Source of the DNA: a phage
Direction: 5' to 3' (one strand)
Assembly (NCBI GenBank): GCA_012439925.1
Contig: GCA_012439925.1_4519.1
Length of the DNA stretch: 64,000 nt
Shown here: piece by piece, positions 1 through 64,000 of the stretch
Layout: every line of letters begins with the position of its first letter
Numbering within the stretch: position 1 is the first letter of the stretch
Made by a program: the position numbers and the translations under genes
The notes under the pieces: model-generated
Seen by the model: the letters and a program-made list of their open reading frames with translations, nothing else
What the model was told of the DNA's origin: nothing
Databases searched by the model: none

Positions 1-2
1 TC

Positions 3-509
3 GCCGCTATAATCGAGTGGAAAAAGGAGCTCTTAAATAATAAAGACCCAAACAAAATTATTCGTCAGAATGATACCATCGGTTTAGCAATTATGCTTAT
101 CGCCGAAGGCCTGTCCAAACGTTTCAACTTTTCAGGATATACCCAGTCTTGGAAGCAGGAGATGATTGCAGATGGGATTGAAGCCTCTATTAAGGGACTT
201 CATAATTTCGACGAAACTAAGTACAATAACCCACATGCATACATAACTCGAGCTTGTTTTAATGCTTTTGTCCAACGTATCAAAAAAGAACGTAAGGAAG
301 TTGCAAAGAAATATAGTTACTTCGTTCATAATGTCTACGACAGTCATGACGATGATATGGTAGCGTTGGTAGATGAAACGTTTATTCAAGACATCTACGA
401 TAAAATGACGCATTATGAAGAATCCGCTTATAAAGCTCCTGGGGCTGAAAAGAAGGAAGTTGTTAGCGATTCACCTAGTTTGGATTTTTTATATGAGGAT
501 GACAATTGA
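3..509 (+). CDS. 55: Late-transcription sigma factor gp55 (5' truncated by window edge)
   Basis: Frame 3 reads through from the window start ([36 protein letters not shown]...) and matches remembered T4 gp55; the true start is upstream of the window. Confidence 0.9.
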
Positions 510-708
510 CATCTCTAACTACTTAGAAGAACCTTTTGACGAAGCAATCCCTTATTTGGTAAAACTGTTGGGTCGAGAATTTAAAATTAATTTTGACATC
601 GACCCTTTGAACCCACATGACGTGTCATTTTCAATAAATGGGACTCCAGTTGAGTACGAGTTCTGTATTGAAGAGGACGGACGTTTTTATTTTAATTTAA
701 TGAGATAA
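493..708 (+). CDS. Hypothetical small protein
   Basis: ORF in frame 1 overlapping the gp55 stop; ATG at 493/499 chosen over the upstream start that would overlap gp55 extensively. No recognisable motif. Confidence 0.4.
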
Positions 709-709
709 T

Positions 710-1033
710 ATGACTACCGAGATTATTGAAAATAAAGAAGCAGAAGATGCAGTAGCTAAAATGCTACAAGAAATCCAAAAGAAAAATGAAGCTGAAGCAC
801 GTAAAAAATCCGAAAAGATTCTTAAAAAGAATCGTTTTGAACTAAACCGTCTTTATGCACATGCTCAAGAAGCAGCAATTCAAAACAACTTCGAAGCTTA
901 CGAATATGCTATTAAGAAATCTCGGGATATTCTACGACAACCGTATAATGACAAGTTAATTAAAATCCAGTGGGTTACTACTCGTCAGGCTATTGAGGAC
1001 ATCATTAATGGCGCTAGTTCAAACAAAGTTTAA
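710..1033 (+). CDS. Hypothetical protein (107 aa)
   Basis: ATG ORF immediately after the previous stop; occupies the position of alpha-gt in T4. Confidence 0.5.
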   Translation: MTTEIIENKEAEDAVAKMLQEIQKKNEAEARKKSEKILKKNRFELNRLYAHAQEAAIQNNFEAYEYAIKKSRDILRQPYNDKLIKIQWVTTRQAIEDIINGASSNKV

Positions 1034-1214
1034 ACGTCTGAAGCTGAACGCAGGGTTCACCGTTAAATTGGGTGGTCCTCTTTGTGTTAAAATTTCTGAA
1101 AAGGAATATCACGACGGTTCTATTACAGAAATTTGTCCGCCTATTGTAAAGGCAGACCCAAAACAACTCGTGTGGGTTGATTCATTTCAAGTTAAGAAAT
1201 GGTGGAAACGATGA
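1008..1214 (+). CDS. Hypothetical protein
   Basis: The ORF-track start at 993 is TTG; the first ATG is at 1008 with GAGGA 9 nt upstream. Confidence 0.35.
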   Translation: MALVQTKFKRLKLNAGFTVKLGGPLCVKISEKEYHDGSITEICPPIVKADPKQLVWVDSFQVKKWWKR

Positions 1215-1253
1215 GAGAAATCGATTTAGGCATTTTCTGAGAGGTGCTTATGC

Positions 1254-1427
1254 ATGACGAACATCCCGACTTCTGAAAATTTCGATAAAATCCGTAAAGG
1301 CAAAGCAGAAAGAATGAGACGTTTTAAAGAGTCTTATGATAAAGCTAAAGCCGAAGGAACTATTACGTACAAGCCCATTCGATTTAAAAGTTCAAATGAG
1401 CCTCTGTATGGTGTACTATGTGGATAG
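1254..1427 (+). CDS. Hypothetical small protein (58 aa)
   Basis: ATG ORF below the ORF-track size cutoff, GAGG upstream, ends at a terminator hairpin. Confidence 0.35.
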   Translation: MTNIPTSENFDKIRKGKAERMRRFKESYDKAKAEGTITYKPIRFKSSNEPLYGVLCG

Positions 1428-1450
1428 GAACTCTTCGGAGTTCCTTTTTT
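1427..1450 (+). terminator. Rho-independent terminator hairpin (GGAACTC-TTCG-GAGTTCC + T-tract)
   Basis: Perfect 7-bp stem with UUCG tetraloop followed by TTTTTT. Confidence 0.7.
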
Positions 1451-1475
1451 GCTTTATAAACGGATGATAGAATGA
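1448..1475 (+). promoter_or_regulatory. MotA-dependent middle promoter upstream of gene 47
   Basis: MotA box TGCTTTA, 11-nt spacer, then -10 TAGAAT; the same CGGATGATAGAAT block recurs upstream of gene 39. Confidence 0.55.
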
Positions 1476-1496
1476 ATTAACTAATGAGGAAATAAT

Positions 1497-2516
1497 ATGA
1501 AAATTTTGCACTTAGGCGACTTCCATATCGGAGTCAAACAAGACGACCCATGGGTTCAAGATATTCAACGTGATGGTATTCGTCAAGCAATTGAATACTC
1601 TAAGAAACACGGGATTAAAACTTGGATTCAGTACGGTGATTGGTTCGACGTCCGTAAAGCAATTACACATCGTACGATGGAATTCAATCGTGAAATAGTT
1701 GATATGATTTCTAAAGCAGGCATTCACGTTCATGTCACGATAGGAAACCATGACATGGCGTTTAAGAATACAATAACACCTAACACTGTTTCTGAATTGT
1801 TAACCCAATTTGAAAACTTTACTATTTACGAACATCCAACTACTGTAGATTTTGACGGATGTCTGATTGATATCGTTCCATGGATGTGTGAAGAAAATAC
1901 AGGTGAAATCTTAGAGCACATCAAGACTTCTTCTGCTGCGTATTGTGTTGGTCACTGGGAACTGAACGGCTTTTATTTCTATAAAGGAATGAAGTCTCAT
2001 GGGCTTGAACCTGATTTCTTAAAGACCTATAAACAAGTCTGGTCTGGCCACTTCCACACAATCTCTGAAGCTGCTAACGTCAAATATATTGGGACACCAT
2101 GGACCCTTACTGCAGGTGATGAGAATGACCCGCGCGGATTCTGGGTATTTGACACTGATGTTGAACGTATGGAATTTATTCCTAATGAAACAACATGGCA
2201 TCGACGAATCACTTATCCATTTAAAGGCAAAATCAACTATTCTGATTATACTAATCTAGCCGTACGTGTTATAGTATCAGAAATTGATTCAGAGTTGACT
2301 AAGTTTGAATCTGAACTTGAAAAAGTAGTTCACTCTCTTCGTATGGTTTCTAAAGTTGATAACAGTGTTGAATCTGATGACGACCAGGAAATCGAGATTA
2401 AATCACTTCAAGATATCATTAAAGAATATATTGACGCGATTCCAGATATCTCGGACGAAGACAGAGAAGCGCTGGTCAAATATTCTAACGAACTTTATAT
2501 TGAGGCAACACAATGA
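1497..2516 (+). CDS. 47: Recombination endonuclease subunit gp47 (Mre11/SbcD-like)
   Basis: N-terminal phosphoesterase motifs (LGDFHIG, GNHD); 339 aa; synteny with gene 46. Confidence 0.9.
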   Translation: MKILHLGDFHIGVKQDDPWVQDIQRDGIRQAIEYSKKHGIKTWIQYGDWFDVRKAITHRTMEFNREIVDMISKAGIHVHVTIGNHDMAFKNTITPNTVSELLTQFENFTIYEHPTTVDFDGCLIDIVPWMCEENTGEILEHIKTSSAAYCVGHWELNGFYFYKGMKSHGLEPDFLKTYKQVWSGHFHTISEAANVKYIGTPWTLTAGDENDPRGFWVFDTDVERMEFIPNETTWHRRITYPFKGKINYSDYTNLAVRVIVSEIDSELTKFESELEKVVHSLRMVSKVDNSVESDDDQEIEIKSLQDIIKEYIDAIPDISDEDREALVKYSNELYIEATQ

Positions 2517-2770
2517 CTTTAGATGAATTTAATAATGCTGGGCTCGGGCTTGAAGTTGAAATAGACGTTAAAGATGATGATGGATTCGAGAACACTATCA
2601 AGTATTGGATTGAGCCATTACGCGTTGAAGGCAATGAAGTTAAAGCAGTTCATGTCTGCACCGACTGGGCTATTGAATTTAGCTTTAATATAATGGACAA
2701 CGATACTCCTGGCTCTATTCTTAAAATGGCTGAAGCGTGTATTGAGGATGCGTATAATGACGAAGACTGA
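2513..2770 (+). CDS. Hypothetical protein
   Basis: ATGA start/stop overlap with gp47; acidic 85-aa product. Confidence 0.5.
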   Translation: MTLDEFNNAGLGLEVEIDVKDDDGFENTIKYWIEPLRVEGNEVKAVHVCTDWAIEFSFNIMDNDTPGSILKMAEACIEDAYNDED

Positions 2771-2996
2771 CTATGAAATCCATCGTCACGAATTTAGTAT
2801 TGGTGACGGTTATATTGGTATCGTTGAATGGACTGAGAATTACGAGGAATCAACTCCTCGTTTCTTTGGAACAATGTATGTTACCTGTGAGTACGCACCA
2901 GGTGTTGTTATGTATGCAGAACTAGATGAATATTTTGCTGATAGAGATGACATGTTAAAATATGTAGAGGACTTCATTCGAAGAGAATACATATGA
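2757..2996 (+). CDS. Hypothetical protein
   Basis: The ORF-track start at 2742 is TTG; ATG at 2757 has GAGG 9 nt upstream; ATGA overlap with gene 46. Confidence 0.45.
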   Translation: MTKTDYEIHRHEFSIGDGYIGIVEWTENYEESTPRFFGTMYVTCEYAPGVVMYAELDEYFADRDDMLKYVEDFIRREYI

Positions 2997-4681
2997 AATC
3001 ATTTAAATTAAATCGTGTTCGTTATCAAAACATCATGTCGGTAGGTGGGAATCCTATTGATATCCAATTAGATAAAGTCCAAAAGACATTAATCACTGGT
3101 AAAAATGGCGGTGGTAAATCTACGATGTTAGAAGCCATTACTTTCGGACTTTTCGGTAAACCATTTCGTGATGTTAAGAAAGGACAAATCATTAATAGCA
3201 CGAACAAGAAAGAGCTCTTAGTTGAGCTTTGGATGGAATTCGATGATAAAAAATACTTCATTAGACGCGGCCAAAAGCCCAATATTTTCGAAATCTCCGT
3301 TGACGGTGTTCGTCTCGATGAATCTGCCAGCAGTCGTGACTTCCAAGAAGAATTTGAACGTAGCATCGGAATGTCATACGCGTCTTTTAAACAGATCGTT
3401 GTGCTTGGGACGGCAGGGTATACCCCTTTCATGGCTCTTAACACCCCTGCTCGCAGAAAGCTTGTTGAAGACTTATTAGAAGTTGGAACACTCGCTGAAA
3501 TGGATAAAATCAATAAGTCTCAAGTTCGAGAACTTAATTCCCAGGGACAAGTTCTCGATGCCAAGAAAGATGGTATTATCCAACAAATTAAGATTTATAA
3601 CGAGAATATCGAACGTCAAAAGAAATTATCTGGCGATAATGTAGCGCGTCTACAGAATATGTATGACGACCTGGCTAAAGAAGCTCGGTCATTAAAAGCA
3701 GAAATCGAAGAAGCTAATGAGCGACTACTTAATATCGTTCTTGATGAAGACCCTACTGAGGCATTCAATAAGATAGGACAAGAAGCATTCTTGATTAAAT
3801 CTAAAATTGACTCATATAACAAAGTTATTAAGATGTATCATGATGGCGGTACATGTCCTACTTGCGCATCACAGTTGCACCAGGGTGATCCTATTGTCTC
3901 TAAGATTACCGATAAGCTTCATGAATGTAATCACTCATTCGAGCAACTTACCTGCCACAGAGATAATCTGAGTGTCCTAGTGGACGAATATCGAGCTAAT
4001 GTTAAGACTAAACATGACCTTGCATCCGATATCCGTACCAAGAAACAAGCAATGATTGCCACTATTGATAAAGCTAAGAAAGTTAAAGCTGCAATAGAGC
4101 AAGCCTCGGCGGAATTTATCGACCATGCCGATGAGATAGCTTTGCTTCAAAAAGAACTTGATAAAATCATTAAAACAAAATCGGATATCGTTCTTGAAAA
4201 ATACCATCGTGGTATTATCACAGATATGTTAAAAGATTCTGGTATTAAAGGTGCTATCATTAAAAAATATGTGCCTCTGTTTAATAAGCAGATTAACCAT
4301 TATCTTAAAATCATGGAAGCTGATTACGTGTTTTCTATTGATGAAGAATTCAATGAATCTATAAAATCACGTGGCCGTGAAGATTTTAGTTATGCTTCAT
4401 TTAGTCAAGGTGAAAAAGCACGCATTGATATCGCGTTGTTGTTTACATGGCGAGATATTGCTGAAAAGGTCTCTGGTGTTAAAATCAACACTCTGATTCT
4501 TGATGAGGTTTTTGATGGGGCAGTTGATTCTGAAGCTGTTAAGGCTATAGATACCATTCTTGGAAGTTTACAAAATACTAACGTGTTCATTATTTCTCAT
4601 AGGGACCATGACCCTCAACGTTATGGACAACATTTGCAAATGAGCAAAGTTGGACGATTTACTGTAATGACTGTTTCATAA
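2993..4681 (+). CDS. 46: Recombination endonuclease subunit gp46 (Rad50/SbcC-like ATPase)
   Basis: Walker A GKNGGGKST, central CPTC zinc-hook-like motif, C-terminal LILDEVFDG; 562 aa. Confidence 0.9.
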   Translation: MKSFKLNRVRYQNIMSVGGNPIDIQLDKVQKTLITGKNGGGKSTMLEAITFGLFGKPFRDVKKGQIINSTNKKELLVELWMEFDDKKYFIRRGQKPNIFEISVDGVRLDESASSRDFQEEFERSIGMSYASFKQIVVLGTAGYTPFMALNTPARRKLVEDLLEVGTLAEMDKINKSQVRELNSQGQVLDAKKDGIIQQIKIYNENIERQKKLSGDNVARLQNMYDDLAKEARSLKAEIEEANERLLNIVLDEDPTEAFNKIGQEAFLIKSKIDSYNKVIKMYHDGGTCPTCASQLHQGDPIVSKITDKLHECNHSFEQLTCHRDNLSVLVDEYRANVKTKHDLASDIRTKKQAMIATIDKAKKVKAAIEQASAEFIDHADEIALLQKELDKIIKTKSDIVLEKYHRGIITDMLKDSGIKGAIIKKYVPLFNKQINHYLKIMEADYVFSIDEEFNESIKSRGREDFSYASFSQGEKARIDIALLFTWRDIAEKVSGVKINTLILDEVFDGAVDSEAVKAIDTILGSLQNTNVFIISHRDHDPQRYGQHLQMSKVGRFTVMTVS

Positions 4682-4723
4682 ACGCTTTAACACGATGTGG
4701 TTATAATGACCACATCAAATTAA

Positions 4724-4924
4724 ATGGAGAACAACATGGAGTATTCAACTGGACAACATCTTCTCGTTGTCCCTGAAATTAAAAAATATGTTTTGACCAA
4801 TACGTTTTCAGGTGAAGAACATATTGTTACTGAACAAATGCTCAAATCTGCTTTTAAAGATGAGTATAATAAAATAATGTCTAATCGCAATTCCGCATGG
4901 ACAGTTACCGACTTCTACGAATAA
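4724..4924 (+). CDS. Hypothetical protein
   Basis: ATG ORF between genes 46 and 45. Confidence 0.45.
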   Translation: MENNMEYSTGQHLLVVPEIKKYVLTNTFSGEEHIVTEQMLKSAFKDEYNKIMSNRNSAWTVTDFYE

Positions 4925-4936
4925 GAGAGAAATAAT

Positions 4937-5353
4937 ATGTTTACTACTGCTAAAGGTTTCACTGCTGCTGATCTGAAAGTTACTTCTATCCGTACTGACG
5001 CTAACCCACATAACCATAATCGTGTTCGTAAAGCATGGGTCCTGCATTGTGATGACGCAAGTGCTAAAAAACTCCAATCTTTGCCGCAAGAAACTCGTTT
5101 TATGATTTATGGTTTTATTGATAATGATGTGTCTGATATGTGGATTCATTTGATGCGTAAGCACTATAAAGATTCTATCGAAGCAGGTGCTAAAATCGTT
5201 CTTGATAAAGACGGTTCTGAACGCCTTGAAGATTTTTACTGTGTTGATGCCGACGAACAACTAATTGCAGCTGGCGAAATTGTTGCTTCTAAAATTCCAG
5301 AATATATTGAATCACTGCCTGAAGCTATTAAAAAGCAGATGGTTGCTGCATAA
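4937..5353 (+). CDS. rpbA: RNA polymerase-binding protein RpbA-like
   Basis: Position immediately upstream of gene 45 and remembered similarity to T4 RpbA (MFTTAKGF...). Confidence 0.5.
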   Translation: MFTTAKGFTAADLKVTSIRTDANPHNHNRVRKAWVLHCDDASAKKLQSLPQETRFMIYGFIDNDVSDMWIHLMRKHYKDSIEAGAKIVLDKDGSERLEDFYCVDADEQLIAAGEIVASKIPEYIESLPEAIKKQMVAA

Positions 5354-5395
5354 TAAATTTGTTATAAACTTTGAATTGTCTTGAAAGGAAATAAA

Positions 5396-6082
5396 ATGAA
5401 ACTGTCTAAAGATACTATCGCTATTCTGAAAAACTTTGCCTCTATTAACTCTGGCATTCTGCTGAGTCAAGGTAAATTTATTATGACTCGTGCAGTTAAT
5501 GGCACCACTTATGCGGAAGCAAATATCTCTGATGAAATTGATTTTGACGTAGCACTTTATGATTTGAATAGCTTCTTAAGCATTTTGAGTCTAGTGTCTG
5601 ATGATGCCGAAATTTCAATGCACACTGATGGCAATATTAAAATTGCAGATACACGTTCCACAGTTTATTGGCCTGCCGCTGACAAGAGCACCATTGTTTT
5701 TCCTAATAAGCCAATTCAATTCCCAGTGGCTTCTGTGATTACTGAAATTAAAGCTGAAGACCTTCAACAATTGCTTCGAGTTTCACGTGGTCTTCAGATT
5801 GATACAATTGCTATTACAAATAAAGATGGTAAAATTGTTATCAATGGCTATAATAAAGTTGAAGATTCCGGACTAACTCGTCCTAAGTATTCTTTGACTC
5901 TTACCGATTATGATGGTTCTAACAACTTTAACTTTGTAATCAATATGGCTAATATGAAAATCCAGCCAGGTAACTATAAAGTAATGTTGTGGGGAGCTGG
6001 TGATAAAGTTGCAGCTAAGTTTGAAAGCTCTCAAGTAAGTTATGTTATTGCGATGGAAGCCGATTCTACTCACGACTTCTAA
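5396..6082 (+). CDS. 45: Sliding clamp gp45
   Basis: The ORF-track start at 5381 is TTG; ATG at 5396 gives MKLSKDT..., the T4 gp45 N-terminus; 228 aa; AAGGA SD. Confidence 0.9.
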   Translation: MKLSKDTIAILKNFASINSGILLSQGKFIMTRAVNGTTYAEANISDEIDFDVALYDLNSFLSILSLVSDDAEISMHTDGNIKIADTRSTVYWPAADKSTIVFPNKPIQFPVASVITEIKAEDLQQLLRVSRGLQIDTIAITNKDGKIVINGYNKVEDSGLTRPKYSLTLTDYDGSNNFNFVINMANMKIQPGNYKVMLWGAGDKVAAKFESSQVSYVIAMEADSTHDF

Positions 6083-6157
6083 GTCAAAGCTTTACGTTTA
6101 TTGTGATACGATTATGGAGGAGAAATCCTCCAGTTTAATGATAATGAGGAAAATTAC

Positions 6158-7120
6158 ATGATTACTATCAATTCCAAAGAACACATTCTAGAACAGAAAT
6201 ATCGTCCTTCTTCCATTGACGAATGTATTCTGCCTGCGTATGACCATGAAACATTCAAGTCTTTAGTATCTAAAGGAAAACTTCCTCATATTATTTTACA
6301 CTCTCCATCTCCTGGTACCGGTAAAACAACCGTAGCAAAAGCATTATGTAATGATATCAATGCCGAAATGATGTTCGTCAACGGTTCTGATTGTAAAATT
6401 GATTTTGTACGCGGTCCGTTAACTGCATTTGCTCGTTCAGTCTCAATGGAAGGCAAGCCTAAAGTTATTGTTATTGATGAATTTGACCGTAGTGGCCTTG
6501 CTGAATCACAACGACACCTTCGTACATTTATGGAAGAATTCTCTAGTAACTGTTCTATTATTATTACTGCTAACAACATCGATGGAATTATCGAACCGTT
6601 ACGTAGTCGTTGTCGAGTTATCGAATTCGGACGTCCAACCGAAGAAGATAAAATCTCAATGATGAAGAAAATGATTCATCGTATGGTTGAAATCTGTAAG
6701 AACGAAAATATCGAAATCGCTGATATGAAAGTTGTTGCAGCTCTGGTTAAAAAGAACTTCCCGGACTTTCGACGTACAATTGGTCAATTAGACCAGTACT
6801 CGTCTAAAGGTGTTCTTGATGCAGGTATTTTGTCGATTGTAACCAATGATCGCGGCACGGTAGATGATGTCATAGAAGCAATGAAAAATAAAGATATCAA
6901 ACAGCTTCGTGCGTTAGCTCCAAAATATGCCGCTGATTATTCATGGTTCATCGATAAATTAGTTTCTGAGTGTTATGACAAAGTTGCACCAGGTAAAAGT
7001 ATTATTTCGCTTTATGAAATTGCAGGCGAAAATAATAAGTTTCATGGATTAGCAAGTAATATTGAATTACATGTTATGTATATGCTTCTTCAACTGACCT
7101 GCGAACTGACTTGGAAATAA
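6158..7120 (+). CDS. 44: Clamp loader ATPase subunit gp44
   Basis: AAA+ motifs: Walker [11 protein letters not shown], Walker B VIDEFD, SRC motif LRSRC. Confidence 0.9.
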
Positions 7121-7121
7121 T

Positions 7122-7685
7122 ATGAACTTATTTGATGATGACGTCCAGCTTAACGAGCACCAAATTGCATGGAAGTCTAATGACGCTGATGCGATTCAAA
7201 AATGTGCTGATATGTTTAAAGAAAAACCTGAGAATGAATTCTTTAAAATCATTAATGCTATTAATGAAAAGAAATCTATGTCAATTGCTCAGGTCGACTA
7301 CTCAAAATTTATGGTTGAGAACTCATTATCCCAGTTCCCAGAATGTATGCCAGCCGTTTACATGATGAACTTAGTCGGTTCTGAATTAAGTGATGAAGCG
7401 CACTTCAACTATATGATGGCGGCAATTCCACGTGGTCGTCGATTCTCTAAATGGGCTAAACTAGTCGAAGACACTTCAGAGTTACTAGTTATCAAACTGT
7501 TGATGAAACATTACACAATCAACATGAATGATGCTACCGAGTATAAGCGGCTCCTTGAAAAAAATAACAAGTTGCCAATAGTCCTTAAAGAACTGAAGGC
7601 CATGGTCACTGATGAATTTCTCAAAGAAGTTACTAAAAACGTAAAAGAACAAAAACAATTTAAAAAATTAGCATTGGAATGGTAA
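7122..7685 (+). CDS. 62: Clamp loader small subunit gp62
   Basis: Synteny (44-62-regA) and size (187 aa). Confidence 0.8.
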
Positions 7686-7687
7686 AA

Positions 7688-8056
7688 ATGATTGAAATTA
7701 AATTGAAGAACCCTGAAGATTTTCTGAAAGTCAAAGAGACTCTAACCCGTATGGGCATCGCTAATAACAAAGATAAAGTCCTTTACCAGTCTTGTCATAT
7801 CCTCCAAAAGCAAGGTAAATATTACATCGTCCACTTTAAAGAAATGTTGCGTATGGATGGGCGTCAGGTTGATATTGATGGTGAAGACTATCAGCGACGT
7901 GATTCGATTGCTCAGTTGCTTGAAGACTGGGGATTAATTGTTATTGAAGACTCTGCTCGTGAAGATCTGTTTGGCCTGACTAATAACTTCCGTGTTATCT
8001 CTTTTAAACAGAAAGATGACTGGACTTTGAAAGCAAAATATACAATTGGTAATTAA
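7688..8056 (+). CDS. regA: Translational repressor RegA
   Basis: MIEIKLKNPEDFLKVKETLTRMGIANNKDKVLYQSCHILQK matches remembered T4 RegA; start moved to the ATG at 7688. Confidence 0.85.
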   Translation: MIEIKLKNPEDFLKVKETLTRMGIANNKDKVLYQSCHILQKQGKYYIVHFKEMLRMDGRQVDIDGEDYQRRDSIAQLLEDWGLIVIEDSAREDLFGLTNNFRVISFKQKDDWTLKAKYTIGN

Positions 8057-8060
8057 AGCA

Positions 8061-8080
8061 ATGGGACTTCGGTCCCATTT
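8061..8080 (+). terminator. Stable hairpin (TGGGAC-TTCG-GTCCCA) after regA
   Basis: 6-bp GC-rich stem with UUCG loop followed by TTTGG; weak T-tract. Confidence 0.5.
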
Positions 8081-8110
8081 GGAGTATAATAAGTTCATCA
8101 ACAAACAAAA

Positions 8111-8137
8111 GACAATAACTCGTCTAAAGGAAATTAA
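8111..8137 (+). promoter_or_regulatory. Putative gp43 translational operator (small hairpin with AAUAACUC loop + SD)
   Basis: GAC-AATAACTC-GTC immediately upstream of the SD AAGG and the gene 43 ATG; the loop sequence matches what I recall of the T4 gene 43 autoregulatory operator. Confidence 0.45.
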
Positions 8138-10849
8138 ATGAAAGAATTTTACTTAACGGTTGAACAGATTGGTGATTCAATTTTTGAACGTTACATCGAT
8201 TCTAATGGCCGTGAACGTACTCGTGAAGTAGAATATAAACCATCACTGTTTGCTCATTGTCCAGAAAGTCAGGCTACGAAATATTTCGATATCTATGGTA
8301 AGCCGTGTACTCGTAAGTTGTTCGCTAATATGCGTGATGCCTCCCAATGGATTAAACGCATGGAAGATATCGGACTTGAAGCACTTGGCATGGACGATTT
8401 CAAATTGGCGTATTTGTCTGACACTTATAACTATGAAATCAAATACGACCATACAAAAATTCGTGTGGCTAACTTCGACATCGAAGTAACATCTCCGGAT
8501 GGGTTCCCTGAGCCGTCACAAGCAAAACATCCGATTGATGCTATCACCCATTATGACTCAATTGACGACAGGTTCTACGTATTTGATCTATTGAATTCTC
8601 CATATGGTAATGTAGAAGAATGGTCTATTGAAATCGCTGCTAAGCTTCAAGAACAAGGTGGTGATGAAGTTCCATCTGAAATTATCGATAAAATCATTTA
8701 TATGCCGTTCGATAACGAAAAAGAATTGTTGATGGAATATCTCAACTTCTGGCAACAGAAAACTCCTGTCATTTTGACTGGATGGAACGTCGAGTCATTT
8801 GATATTCCATATGTGTATAACCGAATCAAGAATATTTTTGGTGAATCTACTGCGAAACGTTTATCACCACATCGTAAAACTCGTGTTAAAGTTATCGAAA
8901 ACATGTATGGTTCTCGTGAAATCATTACATTGTTCGGTATCTCGGTTCTTGATTACATTGACCTTTACAAAAAATTCTCTTTCACAAACCAACCGTCGTA
9001 TTCTTTGGATTACATTTCAGAATTTGAATTGAATGTTGGTAAACTGAAATATGACGGCCCTATTTCTAAGCTTCGTGAAAGCAATCACCAACGATATATT
9101 TCTTATAACATTATCGACGTGTATCGTGTATTGCAAATTGATGCTAAGCGTCAGTTCATCAACTTGAGTTTGGACATGGGTTATTATGCTAAGATACAGA
9201 TTCAATCTGTGTTTAGCCCAATTAAAACATGGGATGCTATTATTTTTAATAGCCTTAAAGAGCAGAACAAGGTGATTCCACAAGGTCGTTCTCACCCGGT
9301 TCAACCTTATCCTGGCGCTTTTGTTAAGGAACCTATTCCAAATCGATACAAATATGTAATGAGTTTCGACCTTACATCTCTGTATCCAAGTATTATTCGC
9401 CAAGTGAATATTAGCCCGGAAACAATAGCAGGAACGTTTAAAGTAGCTCCATTGCATGATTATATTAACGCAATCGCTGAACGTCCTTCAGATGTGTACA
9501 GTTGTTCTCCTAACGGCATGATGTATTATAAAGATCGTGATGGTGTAGTTCCAACTGAAATCACTAAGGTCTTTAATCAACGTAAAGAACATAAAGGTTA
9601 CATGCTTGCAGCTCAACGTAACGGTGAAATAATTAAAGAGGCATTGCATAATCCTAATCTTTCTGTTGACGAACCATTAGATGTTGATTATCGTTTCGAC
9701 TTCAGTGATGAGATTAAAGAAAAGATTAAAAAGTTGTCTGCTAAATCTCTTAATGAAATGTTGTTTAGAGCTCAACGTACTGAAGTTGCAGGTATGACTG
9801 CACAAATTAACCGTAAATTGCTTATCAACTCACTTTATGGTGCACTTGGCAACGTCTGGTTCCGTTATTATGATTTGCGTAATGCTACTGCAATCACAAC
9901 ATTCGGACAAATGGCTTTACAGTGGATTGAACGTAAAGTTAATGAATATCTGAATGAAGTTTGTGGTACAGAAGGTGAAGCTTTCGTTCTATATGGTGAT
10001 ACAGACTCCATTTATGTATCTGCAGATAAAATTATTGATAAGGTTGGTGAATCTAAATTCCGTGATACCAACCATTGGGTAGACTTCTTAGATAAGTTTG
10101 CACGTGAACGTATGGAACCTGCTATTGATAGAGGTTTCCGTGAAATGTGTGAATACATGAACAATAAACAACACTTAATGTTCATGGACCGAGAAGCTAT
10201 CGCTGGTCCTCCGCTCGGTTCTAAAGGTATTGGTGGATTCTGGACTGGTAAGAAACGTTATGCATTAAACGTGTGGGATATGGAAGGAACCAGATACGCT
10301 GAGCCTAAACTCAAAATCATGGGTCTCGAAACACAGAAATCTTCGACCCCTAAAGCAGTACAGAAAGCTCTTAAAGAATGTATTCGTCGTATGCTTCAAG
10401 AAGGTGAAGAATCATTACAAGAATATTTTAAAGAGTTTGAAAAAGAATTCCGTCAATTGGATTATATTAGCATCGCGTCGGTATCTTCTGCGAATAACAT
10501 TGCTAAATATGACGTTGGTGGATTCCCTGGCCCTAAATGTCCGTTCCATATTCGTGGAATTCTGACGTATAACCGGGCTATCAAAGGTAATATTGATGCT
10601 CCACAAGTTGTAGAAGGTGAAAAAGTATATGTTCTGCCTTTACGTGAAGGAAACCCATTCGGTGATAAATGTATCGCATGGCCTTCTGGTACTGAAATCA
10701 CAGATTTAATTAAAGACGACGTACTTCATTGGATGGACTACACTGTTCTCCTTGAGAAGACATTTATTAAACCACTTGAAGGATTCACATCAGCAGCGAA
10801 ACTCGATTACGAGAAGAAAGCATCTCTGTTCGATATGTTCGATTTTTGA
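8138..10849 (+). CDS. 43: DNA polymerase gp43 (family B)
   Basis: Exo motif FDIE, pol motifs LYPS and YGDTDS; 903 aa; the N-terminus MKEFYLTVEQIGDSIFERYIDSNGRERTRE is recognisably the RB69 polymerase. Confidence 0.95.
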   Translation: MKEFYLTVEQIGDSIFERYIDSNGRERTREVEYKPSLFAHCPESQATKYFDIYGKPCTRKLFANMRDASQWIKRMEDIGLEALGMDDFKLAYLSDTYNYEIKYDHTKIRVANFDIEVTSPDGFPEPSQAKHPIDAITHYDSIDDRFYVFDLLNSPYGNVEEWSIEIAAKLQEQGGDEVPSEIIDKIIYMPFDNEKELLMEYLNFWQQKTPVILTGWNVESFDIPYVYNRIKNIFGESTAKRLSPHRKTRVKVIENMYGSREIITLFGISVLDYIDLYKKFSFTNQPSYSLDYISEFELNVGKLKYDGPISKLRESNHQRYISYNIIDVYRVLQIDAKRQFINLSLDMGYYAKIQIQSVFSPIKTWDAIIFNSLKEQNKVIPQGRSHPVQPYPGAFVKEPIPNRYKYVMSFDLTSLYPSIIRQVNISPETIAGTFKVAPLHDYINAIAERPSDVYSCSPNGMMYYKDRDGVVPTEITKVFNQRKEHKGYMLAAQRNGEIIKEALHNPNLSVDEPLDVDYRFDFSDEIKEKIKKLSAKSLNEMLFRAQRTEVAGMTAQINRKLLINSLYGALGNVWFRYYDLRNATAITTFGQMALQWIERKVNEYLNEVCGTEGEAFVLYGDTDSIYVSADKIIDKVGESKFRDTNHWVDFLDKFARERMEPAIDRGFREMCEYMNNKQHLMFMDREAIAGPPLGSKGIGGFWTGKKRYALNVWDMEGTRYAEPKLKIMGLETQKSSTPKAVQKALKECIRRMLQEGEESLQEYFKEFEKEFRQLDYISIASVSSANNIAKYDVGGFPGPKCPFHIRGILTYNRAIKGNIDAPQVVEGEKVYVLPLREGNPFGDKCIAWPSGTEITDLIKDDVLHWMDYTVLLEKTFIKPLEGFTSAAKLDYEKKASLFDMFDF

Positions 10850-10889
10850 TATAATACCATGGACGGTAAACTAATTAAATGAGAGAAAT

Positions 10890-11525
10890 ATGAAAACTAC
10901 TCCTATTACTATCGCTATTGACGCAATCATAAAACAAGCTTCTTCTTTGGCCGCTATGGCCAAAGTAATTAGTCAAAACTCTGCCCGATATAATGCTATT
11001 CTTGAAACTCTTCGTCGCCCTGGACTGAGTAATTATGAAAGCCGAGTAATTATTACAGGTGTTGGTAAGAACGCTAATATCGCAACTAAAGCTTCTGAGA
11101 CATTTGCTTCACTCGGTATCCCAAGTATGTACTTGAACACCGGGCATTATTCTCACGGTGATGCAGGATTCATTGCGCCTAATGATGTGTTGATTCATAT
11201 TAGTCGTTCTGGTAAGACTGAAGAAATGATAGGCGTGGCTAAGCATCTTAAAATGATTCGTCCTCAGGTTAAACAGATTCTGTTACATTGTAACCCTGAC
11301 ATTCCGCAAGAATACGAAGCTCTTTTTGATTATACGTTCTGTACCGGCATCGCGGTAGAGGTTGATGAGAATTCTCTGGCTCCTACAATGTCCACTACAT
11401 TGTTGTTAGCGCTTATCGATACGTTCGCTATCAACCTTTCGTCTGAACGCGGATTTACCTCTAATGACTTCCTTAAGTTCCATCCAGGCGGTGCACTAGG
11501 TGCCATGTTACGAGGCGAACAATGA
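10890..11525 (+). CDS. SIS-domain sugar-phosphate isomerase (arabinose-5-phosphate isomerase KdsD/GutQ-like, no CBS domains)
   Basis: SIS signatures VIITGVGKNANIATKASETFASLG, HGDAGFIAPNDVLIHISRSGKTEE and APTMSTT align with the KdsD/KpsF N-terminal domain. Confidence 0.8.
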   Translation: MKTTPITIAIDAIIKQASSLAAMAKVISQNSARYNAILETLRRPGLSNYESRVIITGVGKNANIATKASETFASLGIPSMYLNTGHYSHGDAGFIAPNDVLIHISRSGKTEEMIGVAKHLKMIRPQVKQILLHCNPDIPQEYEALFDYTFCTGIAVEVDENSLAPTMSTTLLLALIDTFAINLSSERGFTSNDFLKFHPGGALGAMLRGEQ

Positions 11526-11665
11526 AAGCAATAACAATAGGACTTTTACTATTGATGCTTGCCATGACTATCTACTGGAGCTTAACGGCTCCAGTAATGA
11601 TTCCGACTCTTATAATCGGATGGATTATGATTGGACTACAAGCAAAGTATGAATGCTTTAACTAG
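11522..11665 (+). CDS. Small hydrophobic peptide (47 aa, predicted membrane)
   Basis: ATGA overlap with the isomerase stop; MKAITIGLLLLMLAMTIYW...; below the ORF-track cutoff. Confidence 0.3.
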   Translation: MKAITIGLLLLMLAMTIYWSLTAPVMIPTLIIGWIMIGLQAKYECFN

Positions 11666-11678
11666 AATAGTGTACAAT
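11652..11678 (+). promoter_or_regulatory. MotA-box middle promoter candidate
   Basis: TGCTTTA, 12-nt spacer, TACAAT upstream of the 11707 gene. Confidence 0.4.
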
Positions 11679-11706
11679 ACACCTACTTACCAATGAGGAC
11701 CACAAC

Positions 11707-13392
11707 ATGAAAAAAGCTGTTATTCTTGGTGCTGGACTGGCAACTCGTTTGTATCCAATAACGCACCATATTCCTAAGGTGCTTGTTAACTATAAACAAG
11801 ACACTATTCTGAGCAATTTGTATACAATTTATTCTGACCTTGGTGCAGATGAAATTATTGTAGTAGTTCATTCAAAATTTGTTGAAACTGTTCGAGCTTA
11901 TTGTGAGCAAGAAGGGTTCAATGTGACTATTCGTACAGTTGATGAAGCGTATGGTTCTGCTTATGCTCTTGCTAAATTATACAAAGATTTAGATGGCCAT
12001 AACGTAATTGTTAACTGGTGTGATATTATTCCTGATTTTGGTTCATGGTCTTGGAATGTTAACGCAATCTATGTTAAGGGTGATGAATGTCGATATAATT
12101 TCGATGGTGAAAATATCACTAACGTAGGTTCAACAGGCGGTAATGTTGTAGGAATTTATCAGTTCAAAGACTGGGAATTCTACATGGGTTCTACTGATGA
12201 GGAAATTCACGAATACTGCAAAGGACGTGATTTCGTAGAATTCCTTTACGGCAGTGCATTCAATAAATCAGAGCTTATGAATCTAATTGATTTAGGTGAT
12301 ATGCCTAAACTTGAAAAGGCTCATGAAGTTCGTGAACTGAATCGTAGTTTTAATGCAGTTGAAATTGGCGAAGAAACTGTAACTAAATTCGCGTTAACCG
12401 AACAAGGTCGAGCTCTTCAAAAAGATGAGATTTCATGGTATTTGAAAGTGAAATCAGATTCAGTTCCTCAGTTAGTTTCGGTAAATGAAAATAATTTTGA
12501 AATGGAACGCATTAAAGGTAAGCCAGCATTTGAATATATTAAATCCAAATCAAGTCTTGCTCGTCCACAAATTGTTGATGCAATTTTAGATGCACTGAAA
12601 TTCAGCACAGACACTTATTTTGTAAGTCCTGAAACTGTTCGTCGTGATTTCACTAAAGAATTCTATACGAAAGTTATTGATCGTTGTGAAAGCATTCAAC
12701 CATTGATTGATTCATTTGGTAAAATCACACATGTGAACTACACTAAGATTGGACGGCTGAAGCCAATGCTGAAACAAGCTTTAGAACACCTTATTCGTTA
12801 TCATAACCGTTCTCAGGGACAGTACTCTGTTATTCACGGTGACCCAAACTTCAGTAATACTATGATTACTGATAACGGCGAAGTCAAGTTTATCGACCCT
12901 CGTGGATATTTTGGTGAAACCAAGATTTACGGGCCAAAATTGTATGATGAAGCTAAAGTGCTTTATGCTGTTTCAGGTTATGATGAATTCAACGCTAATC
13001 CGACCTGGGGCCAGTTTACTATTGATGAAACAACTTGTAATGTGACTATTAACATCAATCCATTAGTTTACAAATATGGAAAGATGAGTTCGTTTAACGA
13101 GTATCATCATTTGGCAGTGGCAATTATCTGGATTGCATTAGGTGGTTATTTCAAGAATAATCCACTTAAAGCGGTAGCCGCATATTATAAAGGTATGGAA
13201 CTTCTAACTAAGCAATTACGTAACATGGGCCGTGTACTTCAAGACGGCTCTATTAGTTATGACGTAGCAGAACCTGTAACGGCTACTCTGATTACAAAAA
13301 ATCCTGGTAAATGGGTACTAACTGATAAAGAAACTGGTGTTTCCTATCGTCCAATCGGTGGCGATATCACTCATCAATGGGAACGAATCTAA
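11707..13392 (+). CDS. Bifunctional sugar-1-phosphate nucleotidyltransferase / anomeric sugar kinase (MurU-AmgK-like fusion)
   Basis: N-terminal MKKAVILGAGLATRLYPIT is the sugar nucleotidyltransferase G-x-G-x-R-L motif; C-terminal HGDPNFSNTMI ... KFIDPRG are the Brenner (HxDxxxxN) and DFG-like motifs of APH/choline-kinase-fold kinases. Confidence 0.75.
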   Translation: MKKAVILGAGLATRLYPITHHIPKVLVNYKQDTILSNLYTIYSDLGADEIIVVVHSKFVETVRAYCEQEGFNVTIRTVDEAYGSAYALAKLYKDLDGHNVIVNWCDIIPDFGSWSWNVNAIYVKGDECRYNFDGENITNVGSTGGNVVGIYQFKDWEFYMGSTDEEIHEYCKGRDFVEFLYGSAFNKSELMNLIDLGDMPKLEKAHEVRELNRSFNAVEIGEETVTKFALTEQGRALQKDEISWYLKVKSDSVPQLVSVNENNFEMERIKGKPAFEYIKSKSSLARPQIVDAILDALKFSTDTYFVSPETVRRDFTKEFYTKVIDRCESIQPLIDSFGKITHVNYTKIGRLKPMLKQALEHLIRYHNRSQGQYSVIHGDPNFSNTMITDNGEVKFIDPRGYFGETKIYGPKLYDEAKVLYAVSGYDEFNANPTWGQFTIDETTCNVTININPLVYKYGKMSSFNEYHHLAVAIIWIALGGYFKNNPLKAVAAYYKGMELLTKQLRNMGRVLQDGSISYDVAEPVTATLITKNPGKWVLTDKETGVSYRPIGGDITHQWERI

Positions 13393-13778
13393 TGCACCGT
13401 GTAGAAAACATGCTTAATCTTTGTTTTGATGTCGATGATTGTATAACAGAGTGGAATAACAATCGTGATTACGTGAACTTCAAACCAGACGTAGAAATGG
13501 TGACCGCCATTAATGCCCTGTATGATGCAGGGCATACCATAACGCTTTACACTGCTCGCGGTATGAAGTCAGTAGGTCCTGGACGTATAGCAATTGACAT
13601 TCTCCCAAGTCTGATTCAGAACTTGGCAAACATTGGCTTGAAGTACCATAATTTGCTAACACATAAACCAGTATATGATTGGATTATCGACGACAAAGCT
13701 ATGCGTCCTGACGAATTCAAAGCTCTTATGAATAAAGGCGAATTCGAAACATTTAAATCGTATAAACCGAATCTATAA
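13392..13778 (+). CDS. HAD-like phosphatase
   Basis: N-terminal LCFDVDDCIT (HAD motif I-like), TLYTARG, WIIDDK (motif IV-like); TAATG overlap with the upstream gene. An alternative ATG at 13377 exists. Confidence 0.55.
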   Translation: MHRVENMLNLCFDVDDCITEWNNNRDYVNFKPDVEMVTAINALYDAGHTITLYTARGMKSVGPGRIAIDILPSLIQNLANIGLKYHNLLTHKPVYDWIIDDKAMRPDEFKALMNKGEFETFKSYKPNL

Positions 13779-13835
13779 TAATTTAAGTAAGACCTGCAAA
13801 AAACCATCGCATCAATTAACGTGAGATGCAAAAAA

Positions 13836-14996
13836 ATGAATACTTTTAAAATCGGAACGAATTTTGATTTAGCTCTTCTTGATAAAATCGTAGAGCTCAA
13901 TAAAACTTATCCTAATAGCTTGATAAACGAAGTATATGGCTCTACAAGAGAAATGGCTTTTGTAGCAGCCAGACCTGATTTTAGGCTTCCTGACGTTGAC
14001 AAAAAGATGTTAGAAGACTACGTTAAACGTTGTAACGAATTAGGTATTTGCTTTAACTATACACTCAACACGATAAATCCTGGTTCAAAAAGAGAACTAG
14101 TTGAGTGGAAGAAGAAAGCTATTCAGGATTATGTTCAGTATCTTTGGTCAATAGGCGTATGGCGTATTACTATCGCTAACCCTGTTGTTATGGAAATTGT
14201 TCGTGAAGTCAATAAAGATATTGAGATTGAAGTTTCAACAATTCTACATGTTGATGCTGTAACTCAAATCAAATACTTGCATGACCAATATAACATCAAA
14301 AAGGTCTGTTGCGGAATTCATAAGAACCGTTCAGTTTCTTTCCTGAAGCGTGCAGCAGAGTTTTGCAATAAGAACAATATAATATTTGAAGTTCTTGTAA
14401 ATGAGTTCTGTTCTAATGCTGGTAAAGGGTATACAACACATTGTAGCTATCGTGACTCTTGCTATATTTTCCATAGTACTGATGTTACCGCTGATGATGC
14501 TAAATCCTTAAATGGATATCCTATGCAGCACTGTATTAAAGCTCGTGATACAGACCCATTTAACTGGCTGAGAACTCGTTTTGTTCGTCCTCAAGATTTG
14601 AAACTTTATAATGATATTGGTATCACTCAATTCAAAGTTTCAGGACGTACAGGTAGCACAGACTACATTTTGAAAGTTCTTGAAGCATACGCTTCTGAAA
14701 AGTTTGAAGGTAATTTGTTAGAACTGTGGAAGCCTTTAGAGACTATTTTCACTCTTGAAAATGAGACTGAGTTTTCACATACAGTAAATATTGAAACCTC
14801 TTTGTTAGATGGCTTTTTAGAAAAAAGGTGGTTCAGACATCCAGATTTTGATTGTGCTAATGAAATCTGTGGGTCAACGTGTACATATTGTGAAAGGTAT
14901 TATAAACGTCAATTATCTAAAAACGGGTTAGCAGAAAACTCCATATCTATTATTGATATAACTAACTCTGATGACGCTTTGAGGTACCCGGAATGA
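13836..14996 (+). CDS. U32-family protein (peptidase U32 / RlhA-TrhP-UbiU-like fold)
   Basis: Blockwise correspondence with U32 proteins (RPDFRLP ... GICFNYTLNTIN ... NPVVMEIVRE ... EVSTILHVDA ... FEVLVNEFCS) plus a C-terminal Cys cluster CANEICGSTCTYC. The ORF-track start at 13821 is GTG; the first ATG is 13836. Confidence 0.6.
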   Translation: MNTFKIGTNFDLALLDKIVELNKTYPNSLINEVYGSTREMAFVAARPDFRLPDVDKKMLEDYVKRCNELGICFNYTLNTINPGSKRELVEWKKKAIQDYVQYLWSIGVWRITIANPVVMEIVREVNKDIEIEVSTILHVDAVTQIKYLHDQYNIKKVCCGIHKNRSVSFLKRAAEFCNKNNIIFEVLVNEFCSNAGKGYTTHCSYRDSCYIFHSTDVTADDAKSLNGYPMQHCIKARDTDPFNWLRTRFVRPQDLKLYNDIGITQFKVSGRTGSTDYILKVLEAYASEKFEGNLLELWKPLETIFTLENETEFSHTVNIETSLLDGFLEKRWFRHPDFDCANEICGSTCTYCERYYKRQLSKNGLAENSISIIDITNSDDALRYPE

Positions 14997-15232
14997 TTTC
15001 TAGAAAAAGTTTTAATTATAAACTTAACGAAGAGATTTTGACTATGAAACTGAACACTAACGAACAAATTCTTAAAAAGGCCCTTATGGGCCTGTTTGAA
15101 ACCAAAGCGGCTAAAGTGATTAAAGAACCTGTTCAATTGGAATACTACACTGATGCATTCCTTCATAGTGTTCTTGGAAGTATAGATTCTGAAGCTTTAC
15201 GGTATATCAACACTGCCAAGAAATTCAAATAA
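14993..15232 (+). CDS. Hypothetical protein
   Basis: ATGA overlap with the U32 gene; GAGG SD. Confidence 0.45.
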   Translation: MISRKSFNYKLNEEILTMKLNTNEQILKKALMGLFETKAAKVIKEPVQLEYYTDAFLHSVLGSIDSEALRYINTAKKFK

Positions 15233-15256
15233 GCTTTACGAATTGAGTATATAATA
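15230..15256 (+). promoter_or_regulatory. Middle-promoter-like element upstream of gene 42
   Basis: AAGCTTTAC (one mismatch to the MotA box), 11-nt spacer, TATAAT. Confidence 0.35.
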
Positions 15257-15274
15257 AATTGTATTGAGGTAAAC

Positions 15275-15991
15275 ATGGGAAAACATAACACAATGAAATA
15301 TATCAAAGCCGCAGATTTTCAAACCGCATTTAAAGCAGTCAATCGTGAAATTTTAGAAAACCCGGAATTCGTAACTGATTCTCGTATTGGACGTTGTAAT
15401 GAAATTGGGTCTATGACAGTAGTTGTTGACACTCCATCATCATTCAAAATGACCGACCCACGTATTAACCGCATCTCTTATGAATATGCCGAAGACTTCT
15501 GGAAGTTTATGATTTCTGGTGGTACCAACGCAGAAGAAGCGTTTAAGGCATATCCTAATGTCGCTAAATTTATTTCTAAACCAAAATCAGATGTTTTGCC
15601 GGCGAACTTCAACACTTTCTATGGTCCTCGCATTGCGGCCCAATTACCAACTCTTCTAAAAGAACTTAAAGAAAAACCTAACTCTCGAAGAGTTGTGTTC
15701 CAAATTCTAGAAAGTTCTGATCAGGCTTTGCTTGATTCGGACGAAACACTTGAATATCCATGTACTGACTCAGTAACTTATTATATTCGTGATGGTAAGC
15801 TTTATACCCACTGTCATATGCGTTCTCAGAACTGTGCTGTTGTTATGCAGTTGGATTTTTATCTCCAAGGAAAATTACTTCATTATATCGCTAACGAATG
15901 CGGTGTAGAAGTTGGTGATTATACTCATACCATGGTAAGTGCCCATGTGTTTGAACGTGATTTTGATTATGTTAAAGGATTCCTTGACTAA
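15275..15991 (+). CDS. 42: dCMP hydroxymethylase gp42 (thymidylate-synthase fold)
   Basis: TS-superfamily core PCTDSVTYYIRDGKLYTHCHMRSQNCAVVMQLDFYLQ (catalytic Cys and the RS(Q/N) block); 238 aa; located between 43 and uvsX as in T4. Confidence 0.7.
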   Translation: MGKHNTMKYIKAADFQTAFKAVNREILENPEFVTDSRIGRCNEIGSMTVVVDTPSSFKMTDPRINRISYEYAEDFWKFMISGGTNAEEAFKAYPNVAKFISKPKSDVLPANFNTFYGPRIAAQLPTLLKELKEKPNSRRVVFQILESSDQALLDSDETLEYPCTDSVTYYIRDGKLYTHCHMRSQNCAVVMQLDFYLQGKLLHYIANECGVEVGDYTHTMVSAHVFERDFDYVKGFLD

Positions 15992-16890
15992 TGGCTATTT
16001 TCCGCGTACCTATCTTGAGTATGCGGTCTTATGAAACTGGACAGTATGCTATCCTTAAGGATGGCAACTTCCAACTTCATTTGCACCGTGCTAATCCGGG
16101 TGATGCGATTACATATCCACGTAATGCATCTGATATTAAAGAATGCGAACGTCTTTTCCCAGAATTTAAGTTTGTTCCATTATGGTATAAAGATAACGCG
16201 TATAACACTCGTAAATATTTCTGGACTGAAAATGAATTTGTAGTTGATTCATTAATTGATTATTATGATTGTGATTTTCTAATCACAGATATCACCGGTT
16301 ATGGCGGCGCTTTTGATGTGGAATTCAATTTCAATATCACTGCAGACCCTAATAAACCACGCTTTTATATTGATGAATTCTTAAAAACCGATATGTTGTC
16401 AGTTAATCGTTCACTTCAAACTACTGTGTTGAATGAACGTCAAAAGGAAGTGCTGGTTAACGCAGGTGCAGATGGTAATAAGATTATTGTAACGCAGAAA
16501 GTTATACGTCCTTCCATCATGCAGCGTCTTGTAGGTGATTTGGCTCCTATTCATCTAGATGGTATTTTTCATCCATTTCGAATTAGTGACCCATGTTATC
16601 GTTTTGAACAAGTGGTTGAATGTGCAATTCAATTAGGTCAACCGCTTTATATAACTGATCCAAATAATAGCTTTGACAGAAATAAGTATCCTGAAGAAGC
16701 GCTGATTCGAATTTTTAAACCAACTAAAACTGAGTACTATCAAATTCTTAAAGGACGTCCGAAGATTCAATATTTCGAAAATCCTGAAGAAGTATTCCAT
16801 CCAGGTCTTGGTGAGTTCATCTACTTTAATGCTTTAATTTCTTCACCGTATAATATACCTAAATACGAAGATGTCGTAATCGAGGAATAA
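15991..16890 (+). CDS. Hypothetical protein (299 aa) at the beta-gt locus
   Basis: TAATG overlap with gene 42; occupies the position of beta-glucosyltransferase in T4 but has no similarity to it that I can see. Confidence 0.6.
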   Translation: MAIFRVPILSMRSYETGQYAILKDGNFQLHLHRANPGDAITYPRNASDIKECERLFPEFKFVPLWYKDNAYNTRKYFWTENEFVVDSLIDYYDCDFLITDITGYGGAFDVEFNFNITADPNKPRFYIDEFLKTDMLSVNRSLQTTVLNERQKEVLVNAGADGNKIIVTQKVIRPSIMQRLVGDLAPIHLDGIFHPFRISDPCYRFEQVVECAIQLGQPLYITDPNNSFDRNKYPEEALIRIFKPTKTEYYQILKGRPKIQYFENPEEVFHPGLGEFIYFNALISSPYNIPKYEDVVIEE

Positions 16891-16891
16891 A

Positions 16892-17440
16892 ATGGCTAAA
16901 ATTATTTTAGTAGACGGCCCAGATAATGCTGGTAAAACAACTTTCATTAATGACATAATGGAAATTAGTGAAAGATATGTAAAGATTGATTTCCCTAAAC
17001 GAACAGTTGATGGACGTTTCGATGTTAAGTCTCGAAATGAAGTTGGTTGTTTCGAAACGATGTTGAATTATTTAGACCCTACTAAGATTTATCTGTTAGA
17101 CCGTGGATATATTAGTAACTGGGTTTATGGACGTATTCGACAAGATGCGGACTCGGTTCTTGACGTTTATGAACAGGACTATGTTCGTCTTTGCCAAAAC
17201 CATGATGTGTTCACAATTATTTTAACACGTAACGAAATGACTGAAAGTTTTGAAGACGACCTTATTACTTTGTCTTCATTCGGTTTTAATACAGTCATTT
17301 CACATTTTGAAGAGTTTGCAATTCATAACAAAATCCAAACGTATCAATTACTTAATCATGATGGTTCTAACAAAGTTATAGGATTTAATGCAAGCGAACG
17401 TAATAATTTGATTACAGAAATCATCAAATGGGCTCGTTAA
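16892..17440 (+). CDS. Thymidylate-kinase-like P-loop nucleotide kinase
   Basis: P-loop IILVDGPDNAGKTT and LLDRGYISNWVYG resembling the TMPK DR(Y/H)xxSxxAY motif. Confidence 0.5.
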   Translation: MAKIILVDGPDNAGKTTFINDIMEISERYVKIDFPKRTVDGRFDVKSRNEVGCFETMLNYLDPTKIYLLDRGYISNWVYGRIRQDADSVLDVYEQDYVRLCQNHDVFTIILTRNEMTESFEDDLITLSSFGFNTVISHFEEFAIHNKIQTYQLLNHDGSNKVIGFNASERNNLITEIIKWAR

Positions 17441-17538
17441 GAGCCATTTAAAGTTTTAAATGCTGTATAACCCTTAGTATATAATCGTCTTATCTTTTAA
17501 ACATGAGTAAAATATAATGATGCCTATGGAAAAATACA

Positions 17539-18711
17539 ATGTCTGATTTAAAATCTCGTCTGATTAAAGCTTCTACTTCTAAAATGACTGCGGACTTGAC
17601 TAAGTCTAAGCTGTTTAATAATCGTGATGAAGTCCCTACTCGTATTCCGATGTTGAATATCGCACTAGGTGGTGCTCTGAATGCAGGATTGCAATCAGGC
17701 TTGACTATTTTTGCTGCACCTTCTAAACACTTTAAAACGCTGTTTGGACTAACTATGGTTGCAGCATATATGAAGAAATATAAAGATGCAATCTGTTTGT
17801 TTTATGACTCAGAATTTGGTGCTTCAGAATCTTATTTTCGTTCAATGGGTGTTGATTTAGACCGTGTAGTTCATACTCCGATTCAATCTGTCGAACAACT
17901 TAAAGTTGATATGACTAATCAGCTTGACGCTATTGAACGCGGTGATAAAGTTATTATCTTTATCGATTCAATCGGTAATACTGCATCTAAGAAAGAAACC
18001 GAAGATGCATTGAACGAGAAAGTCGTAGGTGATATGTCTCGTGCTAAGGCACTTAAATCTCTGTTCCGTATTGTGACCCCGTATCTGACTATTAAAGATA
18101 TTCCATGTGTTGCAATCAACCATACAGCAATGGAAATCGGCGGACTATATCCTAAAGAGATTATGGGTGGTGGTACAGGTATTCTTTACTCTGCTAACAC
18201 TGTATTCTTTATCTCTAAACGTCAGGTTAAAGAAGGTACAGAATTGACCGGTTATGACTTCACGTTGAAAGCAGAAAAATCTCGTACAGTTAAAGAGAAA
18301 TCTACTTTCCCAATCACGGTTAATTTTGATGGCGGTATTGATCCATTCAGTGGCTTGTTAGAAATGGCAACTGAAATTGGATTTGTTGTTAAGCCTAAAG
18401 CCGGTTGGTATGCTCGCGAATTCCTTGACGAAGAAACAGGTGAAATGATTCGTGAAGAGAAATCGTGGCGTGCTAAAGCTACTGATTGTGTAGAATTCTG
18501 GGGACCGTTGTTTAAACACAAACCTTTCCGAGATGCAATTGAAACTAAATATAAACTAGGTGCTATCTCTTCTATTAAAGAAGTTGATGACGCTGTTAAC
18601 GACCTTATTAATTGCAAAGCAACAACTAAAGTTCCTGTTAAAGCTTCTGATGCTCCGTCTGCAGCAGATATAGAAAACGACCTTGACGAAATGGAAGATT
18701 TCGATGAATAA
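17539..18711 (+). CDS. uvsX: Recombinase UvsX (RecA-like)
   Basis: RecA fold with Walker A FAAPSKHFKT; 390 aa; synteny. Confidence 0.9.
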   Translation: MSDLKSRLIKASTSKMTADLTKSKLFNNRDEVPTRIPMLNIALGGALNAGLQSGLTIFAAPSKHFKTLFGLTMVAAYMKKYKDAICLFYDSEFGASESYFRSMGVDLDRVVHTPIQSVEQLKVDMTNQLDAIERGDKVIIFIDSIGNTASKKETEDALNEKVVGDMSRAKALKSLFRIVTPYLTIKDIPCVAINHTAMEIGGLYPKEIMGGGTGILYSANTVFFISKRQVKEGTELTGYDFTLKAEKSRTVKEKSTFPITVNFDGGIDPFSGLLEMATEIGFVVKPKAGWYAREFLDEETGEMIREEKSWRAKATDCVEFWGPLFKHKPFRDAIETKYKLGAISSIKEVDDAVNDLINCKATTKVPVKASDAPSAADIENDLDEMEDFDE

Positions 18712-19045
18712 TCTCGATGATTTAAATCTAGAAATCGTTGATGAATCCCCTTCTTCGGAAGGGGAAGACATTCGCAAAGAACGAGTGTTTAATGAATCTC
18801 TTAAAATTATCCGTTCAGCAATGGAAAATGTCATTCAAGAGATTCTGATTACACTTGAAGACGGTTCCCATCATATAGTCTATATTACAAAACTAGACTG
18901 GGTTGATGGTAAAATCGTAATGGACTTTGCAGTTCTTGACCAGGACAGAAAAGCAGAACTTGCACCACATGTTGAAAAATGTGTTACAATGCAAGTACAA
19001 CAAGCTTTTAATGAACGAACCAAGAAAAAATTTAAATTCTTTTAA
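18704..19045 (+). CDS. 40: gp40-like protein
   Basis: Between uvsX and 41 as in T4; ATG at 18704 overlaps the uvsX stop (the ORF-track start at 18683 is TTG). Confidence 0.5.
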   Translation: MNNLDDLNLEIVDESPSSEGEDIRKERVFNESLKIIRSAMENVIQEILITLEDGSHHIVYITKLDWVDGKIVMDFAVLDQDRKAELAPHVEKCVTMQVQQAFNERTKKKFKFF

Positions 19046-19054
19046 GGAGTTATC

Positions 19055-20497
19055 GTGGTAGAAATTATTTTGTCTCATCTAGTATATGACCAGGCTTATT
19101 TTTCTAAGGTCTGGCCTTATATGGATTCTGAGTATTTTGAGCGTGGACCGGCAAAAAACGTCTTTAAAATTATAAAGAGCCACGTTAACGAATATAATGC
19201 AATGCCATCTATCAATGCATTAAAGGTGGCTTTAGATAACAGTTCTTTAACTGAAGCCGAATATAAAGGAACTTCAGACCTAATTGAAAAATTGGCTGAT
19301 ACTCCTGAAGACCACGAATGGTTGGTTAAAGAAACTGAGAAATATGTCCAGCAAAAAGCGATGTATAATGCCACGTCCAAAATCATTGAGATTCAGTCTA
19401 ATGCTGAACTACCTCCAGAACAACGTAACAAGAAAATGCCTGACGTAGGAGCTATTCCTGATATTATGCGTCAAGCGCTTTCAATTTCGTTTGATAGTTA
19501 TGTTGGTCATGACTGGATGGAAGATTATGAAGCACGCTGGCTTTCTTATCTAAATAAAGCACGTAAGGTCCCGTTCAAATTAAACATTCTGAATAAAATC
19601 ACCAAAGGTGGTGCAGAAACAGGTACACTGAATGTTTTAATGGCTGGTGTTAACGTCGGTAAATCTTTAGGCCTTTGTTCACTTGCTGCAGATTATCTTC
19701 AAACAGGACATAATGTTCTTTATATTTCCATGGAAATGGCTGAAGAAGTTTGTGCTAAGCGTATAGATGCAAACATGCTTGACGTATCACTCGATGATAT
19801 CGATGATGGTAACGTATCTTATGCTGAATATAAAGCCAAGATGGAAAAATGGCGTTCAAAAACAACATTAGGACGTTTAGTAGTTAAACAGTATCCTACT
19901 GGTGGAGCTAACGCTAATACATTTCGTGCATTGCTTAATGAATTGAAACTCAAGAAGAACTTTGTGCCATCTGTAATCATGGTTGATTACTTAGGTATTT
20001 GTGGGTCTTGTCGTATCAGAGTTTACACTGAAAATAGCTATACATTAGTTAAAGCTATCGCAGAAGAACTTCGTGCATTAGCAGTAGAATCTGAAACAGT
20101 TCTATGGACTGCAGCTCAAGTAGGACGTGCAGCATGGGATGCTTCAGACATGAACATGAGTGATATTGCAGAATCAGCAGGTTTACCAGCAACAGCAGAT
20201 TTCATGTTGGCTGTAATTGAAACCGAAGAACTTGCACAAGCTGAACAACAACTTATCAAACAAATCAAATCACGATATGGTGATAAGAATAAGTGGAATA
20301 AATTCCTGATGGGTGTACGTAAAGGTAACCAGAAATGGATTGAGATTGAGCAAGAAGGCATGAACACACCTAACACAGTAAATGAAAACGCAGGTGCTCA
20401 GATGCGTCAGGCAGAGGTGAATCGTACGGAACGCGTAGGTAAAGCCAAAGCAACACGTGCTGACCTAGATAGCTTAGCCAACGAGTTAAAATTTTAA
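19055..20497 (+). CDS. 41: Replicative helicase gp41 (DnaB-like)
   Basis: GTG start with AAGGAG SD; MVEIILSHL... matches T4 gp41; Walker A GVNVGKS. Confidence 0.9.
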   Translation: MVEIILSHLVYDQAYFSKVWPYMDSEYFERGPAKNVFKIIKSHVNEYNAMPSINALKVALDNSSLTEAEYKGTSDLIEKLADTPEDHEWLVKETEKYVQQKAMYNATSKIIEIQSNAELPPEQRNKKMPDVGAIPDIMRQALSISFDSYVGHDWMEDYEARWLSYLNKARKVPFKLNILNKITKGGAETGTLNVLMAGVNVGKSLGLCSLAADYLQTGHNVLYISMEMAEEVCAKRIDANMLDVSLDDIDDGNVSYAEYKAKMEKWRSKTTLGRLVVKQYPTGGANANTFRALLNELKLKKNFVPSVIMVDYLGICGSCRIRVYTENSYTLVKAIAEELRALAVESETVLWTAAQVGRAAWDASDMNMSDIAESAGLPATADFMLAVIETEELAQAEQQLIKQIKSRYGDKNKWNKFLMGVRKGNQKWIEIEQEGMNTPNTVNENAGAQMRQAEVNRTERVGKAKATRADLDSLANELKF

Positions 20498-20503
20498 TAA
20501 AAA

Positions 20504-20522
20504 GGAGACTTCGGTCTCCTTT
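20504..20522 (+). terminator. Terminator hairpin GGAGAC-TTCG-GTCTCC
   Basis: Perfect stem with UUCG loop followed by TTT; the identical hairpin recurs at 54547 and 62835. Confidence 0.6.
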
Positions 20523-20526
20523 CGGG

Positions 20527-20560
20527 GTTTACATCTTCCTCTAGGCATGATATGATGTAC
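20527..20560 (+). promoter_or_regulatory. Early promoter (GTTTACA -35 / TATGAT -10)
   Basis: -35 and -10 hexamers separated by 17 nt upstream of the 20586 ORF. Confidence 0.5.
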
Positions 20561-20585
20561 TTACACCAACCAAGAGGAAAACATT

Positions 20586-20960
20586 ATGAATATGTCTCAA
20601 GCAATTTTTACTGCAATCACCGAAAACACAACTGTTGAAGTAGTTTCTCCGCTGGTAACCTACGTTATTCTTGCCCCTAAAACTATTGTATCTCGTATGG
20701 AAAACATGGGCAAACGTATCGTACAAATTGTCGGAGCCGGAAATCAAAAACTTGATTATCTGCGAACCATCAAAGCTTATGAACATTTCCAACTCGAAAA
20801 AGGTTCTCCTATCCAGGTAGAACTCGTAAATGGTGATATCGTTCGAGCAATGTTCCATCATTTCTATGCATTGAATGACCCATCTAAAGCGGTTCGTTTA
20901 ATTGCATACGATGCAAACCAAAACGAAATCAACGCAGATGTATCTAAATTACGTTTTTAA
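20586..20960 (+). CDS. Hypothetical protein
   Basis: ATG ORF with AGAGGA SD downstream of an early promoter. Confidence 0.5.
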   Translation: MNMSQAIFTAITENTTVEVVSPLVTYVILAPKTIVSRMENMGKRIVQIVGAGNQKLDYLRTIKAYEHFQLEKGSPIQVELVNGDIVRAMFHHFYALNDPSKAVRLIAYDANQNEINADVSKLRF

Positions 20961-21000
20961 GTTTACTTCTCCAGTAGTTTTGTTATTATAGACCTATCAA
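20961..21000 (+). promoter_or_regulatory. Early promoter cassette (PeSL-like)
   Basis: GTTTAC ... TATTATAGACCTATCAA; the 9-bp inverted repeat CTCCAGTAG/CTACTGGAG flanks the -10 and its 3' arm overlaps the SD. Confidence 0.55.
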
Positions 21001-21015
21001 CTACTGGAGAACAAA

Positions 21016-21333
21016 ATGAAAACCATCGATTGTAAAGCAGAATTTAAGATTTTTTATCACGGTTCAAGTAGTTCAGCTAACATCGAAAACATGCTTTGTC
21101 CTCCTGAAGAAACAGGAGTTCTGTCTGAAACTGGACGTAAGAAAAACTTGGATCGTGTATTCTTTACTGAAGATATCGGTTTAGCAAAGATTTATGCAGG
21201 ACGAGCAGCACGCTCTTATGGAGGTGAACCACGTCTCTATCGAGTAATTTCTCCGGTAGACGTAGTTCAAATGAATGATACTAAAGGTGCTACAGTTTAT
21301 CACGCTGAATGGGCCTTCTGTGAGGAAATATGA
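21016..21333 (+). CDS. Hypothetical protein with HGS ... Y-x9-Y ... E pattern
   Basis: FYHGSS, KIYAGRAARSYGG and a C-terminal HAEWAFCEE resemble the H-Y-E ADP-ribosyltransferase triad, but the protein is only 105 aa. Confidence 0.5.
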   Translation: MKTIDCKAEFKIFYHGSSSSANIENMLCPPEETGVLSETGRKKNLDRVFFTEDIGLAKIYAGRAARSYGGEPRLYRVISPVDVVQMNDTKGATVYHAEWAFCEEI

Positions 21334-21521
21334 GCAAATTAACTAAAGTTACTTTTATCGGTTGGTTTAAAAGCGGCGAGATGTTCACTAAAGATATCAT
21401 GTTATCAGGTGATCGCGAAGAAATCGAGTGGGTTGCGGTACAACTTGCCGAAGTGAACAATGCATTAGTTAAAGCATTTATTAATGACGAGAAAGTTTTT
21501 GAAGCTGATTTCAGAGGATAA
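21330..21521 (+). CDS. Hypothetical protein
   Basis: ATGA overlap with the previous gene. Confidence 0.4.
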   Translation: MSKLTKVTFIGWFKSGEMFTKDIMLSGDREEIEWVAVQLAEVNNALVKAFINDEKVFEADFRG

Positions 21522-21522
21522 T

Positions 21523-21735
21523 ATGTATTCAACTGTGTTTAAACCATCGACATACGAATTTGCATCAACTACACAATGGAAAGCTCTTATTCTGGAAGGA
21601 TGGGAACTAATGATGGATTGTGAAGCATCTGAAAAGTTTCCACACGGCAAAGTGGACTTCGTTAAATTTGCTGTACGTCCGACTAAACGACAGATTCGTC
21701 AAGAAAAACGCAAATTTCGCAAAAGTTTAAAATAG
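21523..21735 (+). CDS. Hypothetical protein
   Basis: ATG 1 nt after the previous stop with AGAGGA SD (the longer ORF-track form overlaps the upstream gene). Confidence 0.4.
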   Translation: MYSTVFKPSTYEFASTTQWKALILEGWELMMDCEASEKFPHGKVDFVKFAVRPTKRQIRQEKRKFRKSLK

Positions 21736-21737
21736 CT

Positions 21738-21778
21738 GTTTACAAGCACTACATACTGTGTTACTATCTTTCTATCAA
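21738..21778 (+). promoter_or_regulatory. Early promoter cassette (PeSL-like)
   Basis: GTTTACA, 17-nt spacer, TACTAT, then CTTTCTATCAA. Confidence 0.5.
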
Positions 21779-21795
21779 CTACAGAGGAAATTGAA

Positions 21796-22164
21796 ATGAA
21801 AAAATTAATCGCTTTAGCAATGGTATTTGGATTAACCGGATGTGGTGCCCGTGGCTTTATCCCTAATAATGTCGGCCAATTGATTTATAACCCGAATGTT
21901 AAACAGTACAACCAACCTAAAGTTGAAGTGGAAGACCCGGTTACTGTAGGTAATCGAATGATTCAAGCTGATGCCAATGCTCAACGTTATCGTGACTCTG
22001 ATACTGTAGCATTGTCAAAAGAACAACGCGTTAAAGAACATTGCTTACAGGCTACTGAAATCGCATTCATTCGCTATGTTGAAACAACTGGTAAAGAGCC
22101 TTCCCAGAAACAAATCGCGAATAACTACGTCCAGTGTATTGAACGTTTAAACAAATTTAATTAA
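21796..22164 (+). CDS. Putative lipoprotein
   Basis: Signal peptide with lipobox: MKKLIALAMVFGLTGC. Confidence 0.55.
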   Translation: MKKLIALAMVFGLTGCGARGFIPNNVGQLIYNPNVKQYNQPKVEVEDPVTVGNRMIQADANAQRYRDSDTVALSKEQRVKEHCLQATEIAFIRYVETTGKEPSQKQIANNYVQCIERLNKFN

Positions 22165-22167
22165 TCG

Positions 22168-22205
22168 GTTTACACCAAAGTTAAAATAAGATACTATAAA
22201 CATAA
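22168..22205 (+). promoter_or_regulatory. Early promoter
   Basis: GTTTACA, 17-nt spacer, TACTAT. Confidence 0.45.
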
Positions 22206-22225
22206 CAAATCAAGAGGAAATTAAC

Positions 22226-22474
22226 ATGGAATTATTCGTAGCTAGTTCAGTAGCAGTTTTAATCGCAGGTATTGGTTCAATCATCATTTACATGTTGCCT
22301 TGGGTAATCGCACTTATTCGTGGCACAAAAAGCACAACAGCAATCTTCTTTGTATCTTTACTCTTTAACTGGACGATGATTGGTTGGATTGGAACTTTAA
22401 TTTGGTCTATCGTTGCCGAAAAGAAATCTGCTCAGCAGCCTCAACAAGTAATTATTATTCGCGAAAAAGAATAA
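22226..22474 (+). CDS. Small two-TM membrane protein (Imm-like superinfection-immunity candidate)
   Basis: Two hydrophobic helices separated by RGTKSTT; 82 aa. Confidence 0.5.
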   Translation: MELFVASSVAVLIAGIGSIIIYMLPWVIALIRGTKSTTAIFFVSLLFNWTMIGWIGTLIWSIVAEKKSAQQPQQVIIIREKE

Positions 22475-22478
22475 ACTT

Positions 22479-22520
22479 GTTTACATTATAGATGGACTAT
22501 GGTATAGTAGTCCTATCAAA
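22479..22520 (+). promoter_or_regulatory. Early promoter cassette (PeSL-like)
   Basis: GTTTACA, 17 nt, TGgTATAGT (extended -10); inverted repeat GGACTA/TAGTCC straddles the -10. Confidence 0.55.
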
Positions 22521-22537
22521 TCAACTAAGGAGTTAAA

Positions 22538-22831
22538 ATGAAAAAGTTATCATTGGCAGCAATCTTACTTGCAGTATCATGTGCACCAGCTCCAGTTACA
22601 GCAGGTTATGATAAAGACCTCTGTGAGTGGTCAATGACTGCAAATCAAGAAGATGTTGAACAACAAATCTTCTCTGATATCGTGAACATCACTAAACGAG
22701 ACCGTCCTAATATGGTTAATAAAGTTGTTGAACAACTTAAGTCCGGCGGTATCATGCAGTACAACTATGTTTTGTATTGTGACCCTAATTTCGATAACAA
22801 AGATATCGTAACCGAAATCACAGGTGAATAA
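22538..22831 (+). CDS. Secreted small protein, Spackle (Sp)-like
   Basis: Signal peptide MKKLSLAAILLAVSC...; 97 aa; GYDKDLCEW...YNYVLYCD resembles what I recall of T4 Sp. Confidence 0.5.
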   Translation: MKKLSLAAILLAVSCAPAPVTAGYDKDLCEWSMTANQEDVEQQIFSDIVNITKRDRPNMVNKVVEQLKSGGIMQYNYVLYCDPNFDNKDIVTEITGE

Positions 22832-22832
22832 T

Positions 22833-23483
22833 ATGATTTATTACATGCACAAAAACGCACCATTCAAATATGGTAAATTTCCTAATGCACAATGTTATAA
22901 TATAACGCCGAATGAAAATAATAACGGATACCATATTGGTGTAATTTTTGTAATTGTTAAAGATAACGAAATCGTTGCCTGGGCAGATTTTAAAGGTACA
23001 ACATACGATGTTAATCCTGTGCCTTTCACATATTACAATATAATGGATTTGGCATATGATTATAATTGGTTTACTCATGACACGTTGGCTCATATTGAAG
23101 GTGTAGGATTTGACATCTCTTATTCTAGCTATTCGTTATGTCCTATGAGCCGAGCTCACGGTAAAGATGTATCATATCTTTCAATTCGGAAACGTGTAAA
23201 CTTCAAACGTAGTACAGAGTATGTTGGTGGACTCTTTGTTAAAGATAATAAAATAACCCGTATTAGTTATCCTTTAAGTGTAGATCAAAAAGATGTTGAT
23301 GTTGATTTAGACTTAACTGAAAGTAACATTAATCGTATTGCTTCTGTATATTTTGATATCGATGAAAAAATTGTAGTGTGTGGATACGAATTACCACTTG
23401 AAGAAAAGGCTGAAGCAATTGAAGTCGAATTAGAAATTTCTGTTGATGACCAAATATTTAATGCATTTATGAATCGAGGTTAA
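22833..23483 (+). CDS. Hypothetical protein
   Basis: ATG directly after the previous stop; about 216 aa. Confidence 0.5.
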   Translation: MIYYMHKNAPFKYGKFPNAQCYNITPNENNNGYHIGVIFVIVKDNEIVAWADFKGTTYDVNPVPFTYYNIMDLAYDYNWFTHDTLAHIEGVGFDISYSSYSLCPMSRAHGKDVSYLSIRKRVNFKRSTEYVGGLFVKDNKITRISYPLSVDQKDVDVDLDLTESNINRIASVYFDIDEKIVVCGYELPLEEKAEAIEVELEISVDDQIFNAFMNRG

Positions 23484-23484
23484 A

Positions 23485-23682
23485 ATGACTACTGCAATTT
23501 GCACTGGTTCTAAAATTAGTGTTTTTACAAGTTTTGAAGATTATGAAGTTGTTTCAAAACACCAATGCCATATTAGCGTAAAAGCTAATGATGGTGTAAT
23601 TTGGAATATTCCACACTATGAAGACACTACATATGAAGTCACAGATGCGAACGGTGATAAAGCGATCTTTGTGATTGATTAA
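23485..23682 (+). CDS. Hypothetical protein
   Basis: ATG ORF 2 nt after the previous stop. Confidence 0.4.
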   Translation: MTTAICTGSKISVFTSFEDYEVVSKHQCHISVKANDGVIWNIPHYEDTTYEVTDANGDKAIFVID

Positions 23683-23701
23683 ATATACTCAGGAGGTACC
23701 T

Positions 23702-24169
23702 ATGGGTATTATTAACACTGCAATAGATTCAGTTTATGCATATAAGTTTATTCGACTAATGCAAAAACCTTTTACCGAATGGAAAGCGTACGAAGCCAAA
23801 ATCATCGACGAACGTGGAAGTGTTCTTAAACGTCCTTCCACTCCTGAAGAGAAAGCGGCTTATACACCTTTTCATGCTTCAGTTCGTTCAATGAAGCGAA
23901 TGATGAGTACTGTTCCAGGTCTTAATGGAATGGCCTCAATGATGTCTGCCTGGAGTGCTGTAGCATCCCGCTATAACATTACAGAAGAACAGCAGAAAGA
24001 AATATTTAAAGAACTCCCTTTATTTGAGGATATGGTTGCTGGTGATTCAGGTGGCAGTCCTCAAGCTATTGCATCAGGAACTACTACAGGTGCAATTGTA
24101 AATAAAGGTCCAGAACAAATTCCTTCCAAGAAAAGAAAGCGAATTAAAGTAAATATTAATAAGTTGTGA
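23702..24169 (+). CDS. Hypothetical protein
   Basis: ATG with AGGAGG SD 8 nt upstream (the ORF-track start at 23675 is TTG). Confidence 0.5.
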   Translation: MGIINTAIDSVYAYKFIRLMQKPFTEWKAYEAKIIDERGSVLKRPSTPEEKAAYTPFHASVRSMKRMMSTVPGLNGMASMMSAWSAVASRYNITEEQQKEIFKELPLFEDMVAGDSGGSPQAIASGTTTGAIVNKGPEQIPSKKRKRIKVNINKL

Positions 24170-24171
24170 TA

Positions 24172-24191
24172 AGATGGCCTTATTAATTTAA
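24172..24191 (+). other. Hairpin GGCCTTA-(6 nt)-TAAGGCC upstream of gene 61
   Basis: 7-bp inverted repeat seen directly; no T-tract, so not clearly a terminator. Confidence 0.35.
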
Positions 24192-24208
24192 GGCCTCTGG
24201 AGAATACT

Positions 24209-25231
24209 ATGGCTGAATGGATAGATAATGAATTTGCTTATCGTGCGTTTTCTCACCTCCCTCGTTTTAGACAAATCAATAATTCAAGCACATTTAAATT
24301 AACATTTCGATGCCCAGTTTGTGGCGACTCTCAGACAGATGCAATGAAAGCCCGCGGATGGTATTACGGCGGTACTCCAGGTAATGTGCATTGCTATAAC
24401 TGTCAATACCACAATACAATTTCCGGATACTTAAAAGAGTATGATGAAGAGCTTTATCGCGAATATCTAATGGAAGTTCGTAAAGAAAAAGCTAGAATGG
24501 AACCGAAGATTGAAAAGGTTCCTGAACATAAACCAGAACCGGAGAAAAAGACTATAAATTCTTTGCCGTCTTGTTCTCGTCTGGACAAGTTGCCTGAAGA
24601 GCATCCTATTGTGAAATATGTTAAGTCTCGGTGTATTCCTAAAGAATCATGGAACAGATTATGGTTCACATTAGAATGGCCTAAATTGGTCAACAAGATT
24701 CAACCAGGCACGTATAAGAAAGAGATTCCAGAACCGCGTTTAGTGATTCCTATTTTTAATAAAGATGGGAAGGCCGAGTCATTCCAAGGACGTGCACTTC
24801 GTAAAGATGCTCCTCAAAAATATATCACTATTAAAGCGTTTGAGTCTGCAACAAAAATTTATGGTGTTGAACGTGTTAAGGAAGGAGACGTCTGGGTAAT
24901 GGAAGGCCCTATTGATAGTTTATTCATACCCAATGCAATCGCTATTACAGGCGGCTCGATAGATTTAGATGTGGTACCATTTAAAGAACGTCGGGTATGG
25001 GTAATGGATAATGAACCTAGGCATCCGGATACTATAGCTCGCATGAAGCGATTAGTTGATGCAGGCGAACGTGTCATGTTCTGGGATCGAGCTCCATGGA
25101 GATCAAAGGATGTGAATGATATGGTAATGAAAGAAAATGCAACACCACAAGAAATTTTAGAATATATGAAACAGAATATTTCAAGTGGGTTGCATGCTAA
25201 AATGAGATTATCTCGTTATTCGAAGATTTAA
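24209..25231 (+). CDS. 61: DNA primase gp61
   Basis: Zinc ribbon CPVCGDS ... CYNCQ and toprim-like VMEGPIDS ... MDNE; 340 aa. Confidence 0.9.
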   Translation: MAEWIDNEFAYRAFSHLPRFRQINNSSTFKLTFRCPVCGDSQTDAMKARGWYYGGTPGNVHCYNCQYHNTISGYLKEYDEELYREYLMEVRKEKARMEPKIEKVPEHKPEPEKKTINSLPSCSRLDKLPEEHPIVKYVKSRCIPKESWNRLWFTLEWPKLVNKIQPGTYKKEIPEPRLVIPIFNKDGKAESFQGRALRKDAPQKYITIKAFESATKIYGVERVKEGDVWVMEGPIDSLFIPNAIAITGGSIDLDVVPFKERRVWVMDNEPRHPDTIARMKRLVDAGERVMFWDRAPWRSKDVNDMVMKENATPQEILEYMKQNISSGLHAKMRLSRYSKI

Positions 25232-25425
25232 ACAAGTCCTATAATAGCAAAGGCCAAATCAACTACAGTATCCAATGGAACAGAAGGAACTATAATACCA
25301 TGGGCAACTAACAATGGTGCAATCCCGAAGTTCCATGAAATAATGCCACCTACAACTATTGCGGCGATAGCAGTTTTCTTTTTATTGCCTTTAATAGCGT
25401 TGATTAACGATGGAAGTTTAAACAT
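25228..25425 (-). CDS. Small membrane protein (65 aa) on the opposite strand
   Basis: Strong SD (AAGGAG, 5-nt spacer) on the - strand; hydrophobic AIAAIVVGGIISWNFGIAPLLVAHGIIVP; its stop overlaps the gene 61 stop. Confidence 0.45.
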   Translation of the reverse strand: MFKLPSLINAIKGNKKKTAIAAIVVGGIISWNFGIAPLLVAHGIIVPSVPLDTVVDLAFAIIGLV

Positions 25426-25513
25426 AATATCTCCTTAGTTACCTATTATTTATTACGCTTTATAAAATTAATGTTATAATTAACTCTCTTATACTGAATT
25501 GAAAGGAAAAATA

Positions 25514-26035
25514 ATGGCGCACTTTAATGAATGTTCACAACTTATTTCTGGTGTTGATAAAGCAGAAGAAGCTTATTTTAATGCTCTGATTCACGAAGAT
25601 AAAGACCCACTGCAGGTAATGCTTGATATGCAGAAATCTTTACAGGTTCGTCTGGCAAATGACAAGCCTGAACATAACAAACATCCTGATGAATTGGCTA
25701 CTGCTGGTGATGTTGTTGATTGGCTGCGTAATCAGAAAGATTATATTGATGATGAATTCCGTGAACTGTTGACTTCACTTGGTGGTATGAGCAATGGTGA
25801 AAAAGCCGCCAGCAGTGTATGGAAGCCTTGGAAAGCACAACATGCAGAATATCGAAATCGTCGTATCGATGAACTGTCTCCTGAAGACCAGCTTGAAATT
25901 AAATTTGAGATGATTGATATTCTTCATTTCGTTCTGAATATGTTCCAGGGTCTTGGTCTTACAGCAGAAGAAATCTTTAAACTTTACTACTTGAAAAACC
26001 AACACAACTTTGAACGTCAGGATAATGGTTACTAA
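25514..26035 (+). CDS. 56: dCTP pyrophosphatase gp56 (MazG-like)
   Basis: MAHFNEC ... DPLQVMLDMQ ... EIKFE ... FHFVLNMF matches remembered T4 gp56; start moved to the ATG at 25514. Confidence 0.8.
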   Translation: MAHFNECSQLISGVDKAEEAYFNALIHEDKDPLQVMLDMQKSLQVRLANDKPEHNKHPDELATAGDVVDWLRNQKDYIDDEFRELLTSLGGMSNGEKAASSVWKPWKAQHAEYRNRRIDELSPEDQLEIKFEMIDILHFVLNMFQGLGLTAEEIFKLYYLKNQHNFERQDNGY

Positions 26036-26041
26036 TTAAGT

Positions 26042-26049
26042 TATAAATA
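26042..26049 (+). promoter_or_regulatory. Late promoter TATAAATA
   Basis: Exact T4 late-promoter consensus about 30 nt upstream of the soc ATG. Confidence 0.6.
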
Positions 26050-26080
26050 CACCTGTAATTAAACAACAAAGGAGTTAATT

Positions 26081-26317
26081 ATGGGTGGTTATGTAAACAT
26101 CAAAACCTTTACGCATCCTGCTGGTGAAGGCAAAGAAGTTAAAGGTATGGAAGTTTCTGTTCCGTTTGAGATTTATTCAAACGAACATCGGATTGCAGAT
26201 TCTCATTATCAGACTTTCCCGTCCGAAAAAGCTGCTTACACTACTGTGGTGACTGACGCAGCAGATTGGCGTACTAAGAACGCTGCAATGTTTACCCCTA
26301 CACCAGTAAGTGGTTAA
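26081..26317 (+). CDS. soc: Small outer capsid protein Soc
   Basis: GYVNIKTF ... AHYQTFPSEKAAY matches remembered T4/RB69 Soc; 78 aa; preceded by a late promoter. Confidence 0.7.
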   Translation: MGGYVNIKTFTHPAGEGKEVKGMEVSVPFEIYSNEHRIADSHYQTFPSEKAAYTTVVTDAADWRTKNAAMFTPTPVSG

Positions 26318-26326
26318 ATAATTTAA

Positions 26327-26350
26327 GGAATCCTTCGGGATTCCTTTTTT
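26327..26350 (+). terminator. Terminator GGAATCC-TTCG-GGATTCC + T6
   Basis: Perfect hairpin followed by TTTTTT. Confidence 0.7.
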
Positions 26351-26360
26351 CGTTTCTAGA

Positions 26361-26395
26361 GTTTACATCCACTAAAAACTATGTTAAGATATTCT
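26361..26395 (+). promoter_or_regulatory. Early promoter
   Basis: GTTTACA, 17 nt, TAAGAT. Confidence 0.4.
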
Positions 26396-26418
26396 TACTT
26401 ACTCAAGAGGAGAACATT

Positions 26419-26646
26419 ATGTTAAATCGTTGGATTAAACCTAATAACACATTAGGCGCTTTGATTGCACAAGAAGTTTCGCTGAAATACGGTCTTGGAT
26501 ATTATGATGACGTAGTCGTACACTCATTCATGATGGATGGTGAAGACGTCAAATTTAATGCCGAAATCCATTGGGATGATGGCGGTGTTCGTTTTGTTCG
26601 AGGAACAATTAATGCTTACGATGCTGAAGAAGTTATTTGTTGTTAA
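26419..26646 (+). CDS. Hypothetical protein
   Basis: ATG with AGAGGAG SD. Confidence 0.45.
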   Translation: MLNRWIKPNNTLGALIAQEVSLKYGLGYYDDVVVHSFMMDGEDVKFNAEIHWDDGGVRFVRGTINAYDAEEVICC

Positions 26647-26659
26647 ACCAGGCGAAGGT

Positions 26660-26848
26660 ATGATGCCTATTCCTGATACACATGAAAAAAGTTGGGAATA
26701 TATTGGTGACGGCATGATGGAAGAAGTTATTCGTCCTAAGTCTGCTTCAAACTCTTCAAGTTATAATCATTCTTACGTATCATCCTGGTCTGGAGATTCT
26801 GGTTCAAGTTATTCCGATTGTAGTTCGGACTCTGGGAGTTGTGATTAG
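26660..26848 (+). CDS. Hypothetical Ser-rich small protein
   Basis: ATG after GAAGG; the longer ORF-track form overlaps the upstream gene. Confidence 0.35.
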   Translation: MMPIPDTHEKSWEYIGDGMMEEVIRPKSASNSSSYNHSYVSSWSGDSGSSYSDCSSDSGSCD

Positions 26849-27026
26849 TGAACAGAATAGTAAAATGGTTTAAAAGCTGGAATGATGGAGTCGGACCAGA
26901 AGATTGGTTAGATGTTCTTGAAGAGAATATGGCTAAAGAATTCCAGAAACATGAAGAAAAGCTCGTCGAAGATGAAGGCGAACGTATTGTAAAACTTTAT
27001 ATGGGTGAACCATCGAGGAAATTATA

Positions 27027-27491
27027 ATGGATGCTATGTTATTTAAAATGTATTTGCTTGAAGCCAAGTCATTTAAACATATACCAGTAGAAGATAAGAC
27101 TCCACTAGAAATAGCTATTCTCATTAACAAAAGTCTAAATAATCCGCAATATATCGTAGAAGAATTCTGCAAATTGCAGATTCCTAAAGGTTACAAAATT
27201 CGTGTAGAGCGAGTTGGAGCTATTACTCGCTCTAAAAATTCTCCGTTTAGTCTTGAAGAAGGCATAAAGGATTTAGGGTACGAATCTACAGAAAATGCTG
27301 TTTATGTGAATCCTGAAAAGCGTTTAGACCTGTTTGAAAAGCGAGACCATACGTATTTTGCAAAAAAATACTTTATTACATCATTAGCAGATTTAATCCA
27401 TTTGCAACGAGCTATTTGGAAATTTTTTAAGACAAAAGGTGTAGCGCTAGAAACATTCTCTGAACCTGCTAGTTTTTATTTAGGTGAATAA
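27027..27491 (+). CDS. Hypothetical protein
   Basis: ATG ORF of 154 aa. Confidence 0.5.
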   Translation: MDAMLFKMYLLEAKSFKHIPVEDKTPLEIAILINKSLNNPQYIVEEFCKLQIPKGYKIRVERVGAITRSKNSPFSLEEGIKDLGYESTENAVYVNPEKRLDLFEKRDHTYFAKKYFITSLADLIHLQRAIWKFFKTKGVALETFSEPASFYLGE

Positions 27492-27492
27492 T

Positions 27493-27672
27493 ATGGACCT
27501 TATGAGTATGTTTGATGAGCCTGAAGTCAAGGCTCCTAAAGTGCATCGTAGTGAACTTGTTGATGAACTAGATAGTATTATACAACGACACGGCTTTAGT
27601 TTACCTGTTGAAGCCCTGAAAGACCTTGCCTCTTATTATGACGACCCTCCACCATGGAGTCCTTGGAAATGA
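27493..27672 (+). CDS. Hypothetical small protein
   Basis: ATG 2 nt after the previous stop (the ORF-track start at 27484 is GTG). Confidence 0.35.
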   Translation: MDLMSMFDEPEVKAPKVHRSELVDELDSIIQRHGFSLPVEALKDLASYYDDPPPWSPWK

Positions 27673-27832
27673 AAGAGAAATTTAAAGAGAAATTCTTACT
27701 AGAAATCAAGGAAAAAGACTTTGAGACATGGTATCGAATGGTGAAAGGGTTAACATTGCTTTTTAAAGCATCGTTATTCATGTTAGAACAACCTGGCCCA
27801 TCAGGGCCTTTAGTAGGAAAGCTTAAAAAGTA

Positions 27833-27870
27833 GTTTACATTCCCTCCTCTCGTGTTATGATAGGCTTATC
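27833..27870 (+). promoter_or_regulatory. Early promoter
   Basis: GTTTACA, 16 nt, TATGAT. Confidence 0.45.
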
Positions 27871-27888
27871 TTTAAATGGAGGTCTATC

Positions 27889-28470
27889 ATGACATGTCAA
27901 TCTGAACTTCAAGAACGCGAATATCTCGCAGCACTAATTGATGATAAATTCACTAAACAAGAACAAAACATTCTCTGGGCTTGCACTGATTATAAGGAAG
28001 ACCCAGATTTCCACTATGAATTAGACCATCTTGTTCGTAAGCATATGACTTCTACAGTACCAGTAGAACTCTACCGTGGTGTAACTCCAGAAGAAGTAGA
28101 ACGTCTTTCCCTTCTTTCTGTTGGATGTCATTGGTCTCCCGGACGAGTAACATCGTTTACAACAGACTTTGGTACGGCCAGACAGTTCTCTGGGAGTTGG
28201 GAATATCAAACGTACACTATTCTTAGTCTCAGGAATGCTCCGTTCATTTTCGATTACTACCAAAACATGGTTAACATTGTACTCGCCGGAAAGAACCCTA
28301 AGCATGTTATGGAAGAAAAACGTGTTGACGTCCTAGATATGATTGAATCTGAACAAGAATACATGGTCTCAGGTATCTCTAGATTTGAGATTGTAGAAAT
28401 TGAAGACTTAGAATATGACCCTTTATCTCGGTTATACAAAATCATTCATTTGAAAATGTTGAATTTTTAG
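27889..28470 (+). CDS. ADP-ribosyltransferase, ModA/ModB family (R-S-EXE)
   Basis: YRG (Arg), TSFTTDFGTARQF (S-T-S-like), EQEYMVSG (Q/E-x-E); 193 aa; tandem with a paralog. Confidence 0.55.
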   Translation: MTCQSELQEREYLAALIDDKFTKQEQNILWACTDYKEDPDFHYELDHLVRKHMTSTVPVELYRGVTPEEVERLSLLSVGCHWSPGRVTSFTTDFGTARQFSGSWEYQTYTILSLRNAPFIFDYYQNMVNIVLAGKNPKHVMEEKRVDVLDMIESEQEYMVSGISRFEIVEIEDLEYDPLSRLYKIIHLKMLNF

Positions 28471-28510
28471 TGTACAAACTCTTCCGATGATGATACTATA
28501 CCTTTATCAA
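28470..28510 (+). promoter_or_regulatory. Early promoter cassette
   Basis: GTGTACA ... TACTATACCTTTATCAA. Confidence 0.4.
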
Positions 28511-28527
28511 CCACAGGAGAAACCTAA

Positions 28528-29136
28528 ATGTTTATGCCGTATAACGAGTGTGAAATTGAAGAAATGGTTCGTCGTGCTCAATGCCCAGATTATCAAGATA
28601 TGCTTCAGTACAAAATCGATGAGCAATTCAGCGACATTGAACAAAGTGTACTATGGCAGTGTATGGAAAACAAGCCAGACTGTATTCAACAGGAGTTAAG
28701 TTCAATCGTTCGTAGAAATTGGACGTCTTCAGTTCCTGAGACAATGTATCGTGGAATCTCTAAGAAAACTATGGCCACACTCGACGATAAAGGCATTGGT
28801 AGTATTATTAAATTTGACAGAGTAATGAGCTTCAGTCCGGTGTTCAGTGTAGCACGTAACTTCGCTTCATATAATTTTTATGGAACATTTAATATGTTCT
28901 GCATCAAAGATGCACCATTTGCTTTCAACTTCCGTGAACATATGCTTAACATGATTCTGGCTGCGCCATCTTGTGAGTTCAATGGAGCTTTCCCTGAAGC
29001 GACAAGACGGTCTAATGCTAGACTTATATCTGACGAATGCGAATTTATGCTCCCTATAGGGACTACACTACGTGTAGATTCTATTATTCAAGATGGACGT
29101 TATACAATCTGGAATCTGTCTATTGTCAGTTACTGA
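28528..29136 (+). CDS. ADP-ribosyltransferase, ModA/ModB family (paralog)
   Basis: YRG, MSFSPVFSVARNF, ECEFMLPIG; 202 aa. Confidence 0.55.
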   Translation: MFMPYNECEIEEMVRRAQCPDYQDMLQYKIDEQFSDIEQSVLWQCMENKPDCIQQELSSIVRRNWTSSVPETMYRGISKKTMATLDDKGIGSIIKFDRVMSFSPVFSVARNFASYNFYGTFNMFCIKDAPFAFNFREHMLNMILAAPSCEFNGAFPEATRRSNARLISDECEFMLPIGTTLRVDSIIQDGRYTIWNLSIVSY

Positions 29137-29210
29137 CTGAATTGGAATAACCGGATGGAACTCAGAACCATTATAACACATAAAAAATTAAAGCATTTTA
29201 TGAAAAAAGA

Positions 29211-29250
29211 GTGTACACTACCTGAGGGCATGATATTATAGACCTATCAG
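29211..29250 (+). promoter_or_regulatory. Early promoter cassette
   Basis: GTGTACA ... TATTATAGACCTATCAG. Confidence 0.4.
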
Positions 29251-29289
29251 CTAAATGACCTTAACGTCCGTAAGACAGAGGAAAATATT

Positions 29290-30036
29290 ATGTTATCAAA
29301 TAATAAAATTAACAAAATCAATCGTCGTCTTGACCACACCAGAGCTTCTGCGAAGAGACGCTCTAAGGATTTTAACTTAGACTTTAATTACCTTAAAAAC
29401 ATTCTTGATCAAAAGGTCTGCGCTTACTCAGGTGAATCTTTCAATAACTCTGTTGAAGGTGAGAAATTATCCTTAGAACGTTTTAATAATGATATAGGCT
29501 ACATTAAAGGTAATGTTATCCCGGTTAAGAAAAAATATAACACTGCTCGTTCTGATTTAACATTAGAAGAACTTATTGGGAAACGCGATGCCATTGCAAG
29601 ACGTATCGCTAATCCTTCTGTCCGTAAAGTAGAGAAACTTAATCTCGACGAGAAGAAATGGGCCCAAATTAAAAAGGTTTATGATACTATTTTAAAAATC
29701 CGAGCAAAACGTGAAAATCGTGTTAAGCATATGGCGAACATGATGAAAAATCAACCTTTATCTAACGAATCTAAACTTAGAATTGTTGCTTTGAAAGCAC
29801 GCATTAATGGCTCACATCAAGCAGAAGGCCATGAACTTACTAAACTCAACGTTCTTCTTAAAGGCTCTGACTGGAAAACTAAAACTAAATTAACTGATGC
29901 TGAATCGCTTTTCGATACATATGATAAAGTTATCCAAGGTTTGCAACGTTTTGAAAAGATTGGTTTCATTGGTAAATTAAAATTGAAACGTGGCTTACCA
30001 CTTAGCGCATCATTATTCCAACTTATTAAAGGTTAA
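29290..30036 (+). CDS. Hypothetical protein (at the position of srd in T4)
   Basis: 248 aa, basic; synteny modA/modB - this gene - dda.1 - dda. Not verified as Srd. Confidence 0.5.
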   Translation: MLSNNKINKINRRLDHTRASAKRRSKDFNLDFNYLKNILDQKVCAYSGESFNNSVEGEKLSLERFNNDIGYIKGNVIPVKKKYNTARSDLTLEELIGKRDAIARRIANPSVRKVEKLNLDEKKWAQIKKVYDTILKIRAKRENRVKHMANMMKNQPLSNESKLRIVALKARINGSHQAEGHELTKLNVLLKGSDWKTKTKLTDAESLFDTYDKVIQGLQRFEKIGFIGKLKLKRGLPLSASLFQLIKG

Positions 30037-30038
30037 TT

Positions 30039-30350
30039 ATGGTTTATGTATATGCAATAGTTTATCGAGATATGGAAGGATTTACTGTCCCGGTTCCACT
30101 TGATGAGCATCGTCCTGCAGTATTTTTTAGAAAGGATATTGCAGATAAAGTTTTCGATACTTTGAAAACACAGTATAAAACAGATTTAAAAATGGGAGTT
30201 CTAAGAATGGTCGAAACTCCGCGTAAGTTCTGGTTTAATAAGCTTGAAATGAAACACGTTAAACTAGATGCGGAGACGCAAAGATTATATCAACGAATCC
30301 TGGACACAGGCCGTATTGTTAGTATTCCAATTGCAGGGACTTTACGATGA
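30039..30350 (+). CDS. Hypothetical protein (dda.1 position)
   Basis: ATG 2 nt after the previous stop; ATGA overlap with dda. Confidence 0.45.
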   Translation: MVYVYAIVYRDMEGFTVPVPLDEHRPAVFFRKDIADKVFDTLKTQYKTDLKMGVLRMVETPRKFWFNKLEMKHVKLDAETQRLYQRILDTGRIVSIPIAGTLR

Positions 30351-31660
30351 CATTTGATGATTTGACCGAAGGCCAGAAAAACGCCTTCAACGTTGTTATG
30401 AAAGCTATTAAAGAAAAGAAACATCACGTAACTATTAATGGGCCTGCCGGTACAGGTAAAACAACCCTTACTAGATTCATCGTTGAAGCCCTTATTTCTT
30501 CTGGAGAATCAGGTATTATTTTAGCAGCCCCTACACACGCTGCTAAAAAGGTTCTAAGCAAACTTGCAGGTCAAGAAGCATCGACTATTCATAGCATTCT
30601 TAAAATCAACCCAACTACATACGAAGAAAACGTGTTATTTGAACAGAAAAAGGTTCCCGACTTAGCCTTGTGTCGTGTACTGTTATTTGATGAAGCGTCA
30701 ATGTGCGACCGTCCTCTGTTTAAAATAATGTTAGCTAGTATCCCTAAATGGTGTACAGTAATTGGAATTGGCGACCGATGTCAGATTCGACCGGTAGACC
30801 CAGGCGAATCCACTGCGTATCTAAGTCCTTTCTTCACACACAAAGACTTCGTGCAATGCAACCTTACAGAAGTTAAACGTAGCAATGCGCCAATTATTGA
30901 TGTTGCGACTGATATTCGTAACGGCAAATGGATTTACGATAAAGTAGTTGATGGGCACGGTGTTCATGGATATACAGACCTTAAATCGTATATGATGAAC
31001 TATTTTAATGTCGTTAAAACTCCTGAAGACCTTTTCGAAAATCGAATGATGGCATTCACAAATAAGTCGGTGGACAAGTTAAATTCAATTATTCGCCGAA
31101 AACTTCTTGAAACAGAAAAACCATTTATTAAAGACGAAGTCATTGTTCTACAAGAGCCGTTTACCAAGACATATAAGCTAGATGGCAAAAATATGACCGA
31201 AATGCTTTTCAATAACGGGCAGTTCGTTCGTATTCGAGACGCTGTAGAAACGTCTACATTCGTTAAAGCACGTGGTGTTTCAGGCGAATATATGATACGA
31301 TACTGGAATCTTACAGTAGAAACATATGGCGATGATGAAGAATACGTCCGCGAAGATATAAAGGTTATTTCTTCTGAAGAAGAGCTTTATAAATTCAATT
31401 TGTTTTTGGCTAAGACCGCAGAAACATACAAATTCTGGAATAAAGGTGGTAAAGCTCCATGGAGCGAATTCTGGGATGCTAAACGTATGTTCACTAAGGT
31501 GAAGGCACTACCAGTATCAACCTTCCATAAGGCCCAGGGTATGTCTGTTGACACGGCCTTTGTTTATACACCGTGTATCCATTATGCCGATTCAGAATTA
31601 GCTAAACAGTTATTGTATGTCGGCACAACTCGTGGCCGGTTTGACGTCCATTTTATTTGA
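30347..31660 (+). CDS. dda: DNA helicase Dda (SF1)
   Basis: Walker A GPAGTGKTT, LLFDEASM Walker B; 437 aa. Confidence 0.85.
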   Translation: MTFDDLTEGQKNAFNVVMKAIKEKKHHVTINGPAGTGKTTLTRFIVEALISSGESGIILAAPTHAAKKVLSKLAGQEASTIHSILKINPTTYEENVLFEQKKVPDLALCRVLLFDEASMCDRPLFKIMLASIPKWCTVIGIGDRCQIRPVDPGESTAYLSPFFTHKDFVQCNLTEVKRSNAPIIDVATDIRNGKWIYDKVVDGHGVHGYTDLKSYMMNYFNVVKTPEDLFENRMMAFTNKSVDKLNSIIRRKLLETEKPFIKDEVIVLQEPFTKTYKLDGKNMTEMLFNNGQFVRIRDAVETSTFVKARGVSGEYMIRYWNLTVETYGDDEEYVREDIKVISSEEELYKFNLFLAKTAETYKFWNKGGKAPWSEFWDAKRMFTKVKALPVSTFHKAQGMSVDTAFVYTPCIHYADSELAKQLLYVGTTRGRFDVHFI

Positions 31661-31669
31661 GAGAAAATT

Positions 31670-32347
31670 ATGAGCACTGATGTTATTATAGATTTTGAAA
31701 CATTCGGCAATACATCAAAAGCGGCTGTTATTGACCTTGCGGTTATTGCATATAATTCCGACCCTGAAGTTGTTGAATCATTTGAAGAACTTGTTCAACG
31801 AGGTAAGCGAATTAAATTTAATTTAGCTTCTCAGAAAGGGAAGCGAGTTTTCGCTAAATCCACTATGAAATGGTGGAAAGAACAATCGGCTGAAGCGCGT
31901 AAAAACTTGGCTCCGTCTGAAGACGATGTCACTACGCTTGAAGGCATTAAAATCTTTTTAGATTATTGTCGAGCTAATAAAGTTGACCAATGGAAATCAC
32001 AGATGTGGTGCCGTGGTATGAGCTTTGACTTCCCGATCTTGGTCGATTTGATTCGTGACCTCTATCGTGATGAAGGTGTTCTTGAACCAGATATTGATAC
32101 TGATAAATTAGAACCGGTTAAATTCTGGGCTCAACGCGATATTCGTACGGCAATCGAAGCTTACTCGTTGACACGAGGATTAAGTATGTGTCCATTACCG
32201 ATGGGTACGCTGAAAGGATTCGTTGCCCATGATAGTATTCACGATTGTGCTAAAGATATTTTGATGTTAAAATATGCTCAGCGTTATGCGCTTGGCCTTG
32301 AAGATGTCCCTGAGAATCCTGACCCGATAAGTGTAAAACAGCGATAA
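31670..32347 (+). CDS. dexA: Exonuclease A DexA (DEDD family)
   Basis: IIDFETFG exo motif I and the conserved C-terminal HDSIHDCAKDILM; matches remembered T4 DexA. Confidence 0.8.
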   Translation: MSTDVIIDFETFGNTSKAAVIDLAVIAYNSDPEVVESFEELVQRGKRIKFNLASQKGKRVFAKSTMKWWKEQSAEARKNLAPSEDDVTTLEGIKIFLDYCRANKVDQWKSQMWCRGMSFDFPILVDLIRDLYRDEGVLEPDIDTDKLEPVKFWAQRDIRTAIEAYSLTRGLSMCPLPMGTLKGFVAHDSIHDCAKDILMLKYAQRYALGLEDVPENPDPISVKQR

Positions 32348-32352
32348 AATCA

Positions 32353-32392
32353 GTTTACAACCAAGGATGGTTGGAGTATAATCTTTCTATCT
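32353..32392 (+). promoter_or_regulatory. Early promoter
   Basis: GTTTACA, 17 nt, TATAAT. Confidence 0.55.
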
Positions 32393-32413
32393 TAACCAAA
32401 CAGGAAAAACATT

Positions 32414-32908
32414 ATGAATATCAATACTACGGCTACTTACATCCTGAAAGACGAAAAACAAATCAACTGGTACAGTGCTTCAGTGCGAGCTTACGAAAAG
32501 TTTTGTGAAATTTTAGGTGCCACTCAAGGCAATAGTTTCACTATTGTTAACTTCATCAAACAAGCTGAAGGCCCTTGGTTATTCTTAGAAATTAAAAATT
32601 CATATGGTACAATTTCTACTACCGCCCTTCCAAGCACAGACTTTGAACTGTTGATTGAAGAAGTAGAACCCGTTAAAGACATCTGTATTGATATGGATAT
32701 CGCTTGTATGTACGGTACTCTGATTAAGCCTATTGAGCCTACTGATTTGTTGTGTAAATATGTTTCAATTCGACGTCCGTTCGCAGGTCCAGTAAATGGA
32801 TGGGTAACTGACCAGTGGATTGAAGACGGTGTTGAACTTCTGAACGTTGTTCATGCAGGTGATTTTAGTGTAGTTCCACGTAGTGCTGTGGTTAATATCC
32901 TTAATTAA
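32414..32908 (+). CDS. Hypothetical protein, paralog family member 1
   Basis: Shares a C-terminal domain (GWVTDQWIEDGVELLNVVHAGDFSVV) with the next two genes. Confidence 0.5.
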   Translation: MNINTTATYILKDEKQINWYSASVRAYEKFCEILGATQGNSFTIVNFIKQAEGPWLFLEIKNSYGTISTTALPSTDFELLIEEVEPVKDICIDMDIACMYGTLIKPIEPTDLLCKYVSIRRPFAGPVNGWVTDQWIEDGVELLNVVHAGDFSVVPRSAVVNILN

Positions 32909-32950
32909 TGTTGTATATCCAAGGATGGATGGAGTATAATGAATTCAATT
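32909..32950 (+). promoter_or_regulatory. Early promoter (near-duplicate of the 32353 promoter)
   Basis: TTGTATATCCAAGGATGGATGGAGTATAAT versus GTTTACAACCAAGGATGGTTGGAGTATAAT. Confidence 0.45.
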
Positions 32951-32970
32951 TAAACAAAGAGAGAGAAATT

Positions 32971-33456
32971 ATGAATCTTGGTATTATTGGTGAAATCGTT
33001 CGCGTATCTAACAAATCTCGTTCTAAAGCCGCAGGAAAATTGGTCGAAGTTGTAAGTATTCAACTTAAAGAAGGCGTTAAAGATGAAGATTCTGAGGTAA
33101 AAGTTCGTATTATTCCTAGTTTTGGGACACAGGAAACCAAATTTGCTTATGTTCGTGCAAAGTTCTTGGAAACGCCTGTGAGTAGTGCTTTTGCTTCAAG
33201 AGAAAAAGTTGAATCCACAGAGCATAATGTACAGTTCAAATGGGCCCTTTGCAAAGGCGTTGAATTCCAGACTGATAAAGAATTTGACTTCATCGATGAA
33301 TACGGTTATCCAAGCAAAACTGATACTATGTGTGGCTTCATTAGTGACCAATGGGTTGAAGATGGTGAAAAGTTATACAATATCGTATTCTTAGGTGACT
33401 TCAGAGTTGTTAAAGAATCCGAAATCACTCGTTATGTGTCTCCTCGTAAAGCTTAA
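32971..33456 (+). CDS. Hypothetical protein, paralog family member 2
   Basis: Start placed after the internal promoter; GFISDQWVEDGEKLYNIVFLGDFRVV. Confidence 0.5.
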   Translation: MNLGIIGEIVRVSNKSRSKAAGKLVEVVSIQLKEGVKDEDSEVKVRIIPSFGTQETKFAYVRAKFLETPVSSAFASREKVESTEHNVQFKWALCKGVEFQTDKEFDFIDEYGYPSKTDTMCGFISDQWVEDGEKLYNIVFLGDFRVVKESEITRYVSPRKA

Positions 33457-33465
33457 GGAATTATT

Positions 33466-33885
33466 ATGAATATTGCAAATCTCTCTATTGGTGATTATGT
33501 ACACGTATCAGATGCTTCTCGCTCTAAAGTTGCTGGTAAGTTGGTTGAAGTTCTTTATGTAAGTGATCCGGTTTTTGGTCGCAATGAAGTTAAAGTTCGT
33601 GATGCTGATGGCAACATTGGTTATGTTAAAAGCCAATTCATTGAACCGGAAGAAAAATCGTTCAAATGGGGACTATGCAGATCAGTTTCTGTTGAAAAAG
33701 ACCATGAATTCACTATTGCTGCGGCAACTGATGGAACACCATGGAAAACTAAGCAAATCGCTGGATTTATTAGCGACCGTTGGGTAGAAGATGGTGTTAA
33801 GCTTTATAACATCGTTTTCGCTGGACAGTTCATGGTAGTTCCTGAATTCCAAATTAAAAAATATAGCCCGGCTGCTTTCGCATAA
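33466..33885 (+). CDS. Hypothetical protein, paralog family member 3
   Basis: GFISDRWVEDGVKLYNIVFAGQFMVV; the N-terminus is also similar to member 2. Confidence 0.5.
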   Translation: MNIANLSIGDYVHVSDASRSKVAGKLVEVLYVSDPVFGRNEVKVRDADGNIGYVKSQFIEPEEKSFKWGLCRSVSVEKDHEFTIAAATDGTPWKTKQIAGFISDRWVEDGVKLYNIVFAGQFMVVPEFQIKKYSPAAFA

Positions 33886-33888
33886 AGT

Positions 33889-33931
33889 TGTTTACTTCTC
33901 CTCTGGTTTTGATATTATAACCATATCAACC
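33889..33931 (+). promoter_or_regulatory. Early promoter cassette (PeSL-like)
   Basis: GTTTACTTCTCCTCTGGTTTTGATATTATAACCATATCAACCAGAGGAG; inverted repeat CCTCTGG/CCAGAGG flanks the -10; near-copy of the 20961 cassette. Confidence 0.55.
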
Positions 33932-33944
33932 AGAGGAGAATAAT

Positions 33945-34469
33945 ATGTTAGTTTACCGCGTAGAACGTAGTTTTTGTACTCAACGTGAATCATTACCAGG
34001 AATTGCCATCGAAGACGGTAAAGCCGTCAGAATTTGGGAAACCTCTTGGAATAAAGAACCTCGCTCACCTTACGGTTGGTCTGGCACTGACAACTCTGAA
34101 GAAACATGGGAGTTCCTTGATAAACATGGAATACTCTCAGGTAACTTCTACCATCACGGCGACAACTATAATGTCCCTAATCGTCCTACAGTAAATGAAG
34201 ACAAACTCCTTGAACAAAATATCTTAAGATACCATAGAATTGAGCACACATTTGAATTGAACAAAGATTGGGCTCAAGAGTTCTATTTTGGATTTGAAAG
34301 TGTTGACGCGGTTTATGCATGGTTTGATGACCAGGTGGATGTTGAACTCTTGAAAGCTAAAGGATACTACATCGCGGTCTATGAAGCACCTGATTTCATA
34401 CTCGGAAGTTGTCAATTAATGTTTAGACGTTCATTGGCAGAACAAGTTGATTTTATTTTGCTAAAATGA
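33945..34469 (+). CDS. Hypothetical protein
   Basis: ATG ORF of 174 aa. Confidence 0.5.
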   Translation: MLVYRVERSFCTQRESLPGIAIEDGKAVRIWETSWNKEPRSPYGWSGTDNSEETWEFLDKHGILSGNFYHHGDNYNVPNRPTVNEDKLLEQNILRYHRIEHTFELNKDWAQEFYFGFESVDAVYAWFDDQVDVELLKAKGYYIAVYEAPDFILGSCQLMFRRSLAEQVDFILLK

Positions 34470-34510
34470 TGTACAACAACTATGGTCTATGATACTATAG
34501 ACCTATCAAA
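34470..34510 (+). promoter_or_regulatory. Early promoter cassette (PeSL-like)
   Basis: TGTACAA ... TACTATAGACCTATCAA; inverted repeat GGTCTAT/ATAGACC. Confidence 0.45.
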
Positions 34511-34526
34511 ACAAGAGGAGAATATT

Positions 34527-34754
34527 ATGAAACGTCAAATCATTAAAAACGTAACTACTGATTCAAACATCGATGAGTTTGAAGATGTTCTGTTTAATCC
34601 TGATTTAGTTGTTGTACAGAAAAACTGGACCGAATTTTTATGCTACACCGAAGTGGTTTACGTTTACGAAAAACTTGGCGATGAAATGCCTATCTACGGT
34701 ATCTTCCGTGAAATCACTGAAAACGGTACAACTTATTGGAAGGAAACTTACTAA
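34527..34754 (+). CDS. Hypothetical protein
   Basis: ATG after AGAGGAG, downstream of the promoter. Confidence 0.45.
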
Positions 34755-35164
34755 TGGCTAATAAATTCCGCGTTAACTCATGGTACCAATTTAAAGATAA
34801 ACGTGCCCAAGAAGAGTTTATTAAGGACCACACCGATAATGGGATTTATGCACGACGTCTTGGCATGGAACCATTTAAAGTATTAGATGTTGACCATCTT
34901 GGTCGTCCTACTAAAATTGTGACATCTACTGGCATGGTTGGATACGCAACAGGCGGTGATATTCTTGATGAAAACTTTATCTGGCTCTCCACGAATGAAG
35001 CAGAGTTCTTTGACGAAGTTGGAAATCCATATCAAGCGTCTGAAGAGCAAGACTCTGGAGAACTTGATGAATTGTCTGAATTTCCGGTGATGACGATTAC
35101 TATCAAAAATAACGACCAGGCATGGTCGTTGTATCAAATGTTGAAAGCACATTTTAAGGAATAA
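34754..35164 (+). CDS. Hypothetical protein
   Basis: TAATG overlap with the previous gene. Confidence 0.45.
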
Positions 35165-35166
35165 TA

Positions 35167-35346
35167 ATGCCGTTATACGACTATAAATGCCAATCTGAAG
35201 ATTGTGGTCATGAATATGAAAAAATTAAAAGGATTTCTGAACGAGAAAACGATGTTTGCCCTGAATGTCATTGTCTGTCTACTCGTCGGGTTTCTGCTCC
35301 TAAACATGTGAACGGTGGTTTTTACGACTTACTTAAAAAGGGTTAA
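35167..35346 (+). CDS. Zinc-ribbon small protein (FmdB-like CxxC ... CxxC)
   Basis: MPLYDYKCQSEDCGHEYE ... CPECH; 59 aa; below the ORF-track cutoff. Confidence 0.45.
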   Translation: MPLYDYKCQSEDCGHEYEKIKRISERENDVCPECHCLSTRRVSAPKHVNGGFYDLLKKG

Positions 35347-35348
35347 TT

Positions 35349-35774
35349 ATGGCTTTTAAAGGTTTTGAAGTTGGTAAGAAATATCATATTATCAAAGGTC
35401 AAGAAGATAATTTCTTGAGAATTCTTAATACGACTGGTAAACGTCTTAATACTAATCTGCATACTACTTTATTGTCCAAAGATTTTATTGTGGAAGAGAT
35501 GATTGGTTACGGTGTTTCGGTTATTGCTGTAGAAGCCGTAGGCGATTATGGCCGAACTATTCATAGTATGCAAGGTGATATTCTGCTTTATGGTGCAGAA
35601 TTTAAATTCTTTGAAGAAGTTCAGGAACCAGATACAGCTGTCGATTTCAAAAAAGGCTCTATAGAATTTGTTGATGGTTCGGTGATCGTATCAGGCGATG
35701 TGGTCATTACAGTTAAAAGTGAACAAGGGCGTTTGGCTGCAATTGATGCACTTCAGAAAATTAAATTTAAATAA
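35349..35774 (+). CDS. Hypothetical protein
   Basis: ATG ORF of 141 aa ending at a terminator. Confidence 0.5.
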   Translation: MAFKGFEVGKKYHIIKGQEDNFLRILNTTGKRLNTNLHTTLLSKDFIVEEMIGYGVSVIAVEAVGDYGRTIHSMQGDILLYGAEFKFFEEVQEPDTAVDFKKGSIEFVDGSVIVSGDVVITVKSEQGRLAAIDALQKIKFK

Positions 35775-35791
35775 GGGCTTCGGCCCTTTTT
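35774..35791 (+). terminator. Terminator GGGC-TTCG-GCCC + T5
   Basis: Hairpin followed by TTTTT. Confidence 0.6.
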
Positions 35792-35816
35792 GCTTTAGAT
35801 TTCGGATGATAGAATA
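35789..35816 (+). promoter_or_regulatory. MotA-dependent middle promoter upstream of gene 39
   Basis: TGCTTTA, 12 nt, TAGAAT; the block CGGATGATAGAAT is identical to the one upstream of gene 47. Confidence 0.55.
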
Positions 35817-35837
35817 CCTTCATAACGAGGAGACAAC

Positions 35838-37655
35838 ATGATTAAAAATGAAATTAAGGTATTGTCAGATGTAGAACATATTAAGAAACGTAGTGGTATG
35901 TATATTGGTTCTTCTGCTAAAGAAGCCCACGAGCGTTTTTTGTTTGGTAAATATCAACAAGTTGAATATGTTCCTGGTCTGGTTAAATTAATCGATGAGA
36001 TTATTGACAACTCGGTTGATGAAGCTATTCGTACATCATTTAAGTTTGCAAATAAAATTGATGTGCAAATTAAAAATAATCAAGTTTCGGTGGAAGATAA
36101 CGGACGTGGTATTCCTCAAGGTTTAGTTACCGACCAAACAGGTGAACAAATTCCTGGGCCTGTAGCAGCCTGGACTATTCCAAAGGCCGGTGGTAACTTT
36201 GGCGATGACTCTGAACGCAAGACTGGTGGTATGAACGGCGTCGGGAGTAGTTTAACTAATATCTTCTCCACGTTGTTTACAGGCATCACGTCAGATGGTG
36301 AAAATGAAATCACTGTTAACTGTTCAAACGGAATGGAAAACAAATCATGGTCTTCTAAGAAATCTAAAGGTAAAGGCACTAAAGTAATCTTCACTCCTGA
36401 TTTCACTTCATTTGAAGAGCATAATTTATCTCAAATTTATTTAGATATTACTTTAGACCGACTTCAAACATTGGCAGTCGTTTATCCTGATATCAAGTTC
36501 ACATTTAATGGTAAAAAGGTTGATGGTAATTTTAAACGATTTGCTAAACAATTTGGTGAAGATAACATCATTCAAGAAAATGATAAAGTCTCTATAGCAT
36601 TCACAACATCACCAGATGGCTTCCGTCATTTAACTTATGTGAATAACATCCATACTAAAAATGGTGGTCATCATGTTGAATGTGTAATGGATGATATCTG
36701 CGAACATCTTTTGCCCGGTATTAAAAAGAAATATAAGGGTATTGAAGTCACTAAAGCTCGTGTTAAAGAATGTCTCACAATGTTGATGTTTATTAGAGAC
36801 ATGAGCAACATGCGTTTTGATTCTCAGACTAAAGAACGTTTAACGTCAACGTATGGTGATATTCGTAATCATATCCAATTAGATGCTAAGAAAATTGCTC
36901 AGGCGCTTCTTAAAAACGAAGCCTTGATTATGCCTATTGTTGAAGCAGCATTAGCTCGTAAATTGGCGGCAGAAAAGGCTGCAGAAACTAAAGCAGCTAA
37001 AAAGGCAACTAAAGCTAAGGTTCATAAGCATATTAAAGCTAACCAATGTGGTAAAGATGCAGATACGACATTGTTCTTAACAGAAGGTGATTCGGCAATT
37101 GGATATCTCATTGATGTTCGTGACCGTGAACTACACGGTGGATTCCCATTACGTGGTAAGGTGATGAATAGCTGGGGTATGTCATATGCTGATATGATGA
37201 AGAACAAAGAGCTCTTTGATATCTGTGCTATCACAGGTCTTATTCTTGGTGAAAAGGCAGAGAATACGAACTATCGTAATATTGCAATTATGACTGATGC
37301 CGATCATGACGGCCTTGGAAGTATTTATCCTGCTTTGCTTGCTTTCTTTAGTAATTGGCCTGAATTGTTTGAACAAGGACGTATTCGCTTTGTTAAAACA
37401 CCTGTAATTATTGCACAAATTGGCAAAACTCAAAAATGGTTTTATACTGTAGCTGAGTATGAAGAAGTTAAAGATACGCTGCCTAAGCATAGTATTCGAT
37501 ACATCAAGGGATTAGGCTCCCTTGAAAAGTCAGAGTATCGTGAAATGATTCAGAACCCTGTGTACGACGTAGTTAAACTTCCTGAAAATTGGAAAGAACT
37601 CTTTGAAATGTTGTTGGGTGATGATTCAGAACTTCGTAAAGAATGGATGTCCTAA
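35838..37655 (+). CDS. 39: Topoisomerase II large subunit gp39 (39+60 fused, GyrB-like)
   Basis: GHKL ATPase motif (EDNGRGIP) and toprim (EGDSA, DADHDG); a single 605-aa ORF, so no separate gene 60. Confidence 0.9.
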   Translation: MIKNEIKVLSDVEHIKKRSGMYIGSSAKEAHERFLFGKYQQVEYVPGLVKLIDEIIDNSVDEAIRTSFKFANKIDVQIKNNQVSVEDNGRGIPQGLVTDQTGEQIPGPVAAWTIPKAGGNFGDDSERKTGGMNGVGSSLTNIFSTLFTGITSDGENEITVNCSNGMENKSWSSKKSKGKGTKVIFTPDFTSFEEHNLSQIYLDITLDRLQTLAVVYPDIKFTFNGKKVDGNFKRFAKQFGEDNIIQENDKVSIAFTTSPDGFRHLTYVNNIHTKNGGHHVECVMDDICEHLLPGIKKKYKGIEVTKARVKECLTMLMFIRDMSNMRFDSQTKERLTSTYGDIRNHIQLDAKKIAQALLKNEALIMPIVEAALARKLAAEKAAETKAAKKATKAKVHKHIKANQCGKDADTTLFLTEGDSAIGYLIDVRDRELHGGFPLRGKVMNSWGMSYADMMKNKELFDICAITGLILGEKAENTNYRNIAIMTDADHDGLGSIYPALLAFFSNWPELFEQGRIRFVKTPVIIAQIGKTQKWFYTVAEYEEVKDTLPKHSIRYIKGLGSLEKSEYREMIQNPVYDVVKLPENWKELFEMLLGDDSELRKEWMS

Positions 37656-37697
37656 GCTCCTTAGGGAGCTTCATTTTAATTTTAATAAGGCTTAATT

Positions 37698-38798
37698 ATG
37701 AAAGTTATGTTTATCCCATCTCGCGCAGTCCCATTTAACCCAGAACGTGTACAAGGTGGTCTTGAAGCAGTACATTTAAATGTGTTGAAATATCTTGTGT
37801 CCATCGGTGCTGATATTGATTATATCGGCTTTGATAATGACACATTTGGTGATTGGAAGGTTAATCATCATCCTGTTGGTCATCTGACTAAATTCAGTCT
37901 AGGTATGAGTTATACTATGGCTCGTAAGATTGTTGAACTAGCCGGCATTAATGAGTACGATTTCGTTGTTACAATGGAACCGACCAAACTAACCGTTCAG
38001 GCAATTAAAGACGCAGGTCTTTCTAAAGTTCATAAGAATTTTATGGCAACACCATTTGAACCAGTATCTCGTGGCATTGTTCAAATTTGGGACCAGACTA
38101 TTCAAATTCATAAGAACGGTGGTAAGAGTTATGCTCCTACTAAAGCCTTCCGTGAATTTGAACGTAAATATTGTTATATGACTTCAGGTCTGACTGACAA
38201 AATTGATTATGATTATTGGCGAGCAAATCCGTTGTTTGAAGCCGAAGATTATCCGGTTATTTGTTTGAATGAGAAACCTGAAGTTCTTCCGGCGACTGAT
38301 CTGATTATTAGTGCACAACGTTATGACACTAAAATGCGTCGTACTGATGTTGCTCTTGAAGCGATTAAAGCACTAGGCGAAAATGGTATTGGTTATTGTC
38401 CTAGTAAATGGGCACCACCGGCTAAGTATCCTGTTATTATTGATGCTCCACACGGTGAAATCATGGAACGTCTTAAAACAGCTAAAGCACTTATCAATAC
38501 GTGTCCTGACACGGGTACGGTAGAGAATAGTTCTATTGAAGCCATCTCTAAAGGTGTCCCTGTAATTCAGTTAGTTTTTAAGGATTATCCTCATGCGACA
38601 TTCGAATACGACCCAGATACTGTGCGTGTAGAAATTGATTCCTCTACTCCTAAGAAAGAAGTAGTTGCGCTTTACACAAAAGCTGTATTAGAATTCACTG
38701 ACACATACGAAGCTCGAGTTAAACGTGCTGAAGCAGTATGGAAGAAGTATAACCGAGATGCAGTTGTTGCGATGTGGGATAAAATCTTCACAGCGTAA
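37698..38798 (+). CDS. GT-B-fold glycosyltransferase (candidate DNA sugar transferase)
   Basis: N-terminal MKVMFIPSRAVPF ... GG.E and C-terminal TGTVENSSIEAISKGVPVIQ resemble GT4-type donor-binding motifs; T4 has no such gene between 39 and rIIA. Confidence 0.6.
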   Translation: MKVMFIPSRAVPFNPERVQGGLEAVHLNVLKYLVSIGADIDYIGFDNDTFGDWKVNHHPVGHLTKFSLGMSYTMARKIVELAGINEYDFVVTMEPTKLTVQAIKDAGLSKVHKNFMATPFEPVSRGIVQIWDQTIQIHKNGGKSYAPTKAFREFERKYCYMTSGLTDKIDYDYWRANPLFEAEDYPVICLNEKPEVLPATDLIISAQRYDTKMRRTDVALEAIKALGENGIGYCPSKWAPPAKYPVIIDAPHGEIMERLKTAKALINTCPDTGTVENSSIEAISKGVPVIQLVFKDYPHATFEYDPDTVRVEIDSSTPKKEVVALYTKAVLEFTDTYEARVKRAEAVWKKYNRDAVVAMWDKIFTA

Positions 38799-38814
38799 AT
38801 CCTGAATAGCCTGA

Positions 38815-38865
38815 GGCACTATTACACATAAGATGATAGATTATATGGTCTTTAGTAATAGTGCC
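38815..38865 (+). other. 11-bp perfect inverted repeat GGCACTATTAC / GTAATAGTGCC with a 29-nt spacer
   Basis: Seen directly; lies between the glycosyltransferase stop and rIIA.1. Confidence 0.5.
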
Positions 38866-38890
38866 CTAGGAATCTACTGAAGAGAATATT

Positions 38891-39091
38891 ATGAGAACAT
38901 ATAACGTGGACTTGGAACTTTTTGATAAAGCAGTGCTCCGGGAATTCCGGCTTATCCAAAGATTTTTTGATATCGAGTCAGCAGAGTCCTTTAAAGAACG
39001 CTTTAAAGAAATTCGATATAAAATACAAACCGATACAGCTACTAAAGAAGAACTTCTTGAAGTAGCAGAAATTTTTAAACGTAACTTGTGA
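38891..39091 (+). CDS. rIIA.1-like small protein
   Basis: 66-aa ORF immediately upstream of rIIA, as in T4. Confidence 0.5.
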   Translation: MRTYNVDLELFDKAVLREFRLIQRFFDIESAESFKERFKEIRYKIQTDTATKEELLEVAEIFKRNL

Positions 39092-39103
39092 TGAGAGAAA
39101 AAT

Positions 39104-41317
39104 ATGATTATTGAAACGGCTAAAGAAACGATTATTGGTTCAGGCGGTAAGAGCACAGCATTCACTATTCAAGGCAATAGCAAAGTTTATAAGATTTTGT
39201 CTAATGACCTTTATACAAACAAAGAATTGGCTTGTGTACGTGAATTAATTACAAACTGTATCGATGGGCAAATTCTTAATGGTTGCACTGATAAGTTTAT
39301 TGTTCAGGCTCCAGGTCGTTTAGACCCACGCTTTGTAGTTCGAGACTTTGGTCCTGGTATGAGCGATTTCACCATTAGAGGTAATGACGAAGAGCCAGGA
39401 ATCTATAACTCATATTTTGCTTCAACTAAAACATCGAGTAACGATTTCATCGGTGGATTCGGACTCGGCTCTAAAGCTCCGCTAGCATATACCGATACGT
39501 TTAACCTTACGTCTTATCACAACGGCGAAGTTCGTGGTTACGTAATCTACCAAGATGACACGGGTCCACAAATTAAGCCGACCTTTGTAGATAAGATGGG
39601 TCCTGATGACCGTACTGGTGTAGAAGTAGTTGTACCGGTTAACCCGGAAGATTTTGAAAAGTTCGCATCCGAAATTGCATATGTTATGCGTCCTCTAGGT
39701 GATATTGCAGAAGTTCGTGGTGTTAAAGATATTAAATACTTCCCTGAATTTGACGATGTATATTTGGCCAAGGAAGCTCCATGGGGTGAACGTGGTAATA
39801 TCATGGCTGTTTATGGCGGTATTGTATATCCAATCGGAAGTGTTATTAAAGAACAAACATGGATGATGACACGATGCACTACAGCTTATATTAAATTCCC
39901 TATGGGTGAACTAGATGTAGCCCCGTCTCGTGAAGCATTGTCATTTGACAAACGTACAGTAGCAAATATCCATAAACGCGTTGCAGAAATCGATGCTAAA
40001 TTGTTCGCTGAAGATTCTAAGAAATGGATTGATTGTAAATACCCACGTCATGTGTTCCGTGAAATTGATTCTCTTGGCTATACCGCTCGTAAATACATGG
40101 AAAAGGCCGGGTCTAATATTGAATCACTGAAATACTCTAAAGAACAACTAACTTATTCTGAGTTGTACAAACGTTTTAAAATGGGGCCTGAGTGGTGTAA
40201 TCTTGGCGTCGTATACGATATCGTTGAATCCCCTCGTCTTCGTCGTATTCGTGAAAGTGGTAGCTCATCATCAACTATTTCAATTAACAGCCTGATTGGC
40301 ATTAACATTAAAAACGTTGAAATTGTTATTGACGACGTTAAGGGACGCGTTCCATTAATGCGAGCTCTTAATTCAATTGAAATGTCTAAAGACGAGGTTA
40401 AATTAACCGGTAAAGTTCCACGCGGTTTTGGTAAAAGTGTACTATTCGTTGACCCTACAGACGAAGATGCAATGAAACTTCTGGAACGCCTTAAAGTTAT
40501 CTTTGATGGCGACAACATTAACATGTACAAGACTTCAGAGCTTTTACAAATCGTTAAGCCATGGATTGAAGTCAGGAAACGGACTAATGAGCCTCGTCCT
40601 AAATCGCCAAGTGCTCATCGATTCTTTAAGAATGAAAACGATGTTTGGGTATCAGAAGACCTCTTTATTCCGGCAAGTGAAGCAGATGAAATCCAAGGTT
40701 ATGCTATAGTTCGTAATCGTTCTAATGCTGAATGTCTTGACGCAGATAAAGGTTGGTTGAACTATGACTCCAATTTCTTGACCCGTATTGCTGATTTGTC
40801 AGGTATTAAAGAGTTCACTGTAGTTCGTCCACAGATTGCTAAGAAAGTTCGTAAACTTGGTGAAGTAGAATGCTTGTTCGAAAAATCAATTAATGACTAT
40901 ATTACGCTAATCGATAAAGTGGATTATGATGAGTATGTATCACCAAGTCGTAGAGCACAGCCTTATTTGAATCATATTACTCGTAATGAAGAGCTTAACT
41001 TCCTTAGTAAGTATTTTAGCTCTAAAAACAAAGAAATCAGTAAAGATTTTGCAAAACTCTCAACAGTAAATAATCGTTGGGGATGGAATCGATTCTCAGG
41101 TGCTACTAACAGAGAACTGAATAAAAAGTTAGAATTGTGTGCTAAAATTTTCGATAAGCTTAAAGATAATGCTTACGATAATGATGATAAAATGGTTATT
41201 GAATTCGAAACCAATTATCATATTGTGTCAGACTACATGGGACGACGTGGTACTCTTTCTAAAGAACAGGTCGCTCAAATTGTTAAATTCATGAAGGCCG
41301 TGGAAGCGGCCAAATAA
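39104..41317 (+). CDS. rIIA: rIIA protein
   Basis: N-terminus MIIETAKETIIGSGGKSTAFT ... LITNCIDG ... DFGPGMSDF (GHKL-like) matches remembered T4 rIIA; 737 aa. Confidence 0.9.
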   Translation: MIIETAKETIIGSGGKSTAFTIQGNSKVYKILSNDLYTNKELACVRELITNCIDGQILNGCTDKFIVQAPGRLDPRFVVRDFGPGMSDFTIRGNDEEPGIYNSYFASTKTSSNDFIGGFGLGSKAPLAYTDTFNLTSYHNGEVRGYVIYQDDTGPQIKPTFVDKMGPDDRTGVEVVVPVNPEDFEKFASEIAYVMRPLGDIAEVRGVKDIKYFPEFDDVYLAKEAPWGERGNIMAVYGGIVYPIGSVIKEQTWMMTRCTTAYIKFPMGELDVAPSREALSFDKRTVANIHKRVAEIDAKLFAEDSKKWIDCKYPRHVFREIDSLGYTARKYMEKAGSNIESLKYSKEQLTYSELYKRFKMGPEWCNLGVVYDIVESPRLRRIRESGSSSSTISINSLIGINIKNVEIVIDDVKGRVPLMRALNSIEMSKDEVKLTGKVPRGFGKSVLFVDPTDEDAMKLLERLKVIFDGDNINMYKTSELLQIVKPWIEVRKRTNEPRPKSPSAHRFFKNENDVWVSEDLFIPASEADEIQGYAIVRNRSNAECLDADKGWLNYDSNFLTRIADLSGIKEFTVVRPQIAKKVRKLGEVECLFEKSINDYITLIDKVDYDEYVSPSRRAQPYLNHITRNEELNFLSKYFSSKNKEISKDFAKLSTVNNRWGWNRFSGATNRELNKKLELCAKIFDKLKDNAYDNDDKMVIEFETNYHIVSDYMGRRGTLSKEQVAQIVKFMKAVEAAK

Positions 41318-41326
41318 GGAAACATT

Positions 41327-42262
41327 ATGTACAATATCAAATGCTTGTCCCAAGAAGAACAGTTAGAAGCTTACGGACTGGTTAAATCAGGCCAATGGAC
41401 TCGTCAGGAAATTGCTGATTACTTCAATATTTCCACCGACACTCTTCGTAAGATTGTTAAGAATTTTAAAGCTGAAGAGAAAGCCGCTGAATTTGAAGAC
41501 GAAGAACAGGTCCCAGAAAATAATGAACCTATTATTACAGGTCATCGTCCAGAAATCGTATGGAACGCGTCATCTAAATTTATTTCAATCATTGAAGGAC
41601 GCGTAGCATACAATGCGACCCCATCAAGTCATGCAAATTTTGAAGAAATTAAAGCTAATCTGGTCGCAGGAAACCTTAGTAAAGCTGTCGAACTTATTAA
41701 CATCAAGAAAGCTATTACTAAGTTTGTTGACGGTAATGTTACTATTGAAGGTGGTAGTTTATTTTATCAAGGTATAGAAATTCGTTCAGGACTGGTTAAT
41801 CGTATTATTGATTCCATGGAAAAAGGCGAAGACTTTAAATTCTATCTGCCGTTCCTTGAAAACCTGTTAGAAAACCCAAGCGAAAAAGCTGTACAACGTT
41901 TATTCGACTTCTTGGTTGCAAACGATATTGAAATCACTGAAGATGGGTATTTCTATGCGTGGAAAGTAGTTCGTAAAGACTATTTAGACTGCTATAGTGG
42001 TACATTTGATAACTCCCCAGGTAAAGTTGTTTCAATGCCTCGCACTCGAGTTAACGACGATGATACTCAAACCTGTTCTCGCGGTCTCCACGTTTGTGCT
42101 AAATCTTATATTCGCCACTTTGGTTCAAGCTCAGATAAAGTTGTTAAGGTTAAAGTTCATCCACGTGATGTTGTATCCATCCCAGTTGACTATGGTGATG
42201 CTAAGATGCGTACTTGTCGTTATGAAGTAATTTCAGACGTTACTGAATTATTTGCAGAATAA
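41327..42262 (+). CDS. rIIB: rIIB protein
   Basis: MYNIKCL ... CSRGLHVC ... KVKVHPRDVVSIPVDY matches remembered T4 rIIB; 311 aa. Confidence 0.9.
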   Translation: MYNIKCLSQEEQLEAYGLVKSGQWTRQEIADYFNISTDTLRKIVKNFKAEEKAAEFEDEEQVPENNEPIITGHRPEIVWNASSKFISIIEGRVAYNATPSSHANFEEIKANLVAGNLSKAVELINIKKAITKFVDGNVTIEGGSLFYQGIEIRSGLVNRIIDSMEKGEDFKFYLPFLENLLENPSEKAVQRLFDFLVANDIEITEDGYFYAWKVVRKDYLDCYSGTFDNSPGKVVSMPRTRVNDDDTQTCSRGLHVCAKSYIRHFGSSSDKVVKVKVHPRDVVSIPVDYGDAKMRTCRYEVISDVTELFAE

Positions 42263-42267
42263 TAATT

Positions 42268-42289
42268 GGGGACTTCGGTCCCCTTTTTC
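42268..42289 (+). terminator. Terminator GGGGAC-TTCG-GTCCCC + T5
   Basis: Perfect hairpin followed by TTTTT. Confidence 0.7.
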
Positions 42290-42302
42290 TTTAGGGGTAA
42301 TT

Positions 42303-42590
42303 ATGATTCATCCATTTGACGTATCAGAATCCAAAATTGCTAATCTTCGTGGTCATCATAAGTGTAAATCAGTTTATTGTGCTAAATTGGTAAAACATCC
42401 TGGTGATGCACACTACGGCTGGTTAGAATGCGACGAAGTTGTTATTGAAATCCCACCGGTAGATGCTAACTATCTTGAAGAAGGAGACCGCATTTATTTT
42501 GGCGAACTACACATCAGAGGTATCTATGGTAAAGACGAACTTGGGACTGTTGAGACTGAAGAATCTTCCGACATTTATCCTGTCGAATGA
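42303..42590 (+). CDS. Hypothetical protein
   Basis: ATG after the terminator (the ORF-track start at 42252 is TTG and overlaps the terminator). Confidence 0.45.
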   Translation: MIHPFDVSESKIANLRGHHKCKSVYCAKLVKHPGDAHYGWLECDEVVIEIPPVDANYLEEGDRIYFGELHIRGIYGKDELGTVETEESSDIYPVE

Positions 42591-42606
42591 GTTTTTGACT
42601 AGTGAA

Positions 42607-43083
42607 ATGAAAGTGAAGATTGCTGACACCGCTCGGTATTCCCTGAGCCAAAATCCAGACCAAAACAAAGAAGATGTAGTTCGACGTTGTAAGGTTGCAG
42701 TCTTTGCAGAGTATGTAGTAGCAAATTGGCTAGACGGATATGTTAATAAAGGTATTGAAGATGTAGAAGACCCGTACACGTATGCATGGGACGTGTTAGC
42801 CCATCCCAAATATTGTGGAATTCGTGTAGAAGTCAAGACACATCAGATGGATTCTAAATGGATTTCTGTTACCACAGGATACAGTGGTGATTATCCGGGT
42901 GGCAACGGAATCAACATAGGGCCCTTCCTTAATCATCGAGTCGCTGACTGTATTATTATATTGAATGTCAAAGAAACCTCACCTGACGTCTTCTCTTATT
43001 CTATAAAGTTCGTGGGAGACCATGAAGACCTAAAGAAAATCGTCCGCAAGAGCAACTACAACGGGTGGTATCTTCATCTTTAA
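42607..43083 (+). CDS. Hypothetical protein (position of denB in T4; unverified)
   Basis: First ATG downstream of the previous stop within the 42463 ORF. Confidence 0.4.
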   Translation: MKVKIADTARYSLSQNPDQNKEDVVRRCKVAVFAEYVVANWLDGYVNKGIEDVEDPYTYAWDVLAHPKYCGIRVEVKTHQMDSKWISVTTGYSGDYPGGNGINIGPFLNHRVADCIIILNVKETSPDVFSYSIKFVGDHEDLKKIVRKSNYNGWYLHL

Positions 43084-43095
43084 TTTCATAAAAGT

Positions 43096-43134
43096 GTTTA
43101 CAACTAAGTAGGACTATGATATAGTAGTCCTATC
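43096..43134 (+). promoter_or_regulatory. Early promoter cassette (PeSL-like)
   Basis: GTTTACA, 17 nt, TGaTATAGT; inverted repeat AGGACTA/TAGTCCT straddles the -10. Confidence 0.55.
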
Positions 43135-43151
43135 TAAAAGAGGATAACATC

Positions 43152-43415
43152 ATGAAATTTAAATTTTTCTACGCAAAACATAAAGTAACAGGCGAATTTG
43201 TTTCAATGTACAACACCGCAGATGACGAAGGGATGATTTATACTCATTTAGGTCTATCTCATTGGGACTCAGACGTGCCTTATATGTCATCCGAAGCCGA
43301 AATAACTCGTTTAGTTAATGGACATATGAATGACCATTTTGGTGTTATTCTTTCTAAAGACCTTAAAGAGGTTATCAACAAAGGATATATGGAACTCACG
43401 GAAGTTGAGATATGA
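43152..43415 (+). CDS. Hypothetical protein
   Basis: ATG with AGAGGA SD. Confidence 0.5.
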   Translation: MKFKFFYAKHKVTGEFVSMYNTADDEGMIYTHLGLSHWDSDVPYMSSEAEITRLVNGHMNDHFGVILSKDLKEVINKGYMELTEVEI

Positions 43416-43607
43416 GCTCTAAAATGTGGATAGGAATATGGTTGCTTAGTATCCCAATGATTTGTATAATATTTTCAATTGTGTTGAGGTACTTATGAAA
43501 AATGCACTTCTTATTGTACTAAGAACATTTTGTGATACGGTTTTTTACATTGCATGTTCGTTCACTGGAACATGGTTGGCTTTAACATATTTTAATGTAA
43601 TTTAATT

Positions 43608-43647
43608 GTTTACAACACAATAGGATTATGGTATAGTAGTCCTACTT
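43608..43647 (+). promoter_or_regulatory. Early promoter cassette (PeSL-like)
   Basis: GTTTACA, 17 nt, TGgTATAGT, then AGTCCTACTT. Confidence 0.5.
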
Positions 43648-43666
43648 AAACATGAGGAATACAAAA

Positions 43667-43867
43667 ATGGCTAAGCTTTTTAAAGATGTTGAAATTGGTG
43701 AAAAATTTGTCCTGAATAATGGACAGCAGCTTATTCGTGTAGCTTCTATAGCTGGACAAACTCATAACTGCATCGCCCCAACGTGTTGGACCCGATTCTT
43801 TATCGAGGATGACACTGAATGTTTAACTGTCGAAGAGCTTTTTGAACGTTCTGATATGGCCGAATAA
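43667..43867 (+). CDS. Hypothetical protein
   Basis: ATG after GAGGA. Confidence 0.4.
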   Translation: MAKLFKDVEIGEKFVLNNGQQLIRVASIAGQTHNCIAPTCWTRFFIEDDTECLTVEELFERSDMAE

Positions 43868-43870
43868 AAT

Positions 43871-43906
43871 TGTACAAACTCTTGAGAGCAGAGTATAATG
43901 CTCTCA
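43871..43906 (+). promoter_or_regulatory. Early promoter cassette (PeSL-like)
   Basis: TGTACAA ... TATAAT, with the 7-bp inverted repeat GAGAGCA/TGCTCTC flanking the -10. Confidence 0.5.
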
Positions 43907-43944
43907 TGGATTACAAAAAACATTAATCAATTGAGGAAATTAGC

Positions 43945-44391
43945 ATGTCCAAATATTTAACTCGTAAAGACCTTCTGGCAGTTGGCGGTGAAGTTGTTGC
44001 AGTAGTTCGTAATGGCGAATACGGTTCTGAAGTTTCTAAAGAGTTTCGTTCTCGTGAAGGTTTTTACTTCTTTGTTAAAGGTTCATCTGATTGGCGACAA
44101 GTGGCAGCACGATTCTTTGTAGGACGTCAACGTTCTAAACAAGGGTTGGATGCAATTCTTTCTCACATTCGTCAAGGCCGTTCGCAACTAGCCCGTACCA
44201 TGGGTACTAATAATATTGAATATGACGTAATCTTTGTTTCAGCCAAGAACATGAAACCCCTGACTACTGGTTATGGTAAAGGACAATTGGCTCTAGCGTT
44301 CACTCGCAACCATACATCAGAATATCAAACACTCACTGAAATGAACCGTCTTCTGGCCGATAATTTCAAATTTATTCTGCAGAGTTACTAA
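43945..44391 (+). CDS. ndd: Nucleoid disruption protein Ndd
   Basis: [12 protein letters not shown] ... [30 protein letters not shown] ... [15 protein letters not shown] matches remembered T4 Ndd. Confidence 0.7.
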
Positions 44392-44397
44392 TTTATA

Positions 44398-44423
44398 CAG
44401 GCCTAACTTAATAGGCCTTTAAT
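44398..44423 (+). terminator. Hairpin AGGCCT-(8 nt)-AGGCCT + T
   Basis: Self-complementary AGGCCT arms followed by TTTAATTTATTT. Confidence 0.45.
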
Positions 44424-44443
44424 TTATTTGTGAGGTAATTAAA

Positions 44444-44590
44444 ATGGTATCATGGATTATTGCATTGTTGTGTTGGTCGTTTTTATTCGTTAACACTTTA
44501 GTTACAGGCGAAACAACAGTATTTCAACAGGCCGTATCACAAGGCACCTTAGCGGTCTTAGCTCTTTTTAACGTGTTAAAAGGCGAGTAA
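44444..44590 (+). CDS. Small membrane peptide (48 aa)
   Basis: GAGGT SD; MVSWIIALLCWSFLFVNTLV...; below the ORF-track cutoff. Confidence 0.35.
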   Translation: MVSWIIALLCWSFLFVNTLVTGETTVFQQAVSQGTLAVLALFNVLKGE

Positions 44591-44730
44591 TGATTAAGAA
44601 AATCTTAGCAGGAGCCTTCGGGCTCTTGTTGTTGCTTACGGTTCTGTACTATGGTGTGTTGTTTGGACTAATCCAAGTAGTGCTTTTCATTTCAGATGTT
44701 ATAATGGATATTCGTTCATTAATATGGTGA
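44590..44730 (+). CDS. Small membrane peptide (46 aa)
   Basis: TAATG overlap; MIKKILAGAFGLLLLLTVLYYGVLFGLIQVVLF... Confidence 0.35.
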   Translation: MIKKILAGAFGLLLLLTVLYYGVLFGLIQVVLFISDVIMDIRSLIW

Positions 44731-44734
44731 AAAT

Positions 44735-46060
44735 ATGCAATTGAATTCTCGTAATCTAAAAAGTATTATTGATAACGAAGCCTTAGCATATGCGATGTAC
44801 ACCGTTGAAAACCGTGCAATCCCAAACATGATTGATGGATTTAAGCCGGTTCAACGTTTTGTGGTTCATCGTGCATTAGATTTGGCTCGTGGTAATAAAG
44901 AAAAATTTCATAAACTTGCGTCAATTGCAGGCGGTGTTGCAGATTTAGGTTATCACCATGGTGAATCTTCTGCACAAGATGCAGGTGCATTGATGGCTAA
45001 CACATGGAACAACAACTATCCACTGTTAGATGGCCAAGGCAACTTTGGTTCTAGAACAGTCCAAAAAGCTGCAGCATCTCGTTATATTTTTGCTCGTGTA
45101 AGTAAAAATTTCTATAACGTATATAAAGATACTGAATATGCTCCAGCTCATGAAGATAAAGAACACGTTCCACCAAAATTCTATCTTCCTATTATTCCGA
45201 CAGTTCTTTTGAATGGTGTATCTGGTATTGCAACCGGTTACGCAACAAATATTCTGCCTCATAGTTTTAAATCGGTAAAAAAGGCTGTATTACAAGCTCT
45301 TCAAGGTAAAAATGTCACTAAGCCAAAAGTTGAATTCCCGGAATTCCATGGTGAAGTACATGAAGTTGATGGGCGTTATGAGATTCACGGAACATATAAG
45401 TTCACATCTCGCACTCAAATGCAGATAACTGAAATCCCATATAAATTCGACCGTGAAACGTATGTGAGTAAGGTTCTTGACCCGTTGGAAGACAAAGGTC
45501 TAATCTCATGGGAAGATGATTGTGGTGAACACGGCTTTGGGTTTAAGGTGAAGTTCCGTAAAGAGTACTCGCTTCCTGATGATGAAGAGCTACGTCATGA
45601 AAAAATCATGAAAGATTTTAGTCTCATCGAACGTCGTTCACAAAACATCACAGTGATTAATGAAAAGGGTAAATTAGCAGTCTACGATAACGTAGTGGAC
45701 TTAATCAAAGATTTTGTTGAAGTCCGTAAGACTTACGTTCAGAAACGTATTGACAACAAAATCCTTGAATCTGAAAAAGCATTTAAACTGGCTTTTGCTA
45801 AGGCACACTTCATCAAAAAAGTTATCAACGGTGAAATCGTGATTCAGGGCAAGACTCGTAAAGCTTTGACTGAAGAGCTAGCACAAATCGAAATGTACAA
45901 AGAACATGTCGATAAACTGGTGGGTCTTAACATCTTCCATATCACTTCCGACGAAGCACGTAAACTAGCAGAAGAAGCTAAAGCTAAGAAAGAAGAAAAT
46001 GAGTATTGGAAGTCTACTGATGTTGTGACAGAGTACACTAAAGACTTGGGGGCACTTTGA
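44735..46060 (+). CDS. 52: Topoisomerase II medium subunit gp52 (GyrA-like)
   Basis: MQLNSRNLKSIIDNEALAYAMYTVENRAIPNMIDGFKPVQR matches remembered T4 gp52; 441 aa. Confidence 0.9.
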   Translation: MQLNSRNLKSIIDNEALAYAMYTVENRAIPNMIDGFKPVQRFVVHRALDLARGNKEKFHKLASIAGGVADLGYHHGESSAQDAGALMANTWNNNYPLLDGQGNFGSRTVQKAAASRYIFARVSKNFYNVYKDTEYAPAHEDKEHVPPKFYLPIIPTVLLNGVSGIATGYATNILPHSFKSVKKAVLQALQGKNVTKPKVEFPEFHGEVHEVDGRYEIHGTYKFTSRTQMQITEIPYKFDRETYVSKVLDPLEDKGLISWEDDCGEHGFGFKVKFRKEYSLPDDEELRHEKIMKDFSLIERRSQNITVINEKGKLAVYDNVVDLIKDFVEVRKTYVQKRIDNKILESEKAFKLAFAKAHFIKKVINGEIVIQGKTRKALTEELAQIEMYKEHVDKLVGLNIFHITSDEARKLAEEAKAKKEENEYWKSTDVVTEYTKDLGAL

Positions 46061-46136
46061 GTGCCCTAGCCTTAGGATTTCTCGGTGCAATAGCTGCACT
46101 AGTGATTTGGCTGTATTGGTTGGACAAACATGATTA

Positions 46137-46157
46137 GGGAGCTTCGGCTCCCTTTTG
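46137..46157 (+). terminator. Terminator GGGAGC-TTCG-GCTCCC + T4
   Basis: Perfect hairpin followed by TTTT. Confidence 0.65.
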
Positions 46158-46179
46158 TGCATTTTTTTCTCACAAAACA

Positions 46180-46220
46180 GTTTACATGTGCTTCAAACAT
46201 GATATTATAGACCTATCAAA
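46180..46220 (+). promoter_or_regulatory. Early promoter cassette
   Basis: GTTTACA ... TATTATAGACCTATCAA. Confidence 0.5.
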
Positions 46221-46247
46221 ACAAAACAGCCAAATTGGAGAAATAAA

Positions 46248-46880
46248 ATGTCTAAAGTTACTTACATCATCAAAGCTTCTGAAAACGCTCTGAATGAAAA
46301 AACTGCTGCAATAATGGTTTATATCATTAAGAACAACTTCACCACTGCTGCCAATGTCCGTGAAGCTCTGGAAGCAGAATACAGTGCATCAGTTGTTAAC
46401 TCTAACATTGGTGTATTGATTAAGAAAGGTTTAGTCGAAAAATCCGGTGATGGACTTGTAGCAACAGGCGAAGCAATGGATATTATCCAAAAAGCTGCAG
46501 ACCTCTTTGCCCAAGAAAATGCTCCAGAACTTCTTCAGAAACGTAACACCAGAAAAGCACGTGGAGTTACTCCTGAAATGCATGAATTAGCAAACTTTGT
46601 TTTTGAAAATATTAAAGATAAAGTTGAAGTTAAAGAAATTGGTGAAAACCGTAGTAACTTAGAAGTTCGATTCGCTAAACGAGTTCTAGGCATTCGCCAA
46701 ATTGAAATTCGACGAGATGGCGCTCTTAGAATCTTTGCATACAACATGTCAGAAACTGAATCAAAGCTGTTTACTTCTCTTGAAAATGATGTTAAGATTA
46801 AGATCGGTGGTAAATATACTTACATTGACTTCCCTAATGTGTCTAAAGAAATCATTACCCTTGTAACTAACGTACTGTGA
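46248..46880 (+). CDS. motA: Middle-transcription activator MotA
   Basis: MSKVTYIIKAS ... NSNIGVLIKKGLVEKSGDGL matches remembered T4 MotA; 210 aa. Confidence 0.85.
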   Translation: MSKVTYIIKASENALNEKTAAIMVYIIKNNFTTAANVREALEAEYSASVVNSNIGVLIKKGLVEKSGDGLVATGEAMDIIQKAADLFAQENAPELLQKRNTRKARGVTPEMHELANFVFENIKDKVEVKEIGENRSNLEVRFAKRVLGIRQIEIRRDGALRIFAYNMSETESKLFTSLENDVKIKIGGKYTYIDFPNVSKEIITLVTNVL

Positions 46881-46890
46881 GGAATACATA

Positions 46891-47220
46891 ATGAATAAGC
46901 TGAATATTATTAACGAACTTCGTAAATGTGCAGAACCTACTCAGGAAGGATGGGATATTTGGTACCACGGGGCTTATTTAGGGACAATTGTAAAGATTAA
47001 AGCAGGCCAATATACGGTTATTCGTGAAAATAATGACGCGCCATTTGGCCTTCGTAAAAACTACATGGCAGCGATCAGTTCATTTGTTGATGCAGCTTAC
47101 GAAATCTATAAAGAAGATTATAAAGAATATCAGCAGTCACAACCGGTTATTCGTTCGATTGGTGTAAATAAACAAGCACAAAAATCTATTTGGCAACGTA
47201 TTAAGGAATGGTTTAAATGA
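46891..47220 (+). CDS. Hypothetical protein
   Basis: ATG with GAGGA SD. Confidence 0.5.
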
Positions 47221-47678
47221 AAACTTTTAAAGAACGTTTAGCTCTGTTAGATAAAGCTTTGTCGCGTGAGACTCCGGAAAGTCTGGCTGCTAAATTAGCT
47301 TCTTACGGTGGTGAATATACAGAACAAAATGTTTTAGACGAAGTTCCTGAAATCTGTTGGCAGACTCTGTATTGGGATGAAAACCAAAAGTATCAACGAC
47401 GAATTGTCTGCGCAGCCAACCGTTTTAAATTAAAAGATGGACGAACTCTTATTATTCCAGGTGCTCGTCATTATTCTAAAGATATGGCAGAAGTTTTAGA
47501 TGTAGTTAAACCTCAATTAGTTACTCAACAAGTTTGTGATGATGACCAAGGGTTTATTGACCAATATAGTAATTATTGGACACGTGAAGAAGCAATGATT
47601 ATTGCAACTTACGCTGGACAAGTACGTATTGAACGTGGTGGTAATGAAAAAGAACTTTACTCTGAGGACCTTTACTAA
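47217..47678 (+). CDS. Hypothetical protein
   Basis: ATGA overlap. Confidence 0.5.
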
Positions 47679-47959
47679 TGAATCTTAAACAACTCCAGAT
47701 TGATGCTATTGAAGCCCACATTAATCATATCAAACGCCTGAATGTTATGATGGAAGAAAATTATGGTATGTATGCTAATCAGCCTGGTTGGGATGCTTTA
47801 GATCATCCTTATTTGGTTAATTTATGTAAAGGTGATACGTTAGCAATTATTCGTGATGGGTTAAAACCTTTCTTGCGCGACATGTATATTAAAATGAACG
47901 AAGAAATTATTAGCTCGTTGCAATATCAATTAAGGAAATTAGATGATGAGAATAATTGA
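47678..47959 (+). CDS. Hypothetical protein
   Basis: TAATG overlap. Confidence 0.45.
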   Translation: MNLKQLQIDAIEAHINHIKRLNVMMEENYGMYANQPGWDALDHPYLVNLCKGDTLAIIRDGLKPFLRDMYIKMNEEIISSLQYQLRKLDDENN

Positions 47960-48170
47960 TTCTAAAGCAGATTATTTTAATTCTGTTAATGATAAGAATA
48001 AAGCTTTAATTCGCCACTTTATTACTGAGATGGGTTATACTGACTCTAAAGATTTGAAAGAACACATCATCGAATGTTCTGTGGCTAAAAAGTTTTCTTT
48101 TACCGATAAATGTTTAAATGAGGTTATAAATCATTATGAACAATCTTGTAGCAAAACACGATTTCAATAA
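47943..48170 (+). CDS. Hypothetical protein
   Basis: Overlapping ATG ORF. Confidence 0.4.
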   Translation: MMRIIDSKADYFNSVNDKNKALIRHFITEMGYTDSKDLKEHIIECSVAKKFSFTDKCLNEVINHYEQSCSKTRFQ

Positions 48171-48244
48171 GGCTTCTGTCCATAAGGACAAGAAGAAAGT
48201 AGAACTCCAATCTAAACGTAAACAAAAACACAAGGGTAAAGACT

Positions 48245-48532
48245 ATGTTTACTAAAATCAAAGAGAATCCTGCTACTGAACTGGTTATTCGCTGCGAAGA
48301 ACTTGTAGAGCTCTATCACGTCAACAAGAACGTATATCGTAGTGTTGTTGCAGATATGGCAGATGAAGTTTGTTCTCGAATTCCATTTAGTGTTGATTTT
48401 GATCGTACAGCACCGGGAGAAATCACTATCGTCTTTGGTTCTGACTATACTGAAGAACGGGCTCTTAATGCCCTAGAATATGAAATGTCATTCTTTGACA
48501 TACAGGACTACATTGATAGTTATAAGGAATGA
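48245..48532 (+). CDS. Hypothetical acidic protein (Arn-like candidate)
   Basis: Strongly acidic 95-aa product close to asiA, where T4 carries arn; sequence identity not verified. Confidence 0.45.
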   Translation: MFTKIKENPATELVIRCEELVELYHVNKNVYRSVVADMADEVCSRIPFSVDFDRTAPGEITIVFGSDYTEERALNALEYEMSFFDIQDYIDSYKE

Positions 48533-48533
48533 T

Positions 48534-48695
48534 ATGAGCCATAATCTGCAGAACGTAGTAGAGGCAGAACGTGAGCGTGAGGCTTTAGTCTATAATGAAC
48601 TATTAGCCACGTTCTTGGCCTTACACTCGTATGAACAGGAAGACTACACTGATTACGTTAAAAGTGTAGAAAAAGCTGTTTACAATCAACACTGA
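48534..48695 (+). CDS. Hypothetical small protein
   Basis: ATG after AAGGA; alternative to the overlapping 48480 ORF. Confidence 0.3.
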   Translation: MSHNLQNVVEAEREREALVYNELLATFLALHSYEQEDYTDYVKSVEKAVYNQH

Positions 48696-48720
48696 TAATG
48701 GTACTATACTCATATCAACA
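48678..48720 (+). promoter_or_regulatory. Early promoter upstream of asiA
   Basis: GTTTACA, 17 nt, TGgTACTAT, then ACTCATATCAACA. Confidence 0.5.
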
Positions 48721-48741
48721 AAATGGAATGAATAAAACGTT

Positions 48742-49014
48742 ATGAATAAAGATATTGAAATTGTACGTGAAATTATTACGGTTGCTTCTATTTTGATTAA
48801 ATTCTCTAGGGAAGATATTGTTGAAGACCGAGCAAATTTCATCGGATTCTTGAATGAGATTGGAATTAAAAAAGATGGTCGGCAGCTAAATCAGAATTCG
48901 TTCAGAAAACTAATTACAAATTTAACTGCCGAAGAAAAGAAAACACTGATTAGTGAATTCAATGAAGGTTTTGAAAATATTTATCGCCATTTGACGATGT
49001 ATTCTAACAACTAA
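48742..49014 (+). CDS. asiA: Anti-sigma-70 factor AsiA
   Basis: REIITVASILIKFSREDIVE ... matches remembered T4 AsiA; 90 aa. Confidence 0.85.
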   Translation: MNKDIEIVREIITVASILIKFSREDIVEDRANFIGFLNEIGIKKDGRQLNQNSFRKLITNLTAEEKKTLISEFNEGFENIYRHLTMYSNN

Positions 49015-49674
49015 TTATTTAGCCCGCCCTAATATCCTTGCTGCTTGGTTGCATATTGCAGCCAAGCGTTCTTCATTTAATACATCCGACCCCTTATACC
49101 AATACATAGAAACAGTTCCCGCATATATGTTATCCAAATTGAAGTAAGGACAACTATACATATACGCCAGTTCAGGAGTTTTTGATTTGGTAGGTAAGAA
49201 AGCAAAATCTGTTTTAGAAGTAAAGTGAAGTCCACTTAAATGGACCGAATATTCTGCTGTCGTTTTATCGACAGGAAATCCTCCCATAGATTTTTCAGTT
49301 ACTGTGCTAGGTAACTTACCTTCATACGCAATAAGGTCGACGAAATAATTTAGATTTTTAGGTCTGAAAGAATACACCGAACTAAAATCCGCCCTTGATG
49401 TGACGTGGACTATTTGTAGTTGTTCTAAAGCCGCAGATTCAAATCGTGTATTTCTTTCTTTTTGAATTACTTCTGTGTAAGTATCATATTTCGACCTCAC
49501 GTAATAATCCATAAAAATATTCCCTTTGTACCATATTAGTGCCATTAGGAACAAAAGAACTACAACAGCAACTCTTGAAATAAGAATATTTCCAGAGGCG
49601 TTATCTTTGAAAATGCGGTCTAGCAACCCAAATAAAATATCACTAGGCGAAAATGATACTTTTGGTGCTGCCAT
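49015..49674 (-). CDS. t: Holin T
   Basis: MAAPKVSFSPSDILFG ... CPYFNLDNIYAGT ... AARILGRAK matches remembered T4 holin; start placed at the MAAP methionine. Confidence 0.9.
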   Translation of the reverse strand: MAAPKVSFSPSDILFGLLDRIFKDNASGNILISRVAVVVLLFLMALIWYKGNIFMDYYVRSKYDTYTEVIQKERNTRFESAALEQLQIVHVTSRADFSSVYSFRPKNLNYFVDLIAYEGKLPSTVTEKSMGGFPVDKTTAEYSVHLSGLHFTSKTDFAFLPTKSKTPELAYMYSCPYFNLDNIYAGTVSMYWYKGSDVLNEERLAAICNQAARILGRAK

Positions 49675-49693
49675 ATTACCTCCCATTTATCAA

Positions 49694-49701
49694 TATTTAT
49701 A
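49694..49701 (-). promoter_or_regulatory. Late promoter TATAAATA (gene t)
   Basis: Exact late consensus on the - strand about 20 nt upstream of the t start. Confidence 0.6.
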
Positions 49702-49719
49702 ATTGAGAGGTATTATCGT

Positions 49720-50493
49720 TTAAATCCAGGAGCCGTAGATTGTGCCTGTAGCACCCCATGACGGTGAACTTCCGAATACTGCTCTGCCAGGAGCACCACC
49801 GCCAGATCTAGATAAGTGATTACCCCATCCATCTCCGCCCCGACCCCCAGCATCGCCACCATTACCACCGCCGAATTGGGAAGTGTAACCGGCACCACCA
49901 GGCGCGTCATAACTAGCATTACCACCCGGCCAATTAACGCCACCTCCGCCGATGCCAAATGGTCTACCACCACCGCCACCTGCTGTAGCATTTGGCGCCC
50001 AGCTATTCTGTAATGACACTGCACCACCTCCGCCACCGCCTGATGCAATAACACCATAGTTCCAAATACGAAGTCTTCCGCCGATATCATTTTGGATTAC
50101 ATCGCCACCATTAGTGCCTGGGTTTCCGTTTACAGTACCGTTACCACCTCGTCCCCACATATGAACTCCACCATGAATATTCAAAGTAACATATTCATTT
50201 GGCGTATCGCCATACATAAAGAATAATGGAACATCTTTACTATATGATACCAAATTTCCGGTGATATTAAACACTATAGGTGCACTACCCGCCTCAAAAC
50301 ATCTATCTCGGAACCATTGACCGTTGAAGTTATGGTCTGCTCCAAGTGTGTGAATTATTTCAACAGATCGACCTATCATATTACTCATCCAAAACGGAAT
50401 TCCCATTCTCAATCTCTGCGCGGCACCACCCATCCAATTTTGTCCTGTATTAACTACTGCAGACGATCCTACCCACGGTCCTGTTACTGCCAT
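49720..50493 (-). CDS. 38: Tail fiber adhesin gp38 (T2/T6-type, glycine-rich)
   Basis: N-terminus [13 protein letters not shown] plus poly-Gly segments ([14 protein letters not shown] ...) typical of T2-type gp38 adhesins. Confidence 0.8.
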
Positions 50494-50505
50494 ATAAACC
50501 TCCAA

Positions 50506-50519
50506 GGGGCCGAAGCCCC
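50506..50519 (-). other. Hairpin between genes 37 and 38
   Basis: GGGGC-TTCG-GCCCC on the - strand immediately upstream of the gp38 SD. Confidence 0.5.
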
Positions 50520-50524
50520 TCTTA

Positions 50525-53500
50525 TTATTTTAACAATGATTTAACTAATGCTTTAAGTTCTTCAATTTCTGATTTAAGTTCCGCAATTTCTGCAGTATGC
50601 TCATTGATTGCAGCTGTATTTAAACCAATTACACCGTTATAGTTCAAACGAAGTAAAGCTTCACCATCCGGGTCGCCTTCAACTAATTCTGGTAAAATAG
50701 CTTGAACTTCTTGAGCAATTAAACCGGCGTTAGGTTCCCATTTCTGATTGCCTTCTTCGTCCGTTCCACGTTTCTGCATATAAGTGTAACCGTTAATTTT
50801 AGAAAGCTTCTGAGAAGCATTTTCAAATTTAACGAGGTCTTTTTTAACACGAATATCAGAGCGGACATAAACATCACGGACAAACGTTGAATAGCTGTCA
50901 TTCGCCTGAACGAGATGCCCATGAGAAACGATAGCTCTTCCAACTTCTGTCCAAAAAGCACCGGTTGAATCCCAAAGCCCAGGATGAGATTGATAGCCTG
51001 CTCCCCAGTTTGCAATATGTATACCATTGGCAACCATATTGATTCGGCCGTCACCACCATGAACTAATCCAGTATCATTATCGCCAATAACAAGACATGG
51101 TCCAGTCCACACCGGGTCACCACCGCCAGCCGATAATCTTGCTCCAGTTTGTACCATGTTAGGAGCATACATAACTCCATTGTGGTGGAATTCATAGATA
51201 GCTTGTGGATCGCTAGCATTTTCCTGGTTACCAACACGAATAATAGCCTGAGCCCATTGGTTAGTGGTACGGCGCATACCAAAATCAACACCAGATACGT
51301 ATCCTTCATTCGTAATAACAGATTTTCCTTTGATAATTGGATAATAACTATCATTACCGACATAGCCAAAATCCACAAATACGGGGGCTTCTAAGCCCCA
51401 TTGGTCGCCCCAAGCGCCAGATTTATGTGCAACCCATTGACTAGCATTTATATAAAGGCGGTCTCTATTAAAATTAAATGTTCCTTGTCCTTGAGGAGAA
51501 AGCGATATTTCACCGGTATTTGTTATGTATACACCGCCTTGTGTAATGTAACTGTAAAAACCTAGACCATTGTCGGCACCGCCTTTACCAATATACCAAT
51601 TATTGGCCCCGGCCGTATCAGAACGAATAAATGATGAATCACTGGTCAAAGGAGGATTAAGAACTATTCCAGCGGCATCTTTATTAATCCAAAGAGTGCC
51701 GGTCATCGTGTCGCCTTCTTTCGAAACACGAGTCGCAATAGCATCGCGAATATTTGTAGTATCACCGGCAGAAGTAAACGTTTTCCAGATATCAGACCAG
51801 ATATTACCATTGCGAGCAATAGTAGCTTCACCGCCGCCAACAGCAACGTTATCTGGGAAGTTAACAGTACCGTCTTGATTAAAACGAGACGTATGGCCTT
51901 GTGAACCATCTTCTTTCAGATGATGAATAACGAATGTACCCGAATTAATTTCAGTACCTAAAGACCAAACGGCTTTACCATTTAAAAACTTCTGTTTAAC
52001 AATAGGATAATATTTGCTTACAGCATCATCATCAATTTCCTGGAAAATAGGAGCCGCTTGGGCATATTGAATATCATATCCACCTGCGCCAGCGCCATGA
52101 CCAACAAATTTAATATAGCCGTTCGCTGCGAACGTATTGTAACTTGATTGTAAATCTGGAATAGTAACTTTACCGGTATCTAAAGCCATACTAAACGGGC
52201 GAAGTGGACCGATATCACCATTTTTGCCTTCACCGTAAGCAGTTGGAATAATATGAAGACTACCTTCTGAACGTCTAAAAATGGCTCCATAATCTGCATT
52301 CCAAATGCGAAGTGCATTCACTGCTCCAGATGAAATTTCACCTGTTGTGTGAACTCCTCTATCTCCAGCAGTAACACCAGATGATTCAAATGAACCATTA
52401 ACGTTCATTTCTACTTCGCCAGTAGTAAGTCTTTGAATATAGCTCATCCAGCTAGTTGCATCAGAAATTTCCATAATGTTTTTACGGATACCTCCGCTTG
52501 GATCAACAAACGTATTACCCCAAACTTTAATATCCATATTATCAACCGAGCTGTATCCTGTTGTGTTGCCTCTAAACATTAGTGTAGAAGAATTATTTCT
52601 ACCATCTATATTTACAGAACCGCCAATAACGTCAATATTACCAGGAGTAACTAACAAACCGCCGTGAGTATTAATGTTTGTAGTACCCTTGCCGCGGAAA
52701 TAATGATGATAGTTACCGCCTTGATAATATCCCAAAAGAGTCTGACCATCTCCAAACGCGTTATTATCGTGATATGTCACAACAGTAGCAAGAGCATAGT
52801 TTTCAGTTGGAGGAGTAGTTAAATCGGTTCCATTAGTAGAATATCCAGCTACAAATTTTCTTAGGCTAGTTGTTTCGCTAGGATTAAATAAAAACGTTTT
52901 TGTTCCATTATTAACGCTGAAATAATATCCGTCTTGATGCCATTTAAATCCAGTATCATTATCTCCTAAAGCAATGCTAGATGGTCCTAATATTGAATAA
53001 TCTTTATTACCTGGTGTTAAACCGATAGAAATTGAGTGACTTGATTTAATTCCGCCGCTCCAGGTAAATGACCAAAGATAAGCATCTAATCCATCTCCAC
53101 TATACCAAGTTATTCCATCATTATCTTTAACTTCATGGAAAATACCAGAACCAACGGCATTACGCATGACACGAAGATGATTAATAGCAGTAGTGCTTTC
53201 AGACAATGGAACATTGTCTGCCATCGAATAGATGTCATAATCACCCGTAGATTTATTATTAGTAATGACTTTGTTGGTTAGAATTTGTGGAGACGAAATA
53301 GATTTCCATGCTGATACTTCAGGTGAAGTAAATAGTCCACTGCCTGAAAATGCATAAGTGCTTTCGCTACCAGCGGCATAGTCTTGAACCCTGATATTAA
53401 GTACTTGTGTAGTTAAACCATCATTAGCCGGGGCATAAATGATTCCGCGTTCGCGACTATTGTTATCGAAAAAACGAACATGTGCTGTGCCTGAACTTTT

Positions 53501-53839
53501 TGTAATAAGTTCACCGCCTTCAGTCATAATCTGCCCGGCGGCAAAAATATCGCGAGTTACTCGAGCAATACCAGTTAAATTAAAATTACCCGTCTGTGTG
53601 AAGACGCCATTTAAAGTATAATCACCAGTTTGGTTGTAATTGCCAGTATGAATAACATTCCCGTCAATACTACCACCTTTAGCAAAACCTAGATCAATAA
53701 TATTTCCTTGGTCATCTTTAGTAAAAAGTACACGGTCTTTTAAGTTTATAGCCAATTCACCTTCGGCTAATACTGAAGCGGCAGGACGTGCTCCTGCAGT
53801 TTTGCTTCTTTTAAATTGTATTTGTTTTAAAGTAGCCAT
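50525..53839 (-). CDS. 37: Long tail fiber distal subunit gp37
   Basis: [36 protein letters not shown] matches the T4 gp37 N-terminus; 1104 aa. Confidence 0.9.
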
Positions 53840-53847
53840 AAGTCCTC

Positions 53848-54504
53848 TTAATAATAGCCGAAATCTTGAACAGAATCCTTAATAACAATTTGGTCAAATC
53901 GTGGAACATGCGATGGTTGAGATGCAGGATTCTGTGAGAAAAAGTTTGGGGCGGTTAGCGCGCCGGTCATCGTATCTCCTGAACGGAGTACACGACTGTT
54001 TGCATTAGCATTAACTGTATTTATTTGACTATCAACATAATCTTTGCGAGTAAGGTCGTAATTATTTAAAGGTGCTAACGTTGTGGCTCTGAATTGAGAT
54101 GCTTCAATAACGCCTTTAGAACTTATATTACCGGTGCGAGTATCAATTACAGCAGTTCTTTCACCTGTACCTTGAGATGATTTAAACCCAATACCATACC
54201 ACGAAACAATATCCATGTTTGTTTGGTCGAATGTCGCGGCGTCACCACCACCAGAAAAAATACCATTCGTTTGGTCATCTGCTGTTTTGACTGCAACACC
54301 TTCGTTAAAGATTACCTTTTTGAGATATGTCCCACCGTTTGCTTTAGATACGAAATCGTTATCAGCCGCTTTTGGCTTGTTATATTCGGTGTATAATTTA
54401 AATGTTTTATATAGGATGTCATCGCCAGCTGGCATTAAAGGAAAATTGCCTTGATGCCATATGACGGAACCACCAACTGTACTTCCGGCTTTTAAATCGG
54501 CCAT
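53848..54504 (-). CDS. 36: Long tail fiber subunit gp36
   Basis: MADLKAGSTVGGSVIWHQGNFPL matches T4 gp36. Confidence 0.85.
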   Translation of the reverse strand: MADLKAGSTVGGSVIWHQGNFPLMPAGDDILYKTFKLYTEYNKPKAADNDFVSKANGGTYLKKVIFNEGVAVKTADDQTNGIFSGGGDAATFDQTNMDIVSWYGIGFKSSQGTGERTAVIDTRTGNISSKGVIEASQFRATTLAPLNNYDLTRKDYVDSQINTVNANANSRVLRSGDTMTGALTAPNFFSQNPASQPSHVPRFDQIVIKDSVQDFGYY

Positions 54505-54530
54505 TTCGTGTCTCCTTATTAATATTAAAG

Positions 54531-54538
54531 TATTTATA
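54531..54538 (-). promoter_or_regulatory. Late promoter TATAAATA (gene 36)
   Basis: Exact consensus on the - strand upstream of gene 36. Confidence 0.6.
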
Positions 54539-54546
54539 CGCGAAAA

Positions 54547-54562
54547 GGAGACCGAAGTCTCC
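54547..54562 (-). terminator. Terminator GGAGAC-TTCG-GTCTCC after gene 35
   Basis: Same hairpin as at 20504, on the - strand, followed by TTTT. Confidence 0.55.
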
Positions 54563-54563
54563 T

Positions 54564-55688
54564 TTATTCTGTGTACTCTTTAAATTCCTGCCCAAATACC
54601 TTACCTGTGTCGTTAGATAACTGAGTAGGCAAGTCCATTATATCATTACCGATTAATGATTCATCGATGTAATTAGCACGAATACCGTTTAGGCCAAACT
54701 CGGCGGGTTTTGCTATACTTCCGTTACATGATACTTCAGTGAAAATAACATTTCTTAGTCCACCTTGACCGACTGGGGCCGTACGGTAACAATATACTGT
54801 AAAGCCATCGGCTTCAGCTGGTATTTCAACATATTCTTCATATAGCTTCCACACCCCGGCAGTTCCGTCAAAGTTTATATCTTTAGATGATATAGGAGAG
54901 CTAGATGGAGACTTAAAGAAACGAATTGAAAGTCTTGTGGTTCCTTCCTCTAGTAATGCTTCATCAGCCATTAATTGAAATTTCAAATAAAGAAAATCTG
55001 TAGGCTTTAATCCATAGTTTGCGATAGGAGTAACAAGGGATGATGTAGGCACCCTTTTTATTTCATTGTTAGTTCCTCCAACAGGAGATAAAAACGTTTC
55101 TAGAGCTTCATATGTACGTCTAGGATAGCCGGTAGCACCTATATCAGCAATAGAGTCATATACAATATCTAATGGAGTTGAGTAATCAGAAATTGTTTTC
55201 TTATTACTGTATTTTATGTGTTCTAATGCAATAGTATTTTTACCTGAAACATAAAACGCTGAATATGAAATATCAACAAGACTAGCAACTTCAATTGACG
55301 GTATAACTGAACTCCCAGCAGCTTTAAACCATTCAATTATTTCTGGCGGCAAATTAAATTTGTTATTAGAAATAAATGCGAAAATGAAATTATCTGCGTA
55401 TGTATTAACAAACGAAATAAATGCAGCTGAAGTTGCATTATTTGTAGGCGCAAAATTGTATAATTTACTATCAACTATAGTTCCATTTTCCGGATTTATT
55501 ACCCTAACATTTAGTCCAATACCAAAAGACTGCAACCCTAAAGGCTCATTTTGGAACAAAATATACGGATTAGTTGTTGAAAGCGGGCATGAACCCGCTA
55601 TACTTAGCTTAAATCTAACTGAATTGCTTTCCGATAAAAACGGCGTTTGGACGTATCCTTGTCCAAACCTTGCCATAAATTTTTCCAT
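54564..55688 (-). CDS. 35: Long tail fiber hinge gp35
   Basis: N-terminal match to remembered T4 gp35; 374 aa. Confidence 0.85.
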   Translation of the reverse strand: MEKFMARFGQGYVQTPFLSESNSVRFKLSIAGSCPLSTTNPYILFQNEPLGLQSFGIGLNVRVINPENGTIVDSKLYNFAPTNNATSAAFISFVNTYADNFIFAFISNNKFNLPPEIIEWFKAAGSSVIPSIEVASLVDISYSAFYVSGKNTIALEHIKYSNKKTISDYSTPLDIVYDSIADIGATGYPRRTYEALETFLSPVGGTNNEIKRVPTSSLVTPIANYGLKPTDFLYLKFQLMADEALLEEGTTRLSIRFFKSPSSSPISSKDINFDGTAGVWKLYEEYVEIPAEADGFTVYCYRTAPVGQGGLRNVIFTEVSCNGSIAKPAEFGLNGIRANYIDESLIGNDIMDLPTQLSNDTGKVFGQEFKEYTE

Positions 55689-55696
55689 ATAACCTC

Positions 55697-58600
55697 TTAT
55701 TCAACCCATATAAATTTAACTGTTTTGTTAACCGGGTCTGGAACAATTCTCACATTTCCTAATTGTAAGAAGTCTCGAACAGTAAGGTTTCCAATCACAG
55801 CATTATCGGACGGGATAGCACCGACATCGCTAGGTGAAGGTGGGTTGCCACTATCAAATACCATTGCAAATGAGGTCCAAGCATCTTTATTTTTCTGCCA
55901 GGTACGAGTATAACGAATACTACCACCATTTGCACCTGTAGGATAACAAATCCAATCCTGATAAAGCGAATCTAAGCTATTACCAAATTGAGTCAAAGTA
56001 CCAGGATATTTAATTTCTTGGTCACGGTTACCTTTGTTATCACGCGTCCAGTATCCAGGGAATTGGCTATATACAGCAGAATCGTTAATGTCAATAGACC
56101 AAAAACCTACAGTAGAAGCTGTTGGTTTATCGGTATAAACCGTGGCAGTTTTAACGCCGTTAGAAATAATCCTGTTATTTACAGTTAACCCACCGGTAGT
56201 TATTGTTGCACCACTTGTGATTTGAACACCGTTGTCAAGACGAACTAGGCCTGTGGCATTGTTAATCGTGATCGGGCGTAAGTTATTAAACGTCCCTGTC
56301 TGGTCACCTGAGTTAGTTAATGCAATATAAGAACTGTTACCAGCATTATAAAGCATAACACCATAGTTACCGTTAATAGCTCTGAATGCAATAGGAGAAC
56401 TAGAAACAATTTCGCCTGTAGCACTAATAGGCCCGGTAAAGGTAGAAACACCTGTAACGTTTAATCCATTTGTAGAAACAATGCCTGTTGAATAAAGTGT
56501 TCCATTAATATTAAATGATACTTTATTATCAGAAGCGCGCTGAGAATAGAAATGGTATCCAGTTTCGTCACCCGCTTCAAATACTGTATCACGGGCACCA
56601 TCTGTAGCGCTATTACCCCATGCTCTAACAACGAAATTCTCTTTATTACTAAGAGATTGAGTTCCTTTAGTGAAAACTATTTCGGAACCGCTAGAGTCAT
56701 TAAGAGTTAATCTACGAGTAACAGATGCTTCGGAACCAAAAGAAGCAGTGCTTGTAGATACTAAAGGAGCACTCAGGTTGGTCTGTTTAGTAAGACTTAA
56801 AGAACCATTAACAGTCTGGTCGATGTCTCTACGGATGAACTGAAGAGAATCTAGACCATCTAACAGATTACTATCTACGGCTTTAGCTTTCAATGGCAAA
56901 TAGTTAGCAAGTACACGGTTTAATTCATATGGAGAAATAGCATAACTATTTTTCTCGTAAAGATTCAGGTCCTGGGTACTACCTTGAGTATCGTCACCAA
57001 CGAATGTAATAGAACCAGATGAAGTTTTAACGAATCCACGAATTGCCGTAGTAGCAGCCCATGTTGGTTCATCCTGGACAATCCATTTTAAATTCTTAGG
57101 CGATACAGCAGTATTAGCAGAAGTTCCTGTTACAGTTTCAGCCTGAGTAGCAACCTTAATCACGCCTTCAGACGTTTCAGTGGACTTAGTCCCTAAAAGT
57201 TTTTTAGGAGTAATAAGAACATCATCTAAAGTTCCGGCATTAGATTCTGCCTGAGTCGCTACGCGAAGTGTACCACGTTGTGTTTCATTTGCTTTAGAAA
57301 TATCAAGAGTATAATGGTTCCACAAGGTTCCTTCTTCAATAAGTCCGGAATCAGAATTAACACTGGTACGGTCAGAAGAATCAAAATGAGTTTTAATTTT
57401 CAGTGGAGACGAGATACGAGTATCGTCAGTTCCAGTATCAAATTCAACTTGCGTAGCAATTTCGGCTATGCCGGATAATCCTTCCGTAGCTTTCCTATCA
57501 TTTAACGTCTTAGGCGTTACTGCTCTAGTATAATCAGTTCCAGTGTTAGTTTCTGCTTGCGTAGCAATTTCAATTAAACCAATACGTCCATCAGTAGAAG
57601 TTTTCTTATGTAGTGTTTCAGGGGTCACTACAGCATTAGCCCAACCGGCTTGTGATTCACCAGCGATAACTTCACTTTCAATAGCAAGAATTACTGCGCC
57701 CTGTTGAGTAGGGGTAGCTTTATACTGGTCAAGAGCCTTTGGAGAAATAGTTAAATTATCTACGGCTTTGTTATAAACGTTAGTCCCAGCATTACCACGA
57801 ACAGTAGCCGCTGTAGTACCAGTCGTAGATGTGTATTTTACAATACCAGATAAAACTTCAGAACCTTGACGGGCATCCAATTTCTTAGGAGTAATAATAG
57901 TGGTATCATCTATGCCAGCATTAGTTTCATCCTGAGTTGCAACTTCAGCAACACCTCTACGGGTTTCAGTTGCTGTACGTTCGTTCAATTTCTTAGGAGA
58001 AATAATCAAGTCGTCTTGGAATGCAAAATCGGTATTCTGGTTAACTTGTGCAGTTGTTGCAATACGAGCAATACCACGACGAGTTTCAGTTGCTGTACGA
58101 TTTGCTAATGTTTCCGGAGTAATAGCAAGTTCTTTACCAGGAGCATTTTCTAAATCGACATTTGCTTGCGCTTGAGAAGCAAGAGCAATAACACCTAAAC
58201 GAGCTCGAGTTGTATTGCTCGATGCATCGACTCGTTCGACGGTTACAGTGTTTTGTTGAACTACCCAATATTTTGTTTCAGATGAATAATCTTCTATATA
58301 AGCTAACTCAAGTACAGGTACATACGAAGTATCGCCATTAAATTCCAGCTCACTAACAGAAACCCATTGTGCATCAGGTGGATACTCTGAACGTTTTGGG
58401 AACTGTAATAAAGAAATACTGCTAGCAATTGTATCGCCTTCAGCAGCTTTAATTTTTACAGTTTGCCCTTTACGCATATAATTCAACGATATTTTAACAG
58501 TATCACCAGACAAAATATCTGTAGGCAAAGTAAGATTTACCGTCGAGATTGTATCATTATTAGTTCCAAAAACAAGAACTTCTTCATTAGGGCGTAAATC

Positions 58601-59530
58601 AGTATCATTACGAACTATACGTAAACGAGATTTCTGGTCACCTTCCCAAACACGCCATAAGCTATTAGCAGAATCATAAACAAAGAATGCTTCCGCAGTA
58701 TTACGTCCTTCTGCTACATGAACACCGGCTTCTCGTATAGAAGTTGTATCATCGTAAGTTTTGACAATTGTGTGATATAACGGGTTTAATTTGTCTAAAT
58801 CAACTAAATTAATAATATCACCATTATTAGCATTACGAGGCAATGTAATATTAATAGGAGCGGCTGATGTAAAACGTCGAATGATAAAATCATTAGGTTG
58901 CGCCTGATACGGCTTAGCAGGAGTTACTGTGACTGCATTACGTTCGTAATCAGAAACATACATTTGCCATAGGCGGTTGCTAAAAATGAAGACCATTTTA
59001 GATTTTGGGTGCGTCATTAAAACTGAACGAACCTGTTGTCCTCTAAAGTTTACAATACTTTGAGCCTCTGCAGTAATTTGAACTTTTACATAGCCTACTC
59101 TACCGCCAATATCAGACAAAATAACTGTATCGCCATTTAAAGGATTTTTAGGCAAAGTGAAATTAATATCAGTGCCAGCTGAAGTATCAACCACAATAGA
59201 GTTACCTACTGATAATTGGAAATCTCCGCCTTGAACTGTAATCCATTCTGCATCTGTACGAGTTGCCTTCCATTTAGCCAAAGAGAAAGGGCCTGCCGGA
59301 GCTGGAATATCGCTTAAAGCTTGATAAAAACGATTATCATAAAGAACAATAAAATCTTTTGTATACGCGCGCGTATCGTCATAATTCTGTACGGTGTTTT
59401 CTTGCACCAAAAAGTCAACGTTCACGCCATCGGTGCCAACTGTGCGGTCAGCAAGCGCAACGTTAACTATCTTATCACCGCCTGCGTCAAGACCATCTTC
59501 GGCCCTGAACTTACGTTTGATGTCAACCAT
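55697..59530 (-). CDS. 34: Long tail fiber proximal subunit gp34
   Basis: M.DIKRKFRAEDGLDAGGDKIVNVALADRTVGTDGVNVD matches T4 gp34; 1277 aa. Confidence 0.9.
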   Translation of the reverse strand: MVDIKRKFRAEDGLDAGGDKIVNVALADRTVGTDGVNVDFLVQENTVQNYDDTRAYTKDFIVLYDNRFYQALSDIPAPAGPFSLAKWKATRTDAEWITVQGGDFQLSVGNSIVVDTSAGTDINFTLPKNPLNGDTVILSDIGGRVGYVKVQITAEAQSIVNFRGQQVRSVLMTHPKSKMVFIFSNRLWQMYVSDYERNAVTVTPAKPYQAQPNDFIIRRFTSAAPINITLPRNANNGDIINLVDLDKLNPLYHTIVKTYDDTTSIREAGVHVAEGRNTAEAFFVYDSANSLWRVWEGDQKSRLRIVRNDTDLRPNEEVLVFGTNNDTISTVNLTLPTDILSGDTVKISLNYMRKGQTVKIKAAEGDTIASSISLLQFPKRSEYPPDAQWVSVSELEFNGDTSYVPVLELAYIEDYSSETKYWVVQQNTVTVERVDASSNTTRARLGVIALASQAQANVDLENAPGKELAITPETLANRTATETRRGIARIATTAQVNQNTDFAFQDDLIISPKKLNERTATETRRGVAEVATQDETNAGIDDTTIITPKKLDARQGSEVLSGIVKYTSTTGTTAATVRGNAGTNVYNKAVDNLTISPKALDQYKATPTQQGAVILAIESEVIAGESQAGWANAVVTPETLHKKTSTDGRIGLIEIATQAETNTGTDYTRAVTPKTLNDRKATEGLSGIAEIATQVEFDTGTDDTRISSPLKIKTHFDSSDRTSVNSDSGLIEEGTLWNHYTLDISKANETQRGTLRVATQAESNAGTLDDVLITPKKLLGTKSTETSEGVIKVATQAETVTGTSANTAVSPKNLKWIVQDEPTWAATTAIRGFVKTSSGSITFVGDDTQGSTQDLNLYEKNSYAISPYELNRVLANYLPLKAKAVDSNLLDGLDSLQFIRRDIDQTVNGSLSLTKQTNLSAPLVSTSTASFGSEASVTRRLTLNDSSGSEIVFTKGTQSLSNKENFVVRAWGNSATDGARDTVFEAGDETGYHFYSQRASDNKVSFNINGTLYSTGIVSTNGLNVTGVSTFTGPISATGEIVSSSPIAFRAINGNYGVMLYNAGNSSYIALTNSGDQTGTFNNLRPITINNATGLVRLDNGVQITSGATITTGGLTVNNRIISNGVKTATVYTDKPTASTVGFWSIDINDSAVYSQFPGYWTRDNKGNRDQEIKYPGTLTQFGNSLDSLYQDWICYPTGANGGSIRYTRTWQKNKDAWTSFAMVFDSGNPPSPSDVGAIPSDNAVIGNLTVRDFLQLGNVRIVPDPVNKTVKFIWVE
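57230..58200 (-). repeat. Internal tandem repeat motifs within gp34
   Basis: Recurring peptide T-E-T-R-R-G-x-A-x-(I/V)-A-T-Q and repeated DNA ACGGGTTTCAGTTGCTGTACG. Confidence 0.4.
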
Positions 59531-59564
59531 GGTAGTCCTCTTATCATTATGTGTTCTATTTTAC

Positions 59565-59572
59565 TATTTATA
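59565..59572 (-). promoter_or_regulatory. Late promoter TATAAATA (gene 34)
   Basis: Exact consensus on the - strand about 35 nt upstream of the gene 34 ATG. Confidence 0.6.
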
Positions 59573-59587
59573 AATGAGTAAAAGACT

Positions 59588-59625
59588 ATTTACGCTTTCG
59601 AACTAGTATGTTACTATAGTCCAAG
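59588..59625 (+). promoter_or_regulatory. Early promoter upstream of rnh
   Basis: TTTACG, 17 nt, TACTAT, then AGTCCAAG. Confidence 0.4.
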
Positions 59626-59650
59626 TTGACTAACTGAACAAGAGGTTCAT

Positions 59651-60568
59651 ATGGATTTAGAAATGATGTTGAATGAAGATTACAAAGAAGGTATTGCACT
59701 TGCCGACTTTAGTAACATTGCATTGGCAGCTGCATTAAACAACTTTGAAGACGGTGATAAAATTACTGTTCCGATGGTTCGCCATGTAGTCTTGAATTCA
59801 ATTCGTAAAAACGTAGTGATGTTCCGTAAGCAAGGTTATACAAAATTTGTATTGTGCATGGATAACGCTACTTCTGGATATTGGCGTCGTGACTTTGCTT
59901 ACTATTATAAGAAAAATCGTAAAACCGATCGTGAAGCTTCAAAGTGGGATTGGGAAGGATATTTTACTGCACTTCATCAAGTTGTTGATGAGATTAAGAA
60001 ATATATGCCATACGTTGTAATGGATATTGACAAATACGAAGCGGATGACCATATCGGTGTATTAACTAAATATTTGTCATTAGCTGGTCATAAGGTATGT
60101 ATTGTTGCATCAGATGGTGACTTTACACAATTACACAAATATCCTAACGTTAAACAGTGGTCGCCACCACAGAAAAAATGGGTTAAAATTAAGAATGGTT
60201 CTGCTGAAATTGATTGCATGACTAAAATTCTTAAAGGCGACCGTAAGGATGGTGTTGCATCTGTTCGAGTTCGTGGTGACTTCTGGTTTACTCGAGTTGA
60301 AGGTGAACGAACTCCAAGCATGAAAACATCAATTATTGAAGCAATTGCTAACGACCGTTCTCAAGCTGAAGTATTATTAAGTGCAGAAGAATATAAACGG
60401 TATCAAGAAAATTTGGTTCTCATTGATTTTGATTATATCCCTGATAATATTGCTTCAACCATTATAGAGTATTATAACTCGTATAAACAACAACCTAAAG
60501 GCAAGATTTATTCATACTTTGTAAAATCTGGTCTTTCTAAATTAACAAGTGTAATTAATGAATTCTGA
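59651..60568 (+). CDS. rnh: RNase H (5'-3' exonuclease, FEN family)
   Basis: 305 aa; matches remembered T4 RNase H. Confidence 0.85.
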   Translation: MDLEMMLNEDYKEGIALADFSNIALAAALNNFEDGDKITVPMVRHVVLNSIRKNVVMFRKQGYTKFVLCMDNATSGYWRRDFAYYYKKNRKTDREASKWDWEGYFTALHQVVDEIKKYMPYVVMDIDKYEADDHIGVLTKYLSLAGHKVCIVASDGDFTQLHKYPNVKQWSPPQKKWVKIKNGSAEIDCMTKILKGDRKDGVASVRVRGDFWFTRVEGERTPSMKTSIIEAIANDRSQAEVLLSAEEYKRYQENLVLIDFDYIPDNIASTIIEYYNSYKQQPKGKIYSYFVKSGLSKLTSVINEF

Positions 60569-60575
60569 GGTAAAC

Positions 60576-60845
60576 ATGGCTAAGAAAGAAGCAGTTGAAT
60601 TTAATCAAGATGTGCATGGTGAAGAACTGGCTAAACTAGTCAAGGAAGCTTCCGATAACAAACTTAAAATTTCTGGTTATAATGAACTGATTAAAGACAT
60701 TCGTACTCGTGCTAAAGAAGAGCTTGGTGTCGATGGAAAAATGTTTAATCGTTTGTTAGCTCTTTATCATAAAGATGCTCGTGACCAATTTGAAGCTGAA
60801 AACGAAGAGGTAGTCGAGCTTTATGACACAGTTTTCACTAAGTGA
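60576..60845 (+). CDS. dsbA: dsDNA-binding protein DsbA
   Basis: MAKKEAVEF ... KLKISGYNELIKDIR matches remembered T4 DsbA; start at the ATG with GAGG SD. Confidence 0.7.
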   Translation: MAKKEAVEFNQDVHGEELAKLVKEASDNKLKISGYNELIKDIRTRAKEELGVDGKMFNRLLALYHKDARDQFEAENEEVVELYDTVFTK

Positions 60846-61161
60846 TATTAAACCGGTTGATGAGGCCGGTTTATCTGAACAAGAATTAGCAGTAAAACAT
60901 GATAAAGATGATATCGCTAAATTGCTTGACCGCCAAGAAAACGGATTCATTATCGAATCTATGGTTGAACAATTTGGTATGTCTTATTTAGAAGCAACAA
61001 CTGCTTTCTTAGAAGAAAATTCTATTCCAGAAACACAATTTGCTAAATTTATTCCTACAGGAATTGTTGAAAAAATTACAAGCGAAGCAATTGACGAAAA
61101 CATGCTTCGCCCGTCAGTTGCTCGTGGTGAAAAAACTAATACGTTAGATTTCTTATTATGA
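60823..61161 (+). CDS. 33: Late transcription co-activator gp33
   Basis: 112 aa; synteny dsbA-33-59-32. Confidence 0.75.
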   Translation: MTQFSLSDIKPVDEAGLSEQELAVKHDKDDIAKLLDRQENGFIIESMVEQFGMSYLEATTAFLEENSIPETQFAKFIPTGIVEKITSEAIDENMLRPSVARGEKTNTLDFLL

Positions 61162-61811
61162 TTAAAATACGCATGCCTCCTGATGGAGAACGTTATATTA
61201 ACGGAAAATCGGTATACAAACTATACTTGATGTGCAAAAACCATTTTGGTGGTCGGTATGACGTAATCAAATATAACTGGTGCATGCGTGTTTCGGATAA
61301 TGCGTATCAAAAACGTCGAGATAAATATTTCTTTGAAAAACTAGCAGAGAAATATAAGTTAAAGGAACTCACTTTGATATTCATCAGTAACTTAGTTGCT
61401 AACCAAGATGCATGGATTGGTGAGATATCAGACGCTGATGCATTAGTTTTCTATAGGGAATATATTGGACGTCTCAAACAAGCCAAGGAGACGTTTGCTG
61501 AAGATGTACGTAACATCTACTATTTCAGTAAGAAAGTGGAAGTTAGTGCGCTTCAAGAGATATTTGATTATAATAATAAAGTTCAGTCGAGCTACATATT
61601 TAAATTGCTACAAAGCAATATAATTTCGTTTGAAACCTTCTTGTTGTTGGATTCATTCTTGAATATTATAGATAAGCACGACGAACTCACCGACAATTTA
61701 GTCTGGCAAAATTATTCTACCAAATTAAAGGCATATCGAAAAATACTTCAAATCGATGGAAATGCTGCTAAGAAATTGTTCATAGAAACAATCAAATCAT
61801 GTAAGTATTAA
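61158..61811 (+). CDS. 59: Helicase loader gp59
   Basis: 217 aa; synteny, ATGA overlap. Confidence 0.8.
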   Translation: MIKIRMPPDGERYINGKSVYKLYLMCKNHFGGRYDVIKYNWCMRVSDNAYQKRRDKYFFEKLAEKYKLKELTLIFISNLVANQDAWIGEISDADALVFYREYIGRLKQAKETFAEDVRNIYYFSKKVEVSALQEIFDYNNKVQSSYIFKLLQSNIISFETFLLLDSFLNIIDKHDELTDNLVWQNYSTKLKAYRKILQIDGNAAKKLFIETIKSCKY

Positions 61812-61840
61812 GCTTTATTTCTTGTGTGTTAAAATTACTT

Positions 61841-61848
61841 TATAAATA
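61841..61848 (+). promoter_or_regulatory. Late promoter TATAAATA upstream of gene 32
   Basis: Exact consensus. Confidence 0.5.
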
Positions 61849-61858
61849 AATCATACCA

Positions 61859-61927
61859 GCTACGAGGTATAAGTGTCGTAGCAACCAACTGTAAATAAAT
61901 TAAATAATCTAAATAAAGGTAAATATA
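61859..61927 (+). promoter_or_regulatory. Gene 32 autoregulatory translational operator (hairpin + A/U-rich tract)
   Basis: Hairpin GCTACGA-(10 nt)-TCGTAGC followed by TAAATAAATTAAATAATCTAAATAAAGG up to the ATG; consistent with the gp32 operator in T4. Confidence 0.5.
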
Positions 61928-62827
61928 ATGTTTAAACGTAAATCTACTGCTGACCTCGCTGCTCAAATGGCTAAACTGAATGGTAACAAAGGTTTCTCTT
62001 CAGAAGATAAAGGCGAATGGAAGCTGAAGCTAGATGCATCAGGTAATGGTCAAGCGGTAATTCGTTTCTTGCCAGCAAAAACTGATGATGCACTACCATT
62101 TGCAATTCTTGTTAACCACGGTTTCAAGAAAAATGGTAAATGGTATATTGAAAATTGCTCTTCTACACATGGTGATTACGACTCTTGTCCTGTATGTCAG
62201 TACATTAGTAAAAATGACCTGTACAATACCAACAAAACTGAATATTCTCAACTGAAACGTAAAACTTCTTATTGGGCTAATATTCTGGTTGTTAAAGACC
62301 CTCAAGCTCCAGATAATGAAGGTAAAGTATTTAAATATCGTTTCGGTAAAAAGATTTGGGACAAAATCAATGCAATGATTGCAGTTGATACCGAAATGGG
62401 TGAAACTCCAGTTGATGTTACTTGTCCGTTTGAAGGTGCTAACTTCGTTCTGAAAGCTAAGCAGGTTTCCGGTTTTAGCAACTATGACGAATCTAAATTC
62501 TTGGGTCAATCTGAAATTCCTCGTATTAATGACGAAGCATTCCAGAAAGAACTATACGACCAGATGGTAGACCTTACTACTTTGACGGCTAAAGACCAGT
62601 TCAAATCCTTTGAAAAATTAAATGAATCTTTCGCTAAGGTTCTTGGTACTGCCGCTCTTGGCGGTGCAGCAGCTGCCGCAGCTTCTGTCGCAGATAAAGT
62701 TGCTTCCGACCTTGACGATTTTGATAAAGACATGGAAGCCTTTAGTTCTGCAAAAACTGAAGATGACTTCATGAGTTCCTCGTCTTCTGACGATGGCGAC
62801 CTCGATGACCTGTTAGCTGGTCTATAA
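61928..62827 (+). CDS. 32: ssDNA-binding protein gp32
   Basis: [36 protein letters not shown] ... zinc site H/CxxC ([16 protein letters not shown]); acidic C-terminus. Confidence 0.9.
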
Positions 62828-62833
62828 TAAATT

Positions 62834-62855
62834 GGGAGACTTCGGTCTCCCTTTT
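62834..62855 (+). terminator. Terminator GGGAGAC-TTCG-GTCTCCC + T4
   Basis: Perfect hairpin followed by TTTT. Confidence 0.7.
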
Positions 62856-62872
62856 GAGTATCTGTAAATTGC

Positions 62873-62912
62873 CGAAAAAAGTTGTTTACTTCTTCCCTGG
62901 ATGTGTTAGTAT
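62873..62912 (+). promoter_or_regulatory. Early promoter cassette
   Basis: GTTTACT ... TAGTATAGACTTATCAA. Confidence 0.5.
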
Positions 62913-62941
62913 AGACTTATCAACAACATGAGGAAATCAAA

Positions 62942-63334
62942 ATGGAAATCGGAAAATCTTATATCATTAACCCTTTATTTAAAGATGACTTTGTTCAAGA
63001 AGCACCACACAATAATGCTAAGATGTTAAAATTGATTGAACTCCACGGGCCTAGTTTTGTTGTAAACGGAATGGAACCTGATTATGATAGCGATACGTCA
63101 AACGTAGTAAGTGTAACTATGGAAGATGGTACGGTATGTTCTGCCGGTGGTGAAATTGAAACTTATTTTGAGATTTATCCTGACGAGTTCAAATACTTTA
63201 CTGAGGTAGATTTAGTAAAGCCTCAACCTACTAACGAAGGTATAACTTTAGGTGTAACAAAAATCCATTGTATCGTAGATGAAACCAACGTCGACGAAAT
63301 CATCAAACTTTTGCAAAAAACTTTTAAAAAGTAG
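62942..63334 (+). CDS. Hypothetical protein
   Basis: ATG with GAGGAAA SD; 130 aa. Confidence 0.5.
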   Translation: MEIGKSYIINPLFKDDFVQEAPHNNAKMLKLIELHGPSFVVNGMEPDYDSDTSNVVSVTMEDGTVCSAGGEIETYFEIYPDEFKYFTEVDLVKPQPTNEGITLGVTKIHCIVDETNVDEIIKLLQKTFKK

Positions 63335-63375
63335 TTTATAACAAGATAGGGCTATGTTATAGTAGTCCTATCAAA
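63334..63375 (+). promoter_or_regulatory. Early promoter cassette (PeSL-like)
   Basis: GTTTATA, 17 nt, TGtTATAGT; inverted repeat GATAGGGCT/AGTCCTATC with one mismatch. Confidence 0.5.
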
Positions 63376-63398
63376 TCAAAAGTGAAATGGAGAATAAA

Positions 63399-63641
63399 AT
63401 GAGATTGCAACGTCAGAGCATCAAAGATTCGGAAGTTAGAGGTAAATGGTACTTCAACATCGTTGGTAAAGATGCTGAACTCCTTGAACAAGCTGAAGAA
63501 GCTTTACGTGAAATGGGTTGGAACGAAGAATGTGATGGATGTCCACTCTACGAAGATGGTATATCATCCGGATTCTGGATTTATCACTCGGATGTCGACC
63601 AATTTAAAGCTGATTGGAAAATTGTGAAAAAGTCTGTTTGA
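63399..63641 (+). CDS. Hypothetical protein
   Basis: ATG with GGAG SD (the alternative ATG at 63387 lacks an SD). Confidence 0.45.
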   Translation: MRLQRQSIKDSEVRGKWYFNIVGKDAELLEQAEEALREMGWNEECDGCPLYEDGISSGFWIYHSDVDQFKADWKIVKKSV

Positions 63642-63650
63642 GGAAATACA

Positions 63651-64000
<350 letters not shown>

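Follow-up and report, generated by a model that had tools for sequence, protein, structure and literature searches.

A predicted GT-B glycosyltransferase and a thymidylate kinase-like protein in the beta-gt position of a Mosigvirus genome: probable members of the RB69-type arabinosyl-5-hydroxycytosine pathway

The window (the whole analysed stretch of 64,000 nucleotides of phage DNA) belongs to a Mosigvirus, and the two genes following its ThyA homolog correspond to sugar-transferase and nucleotide-kinase genes already known from RB69-type phages. We consider it probable (at roughly 0.6) that the locus encodes the known RB69-type arabinosyl-5-hydroxycytosine pathway, composed of hydroxylation, a kinase acting on 5-substituted dCMP, and transfer of the first arabinofuranose (Araf) by a 299-aa protein. 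The participation of the pair in modified-nucleotide metabolism, proposed earlier from a sequence-only reading, is supported by the identity of the pathway with the RB69 genes; the modification, which that reading had named arabinosyl-hmC, is arabinosyl-5-hydroxycytosine according to the literature. The pathway was worked out in 2025-26 in RB69, DLP3, HY126, Bas46 and LC53. As both genes are known RB69-type pathway genes, the locus has nothing unusual for phages of this group, and the window (97.5% DNA identity with RB69 over these genes and 99% identity with other Mosigvirus isolates) adds no noteworthy new member. The comparative data, i.e., a fixed gene module and the occurrence of the kinase with other ThyA-type base modifiers, narrow the hypotheses on a modification that blocks restriction enzymes and CRISPR-Cas; such modifications also set the sensitivity of therapeutic phages to type IV restriction and glycosylase defences.

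Gene content and order of the locus

The following features were distinguished in the window:

10890..11525, + strand: arabinose-5-phosphate isomerase (RB69 gp55) of the sugar-donor pathway (NCBIfam KpsF/GutQ, 1.9e-32, and KdsD, 6.9e-31; RB69 annotation)
11707..13392, + strand: bifunctional nucleotidyltransferase and sugar kinase (RB69 gp52:53; AfhE-like), making UDP-arabinofuranose (Pfam NTP_transferase and an APH-like C-terminus; PMC13326640)
13377..13778, + strand: HAD-type sugar-bisphosphate phosphatase (RB69 gp51; AfhF-like) (phrog_1238; NCBIfam capsule biosynthesis phosphatase, 4.6e-13)
13821..14996, + strand: Peptidase-U32-family protein (RB69 gp50) (Pfam Peptidase_U32, 7.4e-11; weak UbiU match)
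15275..15991, + strand: hydroxylase gene, ThyA-superfamily dCMP 5-hydroxylase (5hodCMP synthase; RB69 gp48 orthologue) (Pfam Thymidylat_synt, 1.9e-15; RB69/PDB identity; D169N signature)
15989..15993, + strand: TAATG stop/start overlap between the hydroxylase and glycosyltransferase genes (direct sequence reading)
15991..16890, + strand: predicted 299-aa compact GT-B glycosyltransferase (RB69 gp46:47 / DLP3 gp79 orthologue; phrog_3891)
16888..16894, + strand: TAA-A-ATG, joining the glycosyltransferase gene to the kinase gene; GAGGA precedes the ATG by 8 nt (direct sequence reading)
16892..17440, + strand: 182-aa P-loop nucleotide kinase of thymidylate-kinase fold (RB69 gp45 / DLP3 gp78 orthologue; phrog_761)
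37698..38798, + strand: second GT-B glycosyltransferase, 366 aa (RB69 ORF003c / gp3), the predicted enzyme for the second arabinose (E 3e-248 to the near-identical "phage HY126 glycosyltransferase" of PDB 9iqz/9ir0)

Both open reading frames (ORFs) reported from the sequence alone, 15991-16890 (299 aa) and 16892-17440 (182 aa), stand on the + strand. Homology marks them as real genes and not chance ORFs, because (i) their homologs form 136 and 27 clusters, respectively, (ii) they match PHROG families (phrog_3891 at 4.4e-155 over residues 1-298 of the 299-aa protein, and 2e-45 for the 182-aa protein), and (iii) 349 phage records carry the first and 344 the second. The TAATG coupling of the first ORF to the upstream gene was confirmed: the hydroxylase stop codon TAA (15989-15991) overlaps the start codon ATG (15991-15993). 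The 182-aa ORF starts one base past the stop codon of the 299-aa ORF, with GAGGA as its ribosome-binding site. When 10.8-17.7 kb was scanned for promoters and terminators, sites were no commoner than in shuffled sequence, and no terminator was called 3' of the kinase gene.

The gene order of T4 is 43-imm-42-beta-gt-uvsX-40-41 and that of the window is 43, arabinose genes, ThyA homolog, 299-aa gene, 182-aa gene, uvsX, 41, which agrees with the earlier proposal that the pair occupies the beta-gt slot of T4. The upstream gene, previously taken for dCMP hydroxymethylase (gene 42), was misassigned: its product shares 236 of 238 residues with RB69 gp48, carries the motif MRSQN (the D169N signature) along with the N177D and L143E equivalents, and has about 97% identity with the HY126 enzyme of known structure (PDB 9iqc/9ir2/9iqu). 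RB69 gp48 has been shown experimentally to be a flavin/O2-dependent 5-hydroxy-dCMP synthase (PMC13326640), and by homology the product of 15275..15991 is a flavin-dependent dCMP 5-hydroxylase.

The HY126 orthologue (AfhE) of the 561-aa nucleotidyltransferase protein makes UDP-arabinose (PMC13326640). Among the neighbours of the module, the U32-family gene (13821..14996) may be a better lead than the transferase/kinase pair.

The 299-aa protein as the predicted first arabinosyltransferase

The 299-aa protein had been described as having no recognisable motif. At the level of sequence this held, as no Pfam family (E<=0.1) and no relevant NCBIfam match were found, and a family-profile search of the PDB returned nothing. 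The protein is nevertheless not an unknown one, since it adopts a predicted GT-B fold and its RB69 counterpart gp46:47 is listed in the literature. The fold was revealed by structure prediction (AF2), which the sequence-only reading had suggested, and had been missed by sequence models; it comprises two Rossmann-like beta/alpha/beta domains separated by a cleft, and among its best structural matches are enzymes whose acceptors are small and phosphorylated, e.g., sucrose-phosphate synthase. On this model the protein is a GT-B fold glycosyltransferase of the GT4-like retaining type, with a presumed transferase activity. Invariant residues in the C-terminal half of the family are R197, K246 and H270-P271-G272; a canonical EX7E motif is not evident. 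R12, K23, R33 and R74 are likewise invariant.

The orthologue RB69 gp46:47 / DLP3 gp79 is listed as "arabinosyltransferase 1", an activity predicted there (Lee et al., NAR 2026, PMC13326640). RB69 gp46 and gp47 (ORF047c+046c) are one ORF, split in the reference by a single extra T; without this T, it equals the 299-aa ORF. Apart from a few amino-acid substitutions, the protein of the window shows no difference of substance from RB69 gp46:47 / DLP3 gp79. He et al. (2026, Nat Chem Biol) and Mahler et al. (2025, Cell Host Microbe) aside, no enzymatic activity has been demonstrated in the literature for the 299-aa or the 182-aa protein, and further literature on arabinosylated phage DNA gives no biochemical detail for the two genes.

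Neither protein was found in T4 with the family HMMs, so the presence of both in that phage, which the earlier reading had considered damaging to its proposal, was not observed. The transferase HMM had no match in the whole T4 genome, beta-gt included, and the kinase HMM gave nothing but a 13-bit P-loop match to gp1. The possibility that the 299-aa protein is a diverged beta-gt was ruled out by this lack of homology; standing where T4 has beta-gt, it would be an analogue of that enzyme in function and not a relative. It is 50-100 residues smaller than T4 beta-/alpha-gt, its pI is about 5.1 against 9.05 for beta-gt, and its presumed reaction differs from those of both T4 enzymes in the sugar (arabinofuranose) and in the acceptor, which would be a phenol-like 5-OH and not a hydroxymethyl group. 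The family as a whole is acidic (median pI 5.15). Net charge was rejected as indecisive for telling whether a transferase binds DNA, as T4 alpha-gt is acidic as well (6.11).

The "second sugar-transfer or editing step" envisaged earlier for these genes was right as to sugar transfer, yet the 299-aa protein is most likely the first transferase and not the second. The 366-aa transferase was found only in Mosigvirus, which has one copy and di-arabinosyl DNA, and in Acinetobacter phages, which have two copies and tri-arabinosyl DNA; it had no match in Serratia, Shewanella, Klebsiella, Proteus, Yersinia or Enterobacter phage records, and the groups without it include those to which LC53 and Thanatos, both with mono-arabinosyl DNA, belong. 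Orthologues of the 299-aa protein were found in Mosig-, Dhaka-, Marfa-, Karam- and Winklervirus-type phages, in Acinetobacter phages and in Thanatos. The phylogenetic profile proposed as a check thus placed this family in every arabinosyl-5-hydroxycytosine (5hoC) lineage, mono-arabinosylated ones included (modification states from the literature), with T4 lacking it. Because the 366-aa enzyme is limited to di- and tri-arabinosyl phages, the 299-aa enzyme is most likely the universal, first transferase, and it is predicted to attach the base-proximal alpha-arabinofuranose to the 5-OH of 5-hydroxycytosine.

A conserved module and its kinase

The genes for hydroxylase, transferase and kinase make up a conserved module wherever this could be assessed among the 48 viral loci that encode a transferase at least 33% identical to that of the window. 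The hydroxylase gene lies directly upstream of the transferase gene in 46/48 loci (both misses start inside the transferase gene), the kinase gene lies within the cluster in 46/48, and all four misses are contig ends. The module reaches far beyond T4-like phages and is retained in loci without UDP-arabinose genes within 5 kb (L002, L030-L043). Genus counts for transferase and kinase match between their 349 and 344 phage records; for comparison, UvsX occurs in 1848.

In very distant loci (L051, L052, L055 and L063) the kinase gene is followed by a GT1-like gene. In related phages of about 50 kb (L064), it adjoins a non-hydroxylase ThyA homolog that retains D169 (hydroxymethylase/thymidylate-synthase type), with no relative of the 299-aa transferase. 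The L064 arrangement implies that the kinase travels with the base-modifying enzyme and not with the transferase, and its occurrence there without this transferase favours a modified-dCMP kinase. Two candidates were rejected by hhalign: a 200-aa ORF between hydroxylase and transferase of a jumbo contig (L001) as a kinase (probability 0.3%), and the 293-aa neighbour of the L064 kinase, which has no Pfam or PHROG match, as a transferase relative (0.4%).

The 182-aa protein shares 180 of 182 residues with RB69 gp45. The thymidylate kinase (TMPK)-like motifs noted earlier are present, GPDNAGKTT at residues 9-17 and LDRGYISNWVYG at residues 69-80, and the best structural matches are TMPKs, with a P-loop NMP-kinase fold. 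In two alignments the Walker A GxxxxGK[ST] and DR motifs of the family are invariant (G9-K15-T16 and D70-R71), and the P-loop Lys and DR motif remain so from Straboviridae through the approximately 50-kb PolIII-alpha phages. In comparison with the thymidylate kinase family (PF02223 / TIGR00041), the protein is alike in fold, P-loop, FPxR-like segment and DR motif, but it is about 30 residues shorter and falls below both curated thresholds: its TIGR00041 score is 16.9 bits against a cut-off of 83.25, and PF02223 does not match it, although 13 of 22 relatives match weakly (best E 2e-4). A PDB search with the single sequence gave P-loop noise alone, e.g., RecA and thioredoxin; a profile search with the family gave weak TMPK matches. 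In a motif comparison with TMPK reference sequences, taken as a lead only, the kinase has Asn12 where type I TMPKs carry the P-loop Arg, and its LID-equivalent segment is acidic (ESFEDDLI), with R113 as the only nearby arginine.

In the literature, RB69 gp45 / DLP3 gp78 / RL38J1 gp214 carry the label "nucleotide kinase" in a table, with no step assigned (PMC13326640); our analysis adds fixed module membership (46/48 loci) and the company of other ThyA-type base modifiers. The phosphorylation of a modified dNMP, suggested before, is plausible for a kinase of TMPK fold, and its substrate is likely a 5-substituted dCMP rather than dTMP.

Proposed pathway and alternative explanations

In the preferred reading the module, ordered hydroxylase, glycosyltransferase, kinase, would be transcribed and translationally coupled, and would act in three steps: (i) the ThyA homolog, with flavin and O2, would convert dCMP into 5-hydroxy-dCMP, as reported for the 99%-identical RB69 protein; (ii) the 182-aa kinase would use ATP to turn 5-substituted dCMP into the diphosphate, contributing to the supply of 5-hydroxy-dCTP for the phage polymerase and duplicating in part, in T4-like phages, the function of the gp1-type dNMP kinase; and (iii) the 299-aa enzyme, with its predicted fold, would move arabinofuranose from phage-made UDP-Araf to the cytosine 5-OH, giving a base-proximal alpha-linked sugar. 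By analogy with known phage DNA glycosylations, the default stage of the third step would be DNA, after replication; the separate 366-aa transferase would then put the second arabinose on the DNA.

A dedicated kinase would be needed because mere traces of 5hodC are incorporated in E. coli when the hydroxylase is expressed by itself (PMC13326640). When the hydroxylase is expressed with gp159, the RB69 gp1-type kinase, which phosphorylates 5hodCMP in vitro, 5hodC readily enters DNA (PMC13326640); the function of the 182-aa kinase likely overlaps with that of T4 gp1 (RB69 gp159). Several observations speak against the pathway: (i) a second 5hodCMP kinase seems redundant in T4-like phages, as gp159 already handles this substrate; (ii) the kinase has Asn in place of the type I P-loop Arg, an acidic LID and scores below the dTMP-kinase thresholds; (iii) the transferase family is acidic, unlike T4 beta-gt (though T4 alpha-gt is acidic too); (iv) purified DLP3 transferases left 5hoC-containing DNA unmodified in vitro (PMC13326640); and (v) UDP-xylose pyrophosphorylase activity was reported for the Thanatos orthologue (PMC12838424).

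The redundancy with gp159 gives weight to an alternative that we regard as possible though improbable, in which sugar is added before replication: the 299-aa enzyme would arabinosylate 5-hydroxy-dCMP, the TMPK-like kinase would serve the resulting arabinosyl-5-hydroxy-dCMP, and the glycosylated dNTP would be polymerised. The extra kinase would then have a reason to exist, as gp1-type and host kinases would reject so bulky a nucleotide. The adjacency or overlap of kinase and transferase genes in nearly all lineages, including the very distant ones with a GT1-like gene, is in keeping with this order of events, as are the small size and acidity of the transferase, its structural similarity to enzymes with small phosphorylated acceptors and the reported complete replacement of cytosine by at least mono-arabosylated forms. 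Moreover, the purified DLP3 transferases, tested individually with UDP-Araf or UDP-Arap, did not arabinosylate 5hoC-containing DNA, and according to the authors it cannot be told whether the first-sugar acceptor is a mononucleotide or DNA (Lee et al., PMC13326640). Such a route would explain the failure of these enzymes on 5hoC-DNA and would be the first natural nucleotide-level DNA glycosylation. Against it, the later arabinoses go onto DNA (PMC13326640), 5hodC readily enters DNA upon expression of the hydroxylase and gp159, and the arguments from charge and fold are weak. The L064 kinase, placed beside a hydroxymethylase/thymidylate-synthase-type ThyA homolog, fits a kinase for the modified base. 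To our knowledge, every characterised phage DNA glycosylation is post-replicative (T-even alpha/beta-gt).

It is unlikely that the 182-aa protein is a plain dTMP kinase that boosts dTTP and is unrelated to cytosine modification. Its closest structural matches, its FPxR and DRxxxS motifs (TMPK-like in the motif comparison) and the name "thymidylate kinase" in many records (a RefSeq name) are consistent with such a role, but the scores given above for TIGR00041 and PF02223 are not, and T4-like phages are annotated as phosphorylating dTMP via gp1 already. Furthermore, the gene always lies inside the modification cluster and was found only in phages with the hydroxylase-transferase module, T4 and about 1500 other UvsX-encoding records being without it.

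It is very unlikely that the 299-aa protein is an NDP-pentose pyrophosphorylase making the sugar donor, and not a cytosine transferase. This activity was reported for its 48%-identical orthologue in the same position of Shewanella phage Thanatos: His-tagged TH1_063, described by its authors as a glycosyltransferase-fold protein, formed UDP-xylose from UTP and xylose-1-P (LC-MS) and showed no transfer to plasmid DNA, dCMP, dCTP or cytosine (PMC12838424). The negative transfer result is uninformative because none of the acceptors had a 5-OH, and a co-purified host GalU-type activity may be the source of the product. The reported pyrophosphorylase activity is unsupported by the fold and gene context of the 299-aa protein: the predicted fold is GT-B and not that of a nucleotidyltransferase, the genuine nucleotidyltransferase domain sits in the 561-aa neighbour, whose HY126 counterpart AfhE makes UDP-arabinose, and the family persists in loci without nearby sugar-activation genes.

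Least probable is a kinase acting on a non-nucleotide or polymer (the cytosine 5-OH in DNA, by analogy with the 5-hydroxymethyluracil DNA kinase of thymidine-hypermodifying phages, or a pentose), as the bridging ether oxygen of arabinosyl-5hoC derives from 5hoC and needs no leaving-group activation, the sugar phosphorylations belong to the 561-aa AfhE-like protein, and TMPK-specific motifs are conserved in the 182-aa family.

Organization and distribution of the module

The genes considered here, with coordinates and strand in the window, are:

13821-14996, +, Peptidase-U32-family gene, corresponding to RB69 gp50, inside the arabinosylation cluster
15275-15991, +, ThyA homolog (238 aa), from the ORF list
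15991-16890, +, 299-aa ORF, from the ORF list
16892-17440, +, 182-aa ORF, from the ORF list
17539-18711, +, uvsX, followed by gene 41, from the ORF list
37698-38798, +, 366-aa GT-B glycosyltransferase, equivalent to RB69 ORF003c, between the topoisomerase gene and rIIA

A TAATG overlap joins the ThyA-homolog gene to the 299-aa gene, and the 182-aa gene starts one base past the stop codon of the latter, with a GAGGA ribosome-binding site ahead of it. The sequence-only reading had assigned the pair to the slot of beta-gt in T4 (gene order 43-imm-42-beta-gt-uvsX-40-41), and this placement is confirmed. The kinase motifs that it cited were found in the 182-aa ORF, and both ORFs are genuine genes, with numerous homologs for each. 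Across the kinase stop codon lies a 5-bp GC-rich hairpin (GGCTC-GTTAA-GAGCC; 17431-17445, + strand), followed by an A/T-rich stretch; since it was not called in a terminator scan, it could be no more than a weak terminator or an mRNA-stability element ahead of the uvsX promoter region.

Megablast placed the window in the RB69-like genus Mosigvirus (best match Escherichia phage CCU7, 99.3%), with 152 records covering at least 80% of it. The RB69 reference has an identical gene order (p048, p047+p046, p045, uvsX), the DNA identity over the three genes being 97.5%; the ThyA homolog and the kinase are identical at 236 of 238 and 180 of 182 residues, respectively. In the RB69 record (NC_004928.1), the transferase region at 24597-25497 has one extra T, corresponding to approximately window position 16535, so that two ORFs, ORF047c and ORF046c, stand in place of one. 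The window and other Mosigvirus genomes carry the intact 299-aa ORF.

Both genes are already described in the literature. Arabinose was reported in RB69 DNA, and ORF003c was proposed as the transferase (Thomas et al., 2018; PMC6024577). The base was later redefined as 5-hydroxycytosine that carries one or two arabinoses through an ether link (Lee et al., bioRxiv 2025; NAR 2026, PMC13326640), and in vivo evidence identifies the ThyA homolog gp48 as a flavin- and O2-dependent 5-hydroxy-dCMP synthase (PMC13326640). The Durham-collection paper gives the same modification picture for Mosigvirus NP. Of the initial interpretation, the proposals of modified-nucleotide phosphorylation and of sugar transfer are retained; the hydroxymethylase and the arabinosyl-hydroxymethylcytosine pathway are outdated.

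Of 50,697 phage records, 349 encode the transferase and 344 the kinase, and the counts per genus agree; UvsX is encoded in 1848 of the same records. HMMs of both families, run against the complete T4 genome, returned nothing but a 13-bit P-loop match to gp1. The loci analysed were 58 from IMG/VR and 2 metagenome contigs. At the 48 loci with a transferase at least 33% identical, the hydroxylase and kinase are present wherever the contig allows, the former immediately upstream in 46 and the latter within the cluster in 46. The trio also occurs in a 356-kb jumbo-type contig, in a 122-kb contig and at loci without UDP-arabinose genes nearby, and it stays together in both Mosigvirus (hydroxylase-transferase-kinase) and Dhakavirus (kinase-hydroxylase-transferase). 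In the 122-kb metagenomic contig (L002), a Flavodoxin_2/FMN-reductase-like gene (4739-5293, + strand) is located directly upstream of the trio; its product could plausibly provide the flavin-dependent hydroxylase with reduced flavin.

Proposed order of sugar transfer

The 299-aa protein has no match in Pfam, NCBIfam or PDB sequences. Its AlphaFold model, built from a 53-sequence alignment (mean pLDDT 95.1), predicts a GT-B fold. The model resembles retaining enzymes, in keeping with the alpha linkage reported for the base-proximal sugar (Lee et al.). The family is acidic (median pI 5.15), which is indecisive, because T4 alpha-gt is acidic too.

The 366-aa transferase is present in 212 records, nearly all of them from Mosigvirus, with one copy, or from Acinetobacter phages, with two, and gave no match in Serratia, Shewanella, Klebsiella, Proteus, Yersinia and Enterobacter phages, in which the 299-aa enzyme is present. 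It is near-identical to the solved glycosyltransferase of phage HY126 (PDB 9iqz/9ir0). Its copy number (0, 1 or 2) tracks the reported mono-arabinosyl (LC53, Thanatos), di-arabinosyl (RB69, Bas46, NP) and tri-arabinosyl (DLP3) states. Phage HY126 and Afh genes were reportedly treated by He et al. in 2026. The distribution of both transferases, taken with the modification states, points to the 299-aa enzyme as the universal, base-proximal transferase and to the 366-aa type as the one that would extend the chain, in agreement with the proposal of Lee et al.

The orthologue of the 299-aa protein in Shewanella phage Thanatos, TH1_063, was reported to be a UDP-xylose pyrophosphorylase that transfers no sugar to DNA, dCMP, dCTP or cytosine (PMC12838424). 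This negative result is uninformative, since every acceptor tested lacked a 5-OH group; with a GT-B fold predicted for the protein and the true nucleotidyltransferase being its 561-aa neighbour, pyrophosphorylase activity is very improbable. Lee et al. treat the "deoxypentose-cytosine" of Thanatos as arabinosyl-5-hydroxycytosine, which it probably is.

Role of the 182-aa kinase

The 182-aa protein failed curated dTMP-kinase models (TIGR00041, 16.9 bits against 83.25; PF02223, no match). Its AlphaFold model has a pLDDT of 87.3. The P-loop Gly/Lys, an Asp-Arg motif and Tyr79 are invariant in a wide kinase alignment, which makes an active kinase very likely. A provisional comparison with TMPK reference sequences gives it Asn at the type I P-loop Arg position and an acidic LID-equivalent segment.

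The text of Lee et al. (PMC13326640) does not discuss this TMPK-like kinase. Of two models compatible with the module, we favour its action on 5hodCMP, with the transferase acting on DNA. Alternatively, the transferase would glycosylate 5hodCMP and the kinase would phosphorylate the glycosylated nucleotide. This would accord with the redundancy of the kinase with gp159, a gp1-type kinase that phosphorylates 5hodCMP in vitro (PMC13326640), and with the negative in vitro test of transferases on DNA, individual DLP3 enzymes having shown no activity on 5hoC-DNA (Lee et al., PMC13326640). However, the kinase is found with base-modifying enzymes even without a 299-aa-type transferase, which favours 5hodCMP as its substrate and leaves glycosylation at the nucleotide level unlikely.

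By profile search, some 560 remoter relatives of the kinase were recovered, most of them in phages of approximately 50 kb with a PolIII-alpha polymerase.

Genes in the slot upstream of the polymerase in five of these phage loci
L051, L052, L055: kinase, GT1-like, U32
L063: kinase, radical-SAM, GT1-like, U32
L064: kinase, unrelated 293-aa protein, ThyA homolog with Asp169

In L063, the gene of the radical-SAM/SPASM protein (5519-6541, + strand) separates the kinase gene from the GT1-like gene, ahead of U32 and PolIII-alpha, which points to yet another variation in the modification chemistry. In L064 (Clostridium sp. GCA_016650095.1, 50.9-kb contig; 5001-7246), the kinase, a 293-aa protein of no detectable family and the ThyA homolog precede PolIII-alpha. 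Because this homolog keeps Asp169, it is not of the hydroxylase type and is predicted to be of the hydroxymethylase or thymidylate-synthase type; the set may form a different, uncharacterised pyrimidine-modification module.

The U32-family gene

For RB69 gp50, the only label is "sugar or heterocycle reductase", in a table of Lee et al., whose text does not discuss it (PMC13326640). The U32 family includes TrhP, RlhA and UbiU/V, factors of prephenate-dependent, O2-independent hydroxylation (PMC6599085, PMC10990095), and the sole NCBIfam match of the window protein is a weak one to UbiU. The clusters of L051, L052, L053 and L055 contain a U32 gene, in three of the four directly after the GT1-like gene, and no ThyA homolog was found within 5 kb; the sister phage L064 has a ThyA homolog in the corresponding slot ahead of the polymerase. 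This arrangement points to another route to 5-hydroxycytosine, possibly an anaerobic one, in which the U32 protein may be the cytosine C5-hydroxylase. In the window, a conserved 79-aa ORF (phrog_8601, RB69 gp49; 14993-15232, + strand) is positioned between the U32 gene, whose stop codon it overlaps, and the hydroxylase gene; only some of the lineages bearing the U32 gene have this ORF.

Follow-up and report, generated by a model that had tools for sequence, protein, structure and literature searches.

Early-promoter cassettes and the genes they serve

The window, a 64,000-nt stretch of phage DNA, is 96–98% identical to RB69-like Mosigvirus genomes and is the early region of such a phage. It contains 21 copies of a composite element, all on the + strand, each followed at a distance of 8–45 nt (mostly 20–25 nt) by a Shine-Dalgarno (SD) sequence and ATG. 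A preliminary description had listed all 21, and every one is present at, or within 1–11 nt of, where it was placed; four of the listed starts (33889, 34470, 43871 and 62873) are 1–11 nt off the −35 hexamer.

Downstream of the cassettes, Pfam and orthologue comparison identify orthologues of T4 early genes. The first cassette (20527–20588) precedes a 124-aa ORF that matches nothing in Pfam, and the second (20961–21018) the dmd cluster, with a 105-aa ORF and then dmd. They are followed by the cassettes of imm.1 (DUF5481; 21738–21798), imm (22168–22228), sp (spackle; 22479–22540), mrh.2 (26361–26421), modB (27833–27891), modA (28470–28530) and srd (29211–29292), the last two with a −35 of GTGTAC, and by those of a motB.1-like ORF (32353–32416), motB (32910–32973, degenerate), motB.2 (33890–33947) and cef (34469–34529, −35 ATGTAC). 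Farther on lie the cassettes of an 87-aa ORF with no Pfam match (43096–43154), ndd.1 (43608–43669), ndd (43870–43947, a variant of the AAACTCTT-N6-AGAGTATAAT type with −35 TTGTAC), motA (46180–46250), asiA (48678–48744), rnh (59588–59653, weaker, −35 ATTTAC; the product is a Pfam-confirmed RNase H), a frd.2-like ORF (Pfam FRD2; 62884–62944) and a DUF5417 ORF (63334–63401, −35 GTTTAT).

Judged by homology to mapped T4 promoters, from which promoter activity and start position are both taken, the 21 elements are T4-type early promoters, each joined to the translation-initiation region of the gene downstream. From 5′ to 3′, a cassette is a compact unit of ∼60–85 nt made up of an A-rich UP-like stretch, a −35 of GTTTAC(A/T), a sigma-70-type spacer of 16–17 nt, a TG-extended −10 of TA(T/C)NNT, a conserved discriminator/start region (..CCT ATC..), a leader of ∼20–25 nt, a GGAG-type SD and ATG. 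Host RNA polymerase with sigma-70 would start transcription at the A of ATC. Leader lengths are uniform across the cassettes at ∼20–25 nt, the leader of the srd cassette being 44 nt. The early-promoter identity originally proposed agrees well with the early-gene orthologues downstream, with the presence of the same motif, in the sense strand only, 5′ of orthologous genes in T4, JS98, TH55 and ES12, and with the 57 such promoters, sharing the same logo features, predicted in RB69 (Nolan 2006; PMC1524935).

Specificity of the motif

Read literally, the motif GTTTACA-N17-TAYWAT matches four sites (0.01 expected), so that calling the family near-identical was an overstatement, although an extended motif is indeed shared. 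Of the 21 cassettes, 20 are picked up by a two-block weight matrix, which finds nothing comparable elsewhere: the next-best + strand site, at 17455, is middle-promoter-like and scores 12.3 bits, as does the best site on the − strand. With leave-one-out matrices, 18 of 21 score above the highest background on either strand (11.0 bits), for example 12.2 at 20527, 25.3 at 28470, 27.2 at 22168, 35.0 at 48678, 36.6 at 62884, 36.7 at 21738, 39.2 at 29211 and 42.1 at 46180. The weak ones are 32909 (−8.7), which has a degenerate −35 (GTTGTA) and 19-nt spacing, 43871 (5.5), a distinct sub-type, and 59588 (9.4). Generic sigma-70 hexamers are not above chance (59 found, 67.6 in shuffles), and the specificity therefore resides in the T4-type extended motif.

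Mean pairwise identity is 59% over 37 aligned positions and 49% outside the hexamers, against 27% expected from composition, so the similarity does extend beyond a generic −35 and −10. The positions conserved there are TG at −15/−14 (17/21 and 16/21), C at −3 (15/21), T at −1 (18/21), A at +1 (20/21), C at +3 (15/21) and the A-rich stretch from −44 to −39. Two sub-families of shared descent, TATAGTAGTCCTATC and TATTATAGACCTATCA, have four members each.

Predicted hairpins in read-through RNA

The inverted repeats quoted in the preliminary description are all there, and most are longer than it had stated. Folding gives z < −2 for five of the 21 cassettes and no notable hairpin for nine or ten; at 21738 (z 0.5) and 48678 no significant hairpin is seen by folding, and at 22168 none was found. 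Roughly half of the cassettes show complementarity among the segments left free by RNA polymerase (spacer, leader and positions −6 to −2), which would form a second code. Since +1 is downstream of at least the 5′ arm, the hairpin would exist only in sense read-through RNA from an upstream promoter, and never in the cassette's own transcript. Such read-through is expected, since on the + strand between 20 and 40 kb terminator-like sites next to a cassette or an intergenic gap occur only at 26325, 35773 and 37654. The other + strand matches of the terminator scan in that interval are weaker and lie inside genes.

In one type of cassette (20961, 27833, 29211, 33890 and, more weakly, 20527 and 28470) the 3′ arm would be the SD and/or the AUG, and the gene would be translated solely on transcripts from its own early promoter. 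The strongest predicted SD-occluding hairpin is that of 33890 (arms 33896–33908 and 33928–33940, 13 bp; dG −23.9, z −5.9). At 20961 an 11-bp stem (20967–20977 and 21001–21011; dG −18.8, z −4.9) includes GGAG; at 27833 the −10/discriminator pairs with the SD and AUG (27853–27867 and 27878–27894; dG −18.7, z −4.0), a geometry that T4 and JS98 retain although the sequence differs; at 29211 the spacer/−10 region pairs with the AUG region; and at 20527 an anti-SD arm (20536–20545) pairs with the SD arm (20570–20579) at 9 of 10 positions.

In the second type the hairpin would be self-contained and leave the SD free. Six cassettes would carry the −10 in the loop. Four of them (22479, 43096, 43608 and 63334) have GGACTA/TAGTCC or variants of it, giving 9–11 bp when the outer GATAG/CTATC is counted: 22491–22500 with 22507–22517; 43108–43117 with 43124–43133 (dG −13.4, z −2.2); 43621–43629 with 43636–43644, where GGATTA/TAGTCC has one G.U pair and the stem is longer in relatives; and 63345–63355 with 63362–63372, an 11-bp stem including G.U pairs (dG −16.0, z −4.1). 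The stem of 34470 (34481–34490 with 34497–34506) is GGTCTA/TAGACC, compensated relative to that class, and the same compensated stem occurs in the JS98 orthologue of the sp cassette. At 43871 a 7-bp stem (43883–43889 with 43900–43906) holds TATAAT in its loop. Two further cassettes would form a spacer hairpin with an AGGA loop, AACCA-AGGA-TGGTT at 32353 (32359–32372) and its compensated counterpart ATCCA-AGGA-TGGAT at 32909 (32917–32930). Most likely, going by the predicted folds, these self-contained hairpins keep the pyrimidine-rich promoter RNA off the ribosome site and/or give the upstream mRNA a stable 3′ structure.

We compared the predicted unpaired probability of the SD and AUG given each cassette's own upstream sequence with that given 20 chimeric upstreams. 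For 20961, 27833, 29211 and 33890 the native upstream leaves the start less accessible than any of the 20 chimeras (at 20961, 0.17 compared with 0.53), and for 28470 two of 20 are as low. The predictions thus point to SD/AUG occlusion in four or five specific cassettes, the four just named and possibly 28470, and the SD of motB.2 is occluded in five lineages via different, non-homologous 5′ arms. Averaged over all 21 cassettes, SD accessibility is not lowered by the native upstream (p = 0.66). Sequestration of the SD, proposed at the outset for at least two copies, accordingly extends to a few more and is a minority feature, not a family-wide one. Nine cassettes show the insulating pattern: their native upstream gives a higher accessibility than do 17–20 of the 20 chimeras. 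Shuffling the 5′ arm lowered the predicted accessibility by 0.08–0.18 in six of seven cases, 32353 being unchanged (0.69 vs 0.71), which suggests an insulating role for the −10-in-loop hairpins; the in-silico effects are modest.

Are the hairpins terminators?

The original PeSL (promoter-early stem-loop) proposal would make the embedded stem-loops transcription terminators or attenuators, with each cassette ending one unit and starting the next. A stem-loop from RB49/phi1 inserted ahead of lacZ is reported to reduce expression to an extent similar to the rrnB T1 terminator (Arbiol 2010, PMC2839356), and classic GC-rich hairpins do lie just upstream of three cassettes. The gene 41 terminator hairpin (20504–20519) precedes 20527, with only TTT after the stem and unflagged by our scan, whereas a T-run follows both the soc terminator (26325–26346) before 26361, an arrangement ahead of mrh.2 that is also found in T4 and JS98, and the hairpin at 46137–46152 before 46180. 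The promoter-embedded hairpins differ from these: their stems are AU-rich and only 6–13 bp long, A-rich leaders follow with 0–4 T in the next 8 nt, below the 5-of-8 criterion of the scan, and none is called terminator-like on the + strand. In the lacZ experiment, moreover, termination and a block of translation are indistinguishable. We therefore regard termination by the embedded stems as unlikely, though Rho-dependent polarity following SD occlusion may contribute to an effect of this kind.

Recombination between cassettes

Through the sequence they share, the cassettes also act as short portable homologies, sites where an entire promoter-plus-ORF unit is gained or lost. Among 15 close relatives we find ∼13 indels, three of which are cassette-by-cassette recombinations. 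In L126, L128 and L135 a deletion has left a chimeric 20527/20961 cassette, with 20527 as the left partner; in L133 and L136 a chimeric 32353/32909 cassette with a 55–67-nt overlap joins the spacer/−10 of 32909 to a proper GTTTAC; and in L126 the 46180 cassette is duplicated, flanking an extra 71-aa ORF. The suggestion that the cassettes act as homologies for shuffling thus holds for these three, but ∼10 of the ∼13 indels do not involve the cassettes, and intergenic breakpoints would be favoured anyway by selection for viable whole-gene indels. The junctions fall in shared promoter or SD sequence and not at the hairpin tips.

Selection on pairing

The inverted repeats are real, evolutionarily maintained and selected. 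By duplex energy, spacer and downstream sequence pair better in native than in chimeric combinations in the window (p = 0.00015), in T4 (p = 0.0014) and in JS98 (p = 0.0011), with p < 5e-5 for the three pooled. Watson-Crick helices scoring ≥ 8 are present in 20% of 65 cassettes, against 2.4% of 3344 cross-genome chimeras. Promoters of orthologous sp, motB, cef and modB genes keep their stems with different sequences, and the TATAGT class contains at least six different arm pairs.

The covariation expected of a conserved stem is seen in an alignment of homologues of the AAACTCTT-N6-AGAGTATAAT cassette, retrieved with neither arm specified (14 distinct sequences). All 98 of 98 cells are paired and three pairs have changed on both sides, though the 14 sequences are phylogenetically related and the counts overstate independent events. 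Slid registers pair at only 34–50%, and non-T4 chance matches to the pattern show no complementarity. The only departures from Watson-Crick pairing are 14 G.U cells, with no A.C; together with the complete pairing, this points to a hairpin in the sense-strand RNA. The corresponding ratio in the pooled set, 4:0, is not significant alone, and in the AGGA-loop hairpins A.C occurs at the loop-closing pair in five sequences.

The strand asymmetry bears directly on whether the repeats act as DNA instead. They might draw in recombination as cruciforms or hairpins (e.g., through endonuclease VII), or offer an early-promoter regulator a palindromic site to bind. The three cassette-mediated indels, the GGGC/GCCC inverted repeats at T4 deletion endpoints (Mosig 1998, as cited in Arbiol 2010, PMC2839356) and the early-promoter shut-off that has been described as incompletely understood (PMC3014915) would all suit such a role. 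However, G.U is a mismatch in DNA and on the antisense strand, the arms differ entirely between cassettes and so offer no common protein-binding site, and the junctions lie away from the hairpin tips; we consider a DNA-level role very improbable. Least probable of all is that the hairpins are functionless by-products of cassette duplication or gene conversion and of palindromic CTAT/ATAG blocks: the two sub-families are clearly of common descent, the outer GATAG/CTATC pairing draws on the conserved +1 block and many cassettes have no hairpin, but pairing is much poorer in inter-cassette chimeras, which retain every conserved block, than in the native combinations, and compensatory double changes, the variety of arms in the TATAGT class and the occlusion of motB.2 through non-homologous arms all argue against it.

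Taken together, we think it probable that the 21 elements are cassettes of early promoter and translation-initiation region, about half of them with RNA hairpins that form only on read-through, and that they double as portable homologies for recombination.

Comparison with known systems

The cassettes are an already known kind of element, and only the RNA-level angle is modestly new. From the T4-type early promoters (T4 consensus; RB69 set, PMC1524935) they show no essential difference, as befits a close RB69 relative carrying the same promoter family: they share the GTTTAC −35, the A-rich UP-like region at −40 to −44, a −10 with invariant T−12, A−11 and T−7, a C-rich −3 to −1, the placement 5′ of T4 early-gene orthologues and novel small ORFs, and the exclusive sense orientation. 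In the RB69 promoter description (PMC1524935) we found no mention of hairpins overlapping promoters.

The likeness to PeSL elements, noted in the preliminary description, is accurate as regards both the T4/PST consensus TTTACW-N17-TAYWAT (Comeau 2014, PMC4122927) and stem-loops that overlap the −10 or lie between it and the −35 (Arbiol 2010, PMC2839356). With the PeSL of RB49/phi1, T4/PST and nt-1/KVP40 the cassettes share the composite of AT-rich region, early promoter, stem-loop, SD and ATG, the placement before small accessory ORFs and the recombination that adds or removes ORF units. The stems here are AU-rich and without U-tracts, not GC-rich G(n)/C(n), and most surround the −10 or extend as far as the SD, whereas those of T4/PST lie just upstream of the promoter (PMC4122927). 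The terminator half of the PeSL definition applies only to the three separate upstream hairpins, and cassettes mediate only three of the ∼13 indels. The PeSL papers (PMC2839356, PMC4122927) did not consider translation or RNA-level covariation.

The closest parallel for the occluding cassettes is T4 e, soc, 49 and I-TevI, for which start-sequestering hairpins with internal late promoters have been shown experimentally (PMC3014915). There too the 3′ arm consists of the SD and/or AUG, the promoter's start site is downstream of the 5′ arm and promoter-proximal transcripts alone are translatable. In those genes the internal promoter is late (TATAAATA) and serves to delay expression, whereas here it is an early promoter of sigma-70 type, the 5′ arm is its own spacer or −10 region, and four or five of 21 cassettes are concerned. 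By eye, several cassette SDs also fit the RegB target GG*AGRAYARAA (PMC3014915), e.g., GGAGAACAAAA at 20961 and GGAGAATAAAA at 63334; since secondary structure protects from RegB (PMC3014915), occluded SDs may escape it.

Promoter motif and genomic setting

All 21 early-promoter cassettes listed in the preliminary description, each a promoter joined to a translation-initiation region (Shine-Dalgarno sequence, SD, and ATG) and named here by its start coordinate, are present in the window. The similarity between them extends beyond the -35 and -10 hexamers, with 49% identity outside the hexamers and further conserved positions; at a mean identity of 59% they are related, not near-identical as had been stated. 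Read literally, the motif first quoted for them fits only 4 of the 21 sites (0.01 expected), whereas a weight matrix of two blocks picks up 20 of them and nothing comparable elsewhere in the window on either strand. With leave-one-out scoring, 18 of the 21 lie above the best background position (11.0 bits), the exceptions being 32909 (-8.7), 43871 (5.5) and 59588 (9.4). Because a generic sigma-70 scan of the window is not above chance (59 found against 67.6 expected), the signal resides in the T4-type extension of the promoters. Specifically, 20 of the sites have a -35 of GTTTAC(A/T), a sigma-70 spacer of 16-17 nt and a -10 of TAnnnT (T-12, A-11, T-7); the off-type site is 32909, with a -35 of GTTGTA and a spacing of 19 nt. 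Per-position information content adds TG at -15/-14, C at -3, T at -1, A at +1 and C at +3, together with an A-rich, UP-like stretch at -44 to -39, and the leaders are notably uniform in length, mostly 20-25 nt. The only unlisted + strand match of the matrix (12.3 bits), at 17455-17490 upstream of uvsX, has a TATAAT with TGCTGTA at about -30 and, from its sequence, resembles MotA-dependent middle promoters more than early ones.

The same matrix finds matches on the sense strand only, upstream of orthologous genes, in T4, a T4-like Hafnia phage, JS98 (Dhakavirus), TH55 (Gaprivervirus) and ES12; in the Serratia phage CHI14 the matches are fewer than in T4, JS98, TH55 and ES12. For RB69, Nolan et al. 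(2006) predicted 57 early promoters that lie upstream of T4 orthologues and of novel ORFs and have GTTTAC as their -35, A-richness at -40 to -44 and C at -3 to -1 (PMC1524935), and the UP-like element and extended conservation of our cassettes match that logo description. Given the matches at orthologous genes and the RB69 prediction, the cassettes are, as judged from sequence, T4-type early promoters of the known family, each joined to the start region of its gene. Promoters of this type would fire at the predicted +1 straight after infection, through host RNA polymerase that is either unmodified or Alt-modified. A literature search found no 5'-end data for RB69-like phages and no RNA-seq or transcription-start-site paper on T4 early promoters. 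An IMG/VR scan with GTTTAC-N17/18-TATAGT-N6-ATC (15 fixed bases) gave chance matches only, and a search for related loci with ModB alone as the query returned 3 loci only.

Over 20000-44000 the window is 96-98% identical, at full length, to many Mosigvirus coliphages (RB69-like; Straboviridae, Tevenvirinae), and its layout was derived from the annotation of a close relative, Pfam matches and the ORF list. Replication genes, from 44, 62, regA and 43 to uvsX, 40 and 41, occupy 1-20.5 kb on the + strand. The early accessory region within 20.5-49 kb holds dmd, imm.1, imm, sp, 61, 56, soc, mrh, modB, modA, srd, dda, dexA and the motB family, as well as cef, 39, rIIA, rIIB, denB, ndd, 52, motA, arn and asiA. 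Genes t, 38, 37, 36, 35 and 34 lie on the - strand at 49-59.5 kb, and the + strand genes from rnh onward begin at 59.6 kb. All 21 cassettes fall in early accessory-gene regions, at 20.5-49 kb and 59.6-63.4 kb, like the hyperplastic regions in which promoter-early stem-loop (PeSL) elements are placed, ahead of small ORFs that are not essential (Arbiol 2010, PMC2839356; Comeau 2014, PMC4122927), and all are on the + strand upstream of an SD and ATG; the ORFs that follow are 66-305 aa long, several of them with no Pfam match. The matrix scan found no cassette among the window's replication genes at 1-20 kb or its genes for the tail fibres. Genes 38/37 (distal tail fibre/adhesin; 49704-53640) are replaced or highly diverged in every relative compared, where they either fail to align or share about 73% identity, between flanks that are 95-97% identical, a pattern consistent with host-range module swapping.

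Inverted repeats in and around the promoters

Counted over the five positional classes of PeSL elements, a stem-loop lies within or beside the promoter in about 12 of the 21 cassettes. In 20961, 27833, 29211 and 33890, and more weakly in 20527 and 28470, the structure reaches the leader or SD and would occlude the SD/AUG. In 22479, 34470, 43096, 43608, 43871 and 63334 the -10 lies in the loop, between one arm at roughly -29 to -16 and a second at roughly -8 to +3. Cassettes 32353 and 32909 carry a spacer hairpin with an AGGA loop, while 20527, 26361 and 46180 have a separate GC-rich hairpin upstream of the -35 that closes the preceding unit. Rfam has no family in the window. The PeSL class in which the stem-loop overlaps the -35, not seen in the window, is exemplified in TH55 (L141, reverse-complement coordinate 5636) by a terminator-like hairpin, AAAAGGGGC-TTAC-GGCCCCTTTT, with the -35 hexamer GCTTAC in its loop.

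The pairing exceeds what the conserved blocks impose. Duplex energies between the spacer and the stretch running from the -10 as far as the start codon were compared in native cassettes and in chimeras that join the spacer of one cassette to the downstream part of another, a control that retains all conserved blocks. Native pairing is stronger in the window (p = 0.00015), in T4 (p = 0.0014) and in JS98 (p = 0.0011), and for the 41 pooled cassettes p < 5e-5. Of 65 cassettes drawn from six genomes, 20% contain a Watson-Crick helix with a score of 8 or more, compared with 2.4% of 3344 cross-genome chimeras, and folding z-scores are below -2 for 20961, 27833, 33890, 43096 and 63334.

By sequence, the embedded hairpins do not look like intrinsic terminators, in contrast to the terminator/attenuator half of the PeSL definition: they lack a U-tract (0-4 T among the 8 nt that follow) and lead into A-rich leaders, and a terminator scan called none of them terminator-like on the + strand. 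Only the three separate hairpins upstream of a promoter (20527, 26361, 46180) have a terminator-like look. Between 20 and 40 kb, + strand terminator-like sites adjoin a cassette or intergenic gap at 26325, 35773 and 37654, the other + strand matches of the scan there being weaker and inside genes. With so few suitable sites, read-through across most cassettes is expected, and the sequence does not support the terminator half of the PeSL definition for most of them.

Covariation of the stems

An IMG/VR search with AAACTCTT-N6-AGAGTATAAT, in which neither arm of the stem is specified, retrieved 14 distinct T4-like cassettes from ndd and motB promoters and a few unrelated chance matches, the latter without complementarity between the arms. 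The covariance check proposed in the preliminary description comes out in favour of pairing. In the alignment of these 14 cassettes all 98 cells of the 7-bp helix are paired, although the sequences are related and independent events are therefore fewer than the cells counted; shuffles average 89.3% paired (0 of 500 reach 100%) and slid registers 34-50%. Three pairs are altered on both sides (11 cells), and all 14 non-Watson-Crick cells are G.U, none A.C. Departures restricted to G.U argue that the pairing acts in the sense-strand RNA, and against pairing in DNA or antisense RNA. Across the pooled helices G.U outnumbers A.C by 4 to 0, too few for significance alone.

Other stems vary in the same manner. 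The TATAGT class, also retrieved with the arms left free, shows six or more distinct arm pairs above a conserved GATAG/CTATC base, and orthologous promoters retain their stems despite differing sequences: the sp promoter has GGACTA/TAGTCC in the window and GGTCTA/TAGACC in JS98, and the modB -10/discriminator pairs with the SD-AUG in the window phage, T4 and JS98. The stems of the AGGA-loop hairpins are AACCA, ATCCA, TTCCA, CCACA or GGCAA across promoters and genera, with some A.C pairs at loop closure. These hairpins, of 5-6 bp and situated in the spacer just upstream of the -10, occur in unrelated early promoters of several genera: at 32359-32372 and 32917-32930 in the window, at about 30631 in T4 (L002), at 16311 in the CHI14 sp promoter (L130) and at 1632 in TH55 (L141, reverse-complement coordinate). 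Their conserved AGGA loop resembles an SD or the RegB motif GGA(G/U).

Accessibility of the ribosome-binding site

The earlier suggestion that read-through transcripts sequester the SD holds for part of the family. In 20961, 27833, 29211 and 33890 the SD/AUG is predicted to pair in the long transcript with a 5' arm that lies upstream of the internal promoter's +1; predicted SD+AUG accessibility is below that with 20 of 20 chimeric upstreams, and with the native upstream it is about half that of the promoter-proximal transcript. Predicted occlusion is weaker for 28470 and 20527, and about 15 other cassettes do not follow the suggestion. As a general property of the family, SD occlusion is rejected, there being no average effect (p = 0.66); the accessibility distribution is bimodal across cassettes. 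Where the SD is occluded, Rho-dependent polarity could follow.

The motB.2 promoters of five lineages were folded for comparison. In each of them the SD falls in the 3' arm of a structure of -15 to -25 kcal/mol; the 5' arm that pairs with it is supplied by the spacer in three of the lineages and by the -10/discriminator in the other two. These predicted folds are good evidence that occlusion itself is the conserved trait.

At the other end of the distribution are nine cassettes, mostly with self-contained hairpins, whose predicted accessibility with the native upstream exceeds that of 17-20 of the 20 chimeras. When the 5' arm is shuffled, the six cassettes with the -10 in the loop lose 0.08-0.18 in predicted accessibility, and 32353 shows no drop. 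This modelling suggests, but does not prove, an insulating role for the self-contained hairpins.

By eye, the SDs at 21006-21016, 63388-63398 and elsewhere match the RegB consensus GG*AGRAYARAA (GGAGAACAAAA, GGAGAATAAAA). Secondary structure is reported to protect from RegB (PMC3014915), and read-through RNA would hold the GGAG of the SD-occluding cassettes in a paired state. Two T4-like IMG/VR contigs (L184 and L185) have a promoter, GTTTACATGTTGATGTAGACATGGTATAGT, with a spacer, TGATGTAGACAT, that is complementary to the start and first codons, ATGTCTACATCA, perfectly over 12 nt, and a discriminator CTCCT complementary to the SD AGGAG, a putative double occlusion in another T4-like phage.

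Shuffling of cassettes

A survey of the window against 15 close relatives gave about 13 distinct indels in the early region. The idea that the cassettes serve as homologies for shuffling is borne out by three cassette-by-cassette events with chimeric or duplicated cassettes and fails for the remaining ten or so, which do not use the cassettes. Three relatives lack a 415-nt unit (20591-21005) and have in its place a chimeric cassette whose two parts meet in the SD. The motB.1 unit of about 500 nt is absent from two, with the junction in the shared spacer hairpin/-10 (55-67-nt overlap), and its loss gives the motB promoter a proper GTTTAC again. Finally, the relative L126 has at 38235-38450 (window equivalent 46171-46256) an extra 71-aa ORF between two copies of the motA cassette; it starts with the first three codons of motA (MSK), has no Pfam match, and is followed by a hairpin and then the second complete motA cassette. 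By its sequence this looks like a textbook cassette-flanked insertion.

The other indels have junctions at 5-9-nt microhomologies within genes or beside them, or are cassette-free insertions; we accordingly reject as cassette events the two modB deletions, the 61.4 deletion, the 56/soc insertions and the insertion after gene 39. Cassette-mediated exchange is thus real and accounts for a minority of events.

The gene modB (27908-28435) is mostly deleted in at least two independent ways, one in L125 and one in L126, L133 and L136, through short microhomologies (e.g., AATCTGAAC) that leave the promoter and first codons in place. Such repeated loss suggests that modB is dispensable in these close relatives. 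Two insertions without an early-promoter cassette are probably homing-endonuclease elements: one of 793 nt downstream of gene 39 in L127 (29954-30746; window 37643-37650), and one of 642 nt in gene 56 of L135 (13288-14460; window about 25500), with a faint NUMOD3 match.

A possible second code in early promoters

We tentatively propose, while giving it somewhat less than even credence, that T-even early promoters are dual-coded: cassette-borne, compensatorily maintained hairpins, formed in the sense RNA of read-through transcripts only, would set for each gene a switch between "immediate-early only" and "any transcript". The arms would be encoded in positions that RNA polymerase does not read, namely the spacer, -6 to -2 and the leader, so that the hairpins would exist in read-through transcripts alone. 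A hairpin of the SD/AUG-occluding type would make a gene translatable from its own promoter only. One of the insulating type, with the -10 in the loop, would fold away the pyrimidine-rich promoter RNA and leave the gene open on any transcript. The stems would be maintained across Tevenvirinae genera by compensatory evolution and travel with shuffled cassettes. If confirmed experimentally, this would help to explain which genes are tied to or independent of their own promoter in the densely nested early units of T4-type phages, and how promoter+ORF modules continue to function after shuffling; it also offers concrete hairpins to mutate in a genetically tractable system.

Comparison with known systems

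The likeness to PeSL elements that had been noted for these cassettes stands up in composition, stem-loop positions, location and recombination; in composition, they combine a strong sigma-70-like early promoter, an AT-rich upstream region and an SD/start codon. The PeSL description further includes mini-circles excised between adjacent cassettes. Both the early promoter family of RB69/T4 and the concept of PeSL cassettes are already published, and both are confirmed here for this Mosigvirus. Promoters inside hairpins also have precedents in translational control, in T4 e, soc, 49 and I-TevI, all with late promoters (PMC3014915). The four occluding cassettes share with these the predicted geometry of SD/AUG pairing, which is conserved in relatives (five lineages for motB.2, three phages for modB).

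Because of the compensatory changes, the G.U-only exceptions and the native-versus-chimera tests in three genera, our analysis goes slightly beyond the literature consulted in pointing to promoter-overlapping stem-loops as structures selected in the sense-strand RNA, which fall into an SD-occluding and a self-contained type. The PeSL papers do not discuss translation (PMC2839356, PMC4122927), and Comeau (2014) placed the T4/PST stem-loops upstream of the promoter (PMC4122927); what is added here, covariation at the RNA level and an effect on ribosome-site accessibility that can go either way, is therefore incremental to a known system and does not amount to a new kind of system.

What the first reader, a model, noticed from the sequence alone, without database searches (positions are those of the whole stretch)
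21796..22831. Cluster of envelope-targeted small proteins: lipoprotein, two-TM Imm-like protein and Spackle-like periplasmic protein
Three adjacent early genes encode a lipobox lipoprotein (MKKLIALAMVFGLTGC), an 82-aa two-helix membrane protein and a 97-aa signal-peptide protein resembling T4 Sp. Each has its own promoter cassette. This looks like a superinfection-exclusion module. The lipoprotein has no T4 counterpart that I recognise and could block secondary DNA injection or receptor access.
Basis: partly seen in the sequence, partly recalled or inferred. Interest (0 to 1): 0.4.

Follow-up and report, generated by a model that had tools for sequence, protein, structure and literature searches.

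The report
RB69-type imm.1–imm–sp exclusion gene trio
These three small envelope-targeted early genes are the already annotated imm.1, imm and spackle genes of an RB69-like T-even phage. Two are well-studied blocks to a second phage infection, and the third is an unstudied lipoprotein that sits next to imm in every T4-like phage examined.

Summary
Window 21796-22164, 22226-22474 and 22538-22831 (+ strand) encode a 122-aa lipobox protein, an 82-aa protein with two hydrophobic segments, and a 97-aa signal-peptide protein. Each follows its own T4-type early-promoter and Shine-Dalgarno cassette.

The window is an RB69-like Mosigvirus (97.7% identical to RB69). RB69 annotates these genes as imm.1, imm and sp. 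Imm (Pfam PF14373) and Sp (PF25676) are each 65% identical to the T4 proteins. Sp keeps its disulfide cysteines and all named gp5-contact residues, and RB69 gp5 keeps the matching basic residues.

It is the homologue of T4 Imm.1 (DUF5481), which is itself a lipobox protein lying 8 nt upstream of T4 imm.

New here: Imm.1 belongs to a wider lipoprotein family that lies directly beside imm in 23 of 23 T4-like contigs. This holds in both gene orders and in at least three genome contexts. No family member has Asp at +2, so outer-membrane sorting is predicted, and two C-terminal cysteines are invariant. The gene is under purifying selection (pN/pS 0.06).

Its function is untested. A role as an accessory to Imm is my best guess, not a result. 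The cluster as a whole is already known, so interest is low to moderate.

The parts
21738..21767 (+). T4-type early promoter-like site (GTTTACA-N17-TACTAT) upstream of imm.1
   Evidence: It ends 29 nt before the ATG, and GAGG lies at 21784-21787.
21796..22164 (+). imm.1: 122-aa pre-lipoprotein (signal peptide residues 1-15, lipobox LTG|C16, Gly at +2). The mature protein has a roughly 30-residue low-confidence tether followed by helices 48-67, 75-98 and 104-120, with invariant C83 and C114.
   Evidence: DUF5481, 3.3e-9; phrog_1754; RB69 imm.1.
22168..22197 (+). T4-type early promoter-like site (GTTTACA-N17-TACTAT) upstream of imm
   Evidence: It ends 29 nt before the ATG.
22226..22474 (+). imm: 82-aa inner-membrane superinfection immunity protein with two hydrophobic segments
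   Evidence: PF14373, 1.5e-15; phrog_1039; 65% identical to T4 Imm.
22479..22508 (+). T4-type early promoter-like site (GTTTACA-N17-TATAGT, with TG before the -10) upstream of sp
   Evidence: It ends 30 nt before the ATG.
22538..22831 (+). sp (spackle, gene 61.3): 97-aa pre-protein with signal peptide residues 1-22. The mature 75-aa periplasmic protein inhibits the gp5 tail lysozyme. It has a C29-C81 disulfide.
   Evidence: PF25676, 5.9e-42; PDB 6X6O/6XC0/6XC1/7CN6.

Best explanation
The region is the imm.1-imm-sp early-gene trio of an RB69-like (Mosigvirus) T-even phage.

Expression (inferred). Within minutes of infection, host sigma-70 RNA polymerase fires the three T4-type early promoters, and all three products go to the envelope. 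This rests on promoter and ribosome-binding motifs only.

1. Sp (by homology to experimentally characterised T4 Sp). Sp is exported and its signal peptide removed. It forms the C29-C81 disulfide and binds the basic surface around the substrate cleft of the gp5 tail-spike lysozyme of a later-arriving T-even phage. This inhibits peptidoglycan digestion, and with it tail-tube penetration and lysis from without.

2. Imm (by homology). Imm inserts into the inner membrane and prevents transfer of the second phage's DNA across it.

3. Imm.1 (inferred, not shown). Imm.1 is lipidated at C16. Its +2 residue is Gly, and no family member has Asp there, so it is predicted to be sorted by Lol to the inner leaflet of the outer membrane. 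From there a flexible tether of about 30 residues holds a small disulfide-stapled helical domain in the periplasm. The family is welded to imm across Tevenvirinae, so I think it most likely acts as an accessory of Imm-type immunity at the periplasmic injection site. It could help position or stabilise Imm at the contact zone, or it could engage the incoming tail-tube tip.

Adjacency to sp. All three genes are adjacent only in the RB69 lineage. There the imm.1-imm pair has left its usual place between genes 43 and 42, which is now filled by sugar-modification genes, and sits next to sp.

Separate confidences: identity of the three genes about 0.97; Sp and Imm mechanisms by homology about 0.85; Imm.1 as an outer-membrane lipoprotein about 0.7; Imm.1 as an Imm accessory in exclusion about 0.35.
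For: Identity of the phage and genes:
- The region is 97.7% identical in DNA to RB69 and 98.5% to phage TH12. RB69 annotates imm.1, imm and sp in this order between 61.4 and 61.2.
- Pfam and PHROG hits for all three proteins exceed the curated cut-offs.

Sp:
- It is 65% identical to T4 Sp.
- C29 and C81 and the contact residues named in the T4 structure paper (S32, M33, T34, A35, Q37, N76) are all conserved.
- RB69 gp5 keeps R181, R182, R187, K189, R312, K321, R326, G322 and the catalytic residues E184 and D193.

Imm:
- It is 65% identical to T4 Imm.

Imm.1:
- It is homologous to T4 Imm.1.
- The lipobox is nearly invariant, and C83 and C114 are invariant, across 26 family members.
- The +2 residue is G, V, A or Q in the family members examined, never D.
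- pN/pS is 0.06 among 5 Mosigvirus copies.

Linkage of the lipoprotein to imm:
- An HMM of the lipoprotein family hits exactly 23 ORFs among 80 Imm-containing IMG/VR loci.
- Those 23 are all the T4-like loci. Each hit is on the same strand and directly beside imm.
- The pair is found as lipoprotein then imm in T4, RB69, Merlin, Klebsiella phage Roth76 and L006. It is found as imm, then sometimes 42.1, then lipoprotein in VR26, P896, AnYang and L010-L012. It follows gene 43, 61.4 or frd.3.

Relocation:
- The RB69 43-42 interval holds sugar-metabolism genes plus a remnant annotated as 'similar to T4 42-imm intercistronic region'. A 42.1 homologue remains at window 11522-11665.

Promoters.
Against: - No experiment or paper links Imm.1 to exclusion.
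- From memory, not verified here: Lu and Henning (1989) reported that plasmid-borne imm alone causes exclusion, so Imm.1 cannot be strictly required.
- Imm-like genes in non-T4 phages stand alone. None of 57 such loci has a family member, and the Bas80, KP591P1 and Vibrio phage loci show none either.
- One metagenomic contig (L013) has gene 43, then the lipoprotein, then a SIS-domain gene, with no adjacent imm.
- One variant (P0002) has Phe in place of the lipobox Cys.
- Adjacency among related phages may partly reflect shared ancestry rather than selection.
- Imm.1 is far more diverged from its T4 homologue (32%) than Imm and Sp are (65% each). That fits a different or faster-changing target.
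- The AlphaFold models are of low overall confidence (mean pLDDT 62-64).
- The profile-profile link between DUF5481 proper and the Moonvirus, Klebsiella-phage (Roth76) and Gaprivervirus lipoproteins covers only the N-terminal ~47 columns, which include the signal peptide.
- Export, lipidation and localisation are predicted, not measured.
Confidence: 0.75

Rival explanations
1. Imm.1 is a receptor-jamming exclusion lipoprotein of the T5 Llp / T1 Cor kind. On this view it is anchored in the outer membrane and binds the periplasmic face of the phage's outer-membrane receptor, so that further virions cannot adsorb or trigger.
For: Like Llp, it is a small early-expressed phage lipoprotein predicted to sit in the outer membrane, with a disulfide. 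Llp is a 61-residue mature outer-membrane lipoprotein with a Cys11-Cys58 disulfide (PMC9586334). Imm.1 diverges fast between T4 and RB69 (32% against 65% for its neighbours), which would fit a tie to variable receptors.
Confidence: 0.08
2. Imm.1 has an envelope role unrelated to blocking a second infection, and its position beside imm is inherited gene order rather than functional coupling. Possible roles include stabilising the envelope during prolonged lysis inhibition, modulating lysis timing, or countering a host periplasmic or outer-membrane defence.
For: Imm-like proteins work alone in other phages, and none of 57 non-T4 loci carries the family. One contig has the lipoprotein without an adjacent imm (L013). 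The neighbouring genes are anti-defence or host-takeover genes (Dmd and AdfA). Imm.1 evolves at a different rate from Imm.
Against: The pair stays together through an inversion of gene order and through moves to at least three different genomic neighbourhoods. It is adjacent in 23 of 23 T4-like loci, sometimes with overlapping or 8-nt-spaced reading frames. That is more than simple inheritance of one arrangement would predict.
Confidence: 0.35
3. The juxtaposition of sp with imm.1-imm is a lineage-specific by-product of genome rearrangement, not a selected three-gene module. The three genes act independently and do not need to be neighbours.
For: In T4 and most other genera, sp lies between 61.4 and 61.2, while imm.1 and imm lie several kb away between 43 and 42. 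In RB69 the 43-42 interval is filled with sugar-modification genes and holds a 42.1 remnant. Each of the three genes has its own promoter, so co-transcription is not required.
Against: None decisive. Bringing functionally related early genes together could still be advantageous, for example for co-transfer by recombination. The arrangement is kept in all 155 or so RB69-like records that cover the region.
Confidence: 0.55

Closest known systems
T4 Spackle (Sp, gp61.3; Pfam PF25676; PDB 6X6O, 6XC0, 6XC1, 7CN6)
   Same: Both are 97 aa and 65% identical. Both have a 22-residue signal peptide. The C29-C81 disulfide cysteines and all named gp5-contact residues are conserved. The gene sits immediately upstream of 61.2 in both phages. 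The cognate RB69 gp5 keeps the Sp-binding basic residues.
   Different: The upstream neighbour is imm here, where T4 has 61.4. Thirty-four residues differ from T4 Sp. Binding to RB69-type gp5 has not been tested.
T4 Imm (superinfection immunity protein; Pfam PF14373 Imm_superinfect)
   Same: 82 against 83 aa, 65% identical. Both have two hydrophobic segments, the YMLPW-IAL-RG motif and the C-terminal QVIIIREKE.
   Different: The genomic position differs: between imm.1 and sp here, between imm.1 and 42.1/42 in T4. The gene has its own early promoter here. In T4 it starts 8 nt after imm.1.
T4 Imm.1 (Pfam PF17578 DUF5481; 'hypothetical predicted membrane protein')
   Same: Both have a lipobox signal peptide, the YNPNVK-Y and AQ-YR-SD motifs, and two conserved C-terminal cysteines. 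Both lie immediately upstream of imm.
   Different: Identity is only 32%. The window protein lacks the GPVVNQSDVGK segment and the extra Cys pair (C33 and C44) of T4 Imm.1. The function of both is unknown.
T5 Llp and T1/phi80 Cor (outer-membrane exclusion lipoproteins)
   Same: All are small early phage lipoproteins with a disulfide, and all sit (or are predicted to sit) on the periplasmic side of the outer membrane.
   Different: There is no sequence or fold similarity. Llp is encoded next to the receptor-binding protein and blocks adsorption. T-even exclusion does not block adsorption. Imm.1 is encoded next to an inner-membrane immunity protein.
Two-component trans-envelope pairs of an inner-membrane protein and an outer-membrane lipoprotein, such as the Rz/Rz1 spanins or LpoB-PBP1b (analogy from general knowledge, not tested)
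   Same: The genetic pairing is the same: a small inner-membrane protein gene beside an outer-membrane lipoprotein gene. The lipoprotein has a predicted disordered tether long enough to reach across part of the periplasm.
   Different: There is no homology. No interaction has been shown. Imm has almost no periplasmic domain. This is an analogy only.

Membership tests
T4 Spackle family (PF25676) | Profile match above the curated cut-off over the full length | tested here: met
   142.6 bits against a cut-off of 27, covering residues 1-96 of 96. phrog_1586 'spackle periplasmic' scores 1.9e-41. PDB 6X6O matches at 5.4e-39.
T4 Spackle family (PF25676) | Cleavable N-terminal export signal and the Cys29-Cys81 disulfide pair | tested here: met
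   The N-terminus is KK plus a hydrophobic core, with ...VTA|G23. C29 and C81 are present. Cleavage and disulfide formation themselves were not measured.
T4 Spackle family (PF25676) | Conserved gp5-lysozyme contact residues (S32, M33, T34, A35, Q37, N76) and a cognate gp5 with the basic binding surface | tested here: met
   All six residues are identical to T4. RB69 gp5 keeps R181, R182, R187, K189, R312, K321, R326 and G322. gp5 of this exact phage lies outside the window.
T4 Spackle family (PF25676) | Inhibition of gp5 lysozyme activity and an exclusion phenotype | not testable with these tools
   This needs a biochemical assay or an efficiency-of-plating test.
Imm_superinfect (PF14373) / T4 Imm | Profile match above the curated cut-off | tested here: met
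   57.2 bits against 27.9, covering profile positions 1-42 of 42. phrog_1039 'immunity to superinfection' scores 9.9e-31.
Imm_superinfect (PF14373) / T4 Imm | Small membrane protein with two hydrophobic segments | tested here: met
   Kyte-Doolittle 19-residue windows of at least 1.6 cover residues 1-34 and 40-59. This is hydropathy only, and topology was not predicted.
Imm_superinfect (PF14373) / T4 Imm | Orthology to T4 Imm (full-length similarity) | tested here: met
   65% identity over 83 columns, E 3e-37.
Imm_superinfect (PF14373) / T4 Imm | Blocks DNA entry of a superinfecting phage | not testable with these tools
   This needs an exclusion or DNA-ejection assay.
Imm.1 / DUF5481 (PF17578) | Profile match above the curated cut-off and full-length similarity to T4 Imm.1 | tested here: met
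   37.5 bits against 27. BLASTP against T4 Imm.1 gives 32% identity over residues 3-120, E 4e-19. tblastn finds the T4-type gene in 502 records.
Imm.1 / DUF5481 (PF17578) | Position directly beside imm on the same strand | tested here: met
   In the window the gene ends 61 nt before imm. The same pairing is seen in 23 of 23 T4-like loci.
Bacterial-type lipoprotein (Lgt / signal peptidase II substrate) | Signal peptide with lipobox [LVI][ASTVI][GAS]C | tested here: met
   MKKLIALAMVFGLTG|C16. The lipobox is nearly invariant in the 26-member family alignment.
Bacterial-type lipoprotein (Lgt / signal peptidase II substrate) | Actual lipidation, and outer-membrane sorting (no Asp at +2) | tested here: inconclusive
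   The +2 residue is Gly here and G, V, A or Q in relatives, never Asp. By the E. coli +2 rule this predicts Lol export to the outer membrane. Lipidation and localisation were not measurable here.
Llp/Cor receptor-blocking exclusion lipoproteins | Sequence or fold similarity to Llp/Cor | tested here: not met
Llp/Cor receptor-blocking exclusion lipoproteins | Gene linked to the receptor-binding protein gene; blocks adsorption | tested here: not met
   The gene is linked to imm, not to tail-fibre genes. T-even exclusion does not block adsorption (PMC6832632). The adsorption phenotype of Imm.1 itself is untested.

The most novel reading that the evidence does not exclude
T4-type superinfection immunity is really a two-component, trans-envelope system. 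An outer-membrane-anchored Imm.1-family lipoprotein works together with inner-membrane Imm at the DNA-injection site in all T-even-type phages, and it sets the strength or specificity of exclusion between phage lineages, for example RB69 against T4. This partner has been overlooked for more than 30 years because imm alone gives a partial phenotype. A related possibility is that Sp, whose signal peptide carries an invariant lipobox-like SC motif, is also membrane-tethered.
Probability: 0.2. Interest if true: 0.55.

Novelty: already known. Interest (0 to 1): 0.27.

Why it matters
Imm and Sp are the textbook example of how a lytic phage shuts the door behind itself, but how Imm works is still unclear. 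In every T4-like genome sampled, imm is physically paired with a conserved gene under purifying selection that is predicted to encode an outer-membrane lipoprotein. That gives a concrete and cheap experiment: delete or co-express imm.1. The result could explain why plasmid-borne imm only partly reproduces immunity, and what sets cross-exclusion between T-even lineages. For the scan itself, the cluster is an annotated, ordinary feature of RB69-like genomes.

Tried and rejected
- Structure-based function assignment for Imm.1 failed. Two AlphaFold2 runs, with 6- and 26-sequence alignments, gave mean pLDDT of only 63.6 and 61.7. Only the C-terminal helical hairpin was confident.
- A sequence profile of the family against PDB chains found nothing (best E 0.35). 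NCBIfam found nothing.
- An exhaustive HMMER search of 1.84 billion representative proteins found only 9 clusters at E up to 1e-3. There are therefore no bacterial homologues to borrow a function from.
- Literature searches for 'imm.1' and 'DUF5481' returned only one paper, which mentions Imm.1 as a gene-content marker. The T4 genome review (PMC150520) is not held.
- I tested whether Imm-like genes outside T4-like phages also carry a neighbouring lipoprotein. None of 57 loci has a family member. Two have unrelated lipobox ORFs, which is too few to generalise.
- I considered and rejected the idea that imm.1 is a decaying or spurious ORF, because pN/pS is 0.06.
- The generic sigma-70 promoter scan was not above chance as a whole. 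Only the T4-specific GTTTAC motif is enriched.
Full report
**What is there**

- The 122-aa protein starts MKKLIALAMVFGLTG|C, which is a canonical lipobox with Gly at +2.
- The 82-aa protein has two strongly hydrophobic stretches.
- The 97-aa protein has a KK plus hydrophobic signal, with ...PVTA|G at residues 22/23.

Only 7 of 95 non-overlapping + strand ORFs in the window have such a hydrophobic segment, and three of them are these consecutive genes.

Each gene is preceded by GTTTACA-N17-TA(C/T)(T/A)(A/G)T, ending 29-30 nt before the ATG, and then by a GAGG or AAGGAG ribosome-binding site. The T4-early-type motif GTTTAC-N18-TANNNT occurs 11 times in the window, all on the + strand, against 0.97 expected. 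The 'promoter cassette' observation is therefore real as a sequence feature. Two more such cassettes precede the two genes further upstream. No terminator-like site separates the genes.

**Which phage and which genes**

The region is 97.7% identical to phage RB69 and 98.5% identical to phage TH12. About 155 RB69-like (Mosigvirus) records cover it. RB69 annotates the genes in this order: 41, ORF041c, ORF040c, dmd, 61.4, imm.1, imm, sp, 61.2... 61.

Pfam and PHROGs agree with these names:

| Gene | Pfam hit | Score (cut-off) | PHROG |
|---|---|---|---|
| imm.1 | DUF5481 | 37.5 bits (27) | phrog_1754, unknown function |
| imm | Imm_superinfect | 57.2 bits (27.9) | phrog_1039, immunity to superinfection |
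| sp | T4_Spackle | 142.6 bits (27) | phrog_1586, spackle periplasmic |

**Sp and Imm**

The window Sp is 65% identical to T4 Sp without gaps and matches the solved T4 Spackle structures.

The T4 structure paper reports that mature Spackle is 75 residues long and has a disulfide between Cys29 and Cys81. It binds the basic surface around the substrate cleft of the gp5 lysozyme domain and inhibits the enzyme. The contacts it names include Ser32-Ala35, Gln37 and Asn76 (PMC7677548). All of these residues are identical in the window protein.

On the other side of the interface, RB69 gp5 keeps all seven basic contact residues, Gly322 and both catalytic residues. gp5 of this exact phage lies outside the window.

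Imm is 65% identical to T4 Imm.

A review describes imm and sp as blocking secondary-phage genome translocation without blocking secondary adsorption. It also describes them as protecting against lysis from without and against premature collapse of lysis inhibition (PMC6832632). The 'superinfection-exclusion module' reading is thus supported for two of the three genes, by strong homology rather than by experiment on this phage.

**The lipoprotein does have a T4 counterpart**

It is the homologue of T4 Imm.1:
- tblastn finds a T4-type copy at 32-33% identity over 97% of the query in about 500 Tequatrovirus records.
- Pairwise BLASTP gives E 4e-19.

T4 Imm.1 (MKIAILVIALGLAG|C...) also has a lipobox and ends 8 nt before T4 imm, between genes 43 and 42.

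The RB69 genome record has called this gene imm.1 all along.

**A wider imm-linked lipoprotein family**

DUF5481 proper is tiny. An exhaustive HMMER search of 1.84 billion representative proteins found 9 clusters at E up to 1e-3.

The genes next to imm in other Tevenvirinae genera turned out to be lipoproteins built on the same plan. The examples were Moonvirus Merlin gp46, a 147-aa protein of Klebsiella phage Roth76, Gaprivervirus VR26_045 and P896, and Dhakavirus AnYang gp231. The shared plan is:
- a lipobox L(T/S/A)GC;
- an N-terminal G-(D/E)-x-V-x-A-S-E-V-G-K segment;
- a G-x-G-L-x-Y...Q motif;
- a helical C-terminal part with two cysteines.

A profile-profile comparison links these proteins to DUF5481 at 97.7% probability. 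The caveat is that this covers only the first ~47 columns, which include the signal peptide.

A joint profile recovered 29 proteins. In a 26-member alignment, C83 and C114 are invariant, and L13, G15, C16, Y31 and Q37 are nearly invariant. The residue after the lipid-modified Cys is G, V, A or Q, never Asp. By the E. coli +2 rule (general knowledge), this predicts sorting to the outer membrane.

**Systematic linkage test**

I collected 80 IMG/VR loci that contain an Imm-like gene and searched them with an HMM of the lipoprotein family.

- The HMM hit exactly 23 ORFs. These are all 23 of the T4-like loci. Each hit is on the same strand and directly beside imm.
- None of the 57 non-T4-like loci had a family member. 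Two of them have unrelated lipobox ORFs just upstream of the Imm-like gene.

The pair occurs in two orders:
- lipoprotein then imm (T4, RB69, Merlin, Klebsiella phage Roth76, metagenomic L006);
- imm, then sometimes 42.1, then lipoprotein (VR26, P896, AnYang, L010). In L011 and L012 the two frames overlap by 4 nt.

It also occurs in at least three neighbourhoods: after gene 43, after 61.4 and after frd.3.

Exceptions were few:
- One contig has gene 43, then the lipoprotein, then a SIS-domain gene, with no adjacent imm (L013).
- One variant has Phe in place of the lipobox Cys (P0002).

Among five Mosigvirus copies, pN/pS is 0.06 for imm.1, 0.10 for imm and 0.06 for sp. The pairs are not independent. 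Even so, imm.1 is clearly a constrained coding gene.

**Why all three are adjacent here**

In T4 and most genera, sp sits between 61.4 and 61.2, while imm.1 and imm sit several kb away between 43 and 42.

In RB69 the 43-42 interval is occupied by sugar-metabolism genes: an arabinose-5-phosphate isomerase, a nucleotidyl-transferase-like protein and a phosphoheptose isomerase. It also holds a small ORF annotated as 'similar to T4 42-imm intercistronic region'. The window keeps this ORF at 11522-11665, and it is a 42.1 homologue.

The simplest reading is that the imm.1-imm pair was displaced as a unit and now lies next to sp. The three-gene adjacency is specific to the RB69 lineage and need not have functional meaning.

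**Structure of the lipoprotein**

Two AlphaFold2 runs gave low overall confidence, with mean pLDDT of 63.6 and 61.7. Residues 17-47 had pLDDT below 50, which I read as a likely flexible tether. A helix at residues 48-67 was weakly supported. A hairpin of helices 75-98 and 104-120 was confident (pLDDT about 90) and carries the two invariant cysteines.

Fold searches returned only the protein's own family or generic helical hairpins. No solved relative exists by sequence. Structure therefore assigns no function.

**How it most likely works**

By homology:
- Sp inhibits the gp5 tail lysozyme of incoming phages in the periplasm.
- Imm blocks DNA passage at the inner membrane.

Inferred from motifs:
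- All three genes are transcribed from strong early promoters.
- Imm.1 is lipidated and sent to the outer membrane.

Hypothesis only, at about 0.35:
- Imm.1 assists Imm-type immunity at the injection site.

Arguments against that hypothesis:
- Imm-like genes stand alone in other phages.
- Plasmid-borne imm alone is reported to give exclusion (Lu and Henning 1989, from memory).
- Imm.1 has diverged from its T4 homologue about twice as far as Imm has (32% against 65% identity).

The Llp/Cor-like receptor-blocking idea is unlikely, at about 0.08. T-even exclusion leaves adsorption intact, there is no similarity to Llp, and the gene is not linked to receptor-binding genes.

**Verdict**

The cluster is already annotated in RB69-like genomes.

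The only open point is the function of the Imm.1 lipoprotein family. Its tight pairing with imm makes that function easy to test.

Noticed in passing
window 22538-22603 (Sp residues 1-22); also L005, L016, L017, L106-L124: The Sp signal peptide contains an invariant Ser14-Cys15. This gives a lipobox-like [L/V/A][A/S/V]-S-C in all 17 distinct Sp sequences examined (T4: LASC; window: AVSC). The ...P-x-x-A|G site at residues 22/23 is also conserved. Published work treats mature Sp as residues 23-97. Whether Sp is ever lipidated at C15 is unresolved.
   Followed up: partly
window 22833-23483 and 21330-21521: The trio is flanked by known anti-defence genes. Downstream lies gp61.2, which is AdfA, the anti-DarT factor (Pfam PF23813, E 8e-118). 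Upstream lies Dmd (PF17587, E 8e-21). The region is an early-gene island of host-takeover and counter-defence functions.
   Followed up: partly
window 11522-11665 (+): This 47-aa hydrophobic ORF is homologous to T4 42.1 (60% identity over 30 aa). It remains at the ancestral position of imm, between gene 43 and the 42-like gene, and overlaps by 4 nt the end of an ORF (10890-11525) that corresponds by position to RB69's arabinose-5-phosphate isomerase gene. It is a footprint of the relocation of imm.1-imm.
   Followed up: partly
window 23675-24169 (+): This is a single 164-aa ORF (phrog_2086 plus phrog_1823). The RB69 reference record splits it into ORF032c and 61.1, while phage CAU_ECP01 annotates one CDS. 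Either RB69 has a frameshift or the gene models differ.
   Followed up: no
window 21016-21333 (+): This 105-aa ORF is the RB69 ORF040c homologue (phrog_2110, no Pfam hit). Its end overlaps the dmd start by 4 nt, and it has its own early-promoter cassette. It is also present upstream of dmd in Dhakavirus IME08. Its function is unknown.
   Followed up: no
L006 718-1086 (protein P0002): This Imm.1 variant is 45% identical to the window protein, but its lipobox Cys is replaced by Phe (LAGF-SAHA). It looks like an ordinary secreted protein rather than a lipoprotein. It comes from a single short metagenomic contig, so a sequencing error cannot be excluded.
   Followed up: no
L056 2249-2479 and L060 2057-2440: In two non-T4-like viral contigs, unrelated lipobox ORFs (76 and 127 aa) lie immediately upstream of the Imm-like gene. 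This hints that a lipoprotein-plus-Imm pairing may have arisen more than once.
   Followed up: no
protein P0003 (ENA contig, 198 aa): This is a PolA-like C-terminal fragment fused to the last 28 residues of RB69-type Imm.1. It is probably a chimeric assembly or a gene-calling artefact.
   Followed up: no
window 20527-20556, 20961-20989, 21738-21767, 22168-22197, 22479-22508: Five consecutive intergenic cassettes have the same layout: GTTTAC, a -10 element, CTATCAA, GAGGAAA, then ATG. Across the window all 11 strict GTTTAC-N18-TANNNT matches are on the + strand. This fits a long block of early genes all transcribed in one direction.
   Followed up: partly
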